From Candidatus Latescibacterota bacterium (GTDB lineage: Bacteria > Latescibacterota > UBA2968 > UBA8231), in NCBI GenBank assembly GCA_965217585.1, contig OZ244561.1, positions 5,280,001-5,344,000 of the forward strand: a DNA stretch of 64,000 nucleotides, given 5' to 3'. The notes below the pieces were generated by a model, which ran no database searches, had not been told where the DNA came from, and was given only the letters and a program-made list of their open reading frames with translations. Positions 1 through 64,000 of the stretch are shown in pieces; the stretch's first letter is position 1, and each line of letters opens with the position of its first letter. The position numbers were made by a program, and so were the translations under genes.

Positions 1-168
1 GCCGATGGCCAGTGGGTGATCGGCATACGCGTGGGGGCGCAGGGCCTCCGGGACGTAGCAATGCCTTGGGACGCGGTCAAACGCCGCGAGTACGCGCGGA
101 TCGCGAATGCCGCGCTGGCTGAGTTGCTCGCGCACCATCGCGCGGCGTTGGTCGGCGTAGGAAGTCAT
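1..168 (-). CDS. pcm: Protein-L-isoaspartate O-methyltransferase, 5' part only (runs off window edge)
   Basis: Manual translation from ATG at 168: [56 protein letters not shown], a typical PIMT N-terminus; ATGA overlap with the stop of the GT9 gene. Confidence 0.9.
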
Positions 169-1058
169 CGCGCGCTCTGGAGAAGGGCTAGCGCTGCATC
201 TATTGCGGCTGCAGTGGGGATTGCAGCGATGTCTGCGGCGGGTGCTTGCAGGACTTGGCTGCGCTTGCCGCGCGGTGCCCACAGCCGGGGATCGGTGGGG
301 CCAAACAGCGTCAGGGTTGGGGTGCCGACGGCCGCGGCGATGTGCCCGGGACCGGAGTCGTTGCCGATAAAGAGTGCGGCTTTGGCGAGCAGGCCGGCGA
401 GGGAGCGCAGGTCTGGGGGATGGAGCGTGGGCAGGCCGCCGCTGGCGAGTTGGCGTTCGCGTTCGATTGGGCCGCACAGAAGCGCGATATGCCAGCCTCT
501 TTTTTGCAGTGCGCTGGCGAGGGCGTGGAAATTTGTCGCGGGCCAGCACTTGGCTGGCGAGCCGCTGCCTAGGTGGATGACGACTTCAGGCGCGGAGGCG
601 AGCGCGTCCACATAGCTGTAGTCGCCGGGCCGCAGCGCGATGTGCGGGGTGCGGTTGCAGACGGGCAGGCCCCATTGCCGCAAGGGGCTTAGCAAGTGAT
701 CGACGATGTGGCCGCGGAAATCGGCTGGGGGCCGCGGGTCCCACAGCAGCACGGGGCCGGCTACGGCTCGGCGCAGTTGCGGGCCAAAGTGTTGATCCAC
801 CGCATAGGCTAGCACACGCTGCGTAGTGGCGAAGAGCTGGCGCGTGGTCGGGGGAAGCGGCCCATCGCGGTGCAGGGCAATCAGGCGCGGGTCTTCGCCG
901 TCGAGGATGGAGGCCGCTGGTCCAAGCGCTAGGGTCGCCGGGCGGCCGATGAGACGCAAGTCGGCGGCGGGAAAGGCCCGGCGCACGGCATCGATGGCGG
1001 GTAGGGTGAGGACGAAATCGCCGATCGCCCCGCCGCGAAATATGGTTGTCGCGCTCAA
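165..1058 (-). CDS. Glycosyltransferase family 9 (ADP-heptose:LPS heptosyltransferase-like)
   Basis: [51 protein letters not shown] motifs. Confidence 0.9.
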
Positions 1059-1157
1059 TTTTGCAGCCCCACTGAGGGCGTCTCTTGCCCGCTAGGAAAT
1101 TTTTGCGTAATTTCTACAATTCTGTTTGCTCGACAACTATCTGAAGGAGTTGGCCTT

Positions 1158-1775
1158 ATGGGGGCCTTAATTGGCAAGAAATTGGGAATGACGCAGGTGT
1201 ACGACGACCGTGAGGAGCTTACGCCGGTGACGATCGTCGCGGCCGGCCCCTGCCCGGTGGTGCAAGTGCGGACCGAAGAGGACAACGGATACTCGGCTTT
1301 GCAGCTCGCATTCGACGAAGTGTCGGAGCGCAAGCTGACCAAGCCGCAAAGGGGCCATCTGGCCAAGGCCGGCGTGAGCGGGCACCGCATTCTGCGCGAA
1401 TTTCGCGGCGAAGAGGGCGACTTCGAGGTCGGCCAAGTCTTGGATGTGAGCCAGTTCGAGGTCGGCCACCGGGTCAAAGTGACGGGCAAATCCAAGGGCA
1501 AGGGGTTTGCCGGGGTGGTCAAGCGCCACGGTTTCCACGGCAAGAACACGAGCCACGGCACGCCCAATACCGTACGCCACGGCGGCTCCATCGGCCAGGG
1601 CACGACTCCGGGCAAGGTGTGGAAGGGCAAGAAAATGCCCGGCCAGATGGGTAACAAGAGGGTCTCCACCAAGGGGTTGACCGTTGAGCGGATCGACGCG
1701 GATCGCAACTTGCTCTTCCTCAAGGGGGCGGTGCCGGGCGGTGCCAATGGCTACATCCTGATACAAACTAGCTGA
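1158..1775 (+). CDS. rplC: 50S ribosomal protein L3
   Basis: GKKLGMTQ, GKSKGKGFAGVVKRHGF, GSIGQ..TPGKVWKGKKMPGQMG, KGAVPG motifs; AAGGAG RBS at 1144-1149. Confidence 0.97.
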   Translation: MGALIGKKLGMTQVYDDREELTPVTIVAAGPCPVVQVRTEEDNGYSALQLAFDEVSERKLTKPQRGHLAKAGVSGHRILREFRGEEGDFEVGQVLDVSQFEVGHRVKVTGKSKGKGFAGVVKRHGFHGKNTSHGTPNTVRHGGSIGQGTTPGKVWKGKKMPGQMGNKRVSTKGLTVERIDADRNLLFLKGAVPGGANGYILIQTS

Positions 1776-1799
1776 CCCCCCTGCTTTAAGAGTGCTTGT

Positions 1800-1834
1800 G
1801 AGGCGGTGCCCGGTGTGGCATCGCCTCTTTTTTT
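1800..1834 (+). terminator. Intrinsic terminator after rplC
   Basis: Stem gaggcggtgcc / ggcatcgcctc (one G-U pair), 6-nt loop, followed by a T7 tract. Confidence 0.8.
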
Positions 1835-2210
1835 ATCCAGGCGGCCACTGCATGGGGCGGCCGCCGAGCAGGTGGACGTGGAGGTGGGCTACCGTTTGCC
1901 CCCCGTCGTCGCCGGCGTTGATGACCAAGCGGTAGCCCGTCGCGTCTAGGCCCTGATCTGCGGCGATCTGGCTGGCCTTGAGGAGCAAGTGGCCGAGCAG
2001 GGGGCCGTGCTTGGGAGCGGCGTGTTGTACGCCGGCGACGACTTCCTTGGGTATGACGAGGATGTGCGTCGGGGCTTGGGACTGGATGTCGCGGAAAGCC
2101 AGACAGTCGTCGTCCTCATAGACGATGTCGGCGGGAATTTCGCGGCGGATGATTTTGCTGAAAATGGTTTCACTGCCTGAAGGCAGCGGGAAAAGCGTTT
2201 CCTCACTCAT
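1833..2210 (-). CDS. Histidine triad (HIT) nucleotide-binding protein, HinT-like
   Basis: TIFSKIIRREIPADIVYEDD, AFRDI..QAPTHILVIPK and HLHVHLLGGR HIT motif. Confidence 0.93.
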   Translation of the reverse strand: MSEETLFPLPSGSETIFSKIIRREIPADIVYEDDDCLAFRDIQSQAPTHILVIPKEVVAGVQHAAPKHGPLLGHLLLKASQIAADQGLDATGYRLVINAGDDGGQTVAHLHVHLLGGRPMQWPPG

Positions 2211-2303
2211 TGGCCTTTCTCACAGGGCTTAGGGGTTTGGTTGCGGCGGATTATAGGCGCGGCGGCTGGAGACGTCAAGCGGGCCGCCGCGATTGCGCTA
2301 GCT

Positions 2304-3020
2304 ATGAATTTGAGCATCGTCATACCCGCGTACAACGAAGAGAAGCGGATTCTCATTGCCTTGGAGCGGACGCTTGCGTTGTTGCAGCAGCGGCCATGGT
2401 CCTATGAATTGCTGGTCGTGGATGACGGCAGCACCGACCGTACGGCGGCCTGCATCGCGGAGTACACCCGTGAGCATCCCCAAGTCCGTTGCGTGCAAAA
2501 TGACCGCAACCGCGGCAAGGGCTATTCCGTGCAGCACGGCGTGGCCGAGGCCCAGGGCCGCTACATCGGCTTTATGGACGGCGACTACAAGACCGACATC
2601 GCCGCGCTGGATCAGGTGATGCCCCTATTGGCAGCAGGGTGGGACGGGGTGATCGGCGACCGGACGCTGAGCGCGACCGAGTTCATCGTTGCGCGCCGGC
2701 GCTACCGGCAGTGGGGGACCGAGGCGTTTGGCTGGCTCTTGCGCAGGCTGATGGGCTTGGGCGAGTTCGGCGATACCCAGTGTGGATTTAAGTTTTTTCA
2801 GGCCGCGGTGGCGCGCGACCTATGCGCTCGGCAGCAGGTCGCCGGCTTCATGTTCGACGTGGAGCTGTTGCTGCTGGCGCGCCAATTGGGTTACCGCATT
2901 GCAAAGATCCCCGTGAAGTGGCGTTTCGACCCGGACAGCCGCTTTAATCCGGTGAGCGGGACGCTTGCCAATCTCAAGGATTTGGCGCGGATCCGCTGGG
3001 TGCATCGCCGCCGATCCTGA
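2304..3020 (+). CDS. GT2 polyprenyl/dolichyl-phosphate glycosyltransferase-like protein
   Basis: LSIVIPAYNEE, VVDDGSTD, NRGKG, FMDGD, DTQCGFK, FDVELL motifs; ATG at 2304 chosen over the upstream TTG. Confidence 0.88.
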   Translation: MNLSIVIPAYNEEKRILIALERTLALLQQRPWSYELLVVDDGSTDRTAACIAEYTREHPQVRCVQNDRNRGKGYSVQHGVAEAQGRYIGFMDGDYKTDIAALDQVMPLLAAGWDGVIGDRTLSATEFIVARRRYRQWGTEAFGWLLRRLMGLGEFGDTQCGFKFFQAAVARDLCARQQVAGFMFDVELLLLARQLGYRIAKIPVKWRFDPDSRFNPVSGTLANLKDLARIRWVHRRRS

Positions 3021-3024
3021 GCGG

Positions 3025-5319
3025 TCAAACGCTGTCGTTGATCTGGCGGATCAAGGCGGCTAAGCGCCCTAGGCATACGGTGAGAAAAATCTCTTGGGCA
3101 ACTAGCGACTCTTGCCGCACCGGGCTGTTGATGAAGCGGCCGATGGCGATGAGAACCACGTACACCGATAGCACATCGTATGCTTGGGCACTGGTGGCAG
3201 AGAGTCCGTCGCGCACGGTGCGCACGACCTGCTGCATGGCCTCGACTAGCGCCTCTTCCTTTTCCTCTTCATAAGCGACGACCACCCCCCGACACAGGGC
3301 CTTTAACTGCGTGCGGTATTCGGCGTCGATGCAGCGGGCCGCGCCCAAGGAGTCCGTTGCCCGGCGCAGCAGGCGGGTGATGGCAGCGACGCGGTCGGTA
3401 TCCTCGCGCGAGAGCAAGCGATAGAACTGGTCGCGGGCACCTAGCGCACGGCAGACCCCGTTGAGTAGCTGCAAGCGCACGGCCGGGGAGGGAAAGTCGG
3501 TCAAGCGGCCTAGTGCGGGTCTGACGATGCGGCGGTCTTGGCGCTCGCCGAGGACGTCGACCAGAGTCGGGAACGTCAGGGGGTCGAAATCGCTGCCAAA
3601 GTGCCAGAATAGCAGCTCCTGGACTTCGTCCCCACGGAGGCTGGCTAGGCCGCGGATGGCGCTGATGCGCACCCGGGGATCGGCGTCGTCCAGCGCATCG
3701 ACCAGCGGATCGATGCTCGTGGAAGATCCGAGGCGGCCTAGGGCCTCGGCGGCTTCGCTGCGGATGTCCGAGCCCCCGTCGAGCAGCTCGCGCATCAAGG
3801 GTTCGGTGGCGCTTGCCGACCGGCTCTCGCCCAAGGCACGGGCGGCGGCGCGGCGCACCCGGGGGCTGGCGTCGGCCAGGGCCTGGACCAATTGCTCGAT
3901 GGCGAGGGGATTGCCCGAACGGCCTAGGGCCTCGGCGGCGCGCGCCCTAGTTCCCTCGGCAGTGGCTAGGCTGAAAATGGTGGCGTTGTAGGCGTAGCTG
4001 AGGACGTTGCCACGCAGCATCCGCGAGAGCAGGCTGCGCGAAGTCGCGCTCCGCGCGTCCTTGACGGTGCGGAGAATGAACAAAGGCGCTAGCCGGGCCA
4101 AGGTGCTGAGGGCAAAGATGACTTGTAAATCGCCCATAGGCACGCCGAACACGGAAAAGTGCAAGCCCTTTAGTTGGGCGACGAGCAGACCGCCCAACAA
4201 GGGGCCGAGCGCACCCATTAAGTTGACCGTCACCGACCAAGTTGCTAGGTACATCGTGCGCTTTTCGCCTTGGGGCAACAGGCCGTAGAGCAGGGGGTTG
4301 ATGCCAACCCCGATCCCGGAGAATAGGATGCCGCTCAGGACCAAAGCCACGGGTATCAGGTGGTAGGCCCCCGGCTGGTTGAAGGCCCAAACAAGAGGCA
4401 GGAACGCGGCCGGCGTCATCAGGATTTGCAGGACGGGTCTGGAGCCGAAGCGGTCGATGAGGCCGGCCCAGAGCCGGTAGCCAGCGATGCTAGTCAGCAT
4501 GAACAGAGCGTTGAAAATCGAGACCTCGGTATAGGAAATCTGCAGGCGGTCGAGCATAAAGACGCTGTAGAGCGGCCCGGCCAGCCCGACGCCAAAGGTC
4601 CACAGGCCAAAAAAGAGGGCGGCGCGGCGGAAGTTGGCGTCGTGGAAGGGCTGCAAGAGGTCGCGCAGGCGCGTGCTTTGTTCGTCGGTGGCGGCCGTCT
4701 GTTGGGGAAAGGGGGCGCGGAGGAGATTGGAGTAGCCCAAGAATCCAAAGAGCGTCCCAGCCGCAAAGACCCAGACAAAGCCGCCCCCGTCGGGGAAAAG
4801 GTCGAGGAATTGGCCGATCGCAAAACCGGCAACCATTGCCACTATGGTGCTGACGATGGTCTGGCGGCTGGCAAAGCGCGCGCGGATATTCTCCGGCACG
4901 GCGTTGGCGATCCAAGTGCTGTAAAAGGGCGAAATCGCATAGCCACCGAACAAGCTGAGGCAGACCATGCCCACCAAGGCTGCGAGTCGGTATTGCTCTG
5001 GGACGAGGAGGGGGATGACCAGCGGTAGCCCGCGAAAGGCGATTTCCACGTAGCCGCCGACGACGACAAAGCGCTTCTTGTTGCGGACGTGGGCGCTCAA
5101 CAGAGGGGCGAGCAATTGCGTCAAAGCGAGGAAGTACGCGGCGGAGGTGAAGAAGGCGATAAAGGCGCCGTCGGCACCTAAGTACAGGGCGAAACCGGTA
5201 AAGGCCGCCGTCCCCAAGCCACAGGCTTGCCCCCAAGCGCCCCACAAGCCGCTGGCGACGACGAAGGAGCGGAGGGCGCGATGCACTTGGCCGCGCGAGA
5301 GAGAAGGAGCATTTTCCAT
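3025..5319 (-). CDS. MFS transporter fused to C-terminal HEAT repeats
   Basis: About 12 hydrophobic helices with an IDRFGSR MFS motif A-like loop; C-terminal repeats RARAAEALG, VRRAAARALG, IRSEAAEALG, VRISAIRGLA. Confidence 0.85.
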   Translation of the reverse strand: MENAPSLSRGQVHRALRSFVVASGLWGAWGQACGLGTAAFTGFALYLGADGAFIAFFTSAAYFLALTQLLAPLLSAHVRNKKRFVVVGGYVEIAFRGLPLVIPLLVPEQYRLAALVGMVCLSLFGGYAISPFYSTWIANAVPENIRARFASRQTIVSTIVAMVAGFAIGQFLDLFPDGGGFVWVFAAGTLFGFLGYSNLLRAPFPQQTAATDEQSTRLRDLLQPFHDANFRRAALFFGLWTFGVGLAGPLYSVFMLDRLQISYTEVSIFNALFMLTSIAGYRLWAGLIDRFGSRPVLQILMTPAAFLPLVWAFNQPGAYHLIPVALVLSGILFSGIGVGINPLLYGLLPQGEKRTMYLATWSVTVNLMGALGPLLGGLLVAQLKGLHFSVFGVPMGDLQVIFALSTLARLAPLFILRTVKDARSATSRSLLSRMLRGNVLSYAYNATIFSLATAEGTRARAAEALGRSGNPLAIEQLVQALADASPRVRRAAARALGESRSASATEPLMRELLDGGSDIRSEAAEALGRLGSSTSIDPLVDALDDADPRVRISAIRGLASLRGDEVQELLFWHFGSDFDPLTFPTLVDVLGERQDRRIVRPALGRLTDFPSPAVRLQLLNGVCRALGARDQFYRLLSREDTDRVAAITRLLRRATDSLGAARCIDAEYRTQLKALCRGVVVAYEEEKEEALVEAMQQVVRTVRDGLSATSAQAYDVLSVYVVLIAIGRFINSPVRQESLVAQEIFLTVCLGRLAALIRQINDSV

Positions 5320-5420
5320 AGCAAAAAAATATCGTTGCGATGGGAGAAAAGGGCAACGAACTTTGCCCGTAGTTTTTTGTTTGGCTTTAAGTTAGACCAC
5401 CACCACAAAGGAGGCGGATT

Positions 5421-6227
5421 ATGGCACTTAAGATGGGATACGCGACCCTGCGCTGGCGGCAGCCGGATTTGGCAAAGGCCCTGCCCGAACTCAAAAAGGC
5501 CGGCTGGGACGGCTGGGAGGGGCGATTGCCTCTCGATTGGTTGGGGCCGCCGCAGCGGCTGAAGCAAGTATGCGAGGACGCGGACATGCCGCTGTGCGTG
5601 TTTACGGCTAGTGGCTCGCCCGAAGACCGCGACTGGGAGCACACCGAGCGCAACAAGCGGCGGATGGATTTTGCCGCCGAGATGGGCGTGGATTGCTTTA
5701 TGTTTATGAGTGGCCGCAAGCCGGAGGGGCGGCCGGCGGAACGCGCCGATATCGAGCGAGCGGCCGAGGGGGCCGAGCAGTGGGCCGAGTACGCCGCCCA
5801 GTACGGGCTGGAGCTAAGCTACCACATCCACACCAACTTGCTGGTGGATTCGGCCGAGGACTGGCGGTTGTACATGAATTTGCTGGACAAGGCGCGGCTG
5901 TGCATCGATGTCTCGCACGCCGAGCTGTGGGACTACGATCCAGTGCAGTCGCTGATCGACTTTTGGCACCAGCTCAACTACGTCCACCTACAGGACTATA
6001 CGTCTTGCACGGTGCGCGAACCGGGGCGCTACAATCCCGAGTGGGTTTCAGTCGGCGAGGGCGAGTGCCTCGACTTTGCCGGGGTGCTCAACACGCTCGC
6101 CGAGCGGAGCTTTGACCGCTGGGTGACCAGTTGTCCGGGCGAGCCGGCCTACGAGGGCGAGGACCCGGTCAGCGAGGCGCGGCGGAGTGCGGGGATGCGC
6201 GACTATTTGCGCGGGTTGGGGTACTAG
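5421..6227 (+). CDS. Sugar phosphate isomerase/epimerase family TIM barrel (AP_endonuc_2/IolE-like)
   Basis: GWDGWE, LSYHIH, LCIDVSH, YVHLQD, VGEG..DF motifs; AGGAGG RBS. Confidence 0.8.
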   Translation: MALKMGYATLRWRQPDLAKALPELKKAGWDGWEGRLPLDWLGPPQRLKQVCEDADMPLCVFTASGSPEDRDWEHTERNKRRMDFAAEMGVDCFMFMSGRKPEGRPAERADIERAAEGAEQWAEYAAQYGLELSYHIHTNLLVDSAEDWRLYMNLLDKARLCIDVSHAELWDYDPVQSLIDFWHQLNYVHLQDYTSCTVREPGRYNPEWVSVGEGECLDFAGVLNTLAERSFDRWVTSCPGEPAYEGEDPVSEARRSAGMRDYLRGLGY

Positions 6228-6237
6228 TGAGCAGGGT

Positions 6238-7032
6238 ATGACAGAGCCAGAGCTATTAACCATAGCCTACGAAGGACAGGATCGTCAGGTATCTTGGCAG
6301 GGTGTAAGTATGAAAGACGGCGATGCGTTCAATTTGTTCATGTCCAACGAAGTTGCAGCACGGCTTTACGATGAAGAAGGCAGGTCCGAATTTGAAACGT
6401 ATCTTCAAAACTTAGCCAGCACGGGATTCGCTCGAGATAGCCTTGAGGCAATTCTAGCAGCCGAGATAAGCGAAAAACCAAGTTGGGCGGTGGGCGAAGC
6501 AATGGCTGAAGCATACCTGAGTCGCGAGTATAAAATCACATGGCCTTGGAACACGGAACGCGACAAACGGCATCCGAATGCGAGCCTTCCGGGTGCAGAT
6601 CTGGTTGGCTTTATAGTTGAGGGCGAGGCTACACGCCTCGTGCTAGGTGAGGTGAAATCATCCACTCACTCCGGGACACCACCGAGTGTAATGAACGGTC
6701 GGAGCGGTTTAATGCACCAGATAGACAACTTAGCAAACGATCTGGCCTTGGTTAGTCAGCTTCTTATATGGCTTTTACCACGCTGTAAAGGAACGGACCA
6801 TGAAACATTATTCAAAGCTGCGGTTAGAATATTCCTTAAGTCGGGAAACAAGGCACTTGCGCTCTTTGGGGTTCTGATTCGGGATACGCAGCCCAATGAG
6901 TTGGATTTACGGACACGAGGAATAACTATGGCGGGAAAACTGCAATGCCCGACAACATGCTGCTTGATCGCAATATATCTGCCTTGCGCCATCGGTGACC
7001 TTCCATCTCGCATACCTGGAGGTGAGCCATGA
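6238..7032 (+). CDS. Putative PD-(D/E)XK nuclease, HamA/DUF1837-like
   Basis: GEAMAEAYL ... GADLVGF ... LGEVKSS spacing resembles the HamA-type catalytic motifs; ATGA-coupled to the downstream helicase. Confidence 0.6.
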   Translation: MTEPELLTIAYEGQDRQVSWQGVSMKDGDAFNLFMSNEVAARLYDEEGRSEFETYLQNLASTGFARDSLEAILAAEISEKPSWAVGEAMAEAYLSREYKITWPWNTERDKRHPNASLPGADLVGFIVEGEATRLVLGEVKSSTHSGTPPSVMNGRSGLMHQIDNLANDLALVSQLLIWLLPRCKGTDHETLFKAAVRIFLKSGNKALALFGVLIRDTQPNELDLRTRGITMAGKLQCPTTCCLIAIYLPCAIGDLPSRIPGGEP

Positions 7033-10000
7033 GTCATTGGCTGCTTGAAGAACAGAAAGAGATGCGCCAACAAGCGCTGAATCAAGCTCAACTTGCACAG
7101 AATTCGCACAAGCTGGCAGACGAAAAATTGATCCGACGTGCTGCCGACGTGCTGGAAATGGCTGTGCTCGATCTCATGCTTGAGGACGTAGCGGATGACG
7201 AGAAAAAGCAAAGGGAACTGCAACTCGCCGCTGCTGATGCCTTTTATTTGCTGCACGCCTTGCCTCGTCCGGCCGACGCACTCGATGCCGGGAAATTCCT
7301 ATTGAGAGCGGGAATCCTTGCCGTATTGGGAGATAAAGAGGCTGATGCAGTGCTATGGTTAGAGAAAGAACCTTGGGATGAGCTTCCCGTTGATTCGGAA
7401 GATTGGCATAAGCGCACTTGGGCAACAGTCCTTGATGTTTGGCTACGACTGATCCGCAAGGATCGCTATACCGACCTCGACGTAGTTCTGAAACGAATCT
7501 CCCGCCTGCGCGATGCCCAATCTGGTTTTGAAAAGAAGTATCTTGTAGGACAAGAAACGGCCCATGCCAAGGTGGTCGCGCTCGAATTGATAGGACTCTA
7601 TCATCTAGCCAAGGCAGCCGAGATTTTAGTCCACTACGCGATAGATGGAAATTACCAAATACGCCGAGAGCTCAATACTCATTTTCGCCGGGTACTAGCT
7701 GTCTGCGAACATGCGCGAATGATCGACTTGGAAATACTCGGTCGTCTGCTTGCCGCTAGCGCCTCGCAGATGGCCGAAAGATATATGCCAAACCAAACTG
7801 TGTTTGTACTAGGTCAAATCGTCGTATTGAAGTCTGATCCTTCTGTGAAAGGTGCGGTTGTGGAAGTGCTGCCGGGCGAGGATGAAAGCCGGGTCAAGGT
7901 GTTTGTGGATGGCAGTGTGCAGACGTATTATGCCTCTCAGTTACAGGCCGAGGAGCGGCCCGCTGATGGCTTGCAGCCGCTTTCGCGCGACCTGTTTCAT
8001 GCCTACCTGACCGCGCTACAGATTCGGCATCCCAGCCTATCGACATTGTATTCGCTCAACGCGGCACGTGTCAATTTTATCCCTTATCAGTTCCGGCCCG
8101 TGCTGAGGTTCATTCGGTCAGACCGTCCGCGCCTGTTGATCGCGGATGGCGTCGGGGTTGGCAAGACCATTGAAGCCGGATTGATCTTGCGGGAGTTGCA
8201 AGCGCGGCGGGAGATCAAGTCTGTACTCATTATATGTCCCCGTCCGTTGGTGACCGAGGAGAAATGGAAGAGTGAGATGAAGCGGTTTGGCGAAGACTTC
8301 ACCGATTTGGACGGCCCAACGCTGAGGTATTGCATCAAGGAAATGGATCTGGATGGCGAATGGCCCGTTCAGCATCAGAAAATGATTCTCCCGTACTCGT
8401 TGTTCAACAAAGAGCTTCTTTACGGGCCAGAGGGCGGAAGAAGGCGGGGAAAAGGGCTATTAGATTTGGACCCGCCGCCGCGTTTCGACCTCGTGATAGT
8501 GGATGAAGCGCATCACATCCGCAATCCGAACAATTATCAAGAGGCCGTTCGATTTTTCTGTGACTACGCCGAGGCTGCGGTCTTTTTGACCGCAACCCCG
8601 ATCCAGCTTGGTAGCGAAGACCTGTTTGTGCTGCTGAACGTGCTGCGGCCCGACCTGATTCGGGATACGGAGAGCTTTGAGCATATGGCCGCGCCGAATC
8701 CGTTTATCAATAAAGCGGTGGACCATGCGCGGACCCAAGAGGCGGATTGGACGGCTCAGGCTATGGAAGCACTTGACGAAGCAGCCGCTACGGGTTGGGG
8801 ACGAGCCATTCTCAGCCGCAATCCTGAGTTTGAGCGAGTCAGGGGGCAACTTGCTACGGGCTGCGTGGCTGCGGACGAACGCATCCAGCTCATCACGGAC
8901 ATGGAAGCGCTACATACCTTTGCGGGCATGATTAACCGGACGCGGCGGCGTGATATTGGGGCGTTCACCGTGAGAAAGCCGGAGACGAGGCATGTGGAGT
9001 TCACGCCCAGCCAAAAGCAGCTTCACGACGAATTACTCGCTGTTCAGGCGGACATATTCAGTCGGCTTCATGGGGATAGGAATGTCAAGTTTATGATGAC
9101 CACGATTAGACGCCAGACCGCGAGTTGCTTGTATGGATTGGCCCCTTTCCTCGAGAGCATTCTGAATCGCCGACTCGACGAATTGGAGTGGGAGGAAGCC
9201 GACGACGGGGAGCCCGTCCCGCCAAGCGATGTCGTCGCTTTGATCCGATCCCAGATCGAGGGCGTACTTGAGAAAGCGCGTGCGCTTGACCCCCACGATC
9301 CAAAGTTGGAGGAACTGCGCACTGTCATCCGGGAAAAGCAAGCCTTGTCTAACAACAAGGTCATGCTGTTCAGCAGTTTTCGCCACACACTGCACTATCT
9401 TTACGAGAAGCTCAGGGCGGATGGTGTGCGCGTCGCCATGGTCCACGGCGGGACGCCAGATGAGGAGCGTGTTGAACTGCGGCGTATGTTTGAGAGATCG
9501 CGCGAGGACAGCGACGCTCTCGATGTCTTGCTGTTCTCGGAGATTGGTTGCGAGGGCTTGGATTACCAGTTCTGCGATTGCATTGTAAACTACGACTTGC
9601 CTTGGAACCCGATGCGGGTGGAGCAGCGGATCGGTCGCATTGACCGCAACGGCCAGCAGACTGAGAGCGTTGCCATCGTCAACCTGATCACGCCGGGCAC
9701 TGTTGACGCGGACATTTATGAGCGTTGCCTCAAACGCATAGGCGTGTTTGAGCAGGCTCTCGGCAGTAGCGAAGAAATCCTCGGGGAGATTTCTAAAGAA
9801 ATAAAGAACATTGCCGAGAACTATACCTTGAACGAAGAGGAACGCCAAGCCCAACTCCAGCAGTTGGCAGACAATAAAATTCGCTTAATACAAGAACAGG
9901 AAGGGTTGGAACAGAAGCAGATGGAGCTTTTTGGCATTCGTCTCCCTGAAGACCAGATGAAGAGGGAGATTAGAGACGCTTCGAGCTTTTGGTTGACGCC

Positions 10001-10826
10001 GGGTTCACTACAAAGGCTCGTCGCGCTCTATTTGCAGCAGCGATGTGGGGAAGAGCGGGATTTCATCCTCGGCGAGAAGCCTCTGAAAACGCTGAGGCTT
10101 GCACAGGATGTGCGCAACCTCTTGTTGGGCGATTTCAAACAGCTCCCTAGGCAGAGTACCTATCGGGAGTGGGAGACATGGCTGAAAGGGGAGGACCAGC
10201 ATCTGCAAATAACCTTTGAGCAGGATTGTGCCACCCAGCATCCAAAGGCCGCATTCGTCATGCCGCTGCATCCTTTGGTGAAACAGGCGGCCCGGTTTTT
10301 TGATAGTGATGAACAGGCCGTCGTCAACCTGAAGGTGCGGGACGATAATGCGCCGGCTGGCCGGTATCAATTCGTCGTTTATCAGTGGCGGTTCTACGGC
10401 ATCCGGGAAGATTTGAAGCTCAGGCTGGTTGCCTCGTCGGACGCAGTAGCGCCGCATTTGGGTCACCTTTTGGAGAAGGCGGAGGATGCCGAGGTAGGGG
10501 AACAGGGCGGGTGGGACGAACTGGAGGCACAGCATTATCGGCTGTGGTCTGAGGCACGGGCAGAGCATCGGCAACGGACTCAGGAGTTGGCAGCGTACCG
10601 CAGAGAGAGTTTGGCGACGAGCCATCAGGCGCAGATGGCACTGCTTGGGGAGCAGCTTGAAAAGGCGAGTAATGAGAACATACAGAGAATGCGGCGGTCG
10701 CAGATAGGCCGAGCAGAGGCTGATTACAACCGGCGCGTTGAGGATTTGGATAGGGCCGAGGAGAACGTCGATATTGTGGCTGAGCCAGTGGCGTATGGGG
10801 TTCTCAACATTGAGGAAATAAAATGA
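7029..10826 (+). CDS. SNF2/RapA/DrmD-like helicase with an extra ~250-aa helical N-terminal region
   Basis: ADGVGVGKT (motif I), DEAHH (II), LTATP (III), [26 protein letters not shown] (V/VI); coiled-coil-like C-terminus. Confidence 0.9.
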   Translation: [1265 protein letters not shown]

Positions 10827-13092
10827 GCCTAGAAGAATTACGACTGAAGCGTTTGAAGTGGGTAGAGGCGAACCGCGAAAACGGCTTTGATGACGGCATC
10901 AGACGTTTACTAACCGATCTATATCCCGACAACGCGCACTTCATTTATGAGCTTCTGCAAAATGCCGAGGATGCTCGCGCAACAGAGGTGCGCTTCACTC
11001 TCAGAGAGGACAGTGCCGAATTTGAACACAACGGCGCTCGACTGTTCTCTCTGGAGGATGTGGACTCTATTACAAGCATCGGCTTCAGCACAAAGAGAGA
11101 GGATCAGACCAGCATCGGCAAGTTTGGTGTTGGTTTTAAAGCTGTATTTGCCTATACGGAGACGCCTGAAGTTGTATCGGGTGAATATCATTTTCGCATT
11201 CGTGATTTGGTCGTGCCCGATACGGAAGAATTGGCTTCCTGTCCGCGGGACGAGAAACAGACCTACTTCTCTTTCCCTTTTGATAATGACAAAAAGCCAC
11301 CTGAAAAAGCTCGTGCTGAAATAGAAAGAAATCTGCAGGAGTTGGATGAAAGTACGCTTCTCTTCCTCAGCGGTATCAAAAAAATAGAATATCGGCTGCC
11401 TGATTCGACCGAGGGTTTTATCGAGCGGAGAGAAATAAGTCAGGAAAACAGAATTGAGATTCTCGTCCAGCGTCCAGGAGACTCGGAACCGGCTTCAGTC
11501 TCTTTTCTTCGGTTTGAAAAGGAGGTCGAGGTAAGTGACGAAGATAGTGAACCGAAGTCGTGCCGTATCGCCACAGCTTTCCTTTTAGAGAAGAAACAAG
11601 AACAGACTGAGAAAAGACCAACTAAAAAACAAAAGCGATACCAAAGTGTTCAATGGAGAATAAAGTCGTTAGAACCAGGGCAAGTCTTTATTTACTTTCC
11701 TGCCGAAAAGGAAACGTCCAATCTGCGGTTTCATCTCCACGCACCTTTTGCTTCAACCGTTGCCCGCGATAGTGTCCGTGATTGTACGGAAAATAATGAA
11801 TTGCGAGATCACTTGGCGAATTTAATCATGGAGTCAATGGCCACTATACGTGATCGAGGGTTGTTGACCGTAGAATTTTTGGCGACTCTCCCTAATGATC
11901 AAGACAATCTATCTTGGTTCTACAAGCCAATTATGGATAGACTGGTTGAGGTGTTCACTAACGAAAGACTAGTCCCGATGAAACAGGGAGGTCATGGTCC
12001 TGCAAAGGATGTTTTCAGAGGACTAGCACGGCTATCTGATATTATCGACGACAAAGATTTAGTGACGATTCTAAATGGGGGGCACTCTCCACCGCTTTGG
12101 ATTGCAAATCCTCCACAACGAAACCAACGAGAAGATCGTTTCTTATCTATGCTGGAGATCACAGAGTGGACGACCGCAGACCTTGTGGATGAATTATCCG
12201 AAGAGCCTGAGAGAATAATAAAATGGTTAAAAAGAAAAACATACGAGTGGCACCAGAGATTCTATGTTTTGTTATTGGATGAATTAGGAAGAGACTCGTC
12301 CTACAAGTTACGGAACCTTCGCATTATTCGATGCAGTGATAAAACCTACAAAAGAGGAACGGAGTGCTATTTTCCAAGTGACGGAGTGGAGCATGATGAA
12401 GCTATGCCCCGCGTCGCCAAGAATCTCTATTTGTTAGGCAAAGACAAGAATCAACAGGATAAAGCCCGCGAATTCCTTGAAAAAATCGGGGTTCGTGAAG
12501 TCGGTGAAAAAGAGCGAATTGGGGCGATTCTGAGAGATAGATATTTCTCTAGACATGTAAGTAATGAAGGATTCGCATCAAAAATTAAGGATATAAAGCG
12601 CTTCATTGATTTTGTGGTACAACATCCCAATCAGACATATATGTTCAAACATTACTCCATATTCAAACTGACTAATGGGAAATGGGGTAAACCGAGTGAG
12701 ATTTACATTGATTCCCCATTCTATGAAACTGGACTATCAGCCTATTACGATGCATTGGGAGATGAGGCACAATGTTGGGCATTATCCGAAGATTATGAAA
12801 AGAGTGGAATTAGCACTGATAAAATCGGAAAATTTGCAAAAGAAGTTGGCGCACAAAATCAATTGTGCGTTAAAGAACAATCTATCCCGTGGGATCATCC
12901 TTTACAAAGATATGGCGATAGGACAACCTACTATGAAAAAGGTGTAGACTATGATATACCAGAATTCGGTGTATTACTGAATGACCCCAATTTGAGAAAG
13001 TCTCGGCTTATACGGGACACAATGAACAGATTATCTGGTGACTATCTCGAAGCTAGGTATAGACCAAATAAACGGAATAAGTAGTTTAAGGC

Positions 13093-13121
13093 TTTACTAA
13101 CTCCCTTTATTTTGGTATATT
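13093..13121 (+). promoter_or_regulatory. Putative sigma70 promoter for the IS1595 transposase
   Basis: TTTACT-17 bp-TATATT with TGn extended -10; the -35 lies inside the left IR. Confidence 0.5.
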
Positions 13122-13147
13122 TATGAATAAAGAAAGGGAGTTAAGCC

Positions 13148-14020
13148 ATGAACCTAATCAGCGTTTCCAACCAGTTCCCCGACCAAACCAGTTGCATCGC
13201 CCATTTAGAAGTTATCCGTTTTGAGGACCAAGCCTTTTGCCCGCTTTGCTCAAGCGAAGACGTCGCCCGTAAAGCGGAGGGCGCAAAGGTTGGCCGCTGG
13301 AATTGCCACCATTGCACGTCGAGTTTTAACGTGCTATCTGGTACCATTTTCCAAGGTACCCGGGTCCCATTGCAAAAGTGGTTTTTGGCGATTGGTTTGA
13401 TGGCCAATGCCAAAAAGAGCTTGTCGAGTTTCCAGCTTGGCCGTGATCTGGAGCTGAACCAGAAAACAGCATGGTACATGCAACAGCGCATCCGGGCGGC
13501 GATGGCGTCCGATGAGGGTGCGCTGTTGCGAGGTATCATTGAAGCCGACGAAACCTATCTCGGCGGCAAGCCTCGCCACAAGGACAAAAACAACAAGCGC
13601 GGCCGCGGCGCATCCGGCAAAACGTCTGTTGTCGGAGCCGTCCAGCGCAAGGGAGACGTGAAAGCTCAAGTCACCGACGATACCAAGGGCGTAACCGTCT
13701 TGGGCTTTATCGAGCAGTCCGTCGAGGTAGAAGAATCGTCGTTGATTACGGACGAATACGCGGCCTATACCAACGCGTACAAGCTCATGCCCCACCGCGT
13801 AATCAAGCACAGCGAGGGCTACGTCGATCCAAAGGACAAGAGCCTGCACAGCAATACCATCGAGGGCTTTTGGTCGCTACTCAAGAGGGCGTGGTACGGC
13901 TCGCATCACCAGTACACCAAAGGCTGGGCACCGCTGTTTGTGGCCGAAGCCGTCTGGAAGCATAATCACCGCAAGGACGAAAGGATTTTCGATAGCTTGC
14001 TGGGGGCCTGTATGGGCTAG
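13148..14020 (+). CDS. IS1595-family transposase
   Basis: Zn ribbon CPLC...CHHC, GTIFQGTRVPLQKWF, IEADETY, ITDEYAAY, HSNTIEGFWSLLKR. Confidence 0.95.
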   Translation: MNLISVSNQFPDQTSCIAHLEVIRFEDQAFCPLCSSEDVARKAEGAKVGRWNCHHCTSSFNVLSGTIFQGTRVPLQKWFLAIGLMANAKKSLSSFQLGRDLELNQKTAWYMQQRIRAAMASDEGALLRGIIEADETYLGGKPRHKDKNNKRGRGASGKTSVVGAVQRKGDVKAQVTDDTKGVTVLGFIEQSVEVEESSLITDEYAAYTNAYKLMPHRVIKHSEGYVDPKDKSLHSNTIEGFWSLLKRAWYGSHHQYTKGWAPLFVAEAVWKHNHRKDERIFDSLLGACMG

Positions 14021-14218
14021 CTAGTACAAATGCCGATGTGGAGATTCGGCGAAAGCATCGCGGCGAAAGCAACGCCCCGTTTCGGCGTCTGGATAGTCAA
14101 AGGCCCGACCCATAGGACCGCGCTTGAAGCGAGCGCCAACTTTCTTGAGCCAATAGAGTAAGAGCTTGACACCGGATAAGGCAGACAGTACCATAAGAAA
14201 AGTCGTGAAAAATTCCAT
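14021..14218 (-). CDS. Small 65-aa protein with one N-terminal hydrophobic helix (IS passenger)
   Basis: GAGGGAG RBS just upstream of the ATG; hydrophobic FFTTFLMVLSALSGVKLLLYWL followed by basic residues. Confidence 0.5.
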   Translation of the reverse strand: MEFFTTFLMVLSALSGVKLLLYWLKKVGARFKRGPMGRAFDYPDAETGRCFRRDAFAESPHRHLY

Positions 14219-14278
14219 TTAGCTCCCTCTCAAGGATTAATGGGATTGCGGCTGCTTTTCTTCCGTCAGGGAAAGTGT

Positions 14279-14320
14279 AAGGCCCTCGATGCTTATAACA
14301 TCGAGGGCCTTTTTGTGTTT
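14279..14320 (+). terminator. Intrinsic terminator hairpin inside the IS1595 element
   Basis: Perfect 13-bp stem aaggccctcgatg / catcgagggcctt followed by a T-rich tail on the + strand. Confidence 0.8.
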
Positions 14321-14343
14321 CTATGTAGAACTATAACAAATGT

Positions 14344-15663
14344 TTACGGTCCGACAAGGCCGACGCCGCTTTGAACTTCGTCCCCTACGGTACAGGTCCA
14401 AAAAGTTGCATGAAATGAAGCTTGTGGTTTAGCTCGAGGGTAAGGATAGGTGTAAGGGTATTGGGATCGATCTTTGAGATACTCATATCCTTCTTCAGAT
14501 GGTAGCGGCGACTGGAAATTCTCCCATCGTTTTATATATCCTGCATTGTCTCTATTAACTTGGTATCCAAGACAAGCCAAGGCCTCAAGTGTCACGGTGG
14601 ATATTCTCTTTATTTTGGGGCTTCCGTTACCGCCCATAACATCCTCTGGAAGGATTAATCCGCTCCAATGAACTCCACTCCAGTTAGTAGGCACAGGATT
14701 TCCCGTAAAAACAGGACCCTCTAAGGCATTGAAAACTTCAATGGTTTGGGGATCGGAAAAGTAAGCCTCATATCCAGTTACGCCCGGTTCGCCACCCCAT
14801 TTTTCTCCCTTGTCCTTTATAAACTGAGACCAGATATACGTAGAACCAAAACCAAGAGCGTGGCCTATCTCATGTAAGGCCATCATCCTCATCCGGTGTT
14901 CCCCTACATTTTGTATATTTTCGGCTACGGGAGGGTCAAAGTATTCCGCATTCCCTTCAATATGTTCCCAGAACTCCTCGCTTTCATATCTGATAGCGCC
15001 TATAAGTGGAAGGTCGCTTCCGTCTGTTCGCGTGGCATAGACCCCGGCCTGAGCACCTGCTGTCGAAGGATGATCGTCAATGATGTCTACATAAATGAGT
15101 AGATCATCGACTAAATGCCCCGGCAATGGATGAACAAAACCGCCTTCATAACTCCACCATTCGGGAATAGCCTCGTCGGGTAAATCCCCAACAATAACCT
15201 CCTCCCACATATCCGCAGCTTGTCTAAACCAGAGACGTTCTCTCTCAGGAACGACGTCTTCAAAAATGAAGACTATATCAAAATCCGAGTCAGCCCACGT
15301 GGTAAAGTTTTCTTCGGCAAAGACCCAGTTGGACGGCCCGTTGGCATTCTCGGCCCTCACCGCCCAGCGGTATTCGGTGCCCGGTTCGAGGTCGTAAATG
15401 GTATTGTACAAACGGTCGCCCTTGTGCGGCTCATTGGTCCAGCGGCCGGACAAAGTCCGATAGTTGATGTCGTAGTCCGTAGCCCCGTCCACCCCGTCCC
15501 ACAGGACTTTGACGGACGTATCGGAAAGGACCTCGCAACGCAAATTGGTCGGCCCGGCCAGCACGGCCACCTTGCCGGCCGGAGCAACGGGCGCGGGCCG
15601 ATCGGGAGAGCAGGAAAGAAAAAGAGCGGGAACAAAAACGAGGAGAAACAGGCAGCGCAGCAT
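14344..15663 (-). CDS. Lipoprotein with fibronectin type III domain and leishmanolysin-like zinc metallopeptidase domain (IS passenger)
   Basis: Lipobox LFLSC; FN3 (PTNL..VLW...Y.INY...DLEPGTEYRWAVRAEN..G.S.W); LHEIGHALGFG zinc motif, HW, EDVM Met-turn, ISTVTLEALACLGY. Confidence 0.85.
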   Translation of the reverse strand: MLRCLFLLVFVPALFLSCSPDRPAPVAPAGKVAVLAGPTNLRCEVLSDTSVKVLWDGVDGATDYDINYRTLSGRWTNEPHKGDRLYNTIYDLEPGTEYRWAVRAENANGPSNWVFAEENFTTWADSDFDIVFIFEDVVPERERLWFRQAADMWEEVIVGDLPDEAIPEWWSYEGGFVHPLPGHLVDDLLIYVDIIDDHPSTAGAQAGVYATRTDGSDLPLIGAIRYESEEFWEHIEGNAEYFDPPVAENIQNVGEHRMRMMALHEIGHALGFGSTYIWSQFIKDKGEKWGGEPGVTGYEAYFSDPQTIEVFNALEGPVFTGNPVPTNWSGVHWSGLILPEDVMGGNGSPKIKRISTVTLEALACLGYQVNRDNAGYIKRWENFQSPLPSEEGYEYLKDRSQYPYTYPYPRAKPQASFHATFWTCTVGDEVQSGVGLVGP

Positions 15664-16060
15664 GGGAACATCTCCTGAAAAGATTTGAGAAGGGACGATG
15701 AACCCCCAAAATTAGGAGGGTCGGGCCTTGTCCCTTCTCATGCTGCGCTTGTAGCACTGGAAGTCGGCTTATTCGCAAGCACTAGGTGGCCTACCTAGTG
15801 AAGATGCTATTGTATTGGGCCGAGACCCGATTACTCCGTACAAAAGTTGGATAAAGCGCATACATGATAAGGGACGATTCCTAAAATAGTCCACTTCAAG
15901 GGGAAGTCAAGCCCTAAACTACTTATCCCGTTTTTGTCTGAGGCCAAAGCACAATGGTTGGAAGCAGTCGAATTCGAAAAAAACAAGCGGGATCGCGAGG
16001 TAAGAGAACGTTTAGAAAAGGAACGAGCGACTCAAGAATATCAACATAAAGAAGGAGTTC

Positions 16061-17326
16061 CAGGGCAATCGCATTATAAGTTGATTTTTACCATGCGGTT
16101 ATGTTACTTTTGGCCGTTCTATGGAGATTAGCTTCATGTCCTCCCATTTCCCTCTTGCTCGGAGTGTTTCTTCATGCCCTCATCGTCTTCAGGGTTGCTG
16201 GATTATCTGGCCGATATCCCCGACCCGCGTATGGAGCGTTGTCGGGCGCATCGCTTGATTGATATTCTCATGATTGCGGTGTGTGGCTCTATCTGCGGGG
16301 CCGACAACTGGGTGGCGATCGCCGAATTTGGCCGGGCTAAAACCGACTGGCTTAAGACGTTCTTGGCTTTGCCCAACGGCATCCCCTCGCATGATACCTT
16401 CGGTCGCGTGTTGGCCCGTATTTCGCCTTGGCATTTCCAAGACTGTTTCACCGCTTGGGTGCAATCGCTGATGCCGAAGTTGGCCGACGAAGGCGAGATC
16501 GTGCCGCTGGATGGCAAGACGCTGCGCCGCTCCTACGATACAGGCTCGGGCCAAGCCGCCATCCACATGGTGCATGCTTGGGCGGTAAAAAATCGGCTGG
16601 TCTTGGGACAATTCCATGGTGAAGAAGCCTTGGAAGAAATCTCGATTATCCCCGAATTATTACGCGTGTTAGGCCTCAAAGGCTGCCTGGTCACCACCGA
16701 TGCGTTGGGGTGTCATACGAGCACGGCCGAACAGGTCGTCGAACAAGAGGCCGACTATGTGCTGGCCGTCAAGGCCAATCAACCCAAACTCCACGCCCAT
16801 CTCCAACAGCTTTTTGACCGTTCCGACTCGAAACTCCACGCTGATCCCGCCGTAGATTATTGGGGTACTCAGGACGAAAACCACGGGCGTTGCGAAACGC
16901 GGCAGTACTGGACCACCGACCAGATCGAGGATTTTGCCGGGCATGCCCTGTGGCCGGGCTTACGCCTGTTTGGTATGGTCGAGGCCACCCGGCGCTGCGG
17001 CGATACTGTTTCGGTCGAACGACGTTACTATATCTCCACGCTGGACAACAACGCCCAACGGTTGGGGCAGGCCGTGCGCGGGCATTGGGCTATTGAGAAT
17101 GCATTACACTGGATCCTTGATGTCGTCTTCAACGAAGATCAGTCCCGCATACGCCGGGGGCATGGCCCCGAAAATATGGCCGTTATACGCCACATCGCGC
17201 TCAATCTACTCCAGCAAGACAAAACAACCAAAGCTGGCATCCAAACCAAACGGCTCAAGGCTGGCTGGGACCACAAATATCTGGCTAAACTTTTGTCGCA
17301 TGGCCATTTATAATGCGATTGCCCTG
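16061..17326 (+). mobile_element. ISAs1-family insertion sequence
   Basis: Perfect 19-bp IR cagggcaatcgcattataa (16061-16079 / 17308-17326); 9-bp target duplication aaggagttc (16052-16060 / 17327-17335). Confidence 0.95.
16174..17313 (+). CDS. ISAs1-family transposase
   Basis: IPDPR, GIPSHDTFGRV, LDGKTLRRS, TTDALGC, YVLAVKANQ, VRGHWAIENALHWILDVVFNED. Confidence 0.96.
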   Translation: MPSSSSGLLDYLADIPDPRMERCRAHRLIDILMIAVCGSICGADNWVAIAEFGRAKTDWLKTFLALPNGIPSHDTFGRVLARISPWHFQDCFTAWVQSLMPKLADEGEIVPLDGKTLRRSYDTGSGQAAIHMVHAWAVKNRLVLGQFHGEEALEEISIIPELLRVLGLKGCLVTTDALGCHTSTAEQVVEQEADYVLAVKANQPKLHAHLQQLFDRSDSKLHADPAVDYWGTQDENHGRCETRQYWTTDQIEDFAGHALWPGLRLFGMVEATRRCGDTVSVERRYYISTLDNNAQRLGQAVRGHWAIENALHWILDVVFNEDQSRIRRGHGPENMAVIRHIALNLLQQDKTTKAGIQTKRLKAGWDHKYLAKLLSHGHL

Positions 17327-17602
17327 AAGGAGTTCTTAAATCAGTGGGATTTAATTCTGTCGAGCAAGCCCAGAAACTTGCAAAGTTAAACAAGGAAAAT
17401 CCCGGAATGATAGACGAACTTATTCGGAGACAGGGAGCTGATAAGCAGAGGCCGACATTTCCAGAGAGAACATCAAATAATCCGGATCGTAGGCAAGAAA
17501 AAGTTAAAGAACAACTTGAAGACGCTTCAGAGAAAGAATACGAAGAGCGAAAAAGAAGCGTCCGAATTTCACGAGGAGATATTGACCCTAACATCGATCT
17601 TA

Positions 17603-18758
17603 AGTAGTTAACAAAAAGTCCGTTGACACTTTTCCCTTGCCCTCTAAACTTAGTTGTATGCCCGGAGGCCGCTTATGACTCCGTTTTCCCTTCCCCGCCG
17701 CGAGCGCCGCTTGTTGGAGGCTTTGGTCGTCCAAACCCCGGATGCGATGGTCTTACGTCGAGCGCAAGCCCTGCTTTGGGTGGCGGCGGGCGATTCGGTA
17801 ACTCATGTTGCTCAACGCCTGTGTGTTACGCGTCAAGCCATCTATAAATGGATCCGGCTGTTTGAGCAATCGTCGATCTCGAATCTGGCGACGCGCCTTC
17901 AAGCCGCCCCCCGCAGTGGACGACCGGGTAAAGTAAAAGGCGTGATTGAGCCCCTGCTAGACGAAGTCATCGATCACGATCCTCGTCTTTTCGGCCTCAA
18001 TTCAACGGTATGGACCGCGTCGTTATTGGCGCAGTATCTACACGCAGAGCATACCCTCTGCGTTTCGGTGTCTAGTATCCGCCAAGCGCTGGTTCGATTA
18101 GATATTAAATGGAAACGGCCTCGGCATACCTTGTCCTTGCGCTCGCCGACTTGGCGGCAAGCCAAAGGCGGGTTAAAAAGGGGCTGGCGACGCGGAAACG
18201 CACCGTAATCCTCATGCTGGATGAAGTCATTCTCACCGAAACGCCGCCGTTGTATAGTTGTTATGGGCACCGTGGCCAACCGGTGCAGGTGCCGATCACC
18301 GGCCAGCGCGCCAAACGGATTCTGCACGGCGCGCTTAACATCAAAAGTGGCGAGGTCGCGCTGCTGATTTCGCAGGAATGGACGCAAGATACCCACCAGA
18401 TTTTTCTGCGTCTCATACGCGCCCACTGGCGCGGATGGCAGATCGTCCTCTTTGAAGATCGGGGCTCGCCTCATAAAGCGGAAGGCAGTTTGCGGTTGGC
18501 GGCCGACCTGAATATGGAAATTCGTCTATTACCGCGGGCCACCCCGGAGTTGAATGCGATGGATCATTTATGGCGTTGGGTGAAAGGACGCGGGTTGGCC
18601 AACCAACCCACCGCCTCCATCGATGAGTCCGCCGATAGGGCATGCCAGTATATCTGGCAACTGAGGCCGCAGGAGCGATTGCAAAAAGCCGGCGTCTACG
18701 CTGATAATTTCTGGCTGAAGTCATAAACCTGGTGTAAACGAACTTTTTGTCACCTACT
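17603..18758 (+). mobile_element. IS630-family insertion sequence
   Basis: Imperfect ~27-bp IRs (agtagttaacaaaaagtccgttgacac / gtgtaaacgaactttttgtcacctact) flanked by duplicated TA at 17601-17602 and 18759-18760. Confidence 0.92.
17675..18726 (+). CDS. IS630 transposase in two frames (HTH orfA 17675-18208; DDE orfB to 18726), probable -1 frameshift
   Basis: RRAQALL..HTH, PRSGRP and WT motifs in orfA; LDE, EDRGSPH, LPRATPELNAMDHLW in orfB; overlap contains TTAAAAAGGGG at about 18173-18183. Confidence 0.88.
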
Positions 18759-19124
18759 TAGAAACCAGTATATGAATAATTCCGACGAGATGGTGTGCCA
18801 GATTTGCAAGGAGGAAATGCCGTTCAAAAAACGAGATGGCGAGTATTACTTTGAGGCAGTAGAGGCACTTTCAAAAGACTATTTTATTAAGGAACACGAA
18901 GCTCAATTCCTCGCGTTATGCCCCCTGTGCGCGGCAATGTACAAGGAATTTGTGATACGTGACGAAGACGCCATGAAAAAGTTGTATCGCGCTTTGAAGG
19001 ACTCGGAGGATCTTGAGGTGCCGCTGAAATTGGGAGAGTTAGAGACAAGTATCCGGTTTGTGCAGACTCACCGCCAAGATATGAAAACAATCCTACATAA
19101 AAAATCAAACGAAAGAGGTACATC

Positions 19125-19475
19125 ATGACCCGGGAACGTGATGAGATCGTCAAAACCATTGTCCGCGAGACCTTAGCGGAACGCTTCACCGACGCTGAGT
19201 TTGTGTTCGATCCAATTCGGGTCGTTCCACTCGTCGATGAATTCGGCGATGGCGACGGCAAAGAGTACCTTCGCATTACCATAGTCTTCGACGGCGACCA
19301 GAAAAAGCTCGATCCTAGCTGGACATCGACCTTGATCCGGCGCATTAAGCCGAAGCTGCTTGAGGCGGGTATAGAACAATTCCCTAGCCCGTCGTTTGTC
19401 GAGAAGTCCGAGTGGCTGAGCTTGTATCGCAAGTGGCGGCGACGCCACCCGGAGGCAAGCGTTGAAAGCGATTGA
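19125..19475 (+). CDS. Hypothetical protein, possible degenerate minimal-nucleotidyltransferase-like antitoxin
   Basis: 116 aa; overlaps the preceding stop and the downstream HEPN-like gene; DGDG..YL.I.IVF pattern; no canonical GS..DxD motif. Confidence 0.5.
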   Translation: MTRERDEIVKTIVRETLAERFTDAEFVFDPIRVVPLVDEFGDGDGKEYLRITIVFDGDQKKLDPSWTSTLIRRIKPKLLEAGIEQFPSPSFVEKSEWLSLYRKWRRRHPEASVESD

Positions 19476-19962
19476 TTTTATTGCGACAGCCCAAGATTTA
19501 GCCGGTGCCAACAGGGGGGGTCGGCCGCGGGAGGCAAACCTCCGCCGTGCCGTCAGCACGACGTACTATGCGCTGTTCCACTGCCTAGCGGCCTGTTGTG
19601 CCGATATGGTCGTCGGTGGCTCTGGATCAAAGCGCAGCCGGGCAGCGTGGCGTCAGGCATACCGGGCGTTGCAGCACGGTCACGCCCGACAACGCTGCGA
19701 ACGCCAGCATATCATCGCAAAATTTCCGGACGAGATTCAGGATTTCGCAGATCTATTCGTCGATATGCAGAAGAAACGGCACGGTGCTGATTACGATCCC
19801 GATGCAACAGCAACCTACGATCCAGATACGGCTTTTTCCAAATCCAACGTCATTCAGGACATTGCTGTTGCCGAGAATGCTATCAACCGCTTTTCCAATG
19901 CACCTGTCAGGGATCGACGCGCCTTCGCTGTCTATGTCCTGCTGGACATCAGGAGGGACTAG
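19462..19962 (+). CDS. HEPN-like protein (UPF0332-type)
   Basis: LRRAVSTTYYALFH and KKRHGADYD motifs typical of this HEPN clade; TTG start. Confidence 0.7.
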   Translation: MKAIDFIATAQDLAGANRGGRPREANLRRAVSTTYYALFHCLAACCADMVVGGSGSKRSRAAWRQAYRALQHGHARQRCERQHIIAKFPDEIQDFADLFVDMQKKRHGADYDPDATATYDPDTAFSKSNVIQDIAVAENAINRFSNAPVRDRRAFAVYVLLDIRRD

Positions 19963-19997
19963 GCGGAGGTCGGTCTAACGCAACACCTTGTAGGAGA

Positions 19998-22247
19998 CTA
20001 GCGCGCTTTGAACATGTGCCGCAGTTGGTCGGCTAGCTCCTTGGTTTTTTCTAGCGTCTGTTGCTGCATGTGGTGTTGCCGCTTTAGGCGCTGGTAGTGC
20101 GCGTACTCGGCGTCGGCGCGTTCGCGCTGACCCGTTTTGAGCAGGAGATGGGATAGGGAGCGACGGGCCTGCAGATCGCGGGGGTGGTGTTGCAAGATGC
20201 GCTCAAAGCGCTGGAGGGCTTGGCGGTACTGACCTTGGTTGGCCTCTAAGGTGCCCATGCTGCGCAAGGCGTGCGCGTTGTCGGGATTGAGCGCCAGCGC
20301 CGCGAGCAAATGACCCTTGGCTGTTTCCTCGTCCCCCCGCTTTAGCAGCAGATCGGCTAAATGGCACAGCCCGGCGAGATGATCGGGTTGATTGGCTAGT
20401 AGCTGCTGATAGGCTTGTTCGGCGCGCTCGGGGTGGGCTTGGATTTCGTATAGCTGACCTAGCAGATAGTAAGCCGCATGGGAGTCCAGTTCGAGTGCTC
20501 GGCGATAGGCCGCTTCGGCTTGCGCCAGCCGGCCGGCAGTGGCTTCGGCCTGACCGAGGCGGAGGTACAGGTGGGCTTGATCTGGTTGCCGCACTAGGAG
20601 CTTTTGGTACTCGGCCGCCGATTCTTGGGCTTGGCCCCGCAGGCGGAGAAAATCCGCTAGCTGGAGGCGGACGTCGTCTTGGTCGGGATAGTGGTCGAGG
20701 AATTGCCGCCACGTGTGGGCGGCATCATCGTAGCGCTGAGTCGCCCCGTACATATTGGCTAGGCCCAGCAGGGCGTGGCGGTGGGCCGGGTCCAGTTCGA
20801 TGGCGCGGCGGTAGTGCTGCAAGGCATTGGTCTTCATGCCTTTGCTCTTATAGACGGCTGCCAGCGAATAGTGGTGGAAGGCGGCCACGTGCAGGCTGGT
20901 CGCCGCGGTTCCGGCGTTGGTGACCAGCAGCAGCAAGGCGAGGGCACCAGCCGACAGATACAAGGGTCTATAGCGCAAACCAGCCAGGGTGCAAGCGCCA
21001 TAGGCGGCCAGCAGCAAGAGACAGGGCACGGCTGGCAAGCGATAGCGGCCCGTGACGAAAAACAACACCACTGACAACATGTAGATCCCCGCAAAGAGCA
21101 AGACGAGATAGGCTGCCGGGGTGCGGCGTTCCGGTTTGAGCAGTACATAGGCCGCCCCGAGCAGGGCGAGAGCCGAGACCAAGCCAAAGGGGAACGCGAG
21201 GCCGTACTTCCACAGCAAAAGGCGCAACAGCGGCGAGTACTCAGCGGCGGAGTACGGATCGGTATTGCGGGGGATCTCGGCTCCGTGCCAAAACAGATAG
21301 CCCTTGTGCAAAAGCAGGGCCAAATAGCTGCCCGGATCGGTGCGTATATATTCCCAGGCTTTGCCCAAAAGGTAGCTTGAGCCAGCCCCTGGCTGGGTGA
21401 TGCCGGCCTCGCGTTGAGGCAGGTCAACCACGTCGCTCCACCCCGCTCCGGGCCGCGCTGCTACGGTGCGGTCGTAGTCCGGGTTGTTGCCGAGGTAGAA
21501 GTTGACCCCCGCGTTGAAGGAGATGAGCACCCACTCGCCGCCGACGATGCGGTTGCGCAGGGTCACCGGGCCTACCAGCAGCAGCAGACCGGCGGCAAAG
21601 ACCGCCACGTGGAGGGCGCAGCGGCCTGTTGCCGCAGCGGGCCACCAGCGATACACCCACCAAGCCGCTACCGGCGCAAAGAGCAACACATTCGGCACGG
21701 CCAAGGTGCCTAGCCCTAGCACGAGTCCGGCGCTAAGCGCAGCAAGTGCGCCGCCCCGGCGCTGGCCCCACAACAAGACTAACAGCAGCACCGCGTCGAA
21801 AAGCACGGCCCAAGTCGTGGGCAAAAGTTCGCCCTCAAAGTAGAGGAAGGGGCCGTACAGCGCCGCTCCTAGGGCGGCTACCCAGCCCACCGTCGGCGAA
21901 AAGACCTCGCGGCCTAGCTTGAGGACGATTAGGCAAGTGGCCGTGCCGGCTAGGGCTTGGAGCAGACGCGGCAGGTAGTAGTTTTCGCCAAAAAAAGAAA
22001 AAAGAACGGCTAGAAAATAGGGGTAAAAAGGAGCCTGCCAGAACGGCATCGGATGCCCAGCCCAAGTGCCGGCTGCCAGTTCGTGGGCGTATTCGGTATA
22101 GCTTCTGGCATCTACAATAGGCGTATCGAAAAAAGGACTGTCGCTGGCTTGGAACAGGTAGCCTAAGCGCTGGCCTAGGGCCAAGACGGCTAAGGCGGCC
22201 AGCTTGGGCCAGTGCAGCGAACGCGCCTTATTTGCCCAAGCCAGCAT
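19998..22247 (-). CDS. GT-C (ArnT/PMT family 39-like) membrane glycosyltransferase with C-terminal TPR repeats
   Basis: VDARSY..YA, FWQAPFYPYFLA, NAGVNFYLGNNP, RYRLP, multiple TM helices; about 8 TPR-like repeats. Confidence 0.85.
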   Translation of the reverse strand: MLAWANKARSLHWPKLAALAVLALGQRLGYLFQASDSPFFDTPIVDARSYTEYAHELAAGTWAGHPMPFWQAPFYPYFLAVLFSFFGENYYLPRLLQALAGTATCLIVLKLGREVFSPTVGWVAALGAALYGPFLYFEGELLPTTWAVLFDAVLLLVLLWGQRRGGALAALSAGLVLGLGTLAVPNVLLFAPVAAWWVYRWWPAAATGRCALHVAVFAAGLLLLVGPVTLRNRIVGGEWVLISFNAGVNFYLGNNPDYDRTVAARPGAGWSDVVDLPQREAGITQPGAGSSYLLGKAWEYIRTDPGSYLALLLHKGYLFWHGAEIPRNTDPYSAAEYSPLLRLLLWKYGLAFPFGLVSALALLGAAYVLLKPERRTPAAYLVLLFAGIYMLSVVLFFVTGRYRLPAVPCLLLLAAYGACTLAGLRYRPLYLSAGALALLLLVTNAGTAATSLHVAAFHHYSLAAVYKSKGMKTNALQHYRRAIELDPAHRHALLGLANMYGATQRYDDAAHTWRQFLDHYPDQDDVRLQLADFLRLRGQAQESAAEYQKLLVRQPDQAHLYLRLGQAEATAGRLAQAEAAYRRALELDSHAAYYLLGQLYEIQAHPERAEQAYQQLLANQPDHLAGLCHLADLLLKRGDEETAKGHLLAALALNPDNAHALRSMGTLEANQGQYRQALQRFERILQHHPRDLQARRSLSHLLLKTGQRERADAEYAHYQRLKRQHHMQQQTLEKTKELADQLRHMFKAR

Positions 22248-24888
22248 ATAGAGTGATAAAGCCTTGGGTCAGGATTTCTGATTCGCGTTCGATGCTTTTG
22301 AAATCGCGCCAATCTGCTTTGAGACCCACTTGGGCGGATACCTCGTAGCCCAAGTAGGAACTCACATTGGCTAGCTGCAAGGCCCCGGCGACTCCGGTGA
22401 AATCGTTGTTGTCGCGCTTCATATCGTTGGCGAAAGAGTACTCGATTCCAGTTTGAATGCGGGTGTTGTTGAGGATGGGAAACCCCAAGAGAAACCCCAC
22501 TATCTCGGTCAGCACCGTCTCCTCGTCGGCGGTGAACAGCCCCACGGTCTGGCGACGATATTCGCTTTTCCAGCGCGGCTCGAGTTGGACGGCACCTAGA
22601 TCGTAGCGGTAGCTGAGTTTGTTGATGACGCCAAAAAAGGAGTCCGTCTCGCGCAGAGCCGCGTCGTCGCGCTGGTGAAAAAGCTCCAAGTTGAGATAGT
22701 TATACGCCTCCAAGCCCCCTCGGTTGTAGTTGTGTCCGATCCAAGTGGTATTGATCCAAGTATCTTGGGCCAAAAGAGGATCTACCACTTTTTGCAGCTG
22801 GCCGTCGCGCTGCGTGTTTTCGGGGAACCACTGGAGCAGGTCGTTCGGGATATTGTCTTGGGCCAGCTTGACCATCTGCATAAAGCGGAAGCGCCCTTGT
22901 TGGGGATTGTCCCGGTCTAGGCTGAACAGGGCGTAGGAAGTGTGATTGCGCTTGTCGGCCGAGATCAGTTCCTCGCGCAGGTGCCCGATGGTAAGGCGAA
23001 TGTCCGGGGTCAGCCGGTACCCCATATATACGTTGAAGCCGCGGTGGTCTTTCTGATAGGGGTAGTCTGGGGATTCGTCGTTTTCAAAGCGGTCAACCCA
23101 CAGATTGTTATTCATGTCGATCCCGTAGAGGAAGTCGGGTCGGTCCACGCGGTGTCTGAGGAAGGCTTCGTCGTAGTCGGGGATGCCATTGGAGATGGTT
23201 AGGTTGTCGTTTTGGTTGAAGTCCGAGATGAAGTCGTAATTCTCGTCCCAGCCGGGGAAGACCCGGCGGTCGCCGGCTTGAGAATCGGCGCGCACTAGGT
23301 CGGGCGCGCGGTCTTGGTCGTCGTTGTCCTCTACCAATTCCACCACGTGGAAGCGCTCGTTTTCGTAGTCGATATTACCGGCCGAACCGGTGACAAAGGT
23401 GCGGGTGTTGTAGAGCGGATCCATGCTGTACGCTTCGCCAAAAAAGAACCAAGGATGGGCCACCTTGGACAGGTTGATCATCCAAGCAGGCTCGACCTGC
23501 TCCCCGCCCACGCCCGCCGAAGTGGTGTGGCTGGTCCGCGTCACGCTGGGGTATTTGCGGTAGGCCACACTCAGATCGTACTCGCCGTAGAAGTTGAAGC
23601 CGGCAACATCCCGCAGCTCTAGGGTGGTCCCGATAACTTGGGTAGCCGTAGGCAGTCCGTACTCGAATTTGAGGATGCGCAGGTTGGTGTTGTCCTGCAC
23701 ATTGCCCTCGGCCTGTGCTACCAGCAGCAGCACGGGTTCGCCGCTGCGATTGGTCTGGTTATTGGACGTCATCCACACCTGATAGTCGTTGCCAATGGTC
23801 AGCTCGAACTCGACTTTGGCAATTTCTTCTTTGGGACCCGAGGCCCGGTTGACGAAGGCAGGCGTGTCGAAGTCGTAGAGCAGGCGGATCTCTTCGGGGC
23901 CATCGGCCGAGATGAAGCCTTCTTGGACGAACCCCCCTTGGCTGGCTGGTTCAAAGCGGATTTCCCGGCCGTGATCAACGGTGCCGTCGTTGTAGGTAAT
24001 GATGATGTCCGAACCCACCGGGAAGAAGGCGGCTCCACCGCTGCCGTCTGCGGGCGAGTCGTCGCGCAGGACCAGTTCGATAAAGGAAACGGTCTGGTTC
24101 TGGTCAACCGTCAAGGCTCCGGCAATGGGGTTGCCCTTAAAGCCGTCGCGCAGGGTATTGGACTGGTGGGTGTTGACGAAGTGAACACCGATTTGGGTGA
24201 AGTCGCCGATCTGCGCGGTGGCCCGACCGCCCATGAGAGTGGTGAGGTTGGTGGTGAGGACTTCGGTGTTGTCGGTCGAGGCCCCGCCGGGAGAACTAAG
24301 GCGCGAGTAGATGACGGTGCCTTGGTACTTGTCGGTCGCCATGTCGAACTGGACCCCGTCCCAAAAGGGTTTGGAAAAGCTCATGGGGGTGAGCGTGGTG
24401 CGCAGGCGATTCGACACCGTCAGGGCGTAGTGGTACTGGCCCTTGCTGTCCGAGGCAATAGCCACGCCCGAAAACCAGTTATTAAAGCGAGTGGCCTTGA
24501 CCAGCGAACTGCCAAATTGCCGCGGCTGGGTCTGCGAGTTGCTAAAAATGAGCCAGCCACGAGTGATGGCGTTGCCAAATAGGTCGTAGTAGTAGTCGCC
24601 CTCTAACCGGATATCGACGTAGCGCTGGTACTGGTTGCGGGCGTAGTTGCTGTACTCCCACTGGCGCCAGCGGTACTCGTTGTAGAGCTCCTGCGGTACG
24701 TACCACTTCTTGATGGCCGGATCCAGCGCGTCGAAGAGGACGCCCGGGCCATAAGGGGCATAGCTGGTCTCGCCGCTTCCTCGGGGGACGCCCAGCCGCG
24801 TGCCATAGTCGGGTTGGCTGTAGGCCGGGCTTAGCACACAGCTCAAGACCACCAAGACAGACGCGGTATTTAGCCTTATCGCTTCCAT
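22228..24888 (-). CDS. Large exported hypothetical protein, putative outer-membrane beta-barrel with Ca-binding-like loops (paralog 1 of 3)
   Basis: Signal peptide; KKWYVPQELY..Y.W..WEYSNY; EDNDDQD, FPGWDEN.DFISDFNQNDN, GIDMNNN..VDRFEND; amphipathic C-terminal strands ending FITLYAGLGK. Confidence 0.7.
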   Translation of the reverse strand: MEAIRLNTASVLVVLSCVLSPAYSQPDYGTRLGVPRGSGETSYAPYGPGVLFDALDPAIKKWYVPQELYNEYRWRQWEYSNYARNQYQRYVDIRLEGDYYYDLFGNAITRGWLIFSNSQTQPRQFGSSLVKATRFNNWFSGVAIASDSKGQYHYALTVSNRLRTTLTPMSFSKPFWDGVQFDMATDKYQGTVIYSRLSSPGGASTDNTEVLTTNLTTLMGGRATAQIGDFTQIGVHFVNTHQSNTLRDGFKGNPIAGALTVDQNQTVSFIELVLRDDSPADGSGGAAFFPVGSDIIITYNDGTVDHGREIRFEPASQGGFVQEGFISADGPEEIRLLYDFDTPAFVNRASGPKEEIAKVEFELTIGNDYQVWMTSNNQTNRSGEPVLLLVAQAEGNVQDNTNLRILKFEYGLPTATQVIGTTLELRDVAGFNFYGEYDLSVAYRKYPSVTRTSHTTSAGVGGEQVEPAWMINLSKVAHPWFFFGEAYSMDPLYNTRTFVTGSAGNIDYENERFHVVELVEDNDDQDRAPDLVRADSQAGDRRVFPGWDENYDFISDFNQNDNLTISNGIPDYDEAFLRHRVDRPDFLYGIDMNNNLWVDRFENDESPDYPYQKDHRGFNVYMGYRLTPDIRLTIGHLREELISADKRNHTSYALFSLDRDNPQQGRFRFMQMVKLAQDNIPNDLLQWFPENTQRDGQLQKVVDPLLAQDTWINTTWIGHNYNRGGLEAYNYLNLELFHQRDDAALRETDSFFGVINKLSYRYDLGAVQLEPRWKSEYRRQTVGLFTADEETVLTEIVGFLLGFPILNNTRIQTGIEYSFANDMKRDNNDFTGVAGALQLANVSSYLGYEVSAQVGLKADWRDFKSIERESEILTQGFITLYAGLGK

Positions 24889-24912
24889 AATCTTCCCCTT
24901 GGCTGGTGTAAA

Positions 24913-27900
24913 CTAATAGACTACGGCCACGATGCGGGCCAAGGCCGTGTCGGTGGCACGGTCCGAATCGGCACCGAAATCAATCCGGCATATATAAAGT
25001 CCTGGCGGTACGGTGCGGCCAGCCGCATCGCGGCCGTTCCAGCGGATTTGCTGGGGGCCTCCTGCCACTTGGGTGCTGTTTTCCCATATCAGGCGTCCGT
25101 CCAGTGAGTAGAGGTGCAGACGCGCTTGGCGTGCTTGGGTCACTTGGAAGATGGAAAACGCGACGGTCAGTTCGTCGTTGACCCCGTCGCCGTTGGGCGT
25201 AAATGGGTTGGGGGCCAAGCTCAGGTCGCCGAGGACTTGCCCTCCCACGGGGATGCTCAGCGTCAGTTGGCGGCTGTCTGTTAGCGCAGTGGCGTCGCCT
25301 GGTTCTACTTGCTGCCACAAGCTCCCGTTGGTGTCGGCGGCGACGCGGCGGACAAAAGGCTTAAAGGTGGTTCCGTTGCGAAAGATGGCGGCGGCAAAGC
25401 GCAAGTGGATCAAGCGGCCTGGCCCCAAGACGGCACCGCGTTCGGCTGCCGGCAGCGCGTAGTAGGCTGTGCGCGTCAGGGAGTCGCCCAAGGCGTCAAA
25501 GGGCGATTGGGCCCCGCCGCCGCGCAGTTTGCGAAAGTAGCGAATCGGCCCTTGTTCGGCTGGGGGCAAGGCATCGTACTCAGCGCGGCCAGAAACCGCT
25601 GCCAAGCCGTCGGCGGTCTGCCGCAAAAAGAGAATGGCCCCGCGCTCGGCCTCGTTGAGCAGGCCGTAGGCCACCTCGGTGATTGGGTCGCCGTCCTCGC
25701 CCACTATGACTTCGGCCCCTTGGGGGGTGATGCGGTGGTAGGTCTGGACCGTCTGCTCTGCAGGTAGGGTCTGGTGTGGTTGGGGCAGCAGGACCCAGAT
25801 AGAGTCGGCGTGGTTGCGCCGCACTTGGGCGATGGCCCCAGAAGCATCGGTCAGGTGGCCATCGGCTGCAAGGGTAAATGTCTGCAAGGGACTTCCTCGG
25901 CCTAATTCTTCCTCGGTCCCCATGCTTAGGCTCAACAGGTGCAGCGCGAGTCCGGGAGGAGCTTGTAAGAGGATTTCGTCAAAGCCTGGAGTGCGGTTGG
26001 CCGCCGGCTCGTTTATGAATACCGGGCGCAGATACAGGTCAAACGTGTCCAACCGGCCGACCGAGGCCTGCGTGGGCCATACTTCGGCGGTGAGGGCGCG
26101 GGCCACTGGAGGGGCCAGCTCTACTTCGATTGACCTAATTGAGGCGGCTTGTAGGCGATCTTGGCTGGTAAAGCGCACCTGTAACTGCATGTAATTGCGC
26201 AGCCCGGGGGAACGGACCCGGTCGCCCGGCTGTAGGTACTGCTGGCTCCAAGGACTCCAGCCGCTGCCGAGGGCAAAGGTGGTGTCGATAGGCCCCTTCC
26301 AACTGGTGATCAGCTTGTCCCATTCTTCTTTGGTTTTCTCGTTGCCATTGACGTCGAAATGGCGAATTTGCTGCACCAGCAGATCGCCGGTGCGCGTCCG
26401 CACTTCTGCCGTCGTGCCGGGGGGGTGGGTGCCGGGGGGTGGATCCCAGCGGATGGCACCGAAGTTGCGCGGTCCCGGCAGGCGAATGATATCGGACACC
26501 AGCGCAGCTTGGCTGACAAACCCTTCGGTGTAGAGCAGGACTTCGGTCAGGTCGTAGAAAAAGCCCGAAGTCCGCGCGATGCCCGGCAGGCGCAGGTTGA
26601 GGAAGCGGATGTCTAGGGGTGGGTCAAAGAGGTCGGCGGCGCGCGTAAATCCTCCTTCCATGCGGTCGGGTAGGCTGATCTGTCGCCACCGCAGCCGGCC
26701 GTTGGGATCGCGGCTGCCGTCGGCCACCTCGGCGATGTAGCCGGGAATAAAGGGAACGGCCAAGCGCATGGCGTCGAGCCAGACGCGGGCACCAATATCG
26801 ACGGTGAGAATGCCAGCGGTGGGGTTGGAACTAAACCACGCCGGCATGCGGAAGGTGGTGTTCCAGTCGCCGTCAAAGCCCCCAGCCGGGACTTCCGGCC
26901 CGGTAAAGTTAACGCTACCGCCTCCGTCAATTAGCTTAGGCGATAGGTTGTCGCCCCAGCCCCAGACCTCTACTTCGGCCAGCCGGGGCCGCTCGCGGAT
27001 GTAGTACTCTTTGCGGCCTTGCTGTTCTTGGGGGAGGCTCTCGTAAATAGCCTGCTCTACCGGTTCCTCAAAGCCGACGTCGTCGCGGATGTAGTAGAGC
27101 ACATCGCCCCGTTCGTCGGCTGGCAGGGCATCCCACGCCGCCTCGTCGATTTGGTGTGCCCGCCCCAGCTTGCTGTCGCCAATGAGAATGCGCACGGTCT
27201 GGGCCATGCGGCCGGTCCACTCGGTGCGACCGTCGTCGTCTTCGGAAAAGCCGGGCGTGTCCTCAGAAGAAAACTCCATCGTCCGCTGGTCCGTATTGGG
27301 AGCCTGGGTTTGGCCGACCACCTTGAATTGGAGCACGCGGCTTTGGGCTTGAATGAGCTTCTGCTGGGGGGCTAGCATGACGCGGAACTGGCGGAAGGGA
27401 TCGCCCAAGGTCTCATCGACAAAGTGCAGCACTACTTTCTCGACCACGACCGCGCGGCCCAAGTCGATTTCGATCCACCACTTATCTGGAGTGGCCGCTA
27501 GGTCCGGTTCCCAAAAGGTGGTGCGGTCGCCATCGACAATGTGGGGGGCTAAGGCTTCGTTGGAGCCTACTCGGCTGACGCCGACGCGCTGGACATAGTC
27601 GTACACCGGAAATGGGATTTTATCTTTAGCGCCAAATTCGCGCGTCGATGCTACCCCCGTGCGTTCGTTGCGCAGGCTCAGGGTCACGGTCTTGCCGTCG
27701 CTGCTGAGGGTGGTATCGACGATGGTTAGGAGGCGGTCGTCAATGGGTATCCGGCTGTCGTTACCGGGGAAGCGCTTGAAGTCCCGGTTGAGAAATTTGA
27801 TCAGTTGCTCGGCTTTGCCGAGGGCAACGCTGCCGTCCGCTTCCAAAGTCGGGGTGCGCTGGAGGTTCATAATCGCCCGGTCTGCCTTGCGGATGCCCGG

Positions 27901-28173
27901 TTGGTCCACGGGTTTGGCAAATATTTCGCGATCTTCGGCGATGATGTTGTACACGTGGCGAAAGAAATGGGGCTTGACAATCCCATCTGGATGCACATCG
28001 ACCACGTGGGAAGGCCCGCTCCAGTGTCGCCAGTAGGAAGCCTTGTCGACGATGATGCGGTCGCCCTGCAGACGGTGGCCTAAGGGCGCTTGGGCACTGA
28101 CTTGCTGGAGGGCCAAACAGCCAAAGGCCAAGGCCCAAATTCGGCTCCAATGGCTGTAGCGCTTGCGGTTCAT
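24913..28173 (-). CDS. Secreted protein with discoidin-like domains and FlgD-Ig/CHU_C-like C-terminal domain (paralog 1 of 6)
   Basis: Signal peptide; VDGDRTTFW, WIEIDLGR; WSPWSQ..SPG.R.YMQ; PNPFTPNGDGVND...YSLDGR...WNGRD..G..VPPGLY...VAVVY. Confidence 0.8.
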   Translation of the reverse strand: MNRKRYSHWSRIWALAFGCLALQQVSAQAPLGHRLQGDRIIVDKASYWRHWSGPSHVVDVHPDGIVKPHFFRHVYNIIAEDREIFAKPVDQPGIRKADRAIMNLQRTPTLEADGSVALGKAEQLIKFLNRDFKRFPGNDSRIPIDDRLLTIVDTTLSSDGKTVTLSLRNERTGVASTREFGAKDKIPFPVYDYVQRVGVSRVGSNEALAPHIVDGDRTTFWEPDLAATPDKWWIEIDLGRAVVVEKVVLHFVDETLGDPFRQFRVMLAPQQKLIQAQSRVLQFKVVGQTQAPNTDQRTMEFSSEDTPGFSEDDDGRTEWTGRMAQTVRILIGDSKLGRAHQIDEAAWDALPADERGDVLYYIRDDVGFEEPVEQAIYESLPQEQQGRKEYYIRERPRLAEVEVWGWGDNLSPKLIDGGGSVNFTGPEVPAGGFDGDWNTTFRMPAWFSSNPTAGILTVDIGARVWLDAMRLAVPFIPGYIAEVADGSRDPNGRLRWRQISLPDRMEGGFTRAADLFDPPLDIRFLNLRLPGIARTSGFFYDLTEVLLYTEGFVSQAALVSDIIRLPGPRNFGAIRWDPPPGTHPPGTTAEVRTRTGDLLVQQIRHFDVNGNEKTKEEWDKLITSWKGPIDTTFALGSGWSPWSQQYLQPGDRVRSPGLRNYMQLQVRFTSQDRLQAASIRSIEVELAPPVARALTAEVWPTQASVGRLDTFDLYLRPVFINEPAANRTPGFDEILLQAPPGLALHLLSLSMGTEEELGRGSPLQTFTLAADGHLTDASGAIAQVRRNHADSIWVLLPQPHQTLPAEQTVQTYHRITPQGAEVIVGEDGDPITEVAYGLLNEAERGAILFLRQTADGLAAVSGRAEYDALPPAEQGPIRYFRKLRGGGAQSPFDALGDSLTRTAYYALPAAERGAVLGPGRLIHLRFAAAIFRNGTTFKPFVRRVAADTNGSLWQQVEPGDATALTDSRQLTLSIPVGGQVLGDLSLAPNPFTPNGDGVNDELTVAFSIFQVTQARQARLHLYSLDGRLIWENSTQVAGGPQQIRWNGRDAAGRTVPPGLYICRIDFGADSDRATDTALARIVAVVY

Positions 28174-28199
28174 GGAGTCTCTCCAAGTTGTGTGGCCGT

Positions 28200-29855
28200 T
28201 CAGAAAGCGGTGAGGAAATCGTCGGGTAGGGCCGCCGCCAATTGCTTTTGGTCTACTTGGATCCGATCGGCGTATTGGTGGCGCAGGGTTTCTATATAGG
28301 CTTGGAACCGCTTCTGCTCCTCAGCCCGGCGCAGCACGTCGCCAATCTGCCGACGGACTTGGGCAAAAGGCATGCGCTCCCCCGGCTGGCGGCGGACGAT
28401 CTCGAATACTGAGAAGCCGTCGTGGACTTGTATCGGCCCGACCAACTCGCCCGGCTGCGCGGCTAGGATATGGGACACCAAGTCTGAAGTTTTCTCCAGG
28501 GGAAAGACGCCGCCTCGCGCGCGGGCTCCTCGGCGTTTGCTGCGCTCTTGGGCTATGGCGACGATGTCAGCCCCCGCTTCGATTTGCCGCCGCACGGCTA
28601 GGGCTTCTTCCTCGGTCTCCACCAGCACTTCGGCCACGTCGATCTGGTCCCGACGATGGAAGCGCTGGGTTTGCTCGTCGTAGTAGCGGCGCACGGCATC
28701 TGGGGCGATGGTGATGGATGCCACTACTTTTTGCTGGCGCAATTGGCTTAGTATGACCTCTTCTCGCAGGTGCTGCCGCACCTCTTCGAGGGCCTCTCGG
28801 TCAATCAGATCCTCGTGGCGGGCCGCTGCCGCAAAGATGTAGGGCTGGAGCAGAAAGCGCTCGGCGAGTTGGACCAAGGCGGCGCTGTCGGCTGCGGCGT
28901 TGAGGTTGCGGTTTTTGAGTTGGTCGAGCAGCTCACCTAGAGGCACTTGGCCGCTTGCAAACTTGAACAAAGGCGTCCGTTCTTCCTCTGGCGTCCGTTC
29001 TAAAGCCGCCAACGGCTGGCCTTTTGCCAGCAGGAGGCGCAACCCCGGCGCATGGAGGTTCCAGTCGTATTTGTGGGCCAATTGCTCGGCCCGCGCCGCC
29101 CGCGCTTCGCCGAGTCTTTCCTCTTGCAGTTCTTGGAGAATTTCGTCCCGGAAGTCGAAGTAGGACAACGGCCGTTCCTCAGTAAAGCGCACGACGCAAA
29201 AGCCTGCGGAGTGGGGTAGCACGGGCGATAAGACACCCAATGGCAAATCGTAAAACAGCGAATCGGGAAAGCCCATGCGGCGGATGGATTCCACCCGGAG
29301 CCAGCCTAGTTCGCCCCCGTTGGCCGCGTCGGGCGTGATGGAGTAGCGGGCTGCCACTGCGTCAAACGGGGTGCCGGCGGCCAACTCGGCCACGGCTTGT
29401 TCTAGCTCCGGCCGCTCCTTGGTCATAAGGCCCCAAGTCATCCGCTCGAACGTGCGGTGGAGGCCCTTGCGCTCGAAGCGCTGTTTGATCTCGGTCTCTT
29501 CAACGAGGGGCGGTTGCACGGGTTTGCGTTTGAGATAGAGGGCGACCAAATGCCGACGAATTCTGCGCTCCAGTTGGCGCTGGACTGCAGCCGCGGTGTC
29601 CAAACCGAGGGCTTGGGCTTCCAGCCACATGAGGTGGTAGTCGATGAGAGGTTGGAGGTACTCGCGCCGCGCTGCCGGGCCTTCTTGGCGGCTCCGCTGG
29701 CTTTCGTTCAGCCCTAGGATGTAGGATCGGAGGTCCTCGGCGGTGATGGACCGCGCGCCTATTCGAACCACGATGGGGGATTCCTGTTCACCACAGCCCC
29801 ACAAGAAGGCCCCGATCAGGGCGCAAGCTATCGTAGTGATGCGTACTCTGTCCAT
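28200..29855 (-). CDS. Peptidyl-prolyl cis-trans isomerase, SurA/PrsA/PpiC type, probable lipoprotein
   Basis: FLWGC lipobox; GTPFDAVAARYS...ANGGELGW and GADIVAIAQERS...RGG rotamase-like domains. Confidence 0.85.
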   Translation of the reverse strand: MDRVRITTIACALIGAFLWGCGEQESPIVVRIGARSITAEDLRSYILGLNESQRSRQEGPAARREYLQPLIDYHLMWLEAQALGLDTAAAVQRQLERRIRRHLVALYLKRKPVQPPLVEETEIKQRFERKGLHRTFERMTWGLMTKERPELEQAVAELAAGTPFDAVAARYSITPDAANGGELGWLRVESIRRMGFPDSLFYDLPLGVLSPVLPHSAGFCVVRFTEERPLSYFDFRDEILQELQEERLGEARAARAEQLAHKYDWNLHAPGLRLLLAKGQPLAALERTPEEERTPLFKFASGQVPLGELLDQLKNRNLNAAADSAALVQLAERFLLQPYIFAAAARHEDLIDREALEEVRQHLREEVILSQLRQQKVVASITIAPDAVRRYYDEQTQRFHRRDQIDVAEVLVETEEEALAVRRQIEAGADIVAIAQERSKRRGARARGGVFPLEKTSDLVSHILAAQPGELVGPIQVHDGFSVFEIVRRQPGERMPFAQVRRQIGDVLRRAEEQKRFQAYIETLRHQYADRIQVDQKQLAAALPDDFLTAF

Positions 29856-29856
29856 G

Positions 29857-31914
29857 TCAGTAGACTACGGATAAAGGGTGTGCCCGCAGGTCGTCGCCTT
29901 GGTCCCCGGCCACGGCCACGCCCAACAAGTACACGCCCGGGGGGACGAGTTGGCCACCAACGGCTCGCCCGTCCCAAGTAAGGGCGTAGCGACCGTTGCT
30001 GAGCGCCGTCTGCTGTAGGGTATGTACCACTCGGCCCGACAGGTCGTACAGGCGCACGGCGACGGCACCGGCCTTGGTCAGCGCCAAGATGTTATAGGCG
30101 ATAGCGACTTGGTCGTTGATCCCATCGCCGTTGGGCGTGAAGGGGTTGGGTGTCAACTCGAGGGCATCAATCAGCCGTTCGCTGCGAATTATCGAGGGAC
30201 TGAGTACCGTGGTACCGGAGCGGGTGGGCTGGTCCTCGGTCCCCAAGTCGGCGCTATTGCCCGAAGTAGAGTTTTGAAACGAACCGGGTTCGCTCGACAG
30301 CGAGGCCTGCCCGCGAAATTCGGTGCTGAAGGCCAGCACGGACGCGCGAAACGCAATTTTCAGTAGACTGTCATCGGCTTGGATGCGTGGAAAGCGCACG
30401 CTGAAGCGGTCCTCTGCAATGGCGTTGATGGCGAGCCCCGAACCGCCAGCGGTATCGCCTTGAGCAAAGGCGTGGGAGGCGACTAACTCGCCTTGGGCAT
30501 TGAGAATTTCCACCTGTTCCACCTGTTCCACCCGAATGGGGGTAGTTATCGCAAAAGTATCGAATCCCAGTAGGTTGGGCGAATCCATGCGCATCCGCAC
30601 GGCGTAAGTAAAGGACGTAGAGGTCGAAACCTCTACTTGGCGGGGAAAAATCTCGGCGACGAATTCGTCGGCAAGCGGTGGAGTCAAGTGCGAAAGGGAA
30701 ATGCGCTCGAGACGGCGCGCCGAATGGATGTCGTTGCTCAGAGCGATGACGCGGAACTGGAGGAAGTGCCGCGGCGAAGGGGAGATGATCGGGGTGCCTT
30801 GGGGAGACGTGCCCTCGTCGAGTGGATAGGGAGGGCTCCAGGGGCTCCAGTTTTCTAAATCGTCCTTGATCGAGCCTTTGGCCCACGTGACGCCATTAGC
30901 ATCTACTACGGGGAGTCGTTCGTACTCGTCTAGATGCATGGGCGCGGTGGGATCGGCGATGGAGAAGGGGATCTCTGGGTCGGTGCGCTTGTCCGTGCGC
31001 CGGCGGTGAAAGATAAAAGGCGTATCGTCATTGCCGCTGCGAGTAGAAATCAGCAGGCTGGACTGGGCCGAGTCTCCCACGGCTTTTTCCACCCAACGAA
31101 TGCGACCCCAAGCCGAAAGGCCCGGGGCGAAAATATCCGAGAAGTACGTAGCCGTCGGCAAAAAGCCGGTGCCGTAGATTTCGATCTCGTCTATTTCAAA
31201 GGGGATAGGGGTGGCCGAGCGCAGGCGGAAGGAGCGGATATAGCGGGGTGGATCGAATTCGATGTCAACGACGGGTTGGGTGTTTTGGGCTTCCTCCACT
31301 ATGGGCGTGCCCCACAGGGGAAAACCGTCGGCCGTGAGATTGAGCCCGTCGTTGACGAACAACTCAAACGCGCGCAAAAAGTCGTTCTGAAAAGCGGCTG
31401 TGGGCGCGGGATGGATCGTATTGCGCGGATAGAAGCGGAAGCGATTGACGCCGAAGCGGGCCCCTAAGTCGCCGATGATGAGGGTGCCGCGCACGTCGCC
31501 ACTTTTGCGCTCAAAGGCTTGGGTCTCACCGCCAGCTAGGTCGCTGAGAATTTCGGCGAGGGCCTCGGTGAGATCCTCGCGGGTGAAGTCGGCTGTGAAG
31601 CGCAGCACCGTAGGGGCGGCTATGGTGCCGCCGCGTTCGAGGGTGCCCGAAGCGATGTTTTCGCCCTCTTGCAGTTCCCGAGGCGCTAAGACTCGATGAG
31701 CGAAGTCGATGAGCTCACCTGGAGCGTTGCCTATCAGGACTTCGTTGGGATCGACCAAGCTGCGGTATTCTGGGTCCAGCGTGCCGATAGCAGCACCGGT
31801 GCCATCCCAGTCAATGGGGGCGTCCAAGCCCACACTGAGCGTATCCAAAGCCCCAGCCGGGGCCGTGAGGACGAGGGCTGCTAGGCTTTGGCCAAGCAGG
31901 CGGCTTCTTAACAT
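29857..31914 (-). CDS. Secreted FlgD-Ig/CHU_C-like C-terminal domain protein (paralog 2 of 6)
   Basis: DLGARFGVNRFRFYPR, WSPWSPPY, SPSPRHFLQ, PNPFTPNGDGIND, YDLSGR, WDGR, VPPGVY, terminal SVVY. Confidence 0.8.
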   Translation of the reverse strand: MLRSRLLGQSLAALVLTAPAGALDTLSVGLDAPIDWDGTGAAIGTLDPEYRSLVDPNEVLIGNAPGELIDFAHRVLAPRELQEGENIASGTLERGGTIAAPTVLRFTADFTREDLTEALAEILSDLAGGETQAFERKSGDVRGTLIIGDLGARFGVNRFRFYPRNTIHPAPTAAFQNDFLRAFELFVNDGLNLTADGFPLWGTPIVEEAQNTQPVVDIEFDPPRYIRSFRLRSATPIPFEIDEIEIYGTGFLPTATYFSDIFAPGLSAWGRIRWVEKAVGDSAQSSLLISTRSGNDDTPFIFHRRRTDKRTDPEIPFSIADPTAPMHLDEYERLPVVDANGVTWAKGSIKDDLENWSPWSPPYPLDEGTSPQGTPIISPSPRHFLQFRVIALSNDIHSARRLERISLSHLTPPLADEFVAEIFPRQVEVSTSTSFTYAVRMRMDSPNLLGFDTFAITTPIRVEQVEQVEILNAQGELVASHAFAQGDTAGGSGLAINAIAEDRFSVRFPRIQADDSLLKIAFRASVLAFSTEFRGQASLSSEPGSFQNSTSGNSADLGTEDQPTRSGTTVLSPSIIRSERLIDALELTPNPFTPNGDGINDQVAIAYNILALTKAGAVAVRLYDLSGRVVHTLQQTALSNGRYALTWDGRAVGGQLVPPGVYLLGVAVAGDQGDDLRAHPLSVVY

Positions 31915-31935
31915 GCTCAGGCTCCTCGTGCAAGC

Positions 31936-34098
31936 TCAGTAGGCGACTGCAATAGTGCCAACTTGTTCTTCTGCGCCTTCGTCGGTGTCTATTCGAATGC
32001 GGTAAACATAGACCCCTGGGGGCACCAGACCGCCGTCGGCCCGGCGTCCATCCCAAGTGTACTCTACCGCCCCGGTTTTGATCTGCGTAGTAGCCAAGGT
32101 CTGGACCTGACGGCCCGATAGGTCATACAGGGCCACTTGCAGGGGCCGACGCGCGACCACTTCGCGCACGTCAAAGGACAGCCGCGTGGCGTCGTTAACC
32201 CGGTCGCCGTTGGGGGTAAAAGGGTTGGGATGCACCCGCACATCCGCCAACAGCCGACCACCTACTCGGGTGCGCACGGCCAGCACGTCGCCAGAGTAGC
32301 GGAAGGTGGCGTTGCCCGGCTGTACCTTCTGTTTGATACGATCGGGATCGTCGCTGTTGTACACCCAGCTAGAAAATTCAGTACCGAAGCGCAGTACCGG
32401 CACTTTGAAGGCGACCTCTACCTGCTTGAAGCGGTCGGTTTCCGGACTTGATAGCTTGCGGTCTAGCGCCACGATGAGGCGGTCGGTTAGCACTTGGGGC
32501 GGGAAGGCCGCCAGATCGACCTCTACGCCGCCGATTTTGACGTGATAGACGGTGTCAACTTGGGTATAGGTGCCGATCTCGAGCCGGTCGAAGCCCGTGT
32601 CGCCGGTCTGGAAATCCGGGCGTACCACGTAAGTGAAGCGCTGGGAGCGGGCGTCGTGGACTTCGACCGGCCAGATTTCGCCCAGCAGGGCAGAAGCCGA
32701 CAGGGAGTGGGCTAGCTGAAACTGTAGTTCGTTGAGGCGGGGGGCCTCGGTTTCGGTGGCAAACAAGGTGATCTGCAACTGCATATAGCGTCGCGGGGAG
32801 GGCGACTGGAGGACCGTGCCGTCGGCCCAAGCAGCCGCTTCCTGAGCGTGGTCGCGCAAGCCGTCCTCAAAGTCGTAGGGAGGCGACCAATAGCTCCAGT
32901 GGTCGCGGTCGTATAGTGGGGGTTCGCGGTCGCGGACGGGCAGGCTGAAGTGCTCGTCAAAGCTAATTTCCTCGGCATCGTCGGTAATGGCGTTGGGCTG
33001 CCAGTAGATATGGGGATTGTGGTCGGTGCCCGTGCGGGTGCGGATTTCGACTTGGGTGCCGGGCGGTCGCTGGCCACTCCAGCGGATTTTGCCCCAGTTG
33101 ATGGGTTGGCCAAAGTCGAGGATGTCGGTTAGATAGCGGGCTTTGCGCACAAAGCCTTGTCCGTAGATCTCTACTTCGGCGATTTCCCAGTCGCGCACCG
33201 GATCCAAGGCGCGGATGGCCACCCAGCGGATGTGCTGCAGGGGGAAGCGAAAGTCGACCACCACATCGAGGTTTTCGCGCACGCTGCGCAGAATGGTATA
33301 ATCCGGATCGTTGCTCACCCGGTAGCCGCCGAGGCCAGCCGAGGAGAGGACTTTGTGCCAGCGCAGTCCTTTGGGGACCGTGAAGGCATCGTCGGCGATG
33401 GGAGCACTGTTGTCGGCTATGCCTATTTCATACCACTCGAGAAAATTGGCGGCAAAGCTCTCCTCGCCAAATGTGTCGGGATCGGGCTTGGGCTCGGCCA
33501 TGGCGGCGATGATATGGGCATCTTCGGTCTTGCTGAGCCGGGGGTAGAAGCGGATGCGGTTGATGGGCATTTCAGCGCCGAAATTGGTAATGGTGTTGTT
33601 GCGGAAGCCGCGTCCCACCCCCGGGGGTGCTCCCTCGCGCTGGACGAAAATGCGAAACATGGCCGAGGTGCGGTCGCCGTCGTAGGCCAGCAGAGTGCTG
33701 GGCAGGGTCATGCCCATGAAACCTGAACTCTCGCCTTGGGTGACGCGGATATTGCCGCCCAGATCGTGAAAGGGCACTTGGCTCTGGCCGTTCTGGTCCC
33801 AACTGACGATGTGGGTCAGGTTCAAGTTGGGATCAACCCAAGACGGAGTCATGCTGCCGTCGGCGTAGTTGATCAGGGTGTCGGCGCCAACCCACTGGGC
33901 GGACGTGCCCACTGACTCGGTTCGCACGACTTGACCGTCGGGGCCGTACACAGTGTAGAAGCCGCCTTCTTCGCCCTCCAGAGCGAGGGGGATGGTCCAG
34001 GGGTTGCCGTCCGCTCCGCCTAGCGCGAACTCGGCCCAATCGCCCCGTGCCGGACTCGCCAGCGCAACGACCAGCCATAACGCCCCGTGTTTTCTCAT
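31936..34098 (-). CDS. Secreted FlgD-Ig/CHU_C-like C-terminal domain protein (paralog 3 of 6)
   Basis: ATG at 34098 with signal peptide; INRIRFYPR, WSYWSPPY, SPSPRRYMQ, PNPFTPNGDRVND, terminal AVAY. Confidence 0.8.
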   Translation of the reverse strand: MRKHGALWLVVALASPARGDWAEFALGGADGNPWTIPLALEGEEGGFYTVYGPDGQVVRTESVGTSAQWVGADTLINYADGSMTPSWVDPNLNLTHIVSWDQNGQSQVPFHDLGGNIRVTQGESSGFMGMTLPSTLLAYDGDRTSAMFRIFVQREGAPPGVGRGFRNNTITNFGAEMPINRIRFYPRLSKTEDAHIIAAMAEPKPDPDTFGEESFAANFLEWYEIGIADNSAPIADDAFTVPKGLRWHKVLSSAGLGGYRVSNDPDYTILRSVRENLDVVVDFRFPLQHIRWVAIRALDPVRDWEIAEVEIYGQGFVRKARYLTDILDFGQPINWGKIRWSGQRPPGTQVEIRTRTGTDHNPHIYWQPNAITDDAEEISFDEHFSLPVRDREPPLYDRDHWSYWSPPYDFEDGLRDHAQEAAAWADGTVLQSPSPRRYMQLQITLFATETEAPRLNELQFQLAHSLSASALLGEIWPVEVHDARSQRFTYVVRPDFQTGDTGFDRLEIGTYTQVDTVYHVKIGGVEVDLAAFPPQVLTDRLIVALDRKLSSPETDRFKQVEVAFKVPVLRFGTEFSSWVYNSDDPDRIKQKVQPGNATFRYSGDVLAVRTRVGGRLLADVRVHPNPFTPNGDRVNDATRLSFDVREVVARRPLQVALYDLSGRQVQTLATTQIKTGAVEYTWDGRRADGGLVPPGVYVYRIRIDTDEGAEEQVGTIAVAY

Positions 34099-34135
34099 GC
34101 GGTCCCCTTTGGATGTACGCCTTTGGCAAAGAACG

Positions 34136-34170
34136 AAAAAAGCCCGTGTTCCAGCGAGGAACACGGGCTT
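34136..34170 (-). terminator. Intrinsic terminator downstream of the WGRIK-motif protein gene
   Basis: 13-bp perfect stem aagcccgtgttcc / ggaacacgggctt with a U tract on the minus strand. Confidence 0.85.
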
Positions 34171-34220
34171 CCAAGAGTTGCCCTCTAGCTGGATTGAGGT
34201 GATTCCAGCGGAGATGCGAC

Positions 34221-35147
34221 CTACTTAAAGCGGGACTTAATGCGGCCCCAGCTGTCGTCCTCGACCGCAGTAGAAGCGACAAAGGCCGGATCCGGCTCAG
34301 CCAGAAACCAATCGTTGACGGACGCGCAGCAATTGTCAAGAGTGCTCCAGTAGCCGCAGCAACCGGGTGTGCGATAGTTGTTGAAGTCGCCGTCGTTGTC
34401 GATCTGGACGATGGAAATGTGGATGATCTGACCTTCTTCCAGATCCCATGCTTCCACATCCTCGGGCTGGTAGCCGCCCTCTAGGCCCTTGGGGAACGAG
34501 CCTATGGGCGTGAGGCCCATTTCGTAGTAATAGGTGCTCTCGCCGAATTCGTCGCCATCCCAAGTGTAGTTGAATTCGAGCCAATCGGTGCCGGGCCATA
34601 TCCACTCGGTGCCGGTCAAATCGCCGGGCCGCATCCAGAACCAGTCGCCGAGGGTCGGATGGATGGGCACCGCGAAGTTATAGCGGGTGTTGATGCTGAT
34701 GTTCTCGTCGTTGATGTCGCTGTAGCCGCCGTCATCGGCATAGGCATCGTGGTTATAGGTAAACGACACCTCCCACGAATCGTCCTCGCTCCAGTGACTG
34801 GTGCGGTCCATGTTGTGCTCGTCGTCGAAGGTCTGGGTGGCCATATAGATCTTGTTGTCCGTGTCGTTCCAGCCGACCCGGTGCAACATGCTGAAGTCGG
34901 TGACGTCCCAGTCGGCGTTGCTCCAGCCTTCGGGCACTAGGCCGCGGGCATCGTTGAAGACCGAGTTGTCGATGCCATAGGAGGCTGGTACCCCGTCCCA
35001 GTCGCCGTGATTGCCGTCGATGGTGGGGGTAGCCCCGTCGGGAAACTGGACGACGAACCAAACTGTGCCGGCATCCCAGTGAGCTTGGCTCGTATTGGGC
35101 AGGGCCGCTAGGGCGAAGACTGCCAAGAGAATAGCAATGCGTTTCAT
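34221..35147 (-). CDS. Acidic secreted protein (CBM9/DOMON-like PTIDG..DW start) with C-terminal AVEDDSWGRIK motif
   Basis: Strong AAGGAGGT RBS, signal peptide, PTIDGNHGDW, VGWND..NKIY, terminal AVEDDSWGRIKSRFK. Confidence 0.7.
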   Translation of the reverse strand: MKRIAILLAVFALAALPNTSQAHWDAGTVWFVVQFPDGATPTIDGNHGDWDGVPASYGIDNSVFNDARGLVPEGWSNADWDVTDFSMLHRVGWNDTDNKIYMATQTFDDEHNMDRTSHWSEDDSWEVSFTYNHDAYADDGGYSDINDENISINTRYNFAVPIHPTLGDWFWMRPGDLTGTEWIWPGTDWLEFNYTWDGDEFGESTYYYEMGLTPIGSFPKGLEGGYQPEDVEAWDLEEGQIIHISIVQIDNDGDFNNYRTPGCCGYWSTLDNCCASVNDWFLAEPDPAFVASTAVEDDSWGRIKSRFK

Positions 35148-35265
35148 GAACCCACCTCCTTAGGATGAGTTAGATGAAATAGGAAAAGTGCCTCGTGCCT
35201 GCAAATTCTTATATAGGATACGGTGAATAAACCGCAATCTCAAGCAAAAAGTGAGTAGGGTTCCG

Positions 35266-37206
35266 TTAGTAGTAGAGAGGGATGCGGTTGCCCACCATGC
35301 CGGTAAGTCCGTCGATGACCAACCAGACGCCGCCGATAACTATGTGGCCCAAGGCAAGGCCTAAAAAAAACGGCAGAGTCTGGCGGTACAAACCCACGCC
35401 CCCGTACTTGAGCACCAAGCTTTTAAAGAGCCAGGCCAAAAAAAGAGTGAACCAAATCCCGTCCATCACCCGGCCGTGGCTGACCAGGAATCCGAGCGGA
35501 TGGAACGGCCACCACAAAAACTGATGCCGGGCCACAAGCAGCAGCCCCATAATCAGCCCCCCCCCGGCCATCCACAAGTACCCGCTCAGGCTAGGACCGG
35601 TGGGATTGATGATCTTTTCGAGGGCAAAGCGGGACGGCTCTTCGGAATAGTGTTGGGAAATGAGTAGGTTCATCGAGCCGTAGCGGTAGGCGAGGTAAAT
35701 GGTGAACCACGCCGACAGGACTAAGGCGATGACCATGGCCAAGCCCACGGCCCACGTCAGGCGGCGCTGGCCGCTTTGCAACTCGCTGCCGAGGCGCAGG
35801 CCGTGGGCCAAGGGGGCCATCATAAAAACCAACAGGTCGCCGCACCACACCATCGTGTAGCCGGTGGCGACCATGCCCTTTACGCCCAAAGCCGGCACGC
35901 CTATGCTGGACACGGCAAAGCCCGCCGGGATCATATTGGCTTTGAAGATCGGCAGCCCGGTCTCGGAAATGACCCGGGCTAGGCCGATGAAGATGACCAA
36001 GCCAGCAAAGAGGAACACCGGGACAATCCAAGCGGGAATGCCGGTCTGCCACAGCCATAGCCACATGCCGGCAATGCCACAAACTGCGCCGCAGACGGCG
36101 GCCCGATAGGACATGATCTCGTCGCCGTCTTCTACTGGGGCGTCTCCTCGCCAAGCCTTTTGCAGGACCCGTTTGAAATGGGGTCGGCCTACCCATAGCC
36201 CCGAGAGGACCAAGACGATGAGGGCCCCCATCATCTGGTGCCCCATGCCCGGTTCGGTCCACCAGCCCAATTCGGCTTGGGTGTTTTGCAGGCCGTGGTA
36301 AAACAGCAGCCCTTCCTGTAGCTGGTGCAGCAAATAAAAAAACCACAAGCTGAAGCCGATCTGAGTATTGATGAAGTAACCAAAGCCCAGCATGAGAAAA
36401 TTGAGCCCAAAGGTCAGGAAAATACTCTGGCGAAACACGTCGATGGAGGACCTGAGGACGACTTGGGGGAACCAGGGAAAGTAATTGTGCAGAGCGAAAA
36501 AACTCATAAAGACCACCGGGATGGCAAAGCCGAGCCACATGGTCCAACTGCGGAAAAAGGGCTTTGACAGCCGGCCTTGCGGATCGTCGGCCATCATGGC
36601 CAGCGGCACCTGCATGAGCGGGTAAATCAGGCGCTCGTGCTCGACCCACTGGCGGCGCAAAATGACGCTGAGGCAGGTCGCGGCTAGGTACAAGGAGCCG
36701 TAGAGCAGCAGCCAAGCACCCAAAGGAGGCAACCAATGCGCCCAAGGGATCCCGCCGCCGCGGCTGGCTCCTTCGTAAAATTCTTTAACCGCTTCGGGGT
36801 TGGCCACCAAGATCCAGCGGGGGAGCCACGGATGGATTTGGTTGACCCAATCGTTTTCCGGGGTAGCGTAGTAGAAAGTGCCCGTAATCATGGGCATGAG
36901 CAGGCCGTTGACGCCTTTGGTGGGAATGGCCGCAGCCACCATCATCATGGTGAAGATGGTAATCAACTCGCCCCGCTTGAGAGCCCAGCCGCGCCGGCAC
37001 CAGCCCAAGACCAGATGCAGGGTCAGCAGCAGCACGAAAAACAGGAAAAACGCAATCGGGGTAGCTGAAGTCAGGGCCAGCGAAGTGCCTTGGATTAGCT
37101 GGCGTCCGTAGGGTGCGCCAATGGCAATGACGGCGCACAGGACGCAGCCAATGAAGATGCCGCGTCCGGTCACGTGGGCAGCAAGGGGCGGTTGCGGACG
37201 CGACAT
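35266..37206 (-). CDS. DUF6785/DUF6784-like multi-pass membrane protein, possibly OPT-like transporter (paralog 1 of 4)
   Basis: GELITIF, YYATPEN.W, LRRQWVEHERLIYPLMQVP, RVISETG, WWPFHPLGF, LKYGG..LY...PFFLG. Confidence 0.75.
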   Translation of the reverse strand: MSRPQPPLAAHVTGRGIFIGCVLCAVIAIGAPYGRQLIQGTSLALTSATPIAFFLFFVLLLTLHLVLGWCRRGWALKRGELITIFTMMMVAAAIPTKGVNGLLMPMITGTFYYATPENDWVNQIHPWLPRWILVANPEAVKEFYEGASRGGGIPWAHWLPPLGAWLLLYGSLYLAATCLSVILRRQWVEHERLIYPLMQVPLAMMADDPQGRLSKPFFRSWTMWLGFAIPVVFMSFFALHNYFPWFPQVVLRSSIDVFRQSIFLTFGLNFLMLGFGYFINTQIGFSLWFFYLLHQLQEGLLFYHGLQNTQAELGWWTEPGMGHQMMGALIVLVLSGLWVGRPHFKRVLQKAWRGDAPVEDGDEIMSYRAAVCGAVCGIAGMWLWLWQTGIPAWIVPVFLFAGLVIFIGLARVISETGLPIFKANMIPAGFAVSSIGVPALGVKGMVATGYTMVWCGDLLVFMMAPLAHGLRLGSELQSGQRRLTWAVGLAMVIALVLSAWFTIYLAYRYGSMNLLISQHYSEEPSRFALEKIINPTGPSLSGYLWMAGGGLIMGLLLVARHQFLWWPFHPLGFLVSHGRVMDGIWFTLFLAWLFKSLVLKYGGVGLYRQTLPFFLGLALGHIVIGGVWLVIDGLTGMVGNRIPLYY

Positions 37207-37295
37207 GGGCTAGTTGGCATGGTGTAGAGGATGCTTTGCAATTCGCTGCGGATAGGCTACTAACTTCTCCGCTAGATGCCAAACGCCGGGCGCGG

Positions 37296-38837
37296 TTACG
37301 GCTGGCGGAACTCTGGCTTTAGCTCGTAGAAGTTGAGGTACTGTCCCGGGGCAAGCTGGACCGAGCGGGGCCGGTAGCGTGCAAAAATCAGTTCGGTGGC
37401 AAACAGGTCCTGTTCCCGCGCCCAGATGTGGGGGTTGTCGTAGGGAATAAAGGGCCGCTTGCGGGGGTCGCGGGGCTGCTCGGTCACATCGACATTGCCC
37501 AGTAGGAGATACGTGGGCCGGCGTCGGAGGACGTACTGGCCGTCGTGCTTTTCGTGGCCGGCCCAACCCCGGCCTAGGCTCGATAGGTTGCGCCGGGCAA
37601 TGTGTCGGTCGGTCAGGCCCAGCATATCGCGCACTTCGAGCTTGGAGTAATATGCCACCGCGCCAATGGGCACGACGGCAATGCTGGCCCCTGCTGGCGC
37701 ACTGGCAGCGAACCACTGGCCCACCCGGGTCCAGCGGGGAATTTCCACCTGTTGGTGAAATTGATACGCGCTGTAGTGCGACTTGAGGCGCGGCGGCGAC
37801 CAATGGGTATAAGCCCAAGCGCAGCCCAGCACCACCGCCAGGGCCACCCCGCTTTTGCGGGCTGCCAAAAGCGAGGGCCGCGCCAAGTCGGAGACAAAGG
37901 CTGCGGCCAAGGCCGCGAACAGGGGCACTGGGGCCAGCGCAAAGCGATACATGGGGAGGCCGTCCCCGCCCAACCACGCGACGGCCAGCCAAAAGAGCAA
38001 CCAGCCGACGGCCACCAAGCGCATCCCGGCCGTGCGGCGCAAAAGGGCAAAAAGCGCCAGTCCGACCAGTAGCAGCAGGCCTTCGTGATCGGCGGCGTAG
38101 TCGCGTAGATAGTCCAGCCCGCGCTGTACTTGGGCCCAGCCTCCACCGGTTTTGGCGTAGTATGTATTGGGCAGCCAGTCCCCGTAGTACCAGCGGCGAA
38201 ACCCCAAGAAAAGGGCGTACGGGCCGCCGCCAACAAGGAGCCACGGCAGCCACGAGCGGCTCTCGCCCCGCTTGGCCCGCAAGAGTTGGTGGCAGCCTAA
38301 AACAAGTAAGACTAGCAGACCCTCCGGCCGGGCTAGGGTAGCGGCGGCAGTCAAACTAGCCGAGGCCCAGTAGCCCCCGGCCAAGGCGGTAGCAAAAGCA
38401 GTGGCAATCAGGCAGGCAAAGAGCGCAGTCTCCATGCCCGAGGCGGCCCAGCAAGCAAAAGAGCCGTTAAAGGCCAGCAAGGCCGGAGCGATCAGGGCGG
38501 TCGGCGGGTCAGCTCCGCACTGGCGGGCCAGCCAATAGGTGGTTGGGAGCGCGAGAACTGAACAGAGCAAGCCGAGGGCGCGGGCGGCTTCTAGCAGATC
38601 AAAACCGCAGGCACCAAACCCGGCCAAAAGCAGGGTCCACAGCGGGCTGGTAAAGCCCTCGACGCGTTCTCCCGGGTTGAAAACCAGCCCGTGTCCGGCG
38701 AGCAGATTGACTGCGTAGCGCAAGCTGATAAAGGCGTCGTCGGAGACGAAGTTGTAGCGCAGAACGTGGAGGACATGTAGCGCAATCAGCGCGACCAAAG
38801 CCCCAGTAATGAGGCGGTTGACAGGGGGCCGGACCAC
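37296..38837 (-). CDS. GT-C membrane glycosyltransferase (AftB-like)
   Basis: SDDAFISLRYA.NL..GHGLVFNPGERVEGFTSPLW, SGMET.LF, RPEG, YYGDWLPNTYYAK, DMLGLTD..IA, GHEK. Confidence 0.8.
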   Translation of the reverse strand: MVRPPVNRLITGALVALIALHVLHVLRYNFVSDDAFISLRYAVNLLAGHGLVFNPGERVEGFTSPLWTLLLAGFGACGFDLLEAARALGLLCSVLALPTTYWLARQCGADPPTALIAPALLAFNGSFACWAASGMETALFACLIATAFATALAGGYWASASLTAAATLARPEGLLVLLVLGCHQLLRAKRGESRSWLPWLLVGGGPYALFLGFRRWYYGDWLPNTYYAKTGGGWAQVQRGLDYLRDYAADHEGLLLLVGLALFALLRRTAGMRLVAVGWLLFWLAVAWLGGDGLPMYRFALAPVPLFAALAAAFVSDLARPSLLAARKSGVALAVVLGCAWAYTHWSPPRLKSHYSAYQFHQQVEIPRWTRVGQWFAASAPAGASIAVVPIGAVAYYSKLEVRDMLGLTDRHIARRNLSSLGRGWAGHEKHDGQYVLRRRPTYLLLGNVDVTEQPRDPRKRPFIPYDNPHIWAREQDLFATELIFARYRPRSVQLAPGQYLNFYELKPEFRQP

Positions 38838-38840
38838 GGC

Positions 38841-39236
38841 TTACTCCCAATGGGCGAAAGGGTTGGCGCAGGGGAGTTCGTAGGGGTCGTAGTAGGCGCG
38901 GTAGCCGACGGCCTTCGCCTCGTCGGCTCCATGCCAAAAGAAATCGCTCGACAGCAAAAACTGCTGGCCGAGCCACGCCTCAGCTTGGGCATCGCCGGCA
39001 CTGGCCCGACGCAAAAGCGCGTGCTGGTCTCGCGCTAGCAGGTCTTGGCAGAAGCGGGCCAAGCCGTCCTCGTCTATCCGCAGATAGGGCAGCAGGCGGC
39101 GCACGGTCGCCGCGGTTTGCTCAGTCCAAGGGTCGTCGAGCCGGCGCGGGCGATAAAACCAGCTTCCGATGCCGACGCCCAGCGACAGGGCGGCTATAGC
39201 TCCCAAGAAGGCACGGCGCTTGTTCCAGACCGCCAT
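38841..39236 (-). CDS. Small Tat-signal protein, probable export partner of the adjacent GMC oxidoreductase
   Basis: KRRAFLG twin-arginine motif; FLLSSDFF..G, YYDPY..PCANPF. Confidence 0.65.
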   Translation of the reverse strand: MAVWNKRRAFLGAIAALSLGVGIGSWFYRPRRLDDPWTEQTAATVRRLLPYLRIDEDGLARFCQDLLARDQHALLRRASAGDAQAEAWLGQQFLLSSDFFWHGADEAKAVGYRAYYDPYELPCANPFAHWE

Positions 39237-39241
39237 AATCC

Positions 39242-40666
39242 CTACGCCAACAGATGGTGGGCCGCCCACAGGGACAGGGCCGACAGGGTGAGGGTCGGGT
39301 TGACCGGCGAACTAGTTGGGAAGGCTCCGCCGCCCAAGACCAGCAGATTGCGGATTTGGTGGTGGACCAGGCCTCGGTCAACAATGCTGCGGCGCGGGTC
39401 GGTGCCCATCGGCGTGGTGCCCAAGATGTGATTCTCGGTGGGGGAAGGCCGGGGGTCGAAGTCGATTTTTTCTACCGGCAGGGGGCGCAAAAGCTCGGGT
39501 AGGGCCTCCGCGAGTGCGTCAATGCCGCGCTGGGCGTACTCCGAGTGGTTCCGGTACACGGTTTCGGGTTGGGCGGGGTCGCCAGCAGCAATGCGGACGT
39601 GGTTGTGCGGTGCGGGCAAGTCCTCAAAGAGGAATTTGAGCACTAGCCGCTGCCGCCACTTGTCCCGTTCCAAGCGCAGGGTGGGCACGTTCCACGATTC
39701 AATCAGACAGCCGGCTCGCTGCGACCGGTGGGGGCCGTCGTACAACATGTACCCGTGCCCGGTAATGCTGGTGCTGCCTTGGAAGTTCTCGACTCCGTCG
39801 AGGTCTATGGTCGTGGTGACGGAGACTTGCTCGTGGAGGAATTTGCCCAAGAGGGGATGGGACAAGCCCGAGCGCAGCAGAATGTGCGGATTGAACAAGG
39901 CATTGGCCCCCAAGACCACCAACTGGCCCTGCGCTTGGGCTTCGATACCGTTCTTTATGTAGCGGACGCCTCGGGCCGTGCGGCCGGTGGTTTCCACACT
40001 CTGGACCGCGGCCTCCAGCACCAACGTAACGCGGGGGTCGGCGTAGAGATGGCCCATTTCGTTGAGGACCGTGAACTTGGCGTCTATGGGGCACAAGTGG
40101 CACACCCCGCTGGCGCAACAGGCGGGCCGCTGGGCCGTGGCCAAGCGCGCCCGGGCCGTGGGCTGGTGAAAAAAGAGCTCTGGATAGGCTTTTTTAAGTA
40201 GCTGATCGGGTCGAGAAAAGCGGTGGGGTGGCTGGGGATAGGGCCGGCTGCGGGGCTGGGGTGCCCCATCGGCTGGACCCGAGACGGCCATGAGTGCTTC
40301 GGCTTGGCAGTAAAATTCCTCCAGCTCGTCGTAGCTAAGGGGCCAGTCTGTGCCCACTCCATAGGTGGATTTCAACGCAAAGTCACTGGGCATCATGCGC
40401 GGCGTCACCGCCCACCAGCAGTTGGAGCCGCCGCCCAGAGCCGGCGTGTAGAACCACTGTTTGCGGCGGTGGCGGTTGACAAAGGTGGCTTGGGGGGCCG
40501 TGCTGGCTGGTCGGCGGTGGCGCAGTTGCCAAGCATGGGTGTCGCGGCGGCCTCGCTCCAAGACCAAGATCCGGGCGTCGGCCCGGCACCGGGCCAGATA
40601 GACCGAGAGAAAGAACGAAGAGGCAAAGCCGGTGCCCACGACAATGAGGTCGTAGTCTTGGTCCAT
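39242..40666 (-). CDS. GMC-family FAD oxidoreductase
   Basis: YDLIVVGTG, LVLERG, LGGGSNCW, DWPLSYDELE, CCASGVCHLCP, HILGTTPMG, NPTLT. Confidence 0.92.
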   Translation of the reverse strand: MDQDYDLIVVGTGFASSFFLSVYLARCRADARILVLERGRRDTHAWQLRHRRPASTAPQATFVNRHRRKQWFYTPALGGGSNCWWAVTPRMMPSDFALKSTYGVGTDWPLSYDELEEFYCQAEALMAVSGPADGAPQPRSRPYPQPPHRFSRPDQLLKKAYPELFFHQPTARARLATAQRPACCASGVCHLCPIDAKFTVLNEMGHLYADPRVTLVLEAAVQSVETTGRTARGVRYIKNGIEAQAQGQLVVLGANALFNPHILLRSGLSHPLLGKFLHEQVSVTTTIDLDGVENFQGSTSITGHGYMLYDGPHRSQRAGCLIESWNVPTLRLERDKWRQRLVLKFLFEDLPAPHNHVRIAAGDPAQPETVYRNHSEYAQRGIDALAEALPELLRPLPVEKIDFDPRPSPTENHILGTTPMGTDPRRSIVDRGLVHHQIRNLLVLGGGAFPTSSPVNPTLTLSALSLWAAHHLLA

Positions 40667-40675
40667 GCGTTGGTC

Positions 40676-42028
40676 CTAGTGGAAACAGGGCTGCCGGCCG
40701 CTGTGGGCCACTGGGCGGAAGTAGAGCAATTTGCGCAGCGGCCACGGGGTCGGCTGCCGCAGTTGCGCGTCTGAGGAGGCGCTGGAACCGGCGTGCCGCT
40801 CATAGGTAAGCGAAGTGTTGGGGTGCTGCTGGAGCAAGGCGCGCACCTCAAAGAAGGGCAACATTAGTTTGCGCCGCGCCAGACTGGCCAAGAAGCCGGA
40901 CGAAGAGTCCTTTATTTCTACTAGATCCTGCTGGAAACCAAACAGTTGCACTCCAGCCGGCACCAGCAAGTGGTTGCTCTGCCCCCCTTCGGTGCGAAGG
41001 TTGGAATACATGGCAAACGCCGTCTCGGTCTTGAGCCCCAGATAGGGACTGCACCCGTTGAGGCCGGCCAGCAGAGGCACTAGCAGCACAGGCCAAGGCC
41101 GGAACGAGAATGCGGGCCGCACCGGAGGCGCTTTGGGCAGGAGGACGAAAAGGAGGATCAGGCCAGCGCTGTACAGCCCCCACAAGGGGAGCACTAACTC
41201 GGCCGGTGCGGCAACTAGATCGTCCAGAGCTACCAAAAGCCCCAACCCCACCAACACCGCGCCGACTGCGAGTACACTCTTGCCGGAAAAAGGCAGGCCC
41301 TCCCACTGCAGCGGCCCAAAAAGACGCCGGGTCGGCCAGCTAGTGTCGAGGCGCGAGGAGGAAAACAAAAACAGCAAGGCAAAAATCATGGAGGAGAAAT
41401 TGTAAAATTCGCTTATGGGATTAAAGCCGACCGCCGCGTGGAAGAGGAGACCGAGCAAAATACCGGCGTTGCGGGTAAGGGGCCAGCACAGCAGGAGCGG
41501 AATGGCCGTTTCGACTGCTAGGGTAAGGTAGATGGGAGCCGCTTCTGCCAAGGCGAAGGGGAGCGACTGGAGTTGGGCCGCGTAGAAGTGGACCGCGCAG
41601 CTTATCTGGGGGTCGAGAAAGTCGGCGTTGAGTTTGTGCAAGACGGCGAAGAAGTAGAGGATGATCAGTTCGAGCCGGACGATGGGGGCAAAGGTTCGGT
41701 ACAAGGCCCCCGGCTCCACGGCGAACGTGCGCCCGGCCCACGCCAGTCGGGCGTAGGCTTGGAGGAGTGTGAGGTTCACCAGCCCGGTGAAGAGCCAGTG
41801 GTTGGAGATAAAAGGAGCCGTCGTCCAGCTTTCGCACAGTTGCAGGGCTGCCAGCAATGCGAGGCGATGCGGTGCGCCCGGCCGATGGAGCAGATAGAGT
41901 GCAGCGGCAGCGAGTAGGGTGCTGAGCAAAGGAGCCGGCCACGGGTCTTTGGCAACAAGGTGAAAAAGCGTTGCCAAGCCCCAGAGGACGCAGAAGGTCG
42001 AGTACGTCTTTTGCTCGCTGGTCGGCAT
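40676..42028 (-). CDS. HTTM-domain-like membrane protein (vitamin K-dependent carboxylase N-terminal-like)
   Basis: ISNHW, LYFFAVLHKLNADF, GLLFH, PYLGLKT..FAMYSNLRTEGG.SNH; start may be the TTG at 42064. Confidence 0.6.
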   Translation of the reverse strand: MPTSEQKTYSTFCVLWGLATLFHLVAKDPWPAPLLSTLLAAAALYLLHRPGAPHRLALLAALQLCESWTTAPFISNHWLFTGLVNLTLLQAYARLAWAGRTFAVEPGALYRTFAPIVRLELIILYFFAVLHKLNADFLDPQISCAVHFYAAQLQSLPFALAEAAPIYLTLAVETAIPLLLCWPLTRNAGILLGLLFHAAVGFNPISEFYNFSSMIFALLFLFSSSRLDTSWPTRRLFGPLQWEGLPFSGKSVLAVGAVLVGLGLLVALDDLVAAPAELVLPLWGLYSAGLILLFVLLPKAPPVRPAFSFRPWPVLLVPLLAGLNGCSPYLGLKTETAFAMYSNLRTEGGQSNHLLVPAGVQLFGFQQDLVEIKDSSSGFLASLARRKLMLPFFEVRALLQQHPNTSLTYERHAGSSASSDAQLRQPTPWPLRKLLYFRPVAHSGRQPCFH

Positions 42029-42060
42029 AGCGGCATTAAAATAGATAATCCGACTGGCAC

Positions 42061-44064
42061 TCAATAGAGGGGGATGCGATTGCCCACGGTACCGGTCACG
42101 CCGTCGATGAGCAGCCAGACGCCGCCGCTGCTAATGTGGCCTAGGGCCATGCCGAGAAAAAAGGGCTGCATTCTGTGGTACGCAGCGGCCCCCCCAAAAC
42201 GCAGCAGGCACTTTTTGCTCAGCCAAGCTAAGAATACCGCAAACCAGATCCGCTCCATCACGCGGCCGAAGCCGACGACAAAACCGAGGGGGTGCAGGGG
42301 CCACCACAGCAGGTAGCGCCGGGCCGCCAGCAAGCCCGCCATAATCGTGCCTCCGCCGCTAGTCCATAGCCAGCCAGCTAGGCTCGGCTCGGTGGGATCG
42401 AGGAGGTGCCGGGCCGCCAAGCGCGAAGGCTCGGTGGCGTAGTGAGTCGAAAGGTACAGGTTGATGGCGCCGTGGCGGTAGGCCAGATACAGGGTGTACC
42501 ACAAGGACAGCACCCAAGTGATGAGCATGGCGGCGGCCAAGGCCCAAAAGAGGCGGCGCTGGCCGCTTTTTAAGTCGCTGATCAAGCGCAGGCTGTTGGC
42601 CAAGGGAGCCAGCATAAAGACCAGCAAGTCGCCACACCACACCATGGTATAGCCCAAAGCTACCGTCCCCTGGGGCCCCAGGGCCGAAGACCCCACGCCA
42701 GACAAGGTAAAACCTGCTGGGATCATGGCCGGCTTGACAATCGGCAGGCCGGTTTCGGCGATGACGCGGGCTAAGACGACAAAAATGGTCAGACCGACCG
42801 CTAAGACGAGTAGGGCGATCCAAGCGGGCAGGCCGGTTTGCCACAGCCAAAACCACAAGCTTGCCACGCCCACTGCGGTGCCGACTACCGCGGCTCGGAA
42901 GGACATGATCTCGCCTTGGTCGTCCACTGCATCGCTCCCATCCCAAGCGCGCTGTAGGACGGCTTTGAGATGGAGCCGAGCGTTCCACAAGACCGCACCC
43001 AGCAAGACCGCGATGGCTCCTATCATAAGGTGCCCTCTGATCGGAACGCTCCAGTGGCCCAAATCGGCTTGGCTGTGAATGCCCATAACGCCGAAGGCCG
43101 CGTCTTGGAAATAGGCGATTAGATAGAACAACCACAGGCTGAGGCCGATGTTGAGATTGATGAAATAAGCCAAGCCTAGCATGAGAAAATTGATGTTTAA
43201 CTGGAGACTGCGGCCGCCATCGATAGGCTGCACCGCCGTAGAGAGTCCGGGGACGGCCACTTGGGGAAAGTAGTGGTGCAAGGCCCCGAGGCTGGAGAGC
43301 AAGAAGGGGATAGCAAAACCTGCCCACATGACCCAGTTTCTGAAGAATGGTTTGAGCAAGCGGTCTTCCGTCCCCTCGTCAAGCATGGCCAGCGGTGCTT
43401 GGGCGAGAGGATAGGCCAAGCGCTCGTAATTGACCCACTGGCGGCGCAGAATCGCGCTGATGCAGAGGAGCGTCAGGTACAAAGCCATGTAGAAGGCCAG
43501 CCATGCCGCCAGCGGCGGTAGCCAGTGTGCCCACGGGATGGATCCGCCGCCTTCGTAGAAATCAATGACGGCTTGGGCATCGTCGACTAATATCCACCGA
43601 GGCAGCAAGGGGTGGACTTGCGCGGCCCATTGGTTTTCGGGCGAGGCGTAGTACAAGGAGCCCGTGATGATGGGCAGCAGCATACTGACCACGCCTTTGG
43701 TGGGGATGGCCGCGGCCGCGGTCATCATCGTGAAAATGGTGATCAGTTCGCCGCGGGTAAAAGCCCACTCGCGGCGGCAACGGCCCAAGAGCAGGTGCAG
43801 GGTCAACAGCAAGACGAAGAGCAGGAAAAAGGCCACCGGGGTGGCGGATGTCAGGGCGAGGGCTGTCCCTTTGACGATCTGCCGGGCGTAGGGAGCACCC
43901 ACGGCGATGAGCGCACATAGCAAAGATCCCACCATTATGCCCCTCCAGGTTACGGCCTCCCGGAGGCTGTGGTGGGCCCTGGGGCCACTGCGCTGCGCTA
44001 GATAGGCCTGATAGTCCGGTGGTACCTTTGATTGCAAGCGATTAGCTCCAGCCCGATAACCCAA
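42061..44064 (-). CDS. DUF6785/DUF6784-like membrane protein (paralog 2 of 4)
   Basis: Closely similar to 35266-37206 (GTALALTSATPVAFF, LRRQW..YERLAYP, YTMVWCGDLLVFM, WWPLHPLGF, GNRIPLY). Confidence 0.75.
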   Translation of the reverse strand: MGYRAGANRLQSKVPPDYQAYLAQRSGPRAHHSLREAVTWRGIMVGSLLCALIAVGAPYARQIVKGTALALTSATPVAFFLLFVLLLTLHLLLGRCRREWAFTRGELITIFTMMTAAAAIPTKGVVSMLLPIITGSLYYASPENQWAAQVHPLLPRWILVDDAQAVIDFYEGGGSIPWAHWLPPLAAWLAFYMALYLTLLCISAILRRQWVNYERLAYPLAQAPLAMLDEGTEDRLLKPFFRNWVMWAGFAIPFLLSSLGALHHYFPQVAVPGLSTAVQPIDGGRSLQLNINFLMLGLAYFINLNIGLSLWLFYLIAYFQDAAFGVMGIHSQADLGHWSVPIRGHLMIGAIAVLLGAVLWNARLHLKAVLQRAWDGSDAVDDQGEIMSFRAAVVGTAVGVASLWFWLWQTGLPAWIALLVLAVGLTIFVVLARVIAETGLPIVKPAMIPAGFTLSGVGSSALGPQGTVALGYTMVWCGDLLVFMLAPLANSLRLISDLKSGQRRLFWALAAAMLITWVLSLWYTLYLAYRHGAINLYLSTHYATEPSRLAARHLLDPTEPSLAGWLWTSGGGTIMAGLLAARRYLLWWPLHPLGFVVGFGRVMERIWFAVFLAWLSKKCLLRFGGAAAYHRMQPFFLGMALGHISSGGVWLLIDGVTGTVGNRIPLY

Positions 44065-44067
44065 TTC

Positions 44068-45882
44068 TCAAGGCTTCGACCGAGGGTCGGCCCCCACCAC
44101 TTGCAGGGCTTCGGCGAGATTGGAACGGGCTTGGCGGTAGGTGGGTTTGAGTTGGAGTGCGCGTCGGTAGTGGTCGATGGCCTCGGCGAATTGACCCCGG
44201 AGGGCTAAGAGCCGCCCCAAATTGTTGTGCGCCTCGGCAAAGTCGGGTTTGAGTTGGAGTGCGCGTCGGTAGTGGTCGATGGCTTCTGCGTCCTGTCGTT
44301 GGATAGCCAAGGCAGCACCCAGATTGCTGTGGACCAAGGCGAGGTCGGGGGCCAGTTGGAGGGCTTGTCGGTAGTGTTCGATGGCCTCTGCGACTGCGTT
44401 TTGGCCGAGGAGGACGTTGCCCAGTTTGAGGTAGGTTTCGACGCGGTCCGGCTCGGCTTTTAAGGCGCGGCGGTAGTGGCGTATTGCGGCGGTGGACTCA
44501 CCCCGGGCTTGGTGCGCGTCGGCGAGGTTGAGGTGAATTTGGGCGCTGCCGGGCTTTAGCAAGAGAGCTTGCCGGTAATGGCCGATGGCTTGGTCGAGTT
44601 GGCCGCGCTCCTTGAGGATATTGGCCAGATTGTTGTGGGCGATCCAAGCACCGGCATTTTTTTGCAGGGTATCGCGCCACAAGGTCTCCAGATCAGCATA
44701 GACCCGCCCTTGCCGCCAAGTGAGCAGACCGCAGAGGGCCAAGACCAACGCCAGTGCCACCGGCCCGGCCGCCGATCGGCCCAGCCGCGTCCACGCGCGG
44801 TGCCCACCAGCGGCGGCCAGCGCCAAAAGCCCCAGACTGGCCAAGTATTGGAAGTGGTCGGCGACAAAGGAGTAGAGCATGGGGTAGAAGTTGAAAAAGC
44901 CCAGTGCCGGCGTTAGGGTACCGGCAAAAAACAACACCCCGGTCAGCGGCCCCCGTCCCAAGCGCTCCCGCAAGGCCCACAGCAGTACCCCGATGCCCAA
45001 GGCTCCGGCCGGATAGAGATATTGCCAGAGCGCGGTCGCATCGATTTCCCAGCGGGGGTAGATAAACGCAAGGTCGAGCGGCACGAGGAGTTTCGCCGCA
45101 TAGAACCACAACGCCCGCCCGGCGATCAGGCCGCGCTCCACCAGCGACAAGTCCCACTCTGGCCCCCAAGCGCCGACGCTGTGCTTCTCCATCCACACCG
45201 TCACCCCACTCATGGCCACCCCTAGGGTAAAAAAAGGCACGAGGGCTACTGCCGTGCGCCGCATTGGCGTTTGGCCCTTCCACCACAGTACCAGCAACAG
45301 GGCGGCTGGCAGGGTGCAGGTGACGGTCTTGCTGAGCAGGGCCGCGGCAAAAAGGACCAAAGCGGTCCAGTACAAGCGAGGGCTTTGCGCTTCTTCATAG
45401 CGCAGATAGGCCCAGGCCGCACTCAGATAGAATGCGCCGGACAACGCGTTCTTGCGCTCGGTAATCCACGCCACTGACTCGACCTGCACTGGGTGCAGGG
45501 CAAACAGGGCTGCTGCAGCCCAAGCGCCGGGTACTTTTAGGCGGATTAGCAGCCGCCAGACCAAAACGGCACTTAGGGCGTGTAGGATTACATTGACCAC
45601 GTGGTAGCCGGCCGGAGCCAAGCCCCACAGACGGTATTCGAGCCAATAGGTCGTATGGACCAGCGGGTAGTATTGGCGCGTGGCTCCCGGCTGGAACCAG
45701 ATCTGCCCCAGCCCCGCTAGCGAGCGCAGGGTGAGGTTGTCCTGCACGTAGTCGTCGTCGTCCCAGACAAAACCGCCGTTCATCGCCGGTATATAGGCCC
45801 CGACGGTTAGTCCCACTAGTAGGAGGGCCGGCGCGAGCCAAGTGCGGCGTTCTGGTTGAGAGGAAGCTGCGGATGGGCACAT
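44068..45882 (-). CDS. TMTC-like GT-C membrane protein with C-terminal TPR repeats
   Basis: GFVWDD, YYPL, GYHVVNVILH, LFALHPVQVESVAWITERK, ADHFQYL, WRDTL followed by TPRs; start ATG at 45882 is an estimate. Confidence 0.85.
   Translation of the reverse strand: MCPSAASSQPERRTWLAPALLLVGLTVGAYIPAMNGGFVWDDDDYVQDNLTLRSLAGLGQIWFQPGATRQYYPLVHTTYWLEYRLWGLAPAGYHVVNVILHALSAVLVWRLLIRLKVPGAWAAAALFALHPVQVESVAWITERKNALSGAFYLSAAWAYLRYEEAQSPRLYWTALVLFAAALLSKTVTCTLPAALLLVLWWKGQTPMRRTAVALVPFFTLGVAMSGVTVWMEKHSVGAWGPEWDLSLVERGLIAGRALWFYAAKLLVPLDLAFIYPRWEIDATALWQYLYPAGALGIGVLLWALRERLGRGPLTGVLFFAGTLTPALGFFNFYPMLYSFVADHFQYLASLGLLALAAAGGHRAWTRLGRSAAGPVALALVLALCGLLTWRQGRVYADLETLWRDTLQKNAGAWIAHNNLANILKERGQLDQAIGHYRQALLLKPGSAQIHLNLADAHQARGESTAAIRHYRRALKAEPDRVETYLKLGNVLLGQNAVAEAIEHYRQALQLAPDLALVHSNLGAALAIQRQDAEAIDHYRRALQLKPDFAEAHNNLGRLLALRGQFAEAIDHYRRALQLKPTYRQARSNLAEALQVVGADPRSKP
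44143..44283. repeat. 39-nt exact direct repeat at 102-nt spacing (TPR unit duplication)
   Basis: gggtttgagttggagtgcgcgtcggtagtggtcgatggc at 44143-44181 and 44245-44283. Confidence 0.9.
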
Positions 45883-45939
45883 GGGAGGATTGGGCGTTGG
45901 GCGTATTGCGGCGGGCGGACCTTGCATTACAATATAAGT

Positions 45940-47091
45940 ATGCACACCTGCTTGAAAATAGGTTCCAGCCTGCTGCTGGCCGCCCTCCCGGGGCTGCTGG
46001 CTTGTGGAGATCGCCGCACGGCTCCCACAGGGGCTGAGGAGACCAGCGCAGTCGTGCTGCTGACCGCTAAGGTGGATGCTGAGGTGGCGGCTAGGCTCGC
46101 CCAAGTCGAGGTAGTAGTCACTGCGGCCGATATGCCAGCCCTGCGCCAGACATTGGCCGTGGCTGGCGATCGCATTGTCGGTACCGTCTCCGCGATCCCG
46201 GCGGGAGCCGCCAGACTATTTGCGGTTGCCGGCTACGATGCGACCGGAGCCTTGGTAGTCAGCGGCTCGGCCAAGCTGGATCTGGCCCCGGGGCAGTCTG
46301 TTCCCCTCGGTCTTACCCTCGTTGTTGAGCCATTGCCTGCCCGCTTGAAGCCCCCGATTACCGCAGAGTTGGTCCCGGGCGTGCCGCTGGATATGGTGTG
46401 GATCGAGCCGGGCGTCTTCACCATGGGTTCGCCGCTGGACGAGCAGGGCCGCAACGACGACGAAGGTCCTCCGCTTGAGGTTCGCCTGACTCAGGGTTTC
46501 TACCTAAGTCAGTGCGAAATCACCCAGCGCCAGTGGACGGCTGTGACCGGGGAGCGGCCGTGGAGCCGCCACGCTGATGAGGTGGAAGAGGGACCTGACC
46601 GCCCGGCGGTGTACATCTCTTGGGAAGATGTGCAAGAATTCATAGCCGCCCTCAACGCCGCGGCCGGTGTCCGGGTGTACCGACTGCCTACCGAGGCCGA
46701 GTGGGAGTACGCTGGGCGGGCGGGCACGAAGACGCCGTGGTCCTTTGGCAATGCCCAAAAGGAACTGGACCTTCACGCTTGGTGGACGAACAATATTTCC
46801 CTCACCGGGCGGCTGGCCGCCCAGCCAGTGGGGTTAAAAGTGCCCAACCCTTGGGGGCTGTACGATATGCACGGCAATGTCTGGGAGTGGGTAAGCGACT
46901 GGTTGGGTGCGTACCCGGAGGGGTCGCAGACCGATCCCCAAGGGCCGACCGAGGGCACGGCTCGGGTGTTTCGCGGCGGCAGCTTTAAAGACGCGGCTTC
47001 GCTCTCCCGCTCGGCTCAGCGCTGCTGGAACGCGCCCGAGCGGCGTTTTAGTCACGTTGGGGTTCGGCTAGTGCGGGACTTGGACTTATGA
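45940..47091 (+). CDS. Lipoprotein with formylglycine-generating enzyme (FGE-sulfatase/SUMF1) family domain
   Basis: LLAC lipobox; FTMGS, EITQ.QW, YRLPTEAEWEYA.RAG, NPWGLYDMHGNVWEW, RGGS, GVRLVR. Confidence 0.9.
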   Translation: MHTCLKIGSSLLLAALPGLLACGDRRTAPTGAEETSAVVLLTAKVDAEVAARLAQVEVVVTAADMPALRQTLAVAGDRIVGTVSAIPAGAARLFAVAGYDATGALVVSGSAKLDLAPGQSVPLGLTLVVEPLPARLKPPITAELVPGVPLDMVWIEPGVFTMGSPLDEQGRNDDEGPPLEVRLTQGFYLSQCEITQRQWTAVTGERPWSRHADEVEEGPDRPAVYISWEDVQEFIAALNAAAGVRVYRLPTEAEWEYAGRAGTKTPWSFGNAQKELDLHAWWTNNISLTGRLAAQPVGLKVPNPWGLYDMHGNVWEWVSDWLGAYPEGSQTDPQGPTEGTARVFRGGSFKDAASLSRSAQRCWNAPERRFSHVGVRLVRDLDL

Positions 47092-47477
47092 GCGACGCCA
47101 CGCTGGCCCAGCTTACCGCCGAAATTCGCCGCTTCGTGGAGGAGCGCGACTGGGCGCAATTCCACACCCCCAAGGACTTGGCTATTGGTCTTTCTACCGA
47201 AGCGGCCGAAGTTTTGGAGCACTTCCGCTTTCGTTCCGACCAAGAGATCGCCACCCGCCTAGCAGACGAATCTTTCCGCCGGGCTATCGGCCACGAATTG
47301 GCCGACGCGCTGTACTTTGTCCTGCTTATGTGCGACCGCTTCGGCTTGGACGCAGCGCAAATGCTGGAGGAGAAATTGGCCATTTCGGCTCAGCGCTATC
47401 CGGTGGAAAAGGCCCGGGGCAAAAACCTCAAATACACCGCCTATCAAGTTCCCTCGGCAAGCGACCACACCTCCTAA
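47088..47477 (+). CDS. MazG-like nucleotide pyrophosphohydrolase (dCTP pyrophosphatase-like)
   Basis: FVEERDWAQFHTPKDLA..L..EAAEVLEHF, ELAD, KL...RYP. Confidence 0.9.
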   Translation: MSDATLAQLTAEIRRFVEERDWAQFHTPKDLAIGLSTEAAEVLEHFRFRSDQEIATRLADESFRRAIGHELADALYFVLLMCDRFGLDAAQMLEEKLAISAQRYPVEKARGKNLKYTAYQVPSASDHTS

Positions 47478-47578
47478 GCTCTCTCAGTGGGTGAGAGTGG
47501 CACACGCCGTCGCAGGAGACGGGGCTCTCGTAGGGCTGCGGAGTAACATCCTCTCTGGAGCCGGATCACAACTTGAAG

Positions 47579-49603
47579 ATGAAAAAAAAGATCCCTCCAA
47601 TCTTCCAGCACCACCTAAAGACCCGGCTCGGCTCGGACCAGCCCGACGAGAAGACATTAGGTATTACCTTGCGGGCCGTGTTAATAGGTGCCTTTTTGTC
47701 GCTGTTCATCGGCGCGGCCGTACCTTATACCAATATGATCATCAAGGGCACGGTCATGGCCCACAATTTCAGTACACCGGCCGCCCTTTTTGTCTTCTTC
47801 GCATTCGCTTTCCTAATAAACACAGCCTTGGCCCTGCTCGGCCCTAGATTTGCCCTGAGCCGTTCCGAGTTGGCGGTGGTTTACATTATGGCGATGCTAG
47901 CCACCTCCATCCCCACCATTGGTTTCACCGAAAATCTGCTGCCTATCATCGCAGGGCTCTACTACTACGCTACCCCTGAAAATAAGTGGCAGGAGTTGAT
48001 CCACCCGCATGTGCCTAAGTGGATCGCCCCGCAAGATATGGAGGCTATCACTTATTTCTACGAAGGCTTGCCCCAAGGCATGGCCCTGCCTTGGGACGCT
48101 TGGATCGAGCCGCTCTTCTACTGGTGCCTCTTCATCCTGTCATTCTACTGGGTGTCTATATGTATGATGACCATTCTGCGCAAACAATGGGTCGAGTACG
48201 AAAAGCTGCCCTATCCCCTAGTCCAAGTCCCGCTAGAGATGATTCAGGATGAAAAGCGAGAGGCGTACAACACTAATGAGAGACGCTCGCTCGTTAAACC
48301 TTACTTTAGGAACCGGGTCATGTGGGTCGGGTTCGCCGTACCTTTTCTCATAGGTACGGCGAACGCGTTCAGCGGCTATTTCCCTTTTCTGCCGCACATC
48401 GACACCTCTTCCGTGATGCGTCTGTTCAGAGGCAGCACCTACTTGCGTCTCGACCTGAACCTAGGCCTGATCGGTTTCGCCTATCTGCTCAGCCGCGATG
48501 TAGCTCTGGGATTTTGGTTCTTCTTCCTGCTGTCGACTGTGCAACGGGGAGTCTTCAATGTCTTGGGTATACAAAGTACGGAGACTTTGAGCCGATTTGC
48601 CAATTCGGTTGGCCCTTATCTGGCTCACCAAGCCATGGGTGCCATGATCGTGCTGGTCCTATCCAGCGCGTGGATGGCCCGCCGGCATCTGCACGCAGTC
48701 TATCGCAAGGTATTCAACCACGACCCGTCCATCGACGATAGCGACGAAATTATCTCCTATCGCACTGCGGTCTGGGGCCTGCTCGTGGGGCTGGGGGTGA
48801 TGGGGACTTGGTTGTGGCAGTCCGGGTTACCGCTGTGGGTTGTCCCGGTCTTTCTATTCGGAATGACAGCGATCTTTATCGCCATCACCAGAGCGGTGGC
48901 GGAAGGCGGAATTTCCGTGATTCGCACGCCCTTGACCCCCGCCGACTTTGTGATTTCTGGAGTGGGTACCAGCGCACTGGGTGCCTCTGGTCTGACCGGG
49001 CTGGCCTTCACCTATGTGTGGAGCGCCAATATACGCATCTTTTTTATGCCCTGTTTTGCCAATGCGCTGAGACTGGCCGAGGAGATTCGCGGCAGTAAAA
49101 GAGGCCTGCTGTGGGCGATTTTCTTGGCTATAGCCGTCACTCTGCTCAGCTCGGTGTGGTCTGTCATGACCCTGTCCTATAAGTACGGCGGGATCAACCT
49201 CCACGAGTTCTGGTTCGTGGGAGTGCCGCGCAATGCATTCAATTTTATCGCCCCTAAATTCGTTGATCCGGTCCCGGCTAGCACATCTGGTTGGGTCTTC
49301 ACGGCTTTGGGCGCAGTACTCATGGGCTTGTTGACTTATATCCGCTACCACTTTGTGTGGTGGCCGATCCATCCATTGGGCTTTGCCACTGGTACGTTCA
49401 ACATTATGAACTGGGTGTGGTTCAGTATCTTTACCGCTTGGGTGTTGAAGATCGTCATACTCAAGTACGGCGGCTCCGCAGGGTACTTGAAGACACGGCC
49501 GTTTTTTCTTGGTCTAATTTTGGGCCAAGTTGTAGTGGCCGGTTTGTGGCTGGTCATTGACGCCTGCACCGGAAAGACCGGGAATGTATTAGGGTATTTT
49601 TGA
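47579..49603 (+). CDS. DUF6785/DUF6784-like membrane protein (paralog 3 of 4)
   Basis: ITLRAVLIG, YYATPENKW, LRKQWVEYEKLPYPLVQVP, RAVAEGG, WWPIHPLGF, PFFLGLILG. Confidence 0.75.
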   Translation: MKKKIPPIFQHHLKTRLGSDQPDEKTLGITLRAVLIGAFLSLFIGAAVPYTNMIIKGTVMAHNFSTPAALFVFFAFAFLINTALALLGPRFALSRSELAVVYIMAMLATSIPTIGFTENLLPIIAGLYYYATPENKWQELIHPHVPKWIAPQDMEAITYFYEGLPQGMALPWDAWIEPLFYWCLFILSFYWVSICMMTILRKQWVEYEKLPYPLVQVPLEMIQDEKREAYNTNERRSLVKPYFRNRVMWVGFAVPFLIGTANAFSGYFPFLPHIDTSSVMRLFRGSTYLRLDLNLGLIGFAYLLSRDVALGFWFFFLLSTVQRGVFNVLGIQSTETLSRFANSVGPYLAHQAMGAMIVLVLSSAWMARRHLHAVYRKVFNHDPSIDDSDEIISYRTAVWGLLVGLGVMGTWLWQSGLPLWVVPVFLFGMTAIFIAITRAVAEGGISVIRTPLTPADFVISGVGTSALGASGLTGLAFTYVWSANIRIFFMPCFANALRLAEEIRGSKRGLLWAIFLAIAVTLLSSVWSVMTLSYKYGGINLHEFWFVGVPRNAFNFIAPKFVDPVPASTSGWVFTALGAVLMGLLTYIRYHFVWWPIHPLGFATGTFNIMNWVWFSIFTAWVLKIVILKYGGSAGYLKTRPFFLGLILGQVVVAGLWLVIDACTGKTGNVLGYF

Positions 49604-49615
49604 GAAGGTAAGAAG

Positions 49616-51571
49616 GTGCGTAACAGCAATTCATTAGATGGCTCCAAGCCCCCTCGGATCACCGTACGTGCCCTGATTCTGGGGGGGCTGACCATTGTCG
49701 CTGTATTCTCCTACCTCATCCTCGAGGTCGGACAAGCATCGGGGTCGGGGAGCTATGTCCGCTCGCAGTTCCCCATGGTGGCCTTTATGCCCTTCGTGCT
49801 GTGGCTGTTTCTCAACGCCGCCTGCGGGCACTTGTGGCCCCGGCTAGCCCTAAACCGAGGGGAACTGCTGACCATTTTCACCATGCTCTGGGTGGTGGGT
49901 GCTCTGCCGCAGTGGGGCTGGAGCGACTACTGGATTGCCATTATCGGAGCGCCCTTCTACATGGCCACACCTGAAAACCAGTGGTCGGACCTGCTCTTTC
50001 CCTATTTGCCTTGGCGCGTTTTTCCCGACTCCTCTCCTCGGGTGCTAGATACTTTCTGGATGGGTCTGCCTCAGGGGGCGGCGGTGCCGTGGGATGGCTG
50101 GGTCGGGGCAATTATCCAGTGGATGGGGGCCTCGCTGGGTATGGTGGTATTCGGCTTTTGCTTGGTGGTGCTATTCCAGCGCCAGTGGATGGAAGCCGAA
50201 AAACTCACCTTCCCGCTGGCGCAGATGCCCCTCGATCTGACGCGGGGCTTCGACGGGCCGCGACGGGTGCCCGACCTGTTCCGCTCGGGTCTGTTCTGGA
50301 TCGGCTGCGGGGTTGTCTTATTGCCTCTACTCTACAATATCGGCGCATACTTCACGCCGGGCTTGCCGCTGTTTGAACTCTATACCAAACGCTTCTACCT
50401 CGAATTGCCCCGCCCTTTCTCGGGTCTGACCATCCGCGTTCTGCCTTTGGTTATGGCTTTGACCTATCTATGTCCGCTGGATATCCTGGGCAGCCTAGTC
50501 GTCTTCGCTCTGCTGGCTACGGTCAAAATAGGGCTGATGGATCGGGTGGGACTAGTCGTAGGTGCGGAGGGGCAGCCTTTGGCGCCGCAGGCGATCCTCT
50601 CGCTGGAAAGCCTGGGGGCCATCGTCTTTGTGGCCTGCTGGTCTGTGTACTTAGCCCGCCGGCACTTGCGAGAAGTGTGGCGACAGGTACGCACCGGGGA
50701 GGGGGACCGGCGCCAAGTCGGGATCTATCGCTTGGCCTTGGTCGGTCTGATCCTGTCGGCCCTCTATGTCATCGCTTGGGCTTGCAGTCTGGGGGCGAGT
50801 TTGCCGCTGGCCACCGGTGCCTTTGTCCTGATGGTATCGACCTTTTTCGTCACCATCAAACTCATTGCGGCCACGGGCTTTCCGTACCTCATGCCCAGTT
50901 GGTCCAATGCCAAGGGGAGTTCTTTCATCGTCGATTTGGTGGGCTCGGCCCGCCTGTCGCCGCAGGACCTGGTCGCCTTCAAGATGTTCACCGGTCATGC
51001 TTTTTTCGGCAATATCCGCCTGCCGGCTTGGCCCGCCATCCCGCACCATCTGCGCATTTTCTCGTTACGGGATCAGCCGTGGCTGGTGACCGCTACGGTG
51101 CTAGTCGCCTTTGCAGCGGGTTTTCTAACCGCGGTATGGGCCAGCCTCGAGATGGCCTATGACAAAGGGGGGGCCGTTTTTCTGATGGGTGCGACCGGCC
51201 TCTTAGACGAAACAGTGCATCTGCTGCAAAATCCCAGAGTAGGGGATCCGGGGAAGTGGGGCGTCTGGGGCTGGGGCTTGTTGCAGGCGGGGGGTATAGC
51301 GCTGTTACGGGCTCGCTTTCACTGGTTCTCGCTCCATCCCATTGGGCTGGCCTTTCAGCATACCTCGGGCACATCCATCTATTGGTTCAGCCTGTTTTTG
51401 GTCTGGATAGCTAAACTACTGCTACTGCGCTACGGCGGAGTCAGAGCGTACCGCAAGGGCAAGCCCTTTTTTTACGGCTTGGGCGTGGGCTATGTAATCG
51501 GCGTCGTGCTCTCGGGAGTAGTGGATGTAATCTGGTTTCCTTTGCAGGGCCACAACGTGCATGACTGGTAA
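49616..51571 (+). CDS. DUF6785/DUF6784-like membrane protein (paralog 4 of 4, most divergent)
   Basis: ITVRALILG, GELLTIF, ATPENQW, QRQWMEAEKLTFPLAQMP, WFSLHPIG, LRYGG..Y...PFFYG. Confidence 0.75.
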   Translation: MRNSNSLDGSKPPRITVRALILGGLTIVAVFSYLILEVGQASGSGSYVRSQFPMVAFMPFVLWLFLNAACGHLWPRLALNRGELLTIFTMLWVVGALPQWGWSDYWIAIIGAPFYMATPENQWSDLLFPYLPWRVFPDSSPRVLDTFWMGLPQGAAVPWDGWVGAIIQWMGASLGMVVFGFCLVVLFQRQWMEAEKLTFPLAQMPLDLTRGFDGPRRVPDLFRSGLFWIGCGVVLLPLLYNIGAYFTPGLPLFELYTKRFYLELPRPFSGLTIRVLPLVMALTYLCPLDILGSLVVFALLATVKIGLMDRVGLVVGAEGQPLAPQAILSLESLGAIVFVACWSVYLARRHLREVWRQVRTGEGDRRQVGIYRLALVGLILSALYVIAWACSLGASLPLATGAFVLMVSTFFVTIKLIAATGFPYLMPSWSNAKGSSFIVDLVGSARLSPQDLVAFKMFTGHAFFGNIRLPAWPAIPHHLRIFSLRDQPWLVTATVLVAFAAGFLTAVWASLEMAYDKGGAVFLMGATGLLDETVHLLQNPRVGDPGKWGVWGWGLLQAGGIALLRARFHWFSLHPIGLAFQHTSGTSIYWFSLFLVWIAKLLLLRYGGVRAYRKGKPFFYGLGVGYVIGVVLSGVVDVIWFPLQGHNVHDW

Positions 51572-51580
51572 TACCCATGC

Positions 51581-52870
51581 TCAGGCATTAACTCCGTAGA
51601 CCATCGCCGGATTGTCGCGAAAGGTCGCTTGGGCCACGTCGAGCGCTGTCGACTCGGATAGCAAGCCCTCTTCCAGCAGAGCTCCCAGCGCATAGGCGAA
51701 ATTCCGGCGTGCCATCTGCAAGTGTCCGTAGACCGTCTCGACCTGCTGCAAGTCATCCCCAAAGGCGATGATTTTGTTGTAGGGCACCATCTGGAGCCAC
51801 TCTCGCAGATCTAGCCGAGACCCGAAGGGGGAGATTATGTGGATCCAAGACATATTCAGATAGACATTGGCAAAGGTCTTGCCCAACACGGCACCCTCGC
51901 GCAGATAGGGGAAGCCGGCATGGGAGAGGTCAAAGCGGACTTGAGGAAAGGCCTGCAGCAAGGGGATGAGTGGCACTGGACTACACCCTTCCATACCCCC
52001 ATTGTTGCCAGCTCGCATGCCTAGGTGGAACTGGACAGTCAGGTCAGCTTCCGCAGCGGCCTGGCAGCACTCGAAGACTAGGTAGTCCTCCAGCAGTGCA
52101 CCTTCTGCCGAATCAAGCCCAGCGTAGTCGCCCTGCAACAGACGGTCGAAAATAACAGCGGCTTGGCCGGCGTCCCGCTCTTTGAAGTCCATGCGGCGGT
52201 GGTAGGATTGCGACATTTTGACCCCAGCCACCCGGGCTTCCTTCCAGTCTTGGCACACCTGTCGAATTACTGCGACGTGCTGGCGTAGATCGCCGATGGA
52301 CACATCGTAGTCGCGCTCTATCGCGTGGATTTGCTCAGCCGTGCGGAGCATGCTGAAGCGGTTGAGGCGGGGCAGGGGCAGGAATAAGGTCCGGTCCACC
52401 TCAATCAGATCTTCCATATTGACCACTGACATTGCGAGATTGGCCCGCTGCTGCAGCACCGTTTTGTAGAAGCCCGGTTTGCTATGTGCTTGGATGGCCT
52501 CAGAGAGCGGTTCAACCGTGGCAGCCGTCAGATCGTCGAAGCCGAGCAGATCGCGGAAGCCGGTCAAGATGCACTGGGAGTACCCGGTCAGGCGGATCCG
52601 GTTCCAGTACGGCTCGAACAGACACCACCGCTGGTCCAGCGGGCGTCGAGCGTCGAAAAGGGCCTCTTTATTCTCGGGAGAGAGGCCGGCAACCACCAAG
52701 TCGGCGGTTGGATAGGCGTGGTTGAAAAAGGCGAGAGCGTCTATCTCCTGCGCTAGGCGCTCGGCTTCCGGCCCCATGTGGGAGTGGGAGTTGACACACG
52801 GAATTTTTTCAATTTCTGCAAAGAGAGACTCCACCAATCCCAGATCTGGCGCAGAGACGGTACTTCGCAT
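51581..52870 (-). CDS. Amidohydrolase superfamily metal-dependent hydrolase
   Basis: NSHSH (HxH), GVK, QFHLG, SHAGFPY, NVYLNMSW, KIIAFGDD. Confidence 0.85.
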   Translation of the reverse strand: MRSTVSAPDLGLVESLFAEIEKIPCVNSHSHMGPEAERLAQEIDALAFFNHAYPTADLVVAGLSPENKEALFDARRPLDQRWCLFEPYWNRIRLTGYSQCILTGFRDLLGFDDLTAATVEPLSEAIQAHSKPGFYKTVLQQRANLAMSVVNMEDLIEVDRTLFLPLPRLNRFSMLRTAEQIHAIERDYDVSIGDLRQHVAVIRQVCQDWKEARVAGVKMSQSYHRRMDFKERDAGQAAVIFDRLLQGDYAGLDSAEGALLEDYLVFECCQAAAEADLTVQFHLGMRAGNNGGMEGCSPVPLIPLLQAFPQVRFDLSHAGFPYLREGAVLGKTFANVYLNMSWIHIISPFGSRLDLREWLQMVPYNKIIAFGDDLQQVETVYGHLQMARRNFAYALGALLEEGLLSESTALDVAQATFRDNPAMVYGVNA

Positions 52871-52921
52871 AATAGGTGCTTCCTTCTTTATGGAATCGGG
52901 AGTAGAATCTGCCGCCCGGCA

Positions 52922-55699
52922 TCAATCTTTCAGGCTGGCGTACATCGTCATAAACACGGTACTATCCAGCTGCGACCGGTCATCTCTTTCGACTCGCTCG
53001 CGACTGATTCTACGGATACTGTAGCCGAGTTGGGCCGTAAGCACATAGCCTAGGTACTGCCCCCTGTTCGAAAGTTGCATAGCCAAGACCGTGCTGTTGA
53101 AATCCTCGGTGAATTCACCCGCTGCTAAATCGTCCTCATCAACCACCGAATTCCTGAAGAAGAGTTGTTCTATACCCGTCTCTATGGTCGTTCGCCGCAG
53201 AACGGGGAATTTAAAAGTCAGGAAGAACAAACCAGTCCATTGATCTCGCACAGGGCGCACACCTCCCATAGAATAAGGAGTATTGTCCTTGAGCAATTCG
53301 CTCTTGATCTTCGGTCGCACCGTCAGAGTTTTGTACTGGTACAGATAGTCGGCCTTGTTGATGATCCCGAGGAAACGCGTATCGTCCTTAAAACCTAGAT
53401 TGTTACCTTTCTCCCGCTGCCTCACGGTCTCGTACTTGAATTTATTGGAAAAATTGACCCCGATATTTGTCCGACGGTCCAAACCCAGCCAAAAGGTATT
53501 GATATAGGTATCTTGGGCGAAGAGGGGATCGTCTATTGCTTGGTGCGATCCGGGCAGACCTGGAACTTGTACCCATTGAAAGAGATCGTCCTGAATATTG
53601 TCTTCCGCCTTTTTGATCATGTCGAAGATGCTCACCTGTCCGATCCGGGCGTACTCCTTTTCAAAGCTCACTAGGGCGTACGTGGTCAGATTTTGGCGGT
53701 CGTCCGAAAGGAGCTGTTCGCGGGCCTGCCCGGCGGTGAGTTGCAGGTGCGGAGTTACCTGATTGCGCAGGTACAGGTTGTAGCCCTTGCGATCCCTCTT
53801 GTAAGGATAATCGGGCAGGTTGTCGTTTTCGAACTGGTCGACCCAGCCGTTGTTGTTGAGATCGATACCGAAGAGGTATTCAGGGCGGTCTGAACCATAG
53901 CGCAGGAAGGGTTCCTCGTAGTCAGGGAAGCGGTTCTCACTGAAGATGTTGCTGTTTTGGTTGAAGTCGGAGATGAAATCGTTGTTCTGATCCCAGCCGG
54001 GGAACACCGCCTCGTCGGCGAAACCTTCGGCGGATCTTCCGGTTCTGGTAGCGCGGAATTCCTCTCCGGTCCTAGGATCTTGATAGCGCCGCTTTTGGTC
54101 GGGTTTCTTGTCCTGATCGTCGTTGTCATCGACGAAGTCATAGATGCTCCTGGTCCCGTCTTCGTAATCTATCCGGCCGCTACCGTCCGATATGAAGGGA
54201 CTGGTATTGTAGGCCTCATCCATGTAGAAGCCCTCGACAAAGAGGGACCAAGAGAAGACCGATTTGGACAGATTCATCATCCAGGCTTTGGCGTTTTCGT
54301 CACCGACGAGTCCCGAGTAAGCCCTGTGCGTCTGCACCCGGCGGTTGGGGTATTTTCTGTACTGGTGGTTCACATCGAACTCGGTGTAAAAGTCAAATCC
54401 CAGGAAATCCTGGGCCTCGATCGTGAAGCCCAATAGCTGGTTAGCAGTGGGCAAGCCGTAGTTGAAGACCACTTCGCGCTTATTCGATCCGTCCTGAATA
54501 TTGCCTTCGGCCTGGGCCATCAGCAGAAAGACCGGCTGTCCTTCAAAGTTGGTCTGCTGATCGGAAGTGATCTCGATCCGATAGTCGTTGACTAGGACCA
54601 GTCTGAAGCGGAGATCCCGGATGTTGTTGATGGCATCCTTGTCGTCGAGAATCACGGCTAGGTCGTTCAAGTCGTAACGCAAGGTGATCTGTTCCGTACC
54701 GTTGGCCGTGCGCACGCCTTCTATGATGGTGCCCCCCTGCCTATGGGGTGTGAAGCCGATCTCATTGCCGACTAGCACGGTGTCTCTGTCTCCGATAGCC
54801 GTCGCTATTTCTACATTATCCGCTAGTAGGACGCTCCCCCCGACATCATCGGCCGGTGAGTCGTCGCTCAGCCGGATGACAATAGTACTGATCTGGTTTT
54901 GTAATTGCAGCGAGGTTAATTCCCCTTTGAAGGGATTGCCCTCAAAGCTCTGCACGGTCCCCCGGCCGTTGTGGGAATTGACGAAGACCCCTCCCAAGGT
55001 AATGGCATCACCTAGCCGGACTCTGGTCCGGCCCCCTATCAGGTTGGTGTAGTTGTTGAAAGAGGCCGGATTCGGGTCGGCGATGAAGCCCGGTGCGCTG
55101 ATGCGAGAAAAGATACCAGTTAGCTCGACCACGTCCGACATGAGATCGACTTGGGCACCGTTGTACACAGACTTGCGAAAGGTCATTGGCGTCAGGGTCG
55201 TGACCAGTTCGTCGCCAACGGAAATGGAAAAGGAATATTGACCTTTCTGGTCGGAGGCTACAATCAATGAGCTAAAGAAACCGGCATATGCTCCTCTTTT
55301 CAGCAGACGGCTGCCCTCGGAGATTCTCGGGTGATCCTCGGTCCAGTCGTAGACCAACCATCCTCTGGTCAGGAAATTTCCGTACACATCGTAGAAATAA
55401 TCGCCCCAGAGGCTTTGCGCCACATATCTCTGATAGGGGTTGCCAGCGTAGTTAGTGTACTGCCAAGTCTGCCACTGGTACTCCTGATACAGCTCTTGGG
55501 GCAGATACCGTTTCCGCACCGATGGCTCCACGTTGCCCAGCAGGGTCTTGGGACCCTCAGAGCGATACACCACTGTGCCGTCATTGGCTTGGTGCCCTAA
55601 GCGAGCTCCATAGTTTTGCGCAGCCCATCCAGTAGCGGACGATAAAGCTAGTACGCAGAGTATCCCCACAACATACCACGAGCCGTACCTTTTTAGCAT
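52922..55699 (-). CDS. Large exported putative outer-membrane protein (paralog 2 of 3)
   Basis: RKRYLPQELYQEYQW..WQYTNY, TTLTPMTF.K, LSDDSP, DDNDDQD, FPGWDQNNDFISDFNQN, GIDLNNNGWVDQFEND; terminal strand VFMTMYASL. Confidence 0.7.
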   Translation of the reverse strand: MLKRYGSWYVVGILCVLALSSATGWAAQNYGARLGHQANDGTVVYRSEGPKTLLGNVEPSVRKRYLPQELYQEYQWQTWQYTNYAGNPYQRYVAQSLWGDYFYDVYGNFLTRGWLVYDWTEDHPRISEGSRLLKRGAYAGFFSSLIVASDQKGQYSFSISVGDELVTTLTPMTFRKSVYNGAQVDLMSDVVELTGIFSRISAPGFIADPNPASFNNYTNLIGGRTRVRLGDAITLGGVFVNSHNGRGTVQSFEGNPFKGELTSLQLQNQISTIVIRLSDDSPADDVGGSVLLADNVEIATAIGDRDTVLVGNEIGFTPHRQGGTIIEGVRTANGTEQITLRYDLNDLAVILDDKDAINNIRDLRFRLVLVNDYRIEITSDQQTNFEGQPVFLLMAQAEGNIQDGSNKREVVFNYGLPTANQLLGFTIEAQDFLGFDFYTEFDVNHQYRKYPNRRVQTHRAYSGLVGDENAKAWMMNLSKSVFSWSLFVEGFYMDEAYNTSPFISDGSGRIDYEDGTRSIYDFVDDNDDQDKKPDQKRRYQDPRTGEEFRATRTGRSAEGFADEAVFPGWDQNNDFISDFNQNSNIFSENRFPDYEEPFLRYGSDRPEYLFGIDLNNNGWVDQFENDNLPDYPYKRDRKGYNLYLRNQVTPHLQLTAGQAREQLLSDDRQNLTTYALVSFEKEYARIGQVSIFDMIKKAEDNIQDDLFQWVQVPGLPGSHQAIDDPLFAQDTYINTFWLGLDRRTNIGVNFSNKFKYETVRQREKGNNLGFKDDTRFLGIINKADYLYQYKTLTVRPKIKSELLKDNTPYSMGGVRPVRDQWTGLFFLTFKFPVLRRTTIETGIEQLFFRNSVVDEDDLAAGEFTEDFNSTVLAMQLSNRGQYLGYVLTAQLGYSIRRISRERVERDDRSQLDSTVFMTMYASLKD

Positions 55700-55788
55700 G
55701 GATCCCTCCTATTGGACTGTGCGCAAAAGGACGGAGTGCCCAAGGCAAGATTCTCGCTTGTTCCACAGGTGTAATCAGCGCCTGCCAT

Positions 55789-58575
55789 TTACTGTTCCAC
55801 CCCGGCGTAGATGGTTATGAAGGTAGTGGTGCCAGTCTCGATGGTGGACTTTTTGTCGACCTCCAGATCCATCATCTCGATGGTCTCTAAGGATTTCCTA
55901 GATAGTCGGAACCCTGTCTGTAGCAGTAACACGTACCCTAGGTAATCCGTCGTGGTTGACCACTGAACGGCTAGGTTAGTCTCGTTTAGATCCCCCGTCG
56001 GTCCCACTACGCTCTCCTGGACCAAAGCATCTTCGTCTGCTTTCAATTCTCTTAGCTGCCTGAACTCCGTGCCCATTTCAATCATCGAATACCTCAGCAC
56101 TGGGAATTTGAGGATCACCGACAAGAATCCATCCCATTCCTCGATATCTGCCTCGCGGCGCAAGAATGGTGTGCGCTTCAAGTACTGGCTTTTGAAGCGC
56201 GGCTGAATGCTCAGACCTTCAAATCGGTAGGTATAATCCGCTTTGTTGATAAGCCCGAAAAAGGACGACCTATCGTGGAGCGGACTTCTGTCCAAAGCTC
56301 TGAGATCATCGCTGCGCTGAACGTACAGATCGTATTTGATCGTATTGCGGATGTTCAACTGCGGAATCCGCGTATAGTCGAATCCGATGAACAGGGAATT
56401 CACCCAGGTATCTTGGGCGGGCAGAATATCGGCGACCTTGGCGGGCAGACCCGCCAAGAGAAATCCCTGGGGCGCACGGCGGTCATCGGGGATGGTGTCT
56501 TTGGCTCGTTTTAGCATATCGAACACCCGCAAGCGCCCTAGGCCGGCCCAATTCTCATCCACGGTCACCAGCCCGTAGGTGGTCGTATTCTCTCGCGCGG
56601 AGGAGAGCAGTTCCTCGCGGGTCTGTCCCACGCTCACCCTGACACCCGGGATGACATGAGCGCCGGAATAGGCATTGTAGCCTCTGTGGTCCCTCTTGTA
56701 GGGAAAATCTGGCTCGTCGTCGTTCTCGAAACGGTCAATCCAGTCGTTGTTGTTCAAGTCAATGCCAAAGAGAAATTCCGGCCGGTCGACCTCATACCTG
56801 AGAAAGGGCTCGTCGTAATCGGGGATGCGATTGCTGATTGTCCGATTGTCGTTCTGGTTGAAATCGCTTACGAAGTCGTTGTTTTCGTCCCAGCCGGGGA
56901 AAATGGAAAAATCGGGACCCGGCTGACCGCCTCGCTGCCAATCGGGAGTGCGATCCTGATCGTCGTTGTCTTCGACGAACTCGTAGAAAAACTGGGAAGG
57001 CTGGTCGTAGTTGATATCGCCATTTTGGTTGAGTAGGAAGGAACTAGTGGAGTAGTCGTAGTCCATGGAAAAGGCCTCGCCGAAGAGGAACCAAGGATAA
57101 TCCTGAAAGGAGAGGTTCATCATCCAAGCATCCGCTCGGGTCGAAGCGTCCTCAAAGGAACGGTCGTCGGTAAACAAGGCAAGGTTGGGATACTGCCTGA
57201 ATTTATGGTTGATGTCGTACTCGCCGTAGAAGTTGAAACCTAGGACGTCCTGCGCCTCAATGGTAAAGCCATAAATCTGCGTGGCAGTGGGTAGGCCGTA
57301 GTCGAAAACCAGCCTTCTCCGGTTGGAGCCGTCCTTGGTATTGTCGGGCGCACGGGCGATCTCGAGTAAGACCGGATTCCTCTCGTCGAGGGTCGCTCTG
57401 GTCAGAGGCGCTTCCGGCGGGGTTTCCTGCCCGGTCTGGCGGTCGGACCACACCTCGACTTTGTAGTCGTTGGCCAGTACCAAATCAAAGGTCATTTTTA
57501 CGATCTCAGTCGGGTCGGGACCGATATAGGCCGGATCGTTAAAATCGTAGTTGATGATGATCCGCTGAATGCCGTTGGCCGCCAAGAAACCCTCTTCCCG
57601 AAAACCGCCTTCTATGACTGGCCAGCGCGTTGGATCGTTGGTTAGGTCGGCAAGGCTGAGCGTTTCGCGGATTCCGTTCTGGAAATCTTCGCGCACCACG
57701 ACTAAATCGTGGGAAAAGAGCGCGGTTCCTCCCTCCCCGTCTTCGGGAGAATCATCGCTGAGCACGAGGGCGATAGCGTTGATAGGCACTCTGGCCTGCC
57801 CGTCGCCCAGTGTGCCCTTGGTGGGGTTGCTGTCGAAGGAGCCCAGCGTGGTACGGGTGTTGTGGGCATTGACCCAAGTCGCGCCGACGGTGACGAAATC
57901 GCCCACCTGGGCTAGGGCCCGGCCGCCGATCATATTGGTGGCATTGGTCCGGGTATCGGCACTGGAGACGGACGACCTGACTGGGCTACTAATCCTCGAA
58001 AGGAGGAGCGTGCCAGCGTATTTATCGGCGGCGAAATCTAGCTGAATGCCGTTGAATGCCGGCTTGGAAAAGGTCATGGGGGTGAGCGTGGTGCGTATCT
58101 GATCCCCTGTAGTTATGGAGTAGAGAGCACCGCCTTTTGAATCCGCGGCGATCAACACTTGGTTGAACCAACCCTGATACCTCGAATCTTGGTAGATGGA
58201 ACTGCCCAGAGGGGTCAAGGCTTCCTGACGCCAGTCGTAGATGAGCCATCCCCGGTTGACGAAATTGCCGAACGTGTCGTAGAAATATTCGCCTTCCCGA
58301 GTAGTGTTGACGTAGCGCTCATAGCGATCTCGGGCATAGTTGGAGTATTCCCAAGTCTGGAAGCGGTAATCGTGGTAGAGTTCTTGGGGGACATACCACC
58401 GTTTCACTGTGGGATCAAGGGCATCGAAAAACACCCCTGGTCCCAAGGGTTCAAAGGTGACCTTGCCACCCCTTTGCTGCCCAAGGCGGTTGTTGTAGTC
58501 TTGGGGAAAAGCCGTCGTACTCAAAGCCGCGACTATCCACAGTGCTATCCATACTCTGTAACCTGTATCTACCAT
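55789..58575 (-). CDS. Large exported putative outer-membrane protein (paralog 3 of 3)
   Basis: KRWYVPQELY..Y.F..WEYSNYAR, TTLTPMTFSK, LSDDSPEDG, EDNDDQD, FPGWDENNDFVSDFNQNDN; terminal strand TFITIYAGV. Confidence 0.7.
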   Translation of the reverse strand: MVDTGYRVWIALWIVAALSTTAFPQDYNNRLGQQRGGKVTFEPLGPGVFFDALDPTVKRWYVPQELYHDYRFQTWEYSNYARDRYERYVNTTREGEYFYDTFGNFVNRGWLIYDWRQEALTPLGSSIYQDSRYQGWFNQVLIAADSKGGALYSITTGDQIRTTLTPMTFSKPAFNGIQLDFAADKYAGTLLLSRISSPVRSSVSSADTRTNATNMIGGRALAQVGDFVTVGATWVNAHNTRTTLGSFDSNPTKGTLGDGQARVPINAIALVLSDDSPEDGEGGTALFSHDLVVVREDFQNGIRETLSLADLTNDPTRWPVIEGGFREEGFLAANGIQRIIINYDFNDPAYIGPDPTEIVKMTFDLVLANDYKVEVWSDRQTGQETPPEAPLTRATLDERNPVLLEIARAPDNTKDGSNRRRLVFDYGLPTATQIYGFTIEAQDVLGFNFYGEYDINHKFRQYPNLALFTDDRSFEDASTRADAWMMNLSFQDYPWFLFGEAFSMDYDYSTSSFLLNQNGDINYDQPSQFFYEFVEDNDDQDRTPDWQRGGQPGPDFSIFPGWDENNDFVSDFNQNDNRTISNRIPDYDEPFLRYEVDRPEFLFGIDLNNNDWIDRFENDDEPDFPYKRDHRGYNAYSGAHVIPGVRVSVGQTREELLSSARENTTTYGLVTVDENWAGLGRLRVFDMLKRAKDTIPDDRRAPQGFLLAGLPAKVADILPAQDTWVNSLFIGFDYTRIPQLNIRNTIKYDLYVQRSDDLRALDRSPLHDRSSFFGLINKADYTYRFEGLSIQPRFKSQYLKRTPFLRREADIEEWDGFLSVILKFPVLRYSMIEMGTEFRQLRELKADEDALVQESVVGPTGDLNETNLAVQWSTTTDYLGYVLLLQTGFRLSRKSLETIEMMDLEVDKKSTIETGTTTFITIYAGVEQ

Positions 58576-58634
58576 CAGGTGTCCCTCCCGTTAGCAAGCG
58601 CTTCTCAGAAGCAATCCATACCCCGGTCCAGCCT

Positions 58635-60839
58635 TCAATAGGCCACGCCTATGAGGCCGCTCGCCTCGGCCTTGCCGCCGTCGGTGTCCAAATCAATGTT
58701 GAAAATGTAGAGGCCCGGCGGCACGGTGTTCCCTTGGCCATCGGTACCGTCCCACGTCCTAGTAAAACGACCACTCTGGTCAATCCCGCGATAGACTTCC
58801 CGCACCATGCTGCCGGACAAGTCGTATATCCGCAGCGCTACGCCGGCCCCGCTGATGAGATCGGTGATATCAAAATGTATCTGCGCAATATCGTTGATCT
58901 GATCCCCATTGGGCGTAAAGACTGCTGGTACGGCGTTGACGTTGATCAGCAAGTCCCCTTTTTTCGCCACTTGCACCACCAGATTTCCCGGGTCGCGAAT
59001 GAGAGTGGCATTGGAACTTTCTTGGCTCAAGTAAAAGACATTGCCTCCCACTACCCGTTGTGGAACTTCGCCGGGGGTTTCGGACAGGGCTAGGGGGGAA
59101 AAGGCGGTTCCAGTCCGCAGCACTACGCATTGGAAAACCACTTCCAAGACGGTCATCTGTCCCACTTCTATGCGACTATTCTCTACTTTGGGGAAACTAA
59201 TCTGGAAGCGATCTTCCTCGACCAAATCAATGCGGAAATCCCCGCGTTCCACCGGCAGGTCACTCAGGTCCGAATCCGAGAAATCTTGTTCGAGGCGGGA
59301 TCCATCCGGTAGCGACATGCCAATCCGATCTACTGCGTCCACTTTTACGGGTGTGCTGATTTCGAGGGAACTGAAGCCCTGATCGATTTCGGGCCGCATA
59401 TCGGGAATGAGTGCCAAGGAAAAAGCTGTTTTTTGCCCCAGATCCGCTTGGCGTGGGGTGATCTCTCCCACGATCTCTGCGGCCAGTACCGGCCTGGAAA
59501 AATCGAGGGACAGTGAACCGATGCCTTTGGCCGAAAAGAGATCTTCACTCAAATAATCCACTTTGAACTGAAAGTAACGCCCTGGACCGGGCGAAACGAT
59601 GGGCACTCCGCCCATCCCTGCGGATACTTCATCGGCGCTAGTTATACCCGTAGCCGCATAGGGCGGCGACCAGGCGCTCCAGTTTTCCAAGTCGTCCCGC
59701 ACCGAGCCCTTGTTGCCCGACCTCAGTTTATTGTACTCGGCTTGGGTCAGCGATATCTCATTCCTCCTATCGAGAGGAAGATCTTTGTACAATAGCCGAG
59801 CCCGCTTTATATCGAAATCGGGCGCGTCGAGTTGACTGACGATTTCCCACGCTTGGCTGCCTTCGTCGAATTCATCGGCCGTCTTCCAAGCCACTTCGGC
59901 CCCGTCGAGGTCGCTGCGGAGGCGATTGAACACGACTGGAGAATCATCAAAGCCGCTCCTAGTGCTGATGGGCACTTGGGAGCGGATCGGGTCGCCTTGG
60001 CTTTCTTCCTCCCAGCGCAGATTTCCCCAAAGGGCCAAATTTTCTCCCAGATCGAATATATCCGAATGATACTCCGCCGTGGGCACGAAACCCTCTCCGA
60101 AGACTTGGAACTCTCCTATTTCAAAGCCCACTGTGGTCTGGGATTTTAGCTGGAGATAGCGCACGTACTGGGGCTCTATCTGCACATCTACTACCGGTTG
60201 GTCGTTCTGCAGTACGAGCAGAACGCTGGTGAATACCGGCAGGCCGGCGGCTAGTGTTTCTCGCGTGCCGTCGTTGAGAAAAATCTCATAGGCCCTCATA
60301 TAATCGTCTTGAAAGGGAAAATCAGGAGCGAGAAAATCTGGAGCGGCGTTCCTGGGGAAGAAGCGGATGCGACTCACGCCAAATCGCGCTCCTAGGTCGA
60401 ACTGGAGGACCACGCCCAGCGCCCGGACATTCTGACCAGGAGCGCTTTTCCTTTCAAAGGCCGAGCTGGCATTATTGTCTATCATTTTTAACAGGTCTGT
60501 CGCTAGATCTCTGAGAACAGTGGGCGCGGTTACAGATCCACCTCGGTCTAGCAGTTGTAAGGCGATGTTGTCAGTTTGGTCGGCCTTTTCGGGAAAAATC
60601 CATCCCTCCCGCGCAGAAAAGTCGATAACCCCCCCAGGTACGTTTTCGTTTGTCACCTCCTGGGGCCCTAAGATGATCACCGGATCTAATCCTCCTCCTC
60701 CTTCTTGCCAAGGTCGGCCTTCCTCGCCGCCGAGAATGATCAACTCCTTGGTGGCTCCTGTACCCACAGACCCGTAGACGGAGAGCAAGACCCCTATAAT
60801 CAGATATGAGCGTAAATTCGAACTAAAGTCCGCTTGCAT
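58635..60839 (-). CDS. Secreted FlgD-Ig/CHU_C-like C-terminal domain protein (paralog 4 of 6)
   Basis: DLGARFGVSRIRFFPR, WSAWSPPY, SPGPGRYFQ, VFTPNGDQIND, YDLSG, WDGTD..G..VPPGLY, terminal GVAY. Confidence 0.8.
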   Translation of the reverse strand: MQADFSSNLRSYLIIGVLLSVYGSVGTGATKELIILGGEEGRPWQEGGGGLDPVIILGPQEVTNENVPGGVIDFSAREGWIFPEKADQTDNIALQLLDRGGSVTAPTVLRDLATDLLKMIDNNASSAFERKSAPGQNVRALGVVLQFDLGARFGVSRIRFFPRNAAPDFLAPDFPFQDDYMRAYEIFLNDGTRETLAAGLPVFTSVLLVLQNDQPVVDVQIEPQYVRYLQLKSQTTVGFEIGEFQVFGEGFVPTAEYHSDIFDLGENLALWGNLRWEEESQGDPIRSQVPISTRSGFDDSPVVFNRLRSDLDGAEVAWKTADEFDEGSQAWEIVSQLDAPDFDIKRARLLYKDLPLDRRNEISLTQAEYNKLRSGNKGSVRDDLENWSAWSPPYAATGITSADEVSAGMGGVPIVSPGPGRYFQFKVDYLSEDLFSAKGIGSLSLDFSRPVLAAEIVGEITPRQADLGQKTAFSLALIPDMRPEIDQGFSSLEISTPVKVDAVDRIGMSLPDGSRLEQDFSDSDLSDLPVERGDFRIDLVEEDRFQISFPKVENSRIEVGQMTVLEVVFQCVVLRTGTAFSPLALSETPGEVPQRVVGGNVFYLSQESSNATLIRDPGNLVVQVAKKGDLLINVNAVPAVFTPNGDQINDIAQIHFDITDLISGAGVALRIYDLSGSMVREVYRGIDQSGRFTRTWDGTDGQGNTVPPGLYIFNIDLDTDGGKAEASGLIGVAY

Positions 60840-60880
60840 GGGAGAACCAATCTCTAATTAGATTCGTACAAAACGCCTTG

Positions 60881-62785
60881 TTAATAGGCGACCTGTAGTG
60901 GTTTTACGGCCGCGACCGTTTGGTGGTCGGCCTCGACGGAGACGCGGTATAGGTAGAGTCCCGGCGGCACCAGCCGTCCCGACGCATCGCGACCATCCCA
61001 CACCCGCTCATACGCACCAACCCCATCCAACCCCTCATACACCTGACGAACCCGACGTCCCGACAAGTCCCACACCGCCACCACCACCCAGGACGGACCG
61101 GTCAACTCTACCAAGCGATACCCCAATCCTACTACATCGTTATACTCGTCCCCGTTGGGCGTCAAGACCACCGGTCCTACCCCTATCTGCAACACGTCCT
61201 GATGTTCCGCCCGGGTGGCCACCCACACCCGATTGTCCTCATAGGCGGGCGTAGCATCGCCTTCCTGCACGCTCTGGGGCACCTCCAACGGCAGGGCACT
61301 GTCCCACACCCGCATTGAAAAAGTCGAACCATAGCGCAACACCTCCGCCTCGAAAACCACCTCGACCAAAGCACCCGAATCCTGAGCTGTCAGCCGCGGG
61401 ATACTCACGACCACCCGGTGTAGCTCTGCCACCTCCACTGCATAATCTACCGGCTCATCGCCAATGTGCACTTGGGTTACGGGTCCCAGTCGCGCCGTGG
61501 TGGCCACCTCTAAACGGTCAAAGCCGCCATTAGCAACTCCAATGGTGGGTCGCAGCACGTAGGTAAACTGCTGCGGCTGTCCTACCGTTGCCTCGACCGG
61601 CCAAACCTCGCCGATCAACTGCGTAGCCACCGGTAGGGAAGCGCGCACTTCGAGAAAGTCCACTTGTCCGCCGTCGTCGTCTTGAGGCAGAAAGTCGACC
61701 CTGAGTTGGAGGTAGCGTCGTGGACTCCGCGACACGATGGGGGTGCCACTGCTGTCGGCAAAGGCGTAGGGGGACGACCAGAACGTCCAGTTGGCTTGAT
61801 CGTAGCCGGTGCCGGCTTTTTCGCCTATGGCCAAGTCGGCGTATTCGGAACGGCTGACGGGTATTTTTTCGTCGCCTCGTCCGGTGAAACGCCAGAACAG
61901 GTTGGGATCGTCGTCTTGTCCGGATCGGGTTTGGATGAGGATGCGGGCTTTGGGGTCTTGGTGGCCTGCCCAGCGCAGGTCGCCCCAGGCCATCGGTTGG
62001 CCAAAATCGAGAATGTTCGAGATGTACGTGGATTGTTCGACAAAGCCCTTGGCGTAGATTTCTATCTCGTGGACATCCCAGTTCTCGTTGTGCTCGCCGA
62101 TAGTGACTTGGACAAAACCTGCTTTATCGTACGGTGGGATGGGGATGTCGAGGATTTGCTCTCGGTTGTCCCGCACCTCAATGATCGAAGGCACGTAGGG
62201 ATGGGGGTGCTGGTACACAGCTTGGCGGGGCTGCTCTTCGTTGAGGTGGATGCGGATGGACCGTACTGTTTTACTCGGGTCAGTCAACCCGGATATAACC
62301 CGGATCCGGTCGATGAGATGGAGGGTACCTAGTTTGATATTGGCTGTGCCCGGGGTGCCGAAATCGTCGACGCATCTAAGGAAGTAATTTCTTTCCTCGA
62401 ATTCGGCGCACAGGTACCGGTCCGCCACCCAGAAAGTGCTGGTGTCCCCATCCCATACCTGCCCGTTCGTTTGCTTTCGAATATAGCTTCCCCCCCCTTC
62501 CTCAATTCCGGGGGCTATATTAAAGGTAGGATCTCGTTTTAGAGCTCGAATGGCCGCGGCTTCTATATCCAGATCAACCGTCTCTCCGCCTAGGGAAGGA
62601 TTGAGATCGGCCCAGCTTAGCTGGATAAATTCCACCTCTTCGCTGTCTACTTCTGGAGGTGGATCCAGCGCTTCGCCACCAAAGCGGAAGATGACCAGCC
62701 CAGAGGCCTCGTCTGCCAAAAAACCAACCCAAAAACAGAAAAGCCAGATCAGGGTACAAAAGAATGGAGCCGTCCTCATTGACAT
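60881..62785 (-). CDS. Secreted FlgD-Ig/CHU_C-like C-terminal domain protein (paralog 5 of 6)
   Basis: WDGDTSTFW, YISNILDFG..WG.L.W, TRSG.DD.P, WTFWSSPY, SPRRYLQ, LTPNGDEYND, WDGRD, VPPGLY, terminal QVAY. Confidence 0.8.
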   Translation of the reverse strand: MSMRTAPFFCTLIWLFCFWVGFLADEASGLVIFRFGGEALDPPPEVDSEEVEFIQLSWADLNPSLGGETVDLDIEAAAIRALKRDPTFNIAPGIEEGGGSYIRKQTNGQVWDGDTSTFWVADRYLCAEFEERNYFLRCVDDFGTPGTANIKLGTLHLIDRIRVISGLTDPSKTVRSIRIHLNEEQPRQAVYQHPHPYVPSIIEVRDNREQILDIPIPPYDKAGFVQVTIGEHNENWDVHEIEIYAKGFVEQSTYISNILDFGQPMAWGDLRWAGHQDPKARILIQTRSGQDDDPNLFWRFTGRGDEKIPVSRSEYADLAIGEKAGTGYDQANWTFWSSPYAFADSSGTPIVSRSPRRYLQLRVDFLPQDDDGGQVDFLEVRASLPVATQLIGEVWPVEATVGQPQQFTYVLRPTIGVANGGFDRLEVATTARLGPVTQVHIGDEPVDYAVEVAELHRVVVSIPRLTAQDSGALVEVVFEAEVLRYGSTFSMRVWDSALPLEVPQSVQEGDATPAYEDNRVWVATRAEHQDVLQIGVGPVVLTPNGDEYNDVVGLGYRLVELTGPSWVVVAVWDLSGRRVRQVYEGLDGVGAYERVWDGRDASGRLVPPGLYLYRVSVEADHQTVAAVKPLQVAY

Positions 62786-62823
62786 GTACCTCGCAAATCT
62801 CGGACGCCGGTCTTACGCATCCC

Positions 62824-64000
62824 TCAGTACGCTACATGGACCACCCGCTGCACAAAAGTATTATCGGCCGAGCCAGAATCCACATCCACCTTTACCCTCG
62901 CCAAGTATATCCCCGGAGGAACTGGCTCGCCCAAATGATCCTTGCCATCCCACCGAAAGACATAATTGCCGCGAGGATCTGGACGGCGTTCCTCTATCCG
63001 GTTGGTCTCAAACCCACTCAGGTCGTAAACGGTCAGAGTCACCGGTCTCTCAGCACCCACCCGCGCTACGCCGAAGCTGAATACCAGCTCATCGTTGACG
63101 CCGTCCCCATTGGGCGTGAATACTCGCGACCCCAGTCTGAAATCCCTAATAATTTCGGTCCCCCTGAGAGCTAGGACGGTGACGGTCTGGCTGCTGACCA
63201 GTTCCGTGGGATCGCCCTCGTCAACTCGCTGCCAGAATCCAGGTACGGCGGAATTCTGTACCAGGGCTCCAAAGGAGGCACTATTGCCGAATATGGTGGC
63301 GCGAAACCGGATCTGAACTAGTTCCGTTCCGCCGCCAATTTTCTCGTCTAAGCGGAACCTGATGGAGCCGGCTGGCGCATCGGTCAGAGTCAGATCCGCC
63401 GGTGCGTAGTTAGTGGTTTGTCCGCTCTCGAAATTATCCTTGCTTCCCGTCCGCACTTCGAGCAACTCCATTGCAGTACCCGCCGTGGCTTCTAAGGTGA
63501 TCTCGTCGAAACCTTGATCTGTCGCAGTGAAATCGGGCCGGATGAAGTAAGAGAATTCCTCAGGGGTGCCCACGGTCTCAATTCGGGTGGGCCATACTTC
63601 TCCCACCAGCCGATCAGCAACTGGATCTGAGGTGTTGATGGCAATGGAGCGGAGGGTGGCACCCGCGTCCGACCTATCCGTGAGCAATATGAGCCGAATT
63701 TCCATAAACTGTCTGGGACTGGGGGATTTGATCGCTTCCCCGGACCGAGTGTACGGCACACTCCACGTGCTCCAGTCGTCGCCCGGTTTGAATGTGCTGG
63801 TGATATCGCCCTTTTTGGACTTAGGCAGCTTTTTGTAGCGCTTCTCGGTGACGACCTTGCCCTTGGAATCGTGGAAGATCTTCTCTTCTATCAACTCATT
63901 GCCCGTCCGGGTCTGCAGCTGGACCTGGGTCCCAGTCGGCGTATCCGCCTCCCACTCGACGGAAATCAGGTTCTTAGGTTCGTTAAATTGAATTAGATCC
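62824..64000 (-). CDS. Secreted FlgD-Ig/CHU_C-like C-terminal domain protein (paralog 6 of 6), 5' end outside window
   Basis: Frame open to the window edge; WSTWSVPY, SPSPRQFME, LVGEVWP, GFDEI, VFTPNGDGVND, WDGKD, VPPGIY, terminal HVAY. Confidence 0.8.
   Translation of the reverse strand, partial: DLIQFNEPKNLISVEWEADTPTGTQVQLQTRTGNELIEEKIFHDSKGKVVTEKRYKKLPKSKKGDITSTFKPGDDWSTWSVPYTRSGEAIKSPSPRQFMEIRLILLTDRSDAGATLRSIAINTSDPVADRLVGEVWPTRIETVGTPEEFSYFIRPDFTATDQGFDEITLEATAGTAMELLEVRTGSKDNFESGQTTNYAPADLTLTDAPAGSIRFRLDEKIGGGTELVQIRFRATIFGNSASFGALVQNSAVPGFWQRVDEGDPTELVSSQTVTVLALRGTEIIRDFRLGSRVFTPNGDGVNDELVFSFGVARVGAERPVTLTVYDLSGFETNRIEERRPDPRGNYVFRWDGKDHLGEPVPPGIYLARVKVDVDSGSADNTFVQRVVHVAY

Follow-up and report, generated by a model that had tools for sequence, protein, structure and literature searches.

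The window, a 64,000-nt stretch of an uncultured Latescibacterota genome, carries two copies of an envelope gene cassette. A full cassette comprises genes for a W protein, three classes of proteins whose C-terminal domain is conserved (CTD classes S, M and L), a predicted outer-membrane barrel B1 with or without a second barrel B2, a parvulin chaperone with the look of a lipoprotein, and a GT-C/TPR glycosyltransferase. All ORFs named in a first-pass annotation of this DNA exist at the coordinates it gave, and its foldase, GT-C/TPR, four DUF6785 and amidohydrolase calls are borne out by Pfam matches. Cassette A is tightly spaced, with gaps of 1-56 nt and a single overlap:

34221..35147, minus strand: W protein, 308 aa; signal peptide, CBM9-like by prediction, TAVE..SWGxIK tail
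31936..34164, minus strand: CTD class S, 742 aa; CHU_C 31.1 bits, FlgD_ig 39.2 bits; class by tree
29857..31914, minus strand: CTD class M, 685 aa; FlgD_ig 47.6 bits, CHU_C 34.8 bits; M clade
28200..29855, minus strand: parvulin-type PPIase chaperone, 551 aa; Rotamase_2, Rotamase and Rotamase_3 matches, double-parvulin
24913..28173, minus strand: CTD class L (CTD1086), 1086 aa; CHU_C 33.8 bits; L clade, support 1.0
22228..24888, minus strand: predicted barrel protein B886, B1 type, 886 aa; 43% identical to B928
19998..22247, minus strand: GT-C (PMT_2-like) glycosyltransferase with C-terminal TPR, 749 aa; TPR <=1e-20

The true start of the class S protein is probably a Met ~22 codons downstream of the listed start. 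The class M protein, which also matches TIGR04183 (25 bits, cut-off 23), is 35% identical over its full length to its cassette B counterpart, CTD734. B886, the sole barrel of cassette A, falls in the B1 clade among those of single-barrel cassettes, and its end is overlapped by 20 nt by the GT-C/TPR gene. The genes of cassette B are separated by gaps of 38-89 nt:

62824..63999, minus strand: CTD class L, C-terminal 391 aa only; FlgD_ig 30.2 bits, CHU_C 25.2 bits
60881..62785, minus strand: CTD class S, 634 aa; FlgD_ig 28.8 bits, CHU_C 22.7 bits; S group
58635..60839, minus strand: CTD class M (CTD734), 734 aa; CHU_C 38.2 bits, FlgD_ig 36.1 bits; directly upstream of B1
55789..58575, minus strand: predicted barrel protein B1 (B928), 928 aa; AF2 model and Foldseek
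52922..55699, minus strand: predicted barrel protein B2, 925 aa; 42% identical to B928; B2 clade, support 0.994
51581..52870, minus strand: Amidohydro_2 enzyme; Pfam 35 bits

The class L fragment is cut by the window end; its nearest window paralogue is CTD1086, and its full-length counterparts, of 856 aa in the near-identical loci L002-L005, fall in the L clade. Cassette B extends beyond the gene set earlier assigned to it: L002-L005 continue upstream with a GT-C/TPR gene, a W gene and the full 856-aa CTD gene. The Amidohydro_2 enzyme has a homologue in 4 of the 60 loci whose 10-kb flanks are complete (see below) and is an accessory of that cassette type, not a core part. Further membrane proteins lie between the cassettes:

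35266..37206, minus strand: DUF6785+DUF6784 polytopic membrane protein, 646 aa; Pfam 400 and 103 bits
37296..38837, minus strand: third GT-C-like membrane protein, 513 aa; 8 hydrophobic segments
42061..44064, minus strand: DUF6785+DUF6784 membrane protein, 667 aa; Pfam; weak full-length OPT match, E 0.017
44068..46104, minus strand: second GT-C (PMT_2) with TPR; PMT_2 27.1 bits, cut-off 26.1; strong TPR
47573..49603, plus strand: DUF6785+DUF6784 membrane protein, 676 aa; Pfam
49616..51571, plus strand: DUF6785+DUF6784 membrane protein, 651 aa; Pfam

The first DUF6785 protein, upstream of cassette A, has ~10 hydrophobic segments, and the Pfam OPT match is confined to one of the four. The nearest named Atlas clusters to the protein at 47573..49603 are 'peptide transporter' and OPT (0.77-0.79), a lead only. 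The second GT-C/TPR protein (listed ORF 678 aa) probably starts further downstream, and the third GT-C-like protein matches an NCBIfam arabinofuranosyltransferase N-terminal model (6e-12) and PMT (E 0.026).

A scan of genome contigs, anchored on B, gave 649 candidate stretches, 636 of which encode a B relative; the best 80 loci were kept, from 45 genome records with at most five loci per genome. The gene set recurs in these 80 loci from other genomes, indicating that the repeated gene order in the window is not due to chance and that the cassette is conserved across Latescibacterota MAGs. Presence was counted over the 60 of these loci that retain both flanks to the full 10 kb. Class M is present in 58, S in 56 and L in 45, with all three together in 43; homologues of the PPIase, W and the GT-C/TPR enzyme are found in 55, 45 and 39, respectively, the 10-kb flank cut being part of the reason why L, W and GT-C/TPR are absent from 15-21 loci. 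Most of the 60 loci (43) have a pair of B genes, against 15 with a single B and 2 with three. In support of the earlier annotation, the families co-occur and adjoin across genomes: class M lies directly upstream of the matched B (B1) on the same strand in 55 of the 57 loci with the B ORF recovered. Distance comparisons gave Mantel correlations of M with B1 of 0.97 (n=66), with S of 0.96 (n=57), with L of 0.98 (n=46) and with the PPIase of 0.97 (n=50), showing that the parts of one cassette diverge together, although shared descent alone also predicts such correlations. Latescibacterota genomes hold this modular envelope cassette in several diverged copies, and its core includes the PPIase and the GT-C/TPR enzyme. 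The DUF6785 permeases, proposed as part of the system, are frequent neighbours (within 10 kb in 27/60 full-flank loci) but not core. The other neighbours vary by cassette type; a scan of 27 recurrent neighbour clusters showed mostly genes of catabolism or transport (sulfatase, MR_MLE, HpcH aldolase, 2-hydroxyacid dehydrogenase, Amidohydro_2, ABC and SBP_bac_5). The reported lack of a TonB-dependent receptor or ABC ATPase in the window was reproduced in a scan of 38 window ORFs; ABC and SBP genes do adjoin some related cassettes outside the window.

The six window CTD proteins are mutually related, and their alignment gives invariant columns that match the ordered core motifs described earlier: T293, R294 and G296; W387/W390, S391 and Y394; E459 and P462; G488 and F489; T642-D650 (TPNGD..ND); W696 and G698; V706-Y711; V732 and Y734. 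The tree of CTD proteins has three classes (L clade support 1.0, M clade 0.994), and with one of each class per cassette they are not interchangeable cargo. CHU_C and/or FlgD_ig lies at the extreme C-terminus in all six, in line with the T9SS-type domain first suggested; CHU_C exceeds its Pfam cut-off (27 bits) in four and FlgD_ig in five. Among 78 C-terminal pieces, CHU_C was matched in all and FlgD_ig in 77 (both at E<=0.01), and TIGR04131 in 61. A PDB profile search with CTD734 matched FlgD to residues 662-718. The C-terminal domain would serve sorting or anchoring. The AF2 model of CTD734 (pLDDT 88) is wholly beta-sandwich, and Foldseek matched it to Ig/Fn3 domains and, at TMt 0.72-0.76, to modules of the CBM32 type, with the in-situ S-layer protein 7ptp and RbmA also among the matches; no enzyme fold was matched except the lectin domain of galactose oxidase. 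The earlier term 'discoidin-like' holds at the Pfam level in one of the six, CTD1086 (F5_F8_type_C_2 30.5 bits, F5_F8_type_C 27.1 bits), and, at the level of the fold, in the M protein that was modelled. Each S, M or L protein is built of a signal peptide, CBM32/discoidin-like and Ig-like non-catalytic beta-sandwiches and a T9SS-type C-terminal Ig domain. We infer that they are lectins, the CBM32 likeness resting on fold and the CBM9 likeness of W on homologues.

The same C-terminal domains raise the question of whether S, M and L are ordinary T9SS cargo, secreted by a canonical SprA/PorV/PorU encoded elsewhere and then anchored or released, with the B proteins merely co-transcribed porins or structural outer-membrane proteins. 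They match T9SS CTD models as well as PorU at its C-terminal end, some CTD proteins carry the public name 'gliding motility-associated C-terminal domain-containing protein', and PMC4454575 places Latescibacterota in the FCB group. However, the M-B1 adjacency (55/57), the one-of-each-class make-up and the joint divergence are not easily accounted for unless the parts are functionally linked, and the FGE-sulfatase protein of the window (45856-47091), tried as a GldK, was rejected at 85 bits against a cut-off of 350. We regard this explanation as improbable.

The three ~900-aa window proteins are paralogues, 40-43% identical over their full length. B1 and B2 have no Pfam or NCBIfam match, and no Pfam model, PorP_SprF included, was matched even at E<=10; all named members among the more than 1099 homologues of B928 (~930 aa) are hypothetical proteins. 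In the B tree, B1 and B2 part at the deepest split (support 0.994 and 0.999). The AF2 model of B928 (pLDDT 67) consists entirely of long antiparallel beta hairpins, and the listed Foldseek matches at E<=1e-3 are exclusively outer-membrane barrels: MtrB (E 1.7e-8), LptD, SlpA (ranks 3-5), FimD/PapC ushers, porins and TBDTs. The family thus models as a very large outer-membrane beta-barrel, in line with the first-pass annotation, and the strands number roughly 30. The conserved N-terminal 120 residues and an acidic loop are unmodelled. A loop of ~125 residues, rich in Asp/Asn, is invariant and looks like a calcium binder; strand parity puts it on the outer face. Among named Atlas clusters, the nearest to B is DUF6029, a TBDR-like barrel (0.89). 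The description of the system as lineage-specific fits the close family but not the distant barrel relatives, equally unannotated and labelled Ignavibacteria, Bacteroidota and Handelsmanbacteria.

Like the barrels of MtrCAB, LptDE and chaperone-usher systems, its best structural matches, which accommodate or export a partner macromolecule from the same operon, B is very large. However, the TM-scores are 0.17-0.33 with no sequence relation, and the cassette has no cytochromes, LptE, pilins or PapD-like chaperone. B also resembles SlpA/OmpM-type 30-strand barrels (Pfam SlpA_C) in size and strand number, but lacks an SLH or coiled-coil part, and the window B proteins have no SlpA_C match at E<=10. 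These matches bear on the assembly of a fibre, coat or adhesin, with B as an usher or SlpA-like S-layer anchor, the parvulin as periplasmic chaperone and S, M and L as polymerising or coat subunits, the main role being adhesion or a protective layer and not nutrient capture. The operon logic of a chaperone, a large barrel and several Ig-domain subunits fits such an assembly, as do the ushers and SlpA among the B matches, sub-threshold SlpA_C in 4 of 16 distant B relatives (17-30 bits, cut-off 35), and 7ptp and RbmA among the M matches. Against it, there is no usher, PapD or SLH Pfam match, the B928 model ends in barrel strands and lacks usher C-terminal domains, and in the PDB sequence search B had no match and the distant-relative profile found no SlpA chain. 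Diverged cassettes with varying catabolic neighbours also suit substrate specificity better than a single coat, and we consider this possibility improbable.

The W protein of cassette A has no Pfam match even at E<=10 and no NCBIfam match; PF06452 CBM9_1 is carried by 12 of 64 W homologues, which points to a CBM9-like protein. In an alignment of 23 W sequences, the His that follows the AxA site never varies; the alignment also showed a DxDHSGG motif and, at the C-terminus, the TAVE..SWGxIK tail, found in 46/53 W proteins vs 2/830 other ORFs. The PPIase, probably a lipoprotein judging by its N-terminal LWGC, has weak PpiD/SurA/PrsA-like NCBIfam matches. The GT-C/TPR enzyme of cassette A has 7 hydrophobic segments and a PMT_2 match of 21 bits, under the cut-off of 26.1. 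No described system accounts for the gene set, in agreement with its earlier designation as uncharacterised: neither B nor W matches Pfam or NCBIfam, and literature searches found no published description of the cassette.

By analogy with known systems, we favour, with a probability of roughly 0.45, a Sec-exported, chaperoned and possibly glycosylated lectin complex carried on its own barrel or barrels, an analogue of the type B CTD and PorP/SprF pairs present in PUL-like copies. Sec would carry all parts over the inner membrane, and in the periplasm the parvulin chaperone would escort the lectins, the giant barrels or both. The GT-C/TPR enzyme may use a lipid-linked donor to O-glycosylate the beta-sandwich proteins. 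At the cell surface, the C-terminal domains would hold S, M, L and W on the cognate barrel (pair), the end product being a surface lectin complex that catches a particular glycan. The barrel may in addition export the lectins or admit the captured glycan. Several results count against this reading: the barrels have no PorP_SprF match and are ~3x the size of PorP-like proteins, the B928 model is of moderate confidence and its TM-scores to known barrels are low (0.17-0.25), L, W and GT-C/TPR are absent from some loci, the C-terminal domain is as FlgD-like as CHU_C-like, TIGR04131 stays under the NCBI cut-off (35 bits) in all six window CTD proteins, no glycoside hydrolase recurs among the 27 neighbour clusters, and the catabolic neighbours are not conserved between cassettes.

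The glycosylation step is modelled on TMTC, whose architecture the GT-C/TPR enzyme shares: the N-terminal part is polytopic and PMT_2-like, and TPRs follow at the C-terminus. PMC7001481 and PMC7801869 describe TMTC as eukaryotic GT-C/PMT plus TPR O-mannosyltransferases that modify cadherin domains; the known substrates are beta-sandwich adhesion domains, a further likeness to the cassette. Unlike TMTC, the enzyme here comes from a bacterium and would act on a putative substrate with a putative donor, and the PMT_2 scores of the two GT-C/TPR proteins of the window (21 and 27.1 bits) straddle the cut-off. The holding of lectins on barrels is modelled on the type B cargo of Bacteroidota, where CTD proteins bind cognate PorP/SprF-like barrels encoded alongside, according to PMC9143113 and PMC12618676. 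As in that system, the cassette CTD proteins have a Sec signal peptide and a ~100-aa C-terminal Ig-like CHU_C match, the cargo gene lies directly upstream of the barrel gene, and several cognate pairs occur per genome. Unlike it, the cassette belongs to the Latescibacterota, its ~900-aa barrel is of an unannotated family, each barrel (pair) has three fixed cargo classes and a CBM9-like protein, and a parvulin chaperone and a GT-C/TPR enzyme are encoded within the cassette itself.

The lectin capture would be common to a PUL-like import system, from which the favoured reading differs in the passenger of the barrel. In such a system, B1 and B2 would be inward channels for glycans or oligomers, a TonB-independent counterpart of SusC, with S, M, L and W in the SusD/SGBP role and the DUF6785/6784 proteins as inner-membrane importers. 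Similar to SusC/SusD PULs, many paralogous loci per genome lie near substrate-specific catabolic or transport genes that vary, and a large predicted outer-membrane barrel is paired with putative surface carbohydrate-binding proteins; all soluble parts have non-catalytic folds of the carbohydrate-binding type. The stretch between the two window cassettes holds four DUF6785 genes, and their weak OPT/peptide-transporter likeness points the same way, as do the TonB-dependent transporters among the lower Foldseek matches of B and its DUF6029 Atlas cluster. However, B has no Plug or TonB_dep_Rec match, no SusD-like protein or fold is present, and the binding proteins bear a CTD and not a lipid anchor. 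With no plug, a ~30-strand barrel would leak if its lumen were not closed by the acidic loop or the unmodelled N-terminal region. The conserved accessory genes are for biogenesis (chaperone and glycosyltransferase) rather than hydrolases or regulators, 33 of the 60 loci have no DUF6785, and the top structural matches (MtrB, LptD, SlpA and ushers) are outward-acting or structural barrels. We consider import of this kind unlikely. If the favoured surface lectin complex is correct, the diverged cassettes beside different catabolic genes would represent a repertoire of glycan specificities in the fashion of PULs.

The two copies of the envelope gene set, cassettes A and B, are arranged as follows (window coordinates; CTD proteins, which carry a C-terminal CHU_C/FlgD_ig domain, and the ~900-aa B proteins are named by their lengths in amino acids).

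35147 down to 19998, minus strand: cassette A, with W, CTD742, CTD685, PPIase, CTD1086, B886 and GT-C/TPR
34221-35147, minus strand: W, a CBM9-like protein of 308 aa
22228-24888, minus strand: B886
window end down to 51581, minus strand: cassette B, with a partial CTD protein (391 aa), CTD634, CTD734, B928, B925 and an Amidohydro_2 enzyme
52922-58575, minus strand: B928 and B925

All the genes named in the first-pass annotation were recovered by the ORF listing and the Pfam and NCBIfam scans of the window, and the motif series that it had read across the CTD proteins corresponds to invariant columns in the alignment of the six. Intergenic gaps are 1-56 nt in cassette A, in which GT-C/TPR and the end of B886 have 20 nt in common, and 38-89 nt in cassette B. 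Sequence comparisons showed that the six CTD proteins are all interrelated and that the three B proteins share 40-43% mutual identity over their full length. The DNA between the cassettes encodes membrane proteins (four DUF6785+DUF6784 proteins, a second GT-C/TPR, a third GT-C-like protein and a weak HTTM-like protein), a GMC oxidoreductase and an FGE-sulfatase-domain protein. The last was considered as a GldK and rejected, as it scores 85 bits against the GldK cut-off of 350. No T9SS core protein was found among the 38 window ORFs scanned.

A pattern scan of genome contigs with the B alignment returned at least 649 stretches, of which 636 were confirmed and the best 80 kept. These 80 loci are spread over 45 genome records, a single genome contributing as many as five, and are labelled Latescibacterota (62), Gemmatimonadota (16), Myxococcota (1) and Handelsmaniibacteriota (1); B928 itself has its closest relatives, at 96-97% identity, among the proteins encoded by Candidatus Latescibacterota MAGs. 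The 883 ORFs of at least 120 aa in the loci were labelled by BLASTP against the window proteins, giving 217 CTD, 138 B, 63 PPIase, 56 GT-C/TPR and 53 W proteins, and more rarely DUF6785 (34), amidohydrolase (7) and FGE (4). A FastTree phylogeny of 204 CTD proteins (199 locus proteins of at least 560 aa and five from the window) resolved a long class, L (53 leaves, support 1.0), which holds CTD1086 and full-length counterparts of the partial CTD protein of the window, and a class M (70 leaves, support 0.994), which holds CTD734 and CTD685. The remaining 81 leaves, including CTD742 and CTD634, make up class S; its support is 0.478 under midpoint rooting, so S may not be a clade but a grade. By this grouping, each window cassette contains one S, one M and one L. 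The tree of the B proteins (139 leaves) has two sides with supports of 0.994 and 0.999. The B2 side comprises 57 leaves, including B925, each of them either the second B of a tandem or a gene that comes after the PPIase. On the B1 side, which includes B928 and B886, 78 of the 82 leaves are the B that follows M, and the other four are long-branched, second-position genes from one cassette type.

The composition of the cassette was evaluated in the 60 loci with full 10-kb flanks, in which M was found in 58, S in 56, PPIase in 55, L and W in 45 each, GT-C/TPR in 39 and DUF6785 in 27; since the search was anchored on B, these counts tell what accompanies B, not the reverse. The three CTD classes occur together in 43 of the 60, and two B genes are present in 43, one in 15 and three in 2. 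In 55 of 57 loci, the gene that immediately precedes the matched B in the same orientation is M; the denominator excludes three loci in which the matched B was missing from the ORF calls, and a DUF6785 gene takes that place in the two exceptions. Distances among M proteins correlate strongly with those among the B1, S, L and PPIase proteins of the same loci (Mantel r 0.96-0.98, n = 46-66, p = 0.001), indicating that each cassette is passed on and copied as a whole, with no visible shuffling of its parts, an outcome that shared descent by itself would equally yield. Apparent B1-B2 and DUF6785 fusions (ORFs of 1181-1839 aa in two loci, L047 and L052) proved to be artefacts in which the longest-ORF caller read an overlapping frame, and thus provide no Rosetta-stone evidence.

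The B proteins have the generic features of outer-membrane barrels, namely a signal peptide, antiparallel strands and a turn/loop pattern. The AF2 model of B928, built from a 34-sequence alignment, has a pLDDT of 67 and a pTM of 0.64 and shows ~30 long antiparallel strands. Read backwards from the C-terminal end of the model, every other connection is short (2-5 residues) and those in between are mostly longer (14, 8, 15, 26, 5 and once 2 residues, the overall range being mostly 5-125), as is typical of the periplasmic turns and outer loops of such barrels. The Foldseek matches listed for the model are outer-membrane barrels (MtrB at E 1.7e-8, LptD, SlpA, FimD/PapC, porins and TBDTs) with TM-scores of 0.17-0.25 relative to the query, those of the ushers being 0.19-0.21; these matches support the predicted fold class of B but no particular family. 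The last residue of B is not aromatic (..YAGVEQ), and at the N-terminus a conserved Gln comes after a hydrophobic stretch. Unmodelled parts of B928 are the first 120 residues, which are conserved, and the segment 505-630. Strand parity in the model would place the latter segment in an outer loop. Conservation within the family is highest in this segment (DDNDDQD, WDENNDFISDFNQNDN and DLNNNxWIDRFEDDD), which looks like a set of putative calcium-binding loops. Mature B proteins start with a nearly invariant Gln directly after the signal peptide (AQxYGxRLG). This start recalls the 'Q-rule' reported for Bacteroidetes signal peptidase I substrates, which, according to PMC5837995, does not extend to the whole FCB group.

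The B family lies outside the named barrel families. Three window B proteins and three B proteins from other loci, like W of the window, have no Pfam match at E<=10, and neither the window B proteins nor W have an NCBIfam match. The B profile gave nothing meaningful against the PDB (the best match, at E 0.073, is an acetyltransferase), and a search of the Atlas, a protein-cluster resource, returned unnamed clusters only. A profile of 104 B proteins found 1020 representatives (50% identity) at E<=1e-3 among 1.84 billion, 374 of them at E<=1e-30. In the ten distant clusters looked up, all the named members are 'hypothetical', with labels that include Ignavibacteria, Bacteroidota, Gemmatimonadota, Latescibacterota, Handelsmanbacteria and Pirellulaceae. 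Of 16 distant relatives, four match SlpA_C (PF21620) below threshold, at 17-30 bits where the cut-off is 35. The window B proteins have no SlpA_C match at E<=10 and no SLH domain, and neither their profile nor that of the distant relatives gives a meaningful match in the PDB, SlpA chains included. A connection between B and the SlpA_C barrels is a lead only.

The C-terminal domains of the CTD proteins were compared with the T9SS-type models. CHU_C (PF13585) scores above the Pfam cut-off of 27 bits in four of the six window proteins (33.8, 34.8, 31.1 and 38.2) and below it in the other two (22.7 and 25.2). TIGR04131 reaches 16-25.4 bits against a cut-off of 35 in five of the six, the partial protein not being listed, and FlgD_ig scores equal to or above the T9SS-type models. 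The scan was extended to the last 130 residues of 78 proteins: all six window proteins plus 72 of the 75 CTD proteins that remained from the loci once copies at least 80% identical had been dropped. At E<=0.01, CHU_C matches all 78, FlgD_ig 77, the C-terminal end of PorU 71, TIGR04131 61 and TIGR04183 44. Public names of M homologues are divided among 'hypothetical', 'FlgD immunoglobulin-like domain containing protein' and 'gliding motility-associated C-terminal domain-containing protein'. The model of M (33 sequences, pLDDT 88) is a chain of beta-sandwiches. Its Foldseek matches are CBM32 modules (4a41/4a44 and 4zz5, at TMt 0.71-0.76), lectin-bearing galactose oxidases and the Ig/Fn3 domains of C5a peptidase, RbmA and PorU; the modelled likeness to CBM32 is at the fold level. 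A profile search of the PDB with M matched FlgD at residues 662-718. A discoidin Pfam match is present in one of the six window proteins, CTD1086 (F5_F8_type_C_2 at 30.5 against 27.8, F5_F8_type_C at 27.1 against 28.2). No catalytic domain was found in S, M or L by domain scans or in the Foldseek search with the M model.

W resembles CBM9 proteins through its homologues, 12 of 64 of which carry a precomputed CBM9_1 match (PF06452), with one named by its source 'cellulose/xylan binding protein with CBM9 domain'. The W profile has no PDB match at E<=10. The C-terminal tail of W (TAVE..SWGxIKAxF) is invariant in the alignment and almost confined to W within the loci (46 of 53 W proteins and two other ORFs). 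An invariant His directly follows the predicted signal-peptide AxA site and would be the first mature residue (AxA|H), and an invariant DxDHSGG motif holds a second invariant His. An N-terminal His together with a second His may be reminiscent of the histidine brace found in LPMOs and other copper proteins. In locus L053, an ORF of 460 aa that was not labelled W by BLASTP (14257-15639, plus strand) has SWGQLK near its C-terminus and may be a longer W variant.

The PPIase and GT-C/TPR are putative biogenesis factors. The PPIase of cassette A is a double-parvulin protein of 551 aa with LWGC in its N-terminus, and is therefore probably a lipoprotein. The architecture of GT-C/TPR, whose GT-C part is PMT_2-like, is that of the TMTC O-mannosyltransferases, as described in the abstracts of PMC7001481 and PMC7801869. 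The DUF6785/6784 proteins adjoining the cassettes are polytopic membrane proteins. Their likeness to OPT transporters (PF03169) is only weak at the sequence level, with a match in one of the four (E 0.017, 14.2 bits against a cut-off of 25.8) that is collinear over profile positions 2-566 of 623, and a lead in the Atlas at 0.77-0.79. Within 35266-51571, a DUF6785 gene adjoins a GT-C-type gene twice (42061-44064/44068-46104 and 35266-37206/37296-38837), with the weak HTTM-like membrane protein and the GMC oxidoreductase between the two pairs. From this adjacency, DUF6785 might be involved in handling glycolipids or glycans and not in importing peptides or oligosaccharides.

Elsewhere in the window, a probable anti-phage defence island was observed.

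6187-13084, plus strand: probable anti-phage defence island
6187-7032, plus strand: PDC-M23A (327 bits)
13148-14020, 16174-17313 and 17654-18726: intervals listed together with the island

PDC-M23A is followed by a 1265-aa SNF2 helicase with a DrmD match of 396 bits and a PDC-M23B-like N-terminus, and then by a TmtA-like Sacsin/HATPase protein (208 bits). Transposases of the IS1595, IS4 (DDE_Tnp_1) and split IS630 (DDE_3) types lie directly downstream. The GC content at 8-20 kb is 0.48-0.53, compared with ~0.60-0.65 in the flanking parts of the window. A 764-aa MFS_1 transporter with C-terminal HEAT/PBS-lyase repeats, an unusual fusion, is encoded at 3025-5319 on the minus strand.

Comparisons with known systems showed partial likenesses. 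In Bacteroidota, type B CTD cargo binds a cognate PorP/SprF barrel, according to the abstracts of PMC9143113 and PMC12618676, and the CHU_C-type C-terminal domain and the M-to-B1 adjacency of the cassettes parallel these pairs. However, B has no PorP_SprF match at E<=10, although a barrel gene adjoins M so regularly. B belongs to a different and far larger family, so the claim is that the pair works like the CTD/PorP-SprF pairs, not that B is a member of that family. Co-folding of B928 (residues 30-928) with the C-terminal domain of the adjacent M (residues 640-734) scored 0.00 in a run without controls and speaks neither for nor against binding. The cassettes differ from a SusC/SusD PUL in that no cassette protein matches Plug, TonB_dep_Rec or SusD, and from a chaperone-usher system in having no Usher or PapD Pfam match and a parvulin PPIase as the chaperone. 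Literature joining Latescibacter* to 'type IX secretion' or 'T9SS' was not found, nor was any on DUF6785, and none of the matches listed for FlgD, CBM32, discoidin or CBM9 concerned Latescibacter*. The cassette is not described in the examined passages of PMC4454575 and PMC5596340, and no description of the cassette or the B family was found in the openly searchable literature.

With its non-catalytic, secreted proteins of lectin type, its giant outer-membrane barrels and a pair of biogenesis factors, the conserved core looks more like a set of genes for building a surface complex than like a catabolic locus. The genes around the cassettes were surveyed as 27 recurrent clusters of unlabelled ORFs, none of which is a glycoside hydrolase. 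The commonest are FG-GAP/ASPIC-UnbV proteins of ~510-620 aa (33 members in 22 loci, among them L014-L020, L025, L026, L037, L043 and L053-L055), and pentapeptide-repeat proteins of ~510 aa occur in 11 loci. Other clusters are PhyH dioxygenases, sulfatase, MR_MLE, HpcH aldolase, 2-hydroxyacid dehydrogenase, Amidohydro_2, ABC ATPase and an SBP_bac_5 protein. These neighbours vary with the cassette type. The fixed stoichiometry of the classes favours a hetero-oligomer over alternative cargo. Given the lectin folds, the many diverged cassettes and the varying catabolic neighbours, glycan capture is the likeliest purpose. The barrels may export the lectins, simply hold them, or let substrate in. 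The cassette would combine known kinds of arrangement, namely a cognate barrel for CTD cargo and copy numbers like those of PULs. A bolder reading makes the cassette a self-contained machine that exports and anchors proteins independently of the T9SS, with B1/B2 as both translocon and surface dock; we consider this unlikely, at roughly one chance in five. In such a machine the B1/B2 pair, with ~30 strands each, would dock three CTD lectins and the CBM9-like protein, possibly by way of the outer loop, invariant and calcium-binding-like, much as cohesins and dockerins pair, and the dedicated parvulin chaperone and TMTC-like protein glycosyltransferase would serve the machine. If this were true, the cassette, multiplied and diversified in each genome, would be the Latescibacterota counterpart of the SusCD PULs and a new route for placing proteins on the diderm cell surface.

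Latescibacterota, which are widespread and uncultured, belong to the FCB group and are thought to live on complex polysaccharides, as stated in PMC4454575. The cassette gives them a repeated and diversified surface module built from parts unnamed by present annotation. With profile models for B, W and each of the three classes of CTD protein, labels could be given to several hundred kilobases of genes in these genomes that are now called 'hypothetical', and new glycan specificities may reside in the CBM32-like and CBM9-like domains. Docking of the CTD proteins on B, if it occurs, would carry the logic of CTD cargo plus cognate barrel well past PorP/SprF and Bacteroidota, and if the T9SS core is absent, the cassette would be a new route of surface display.
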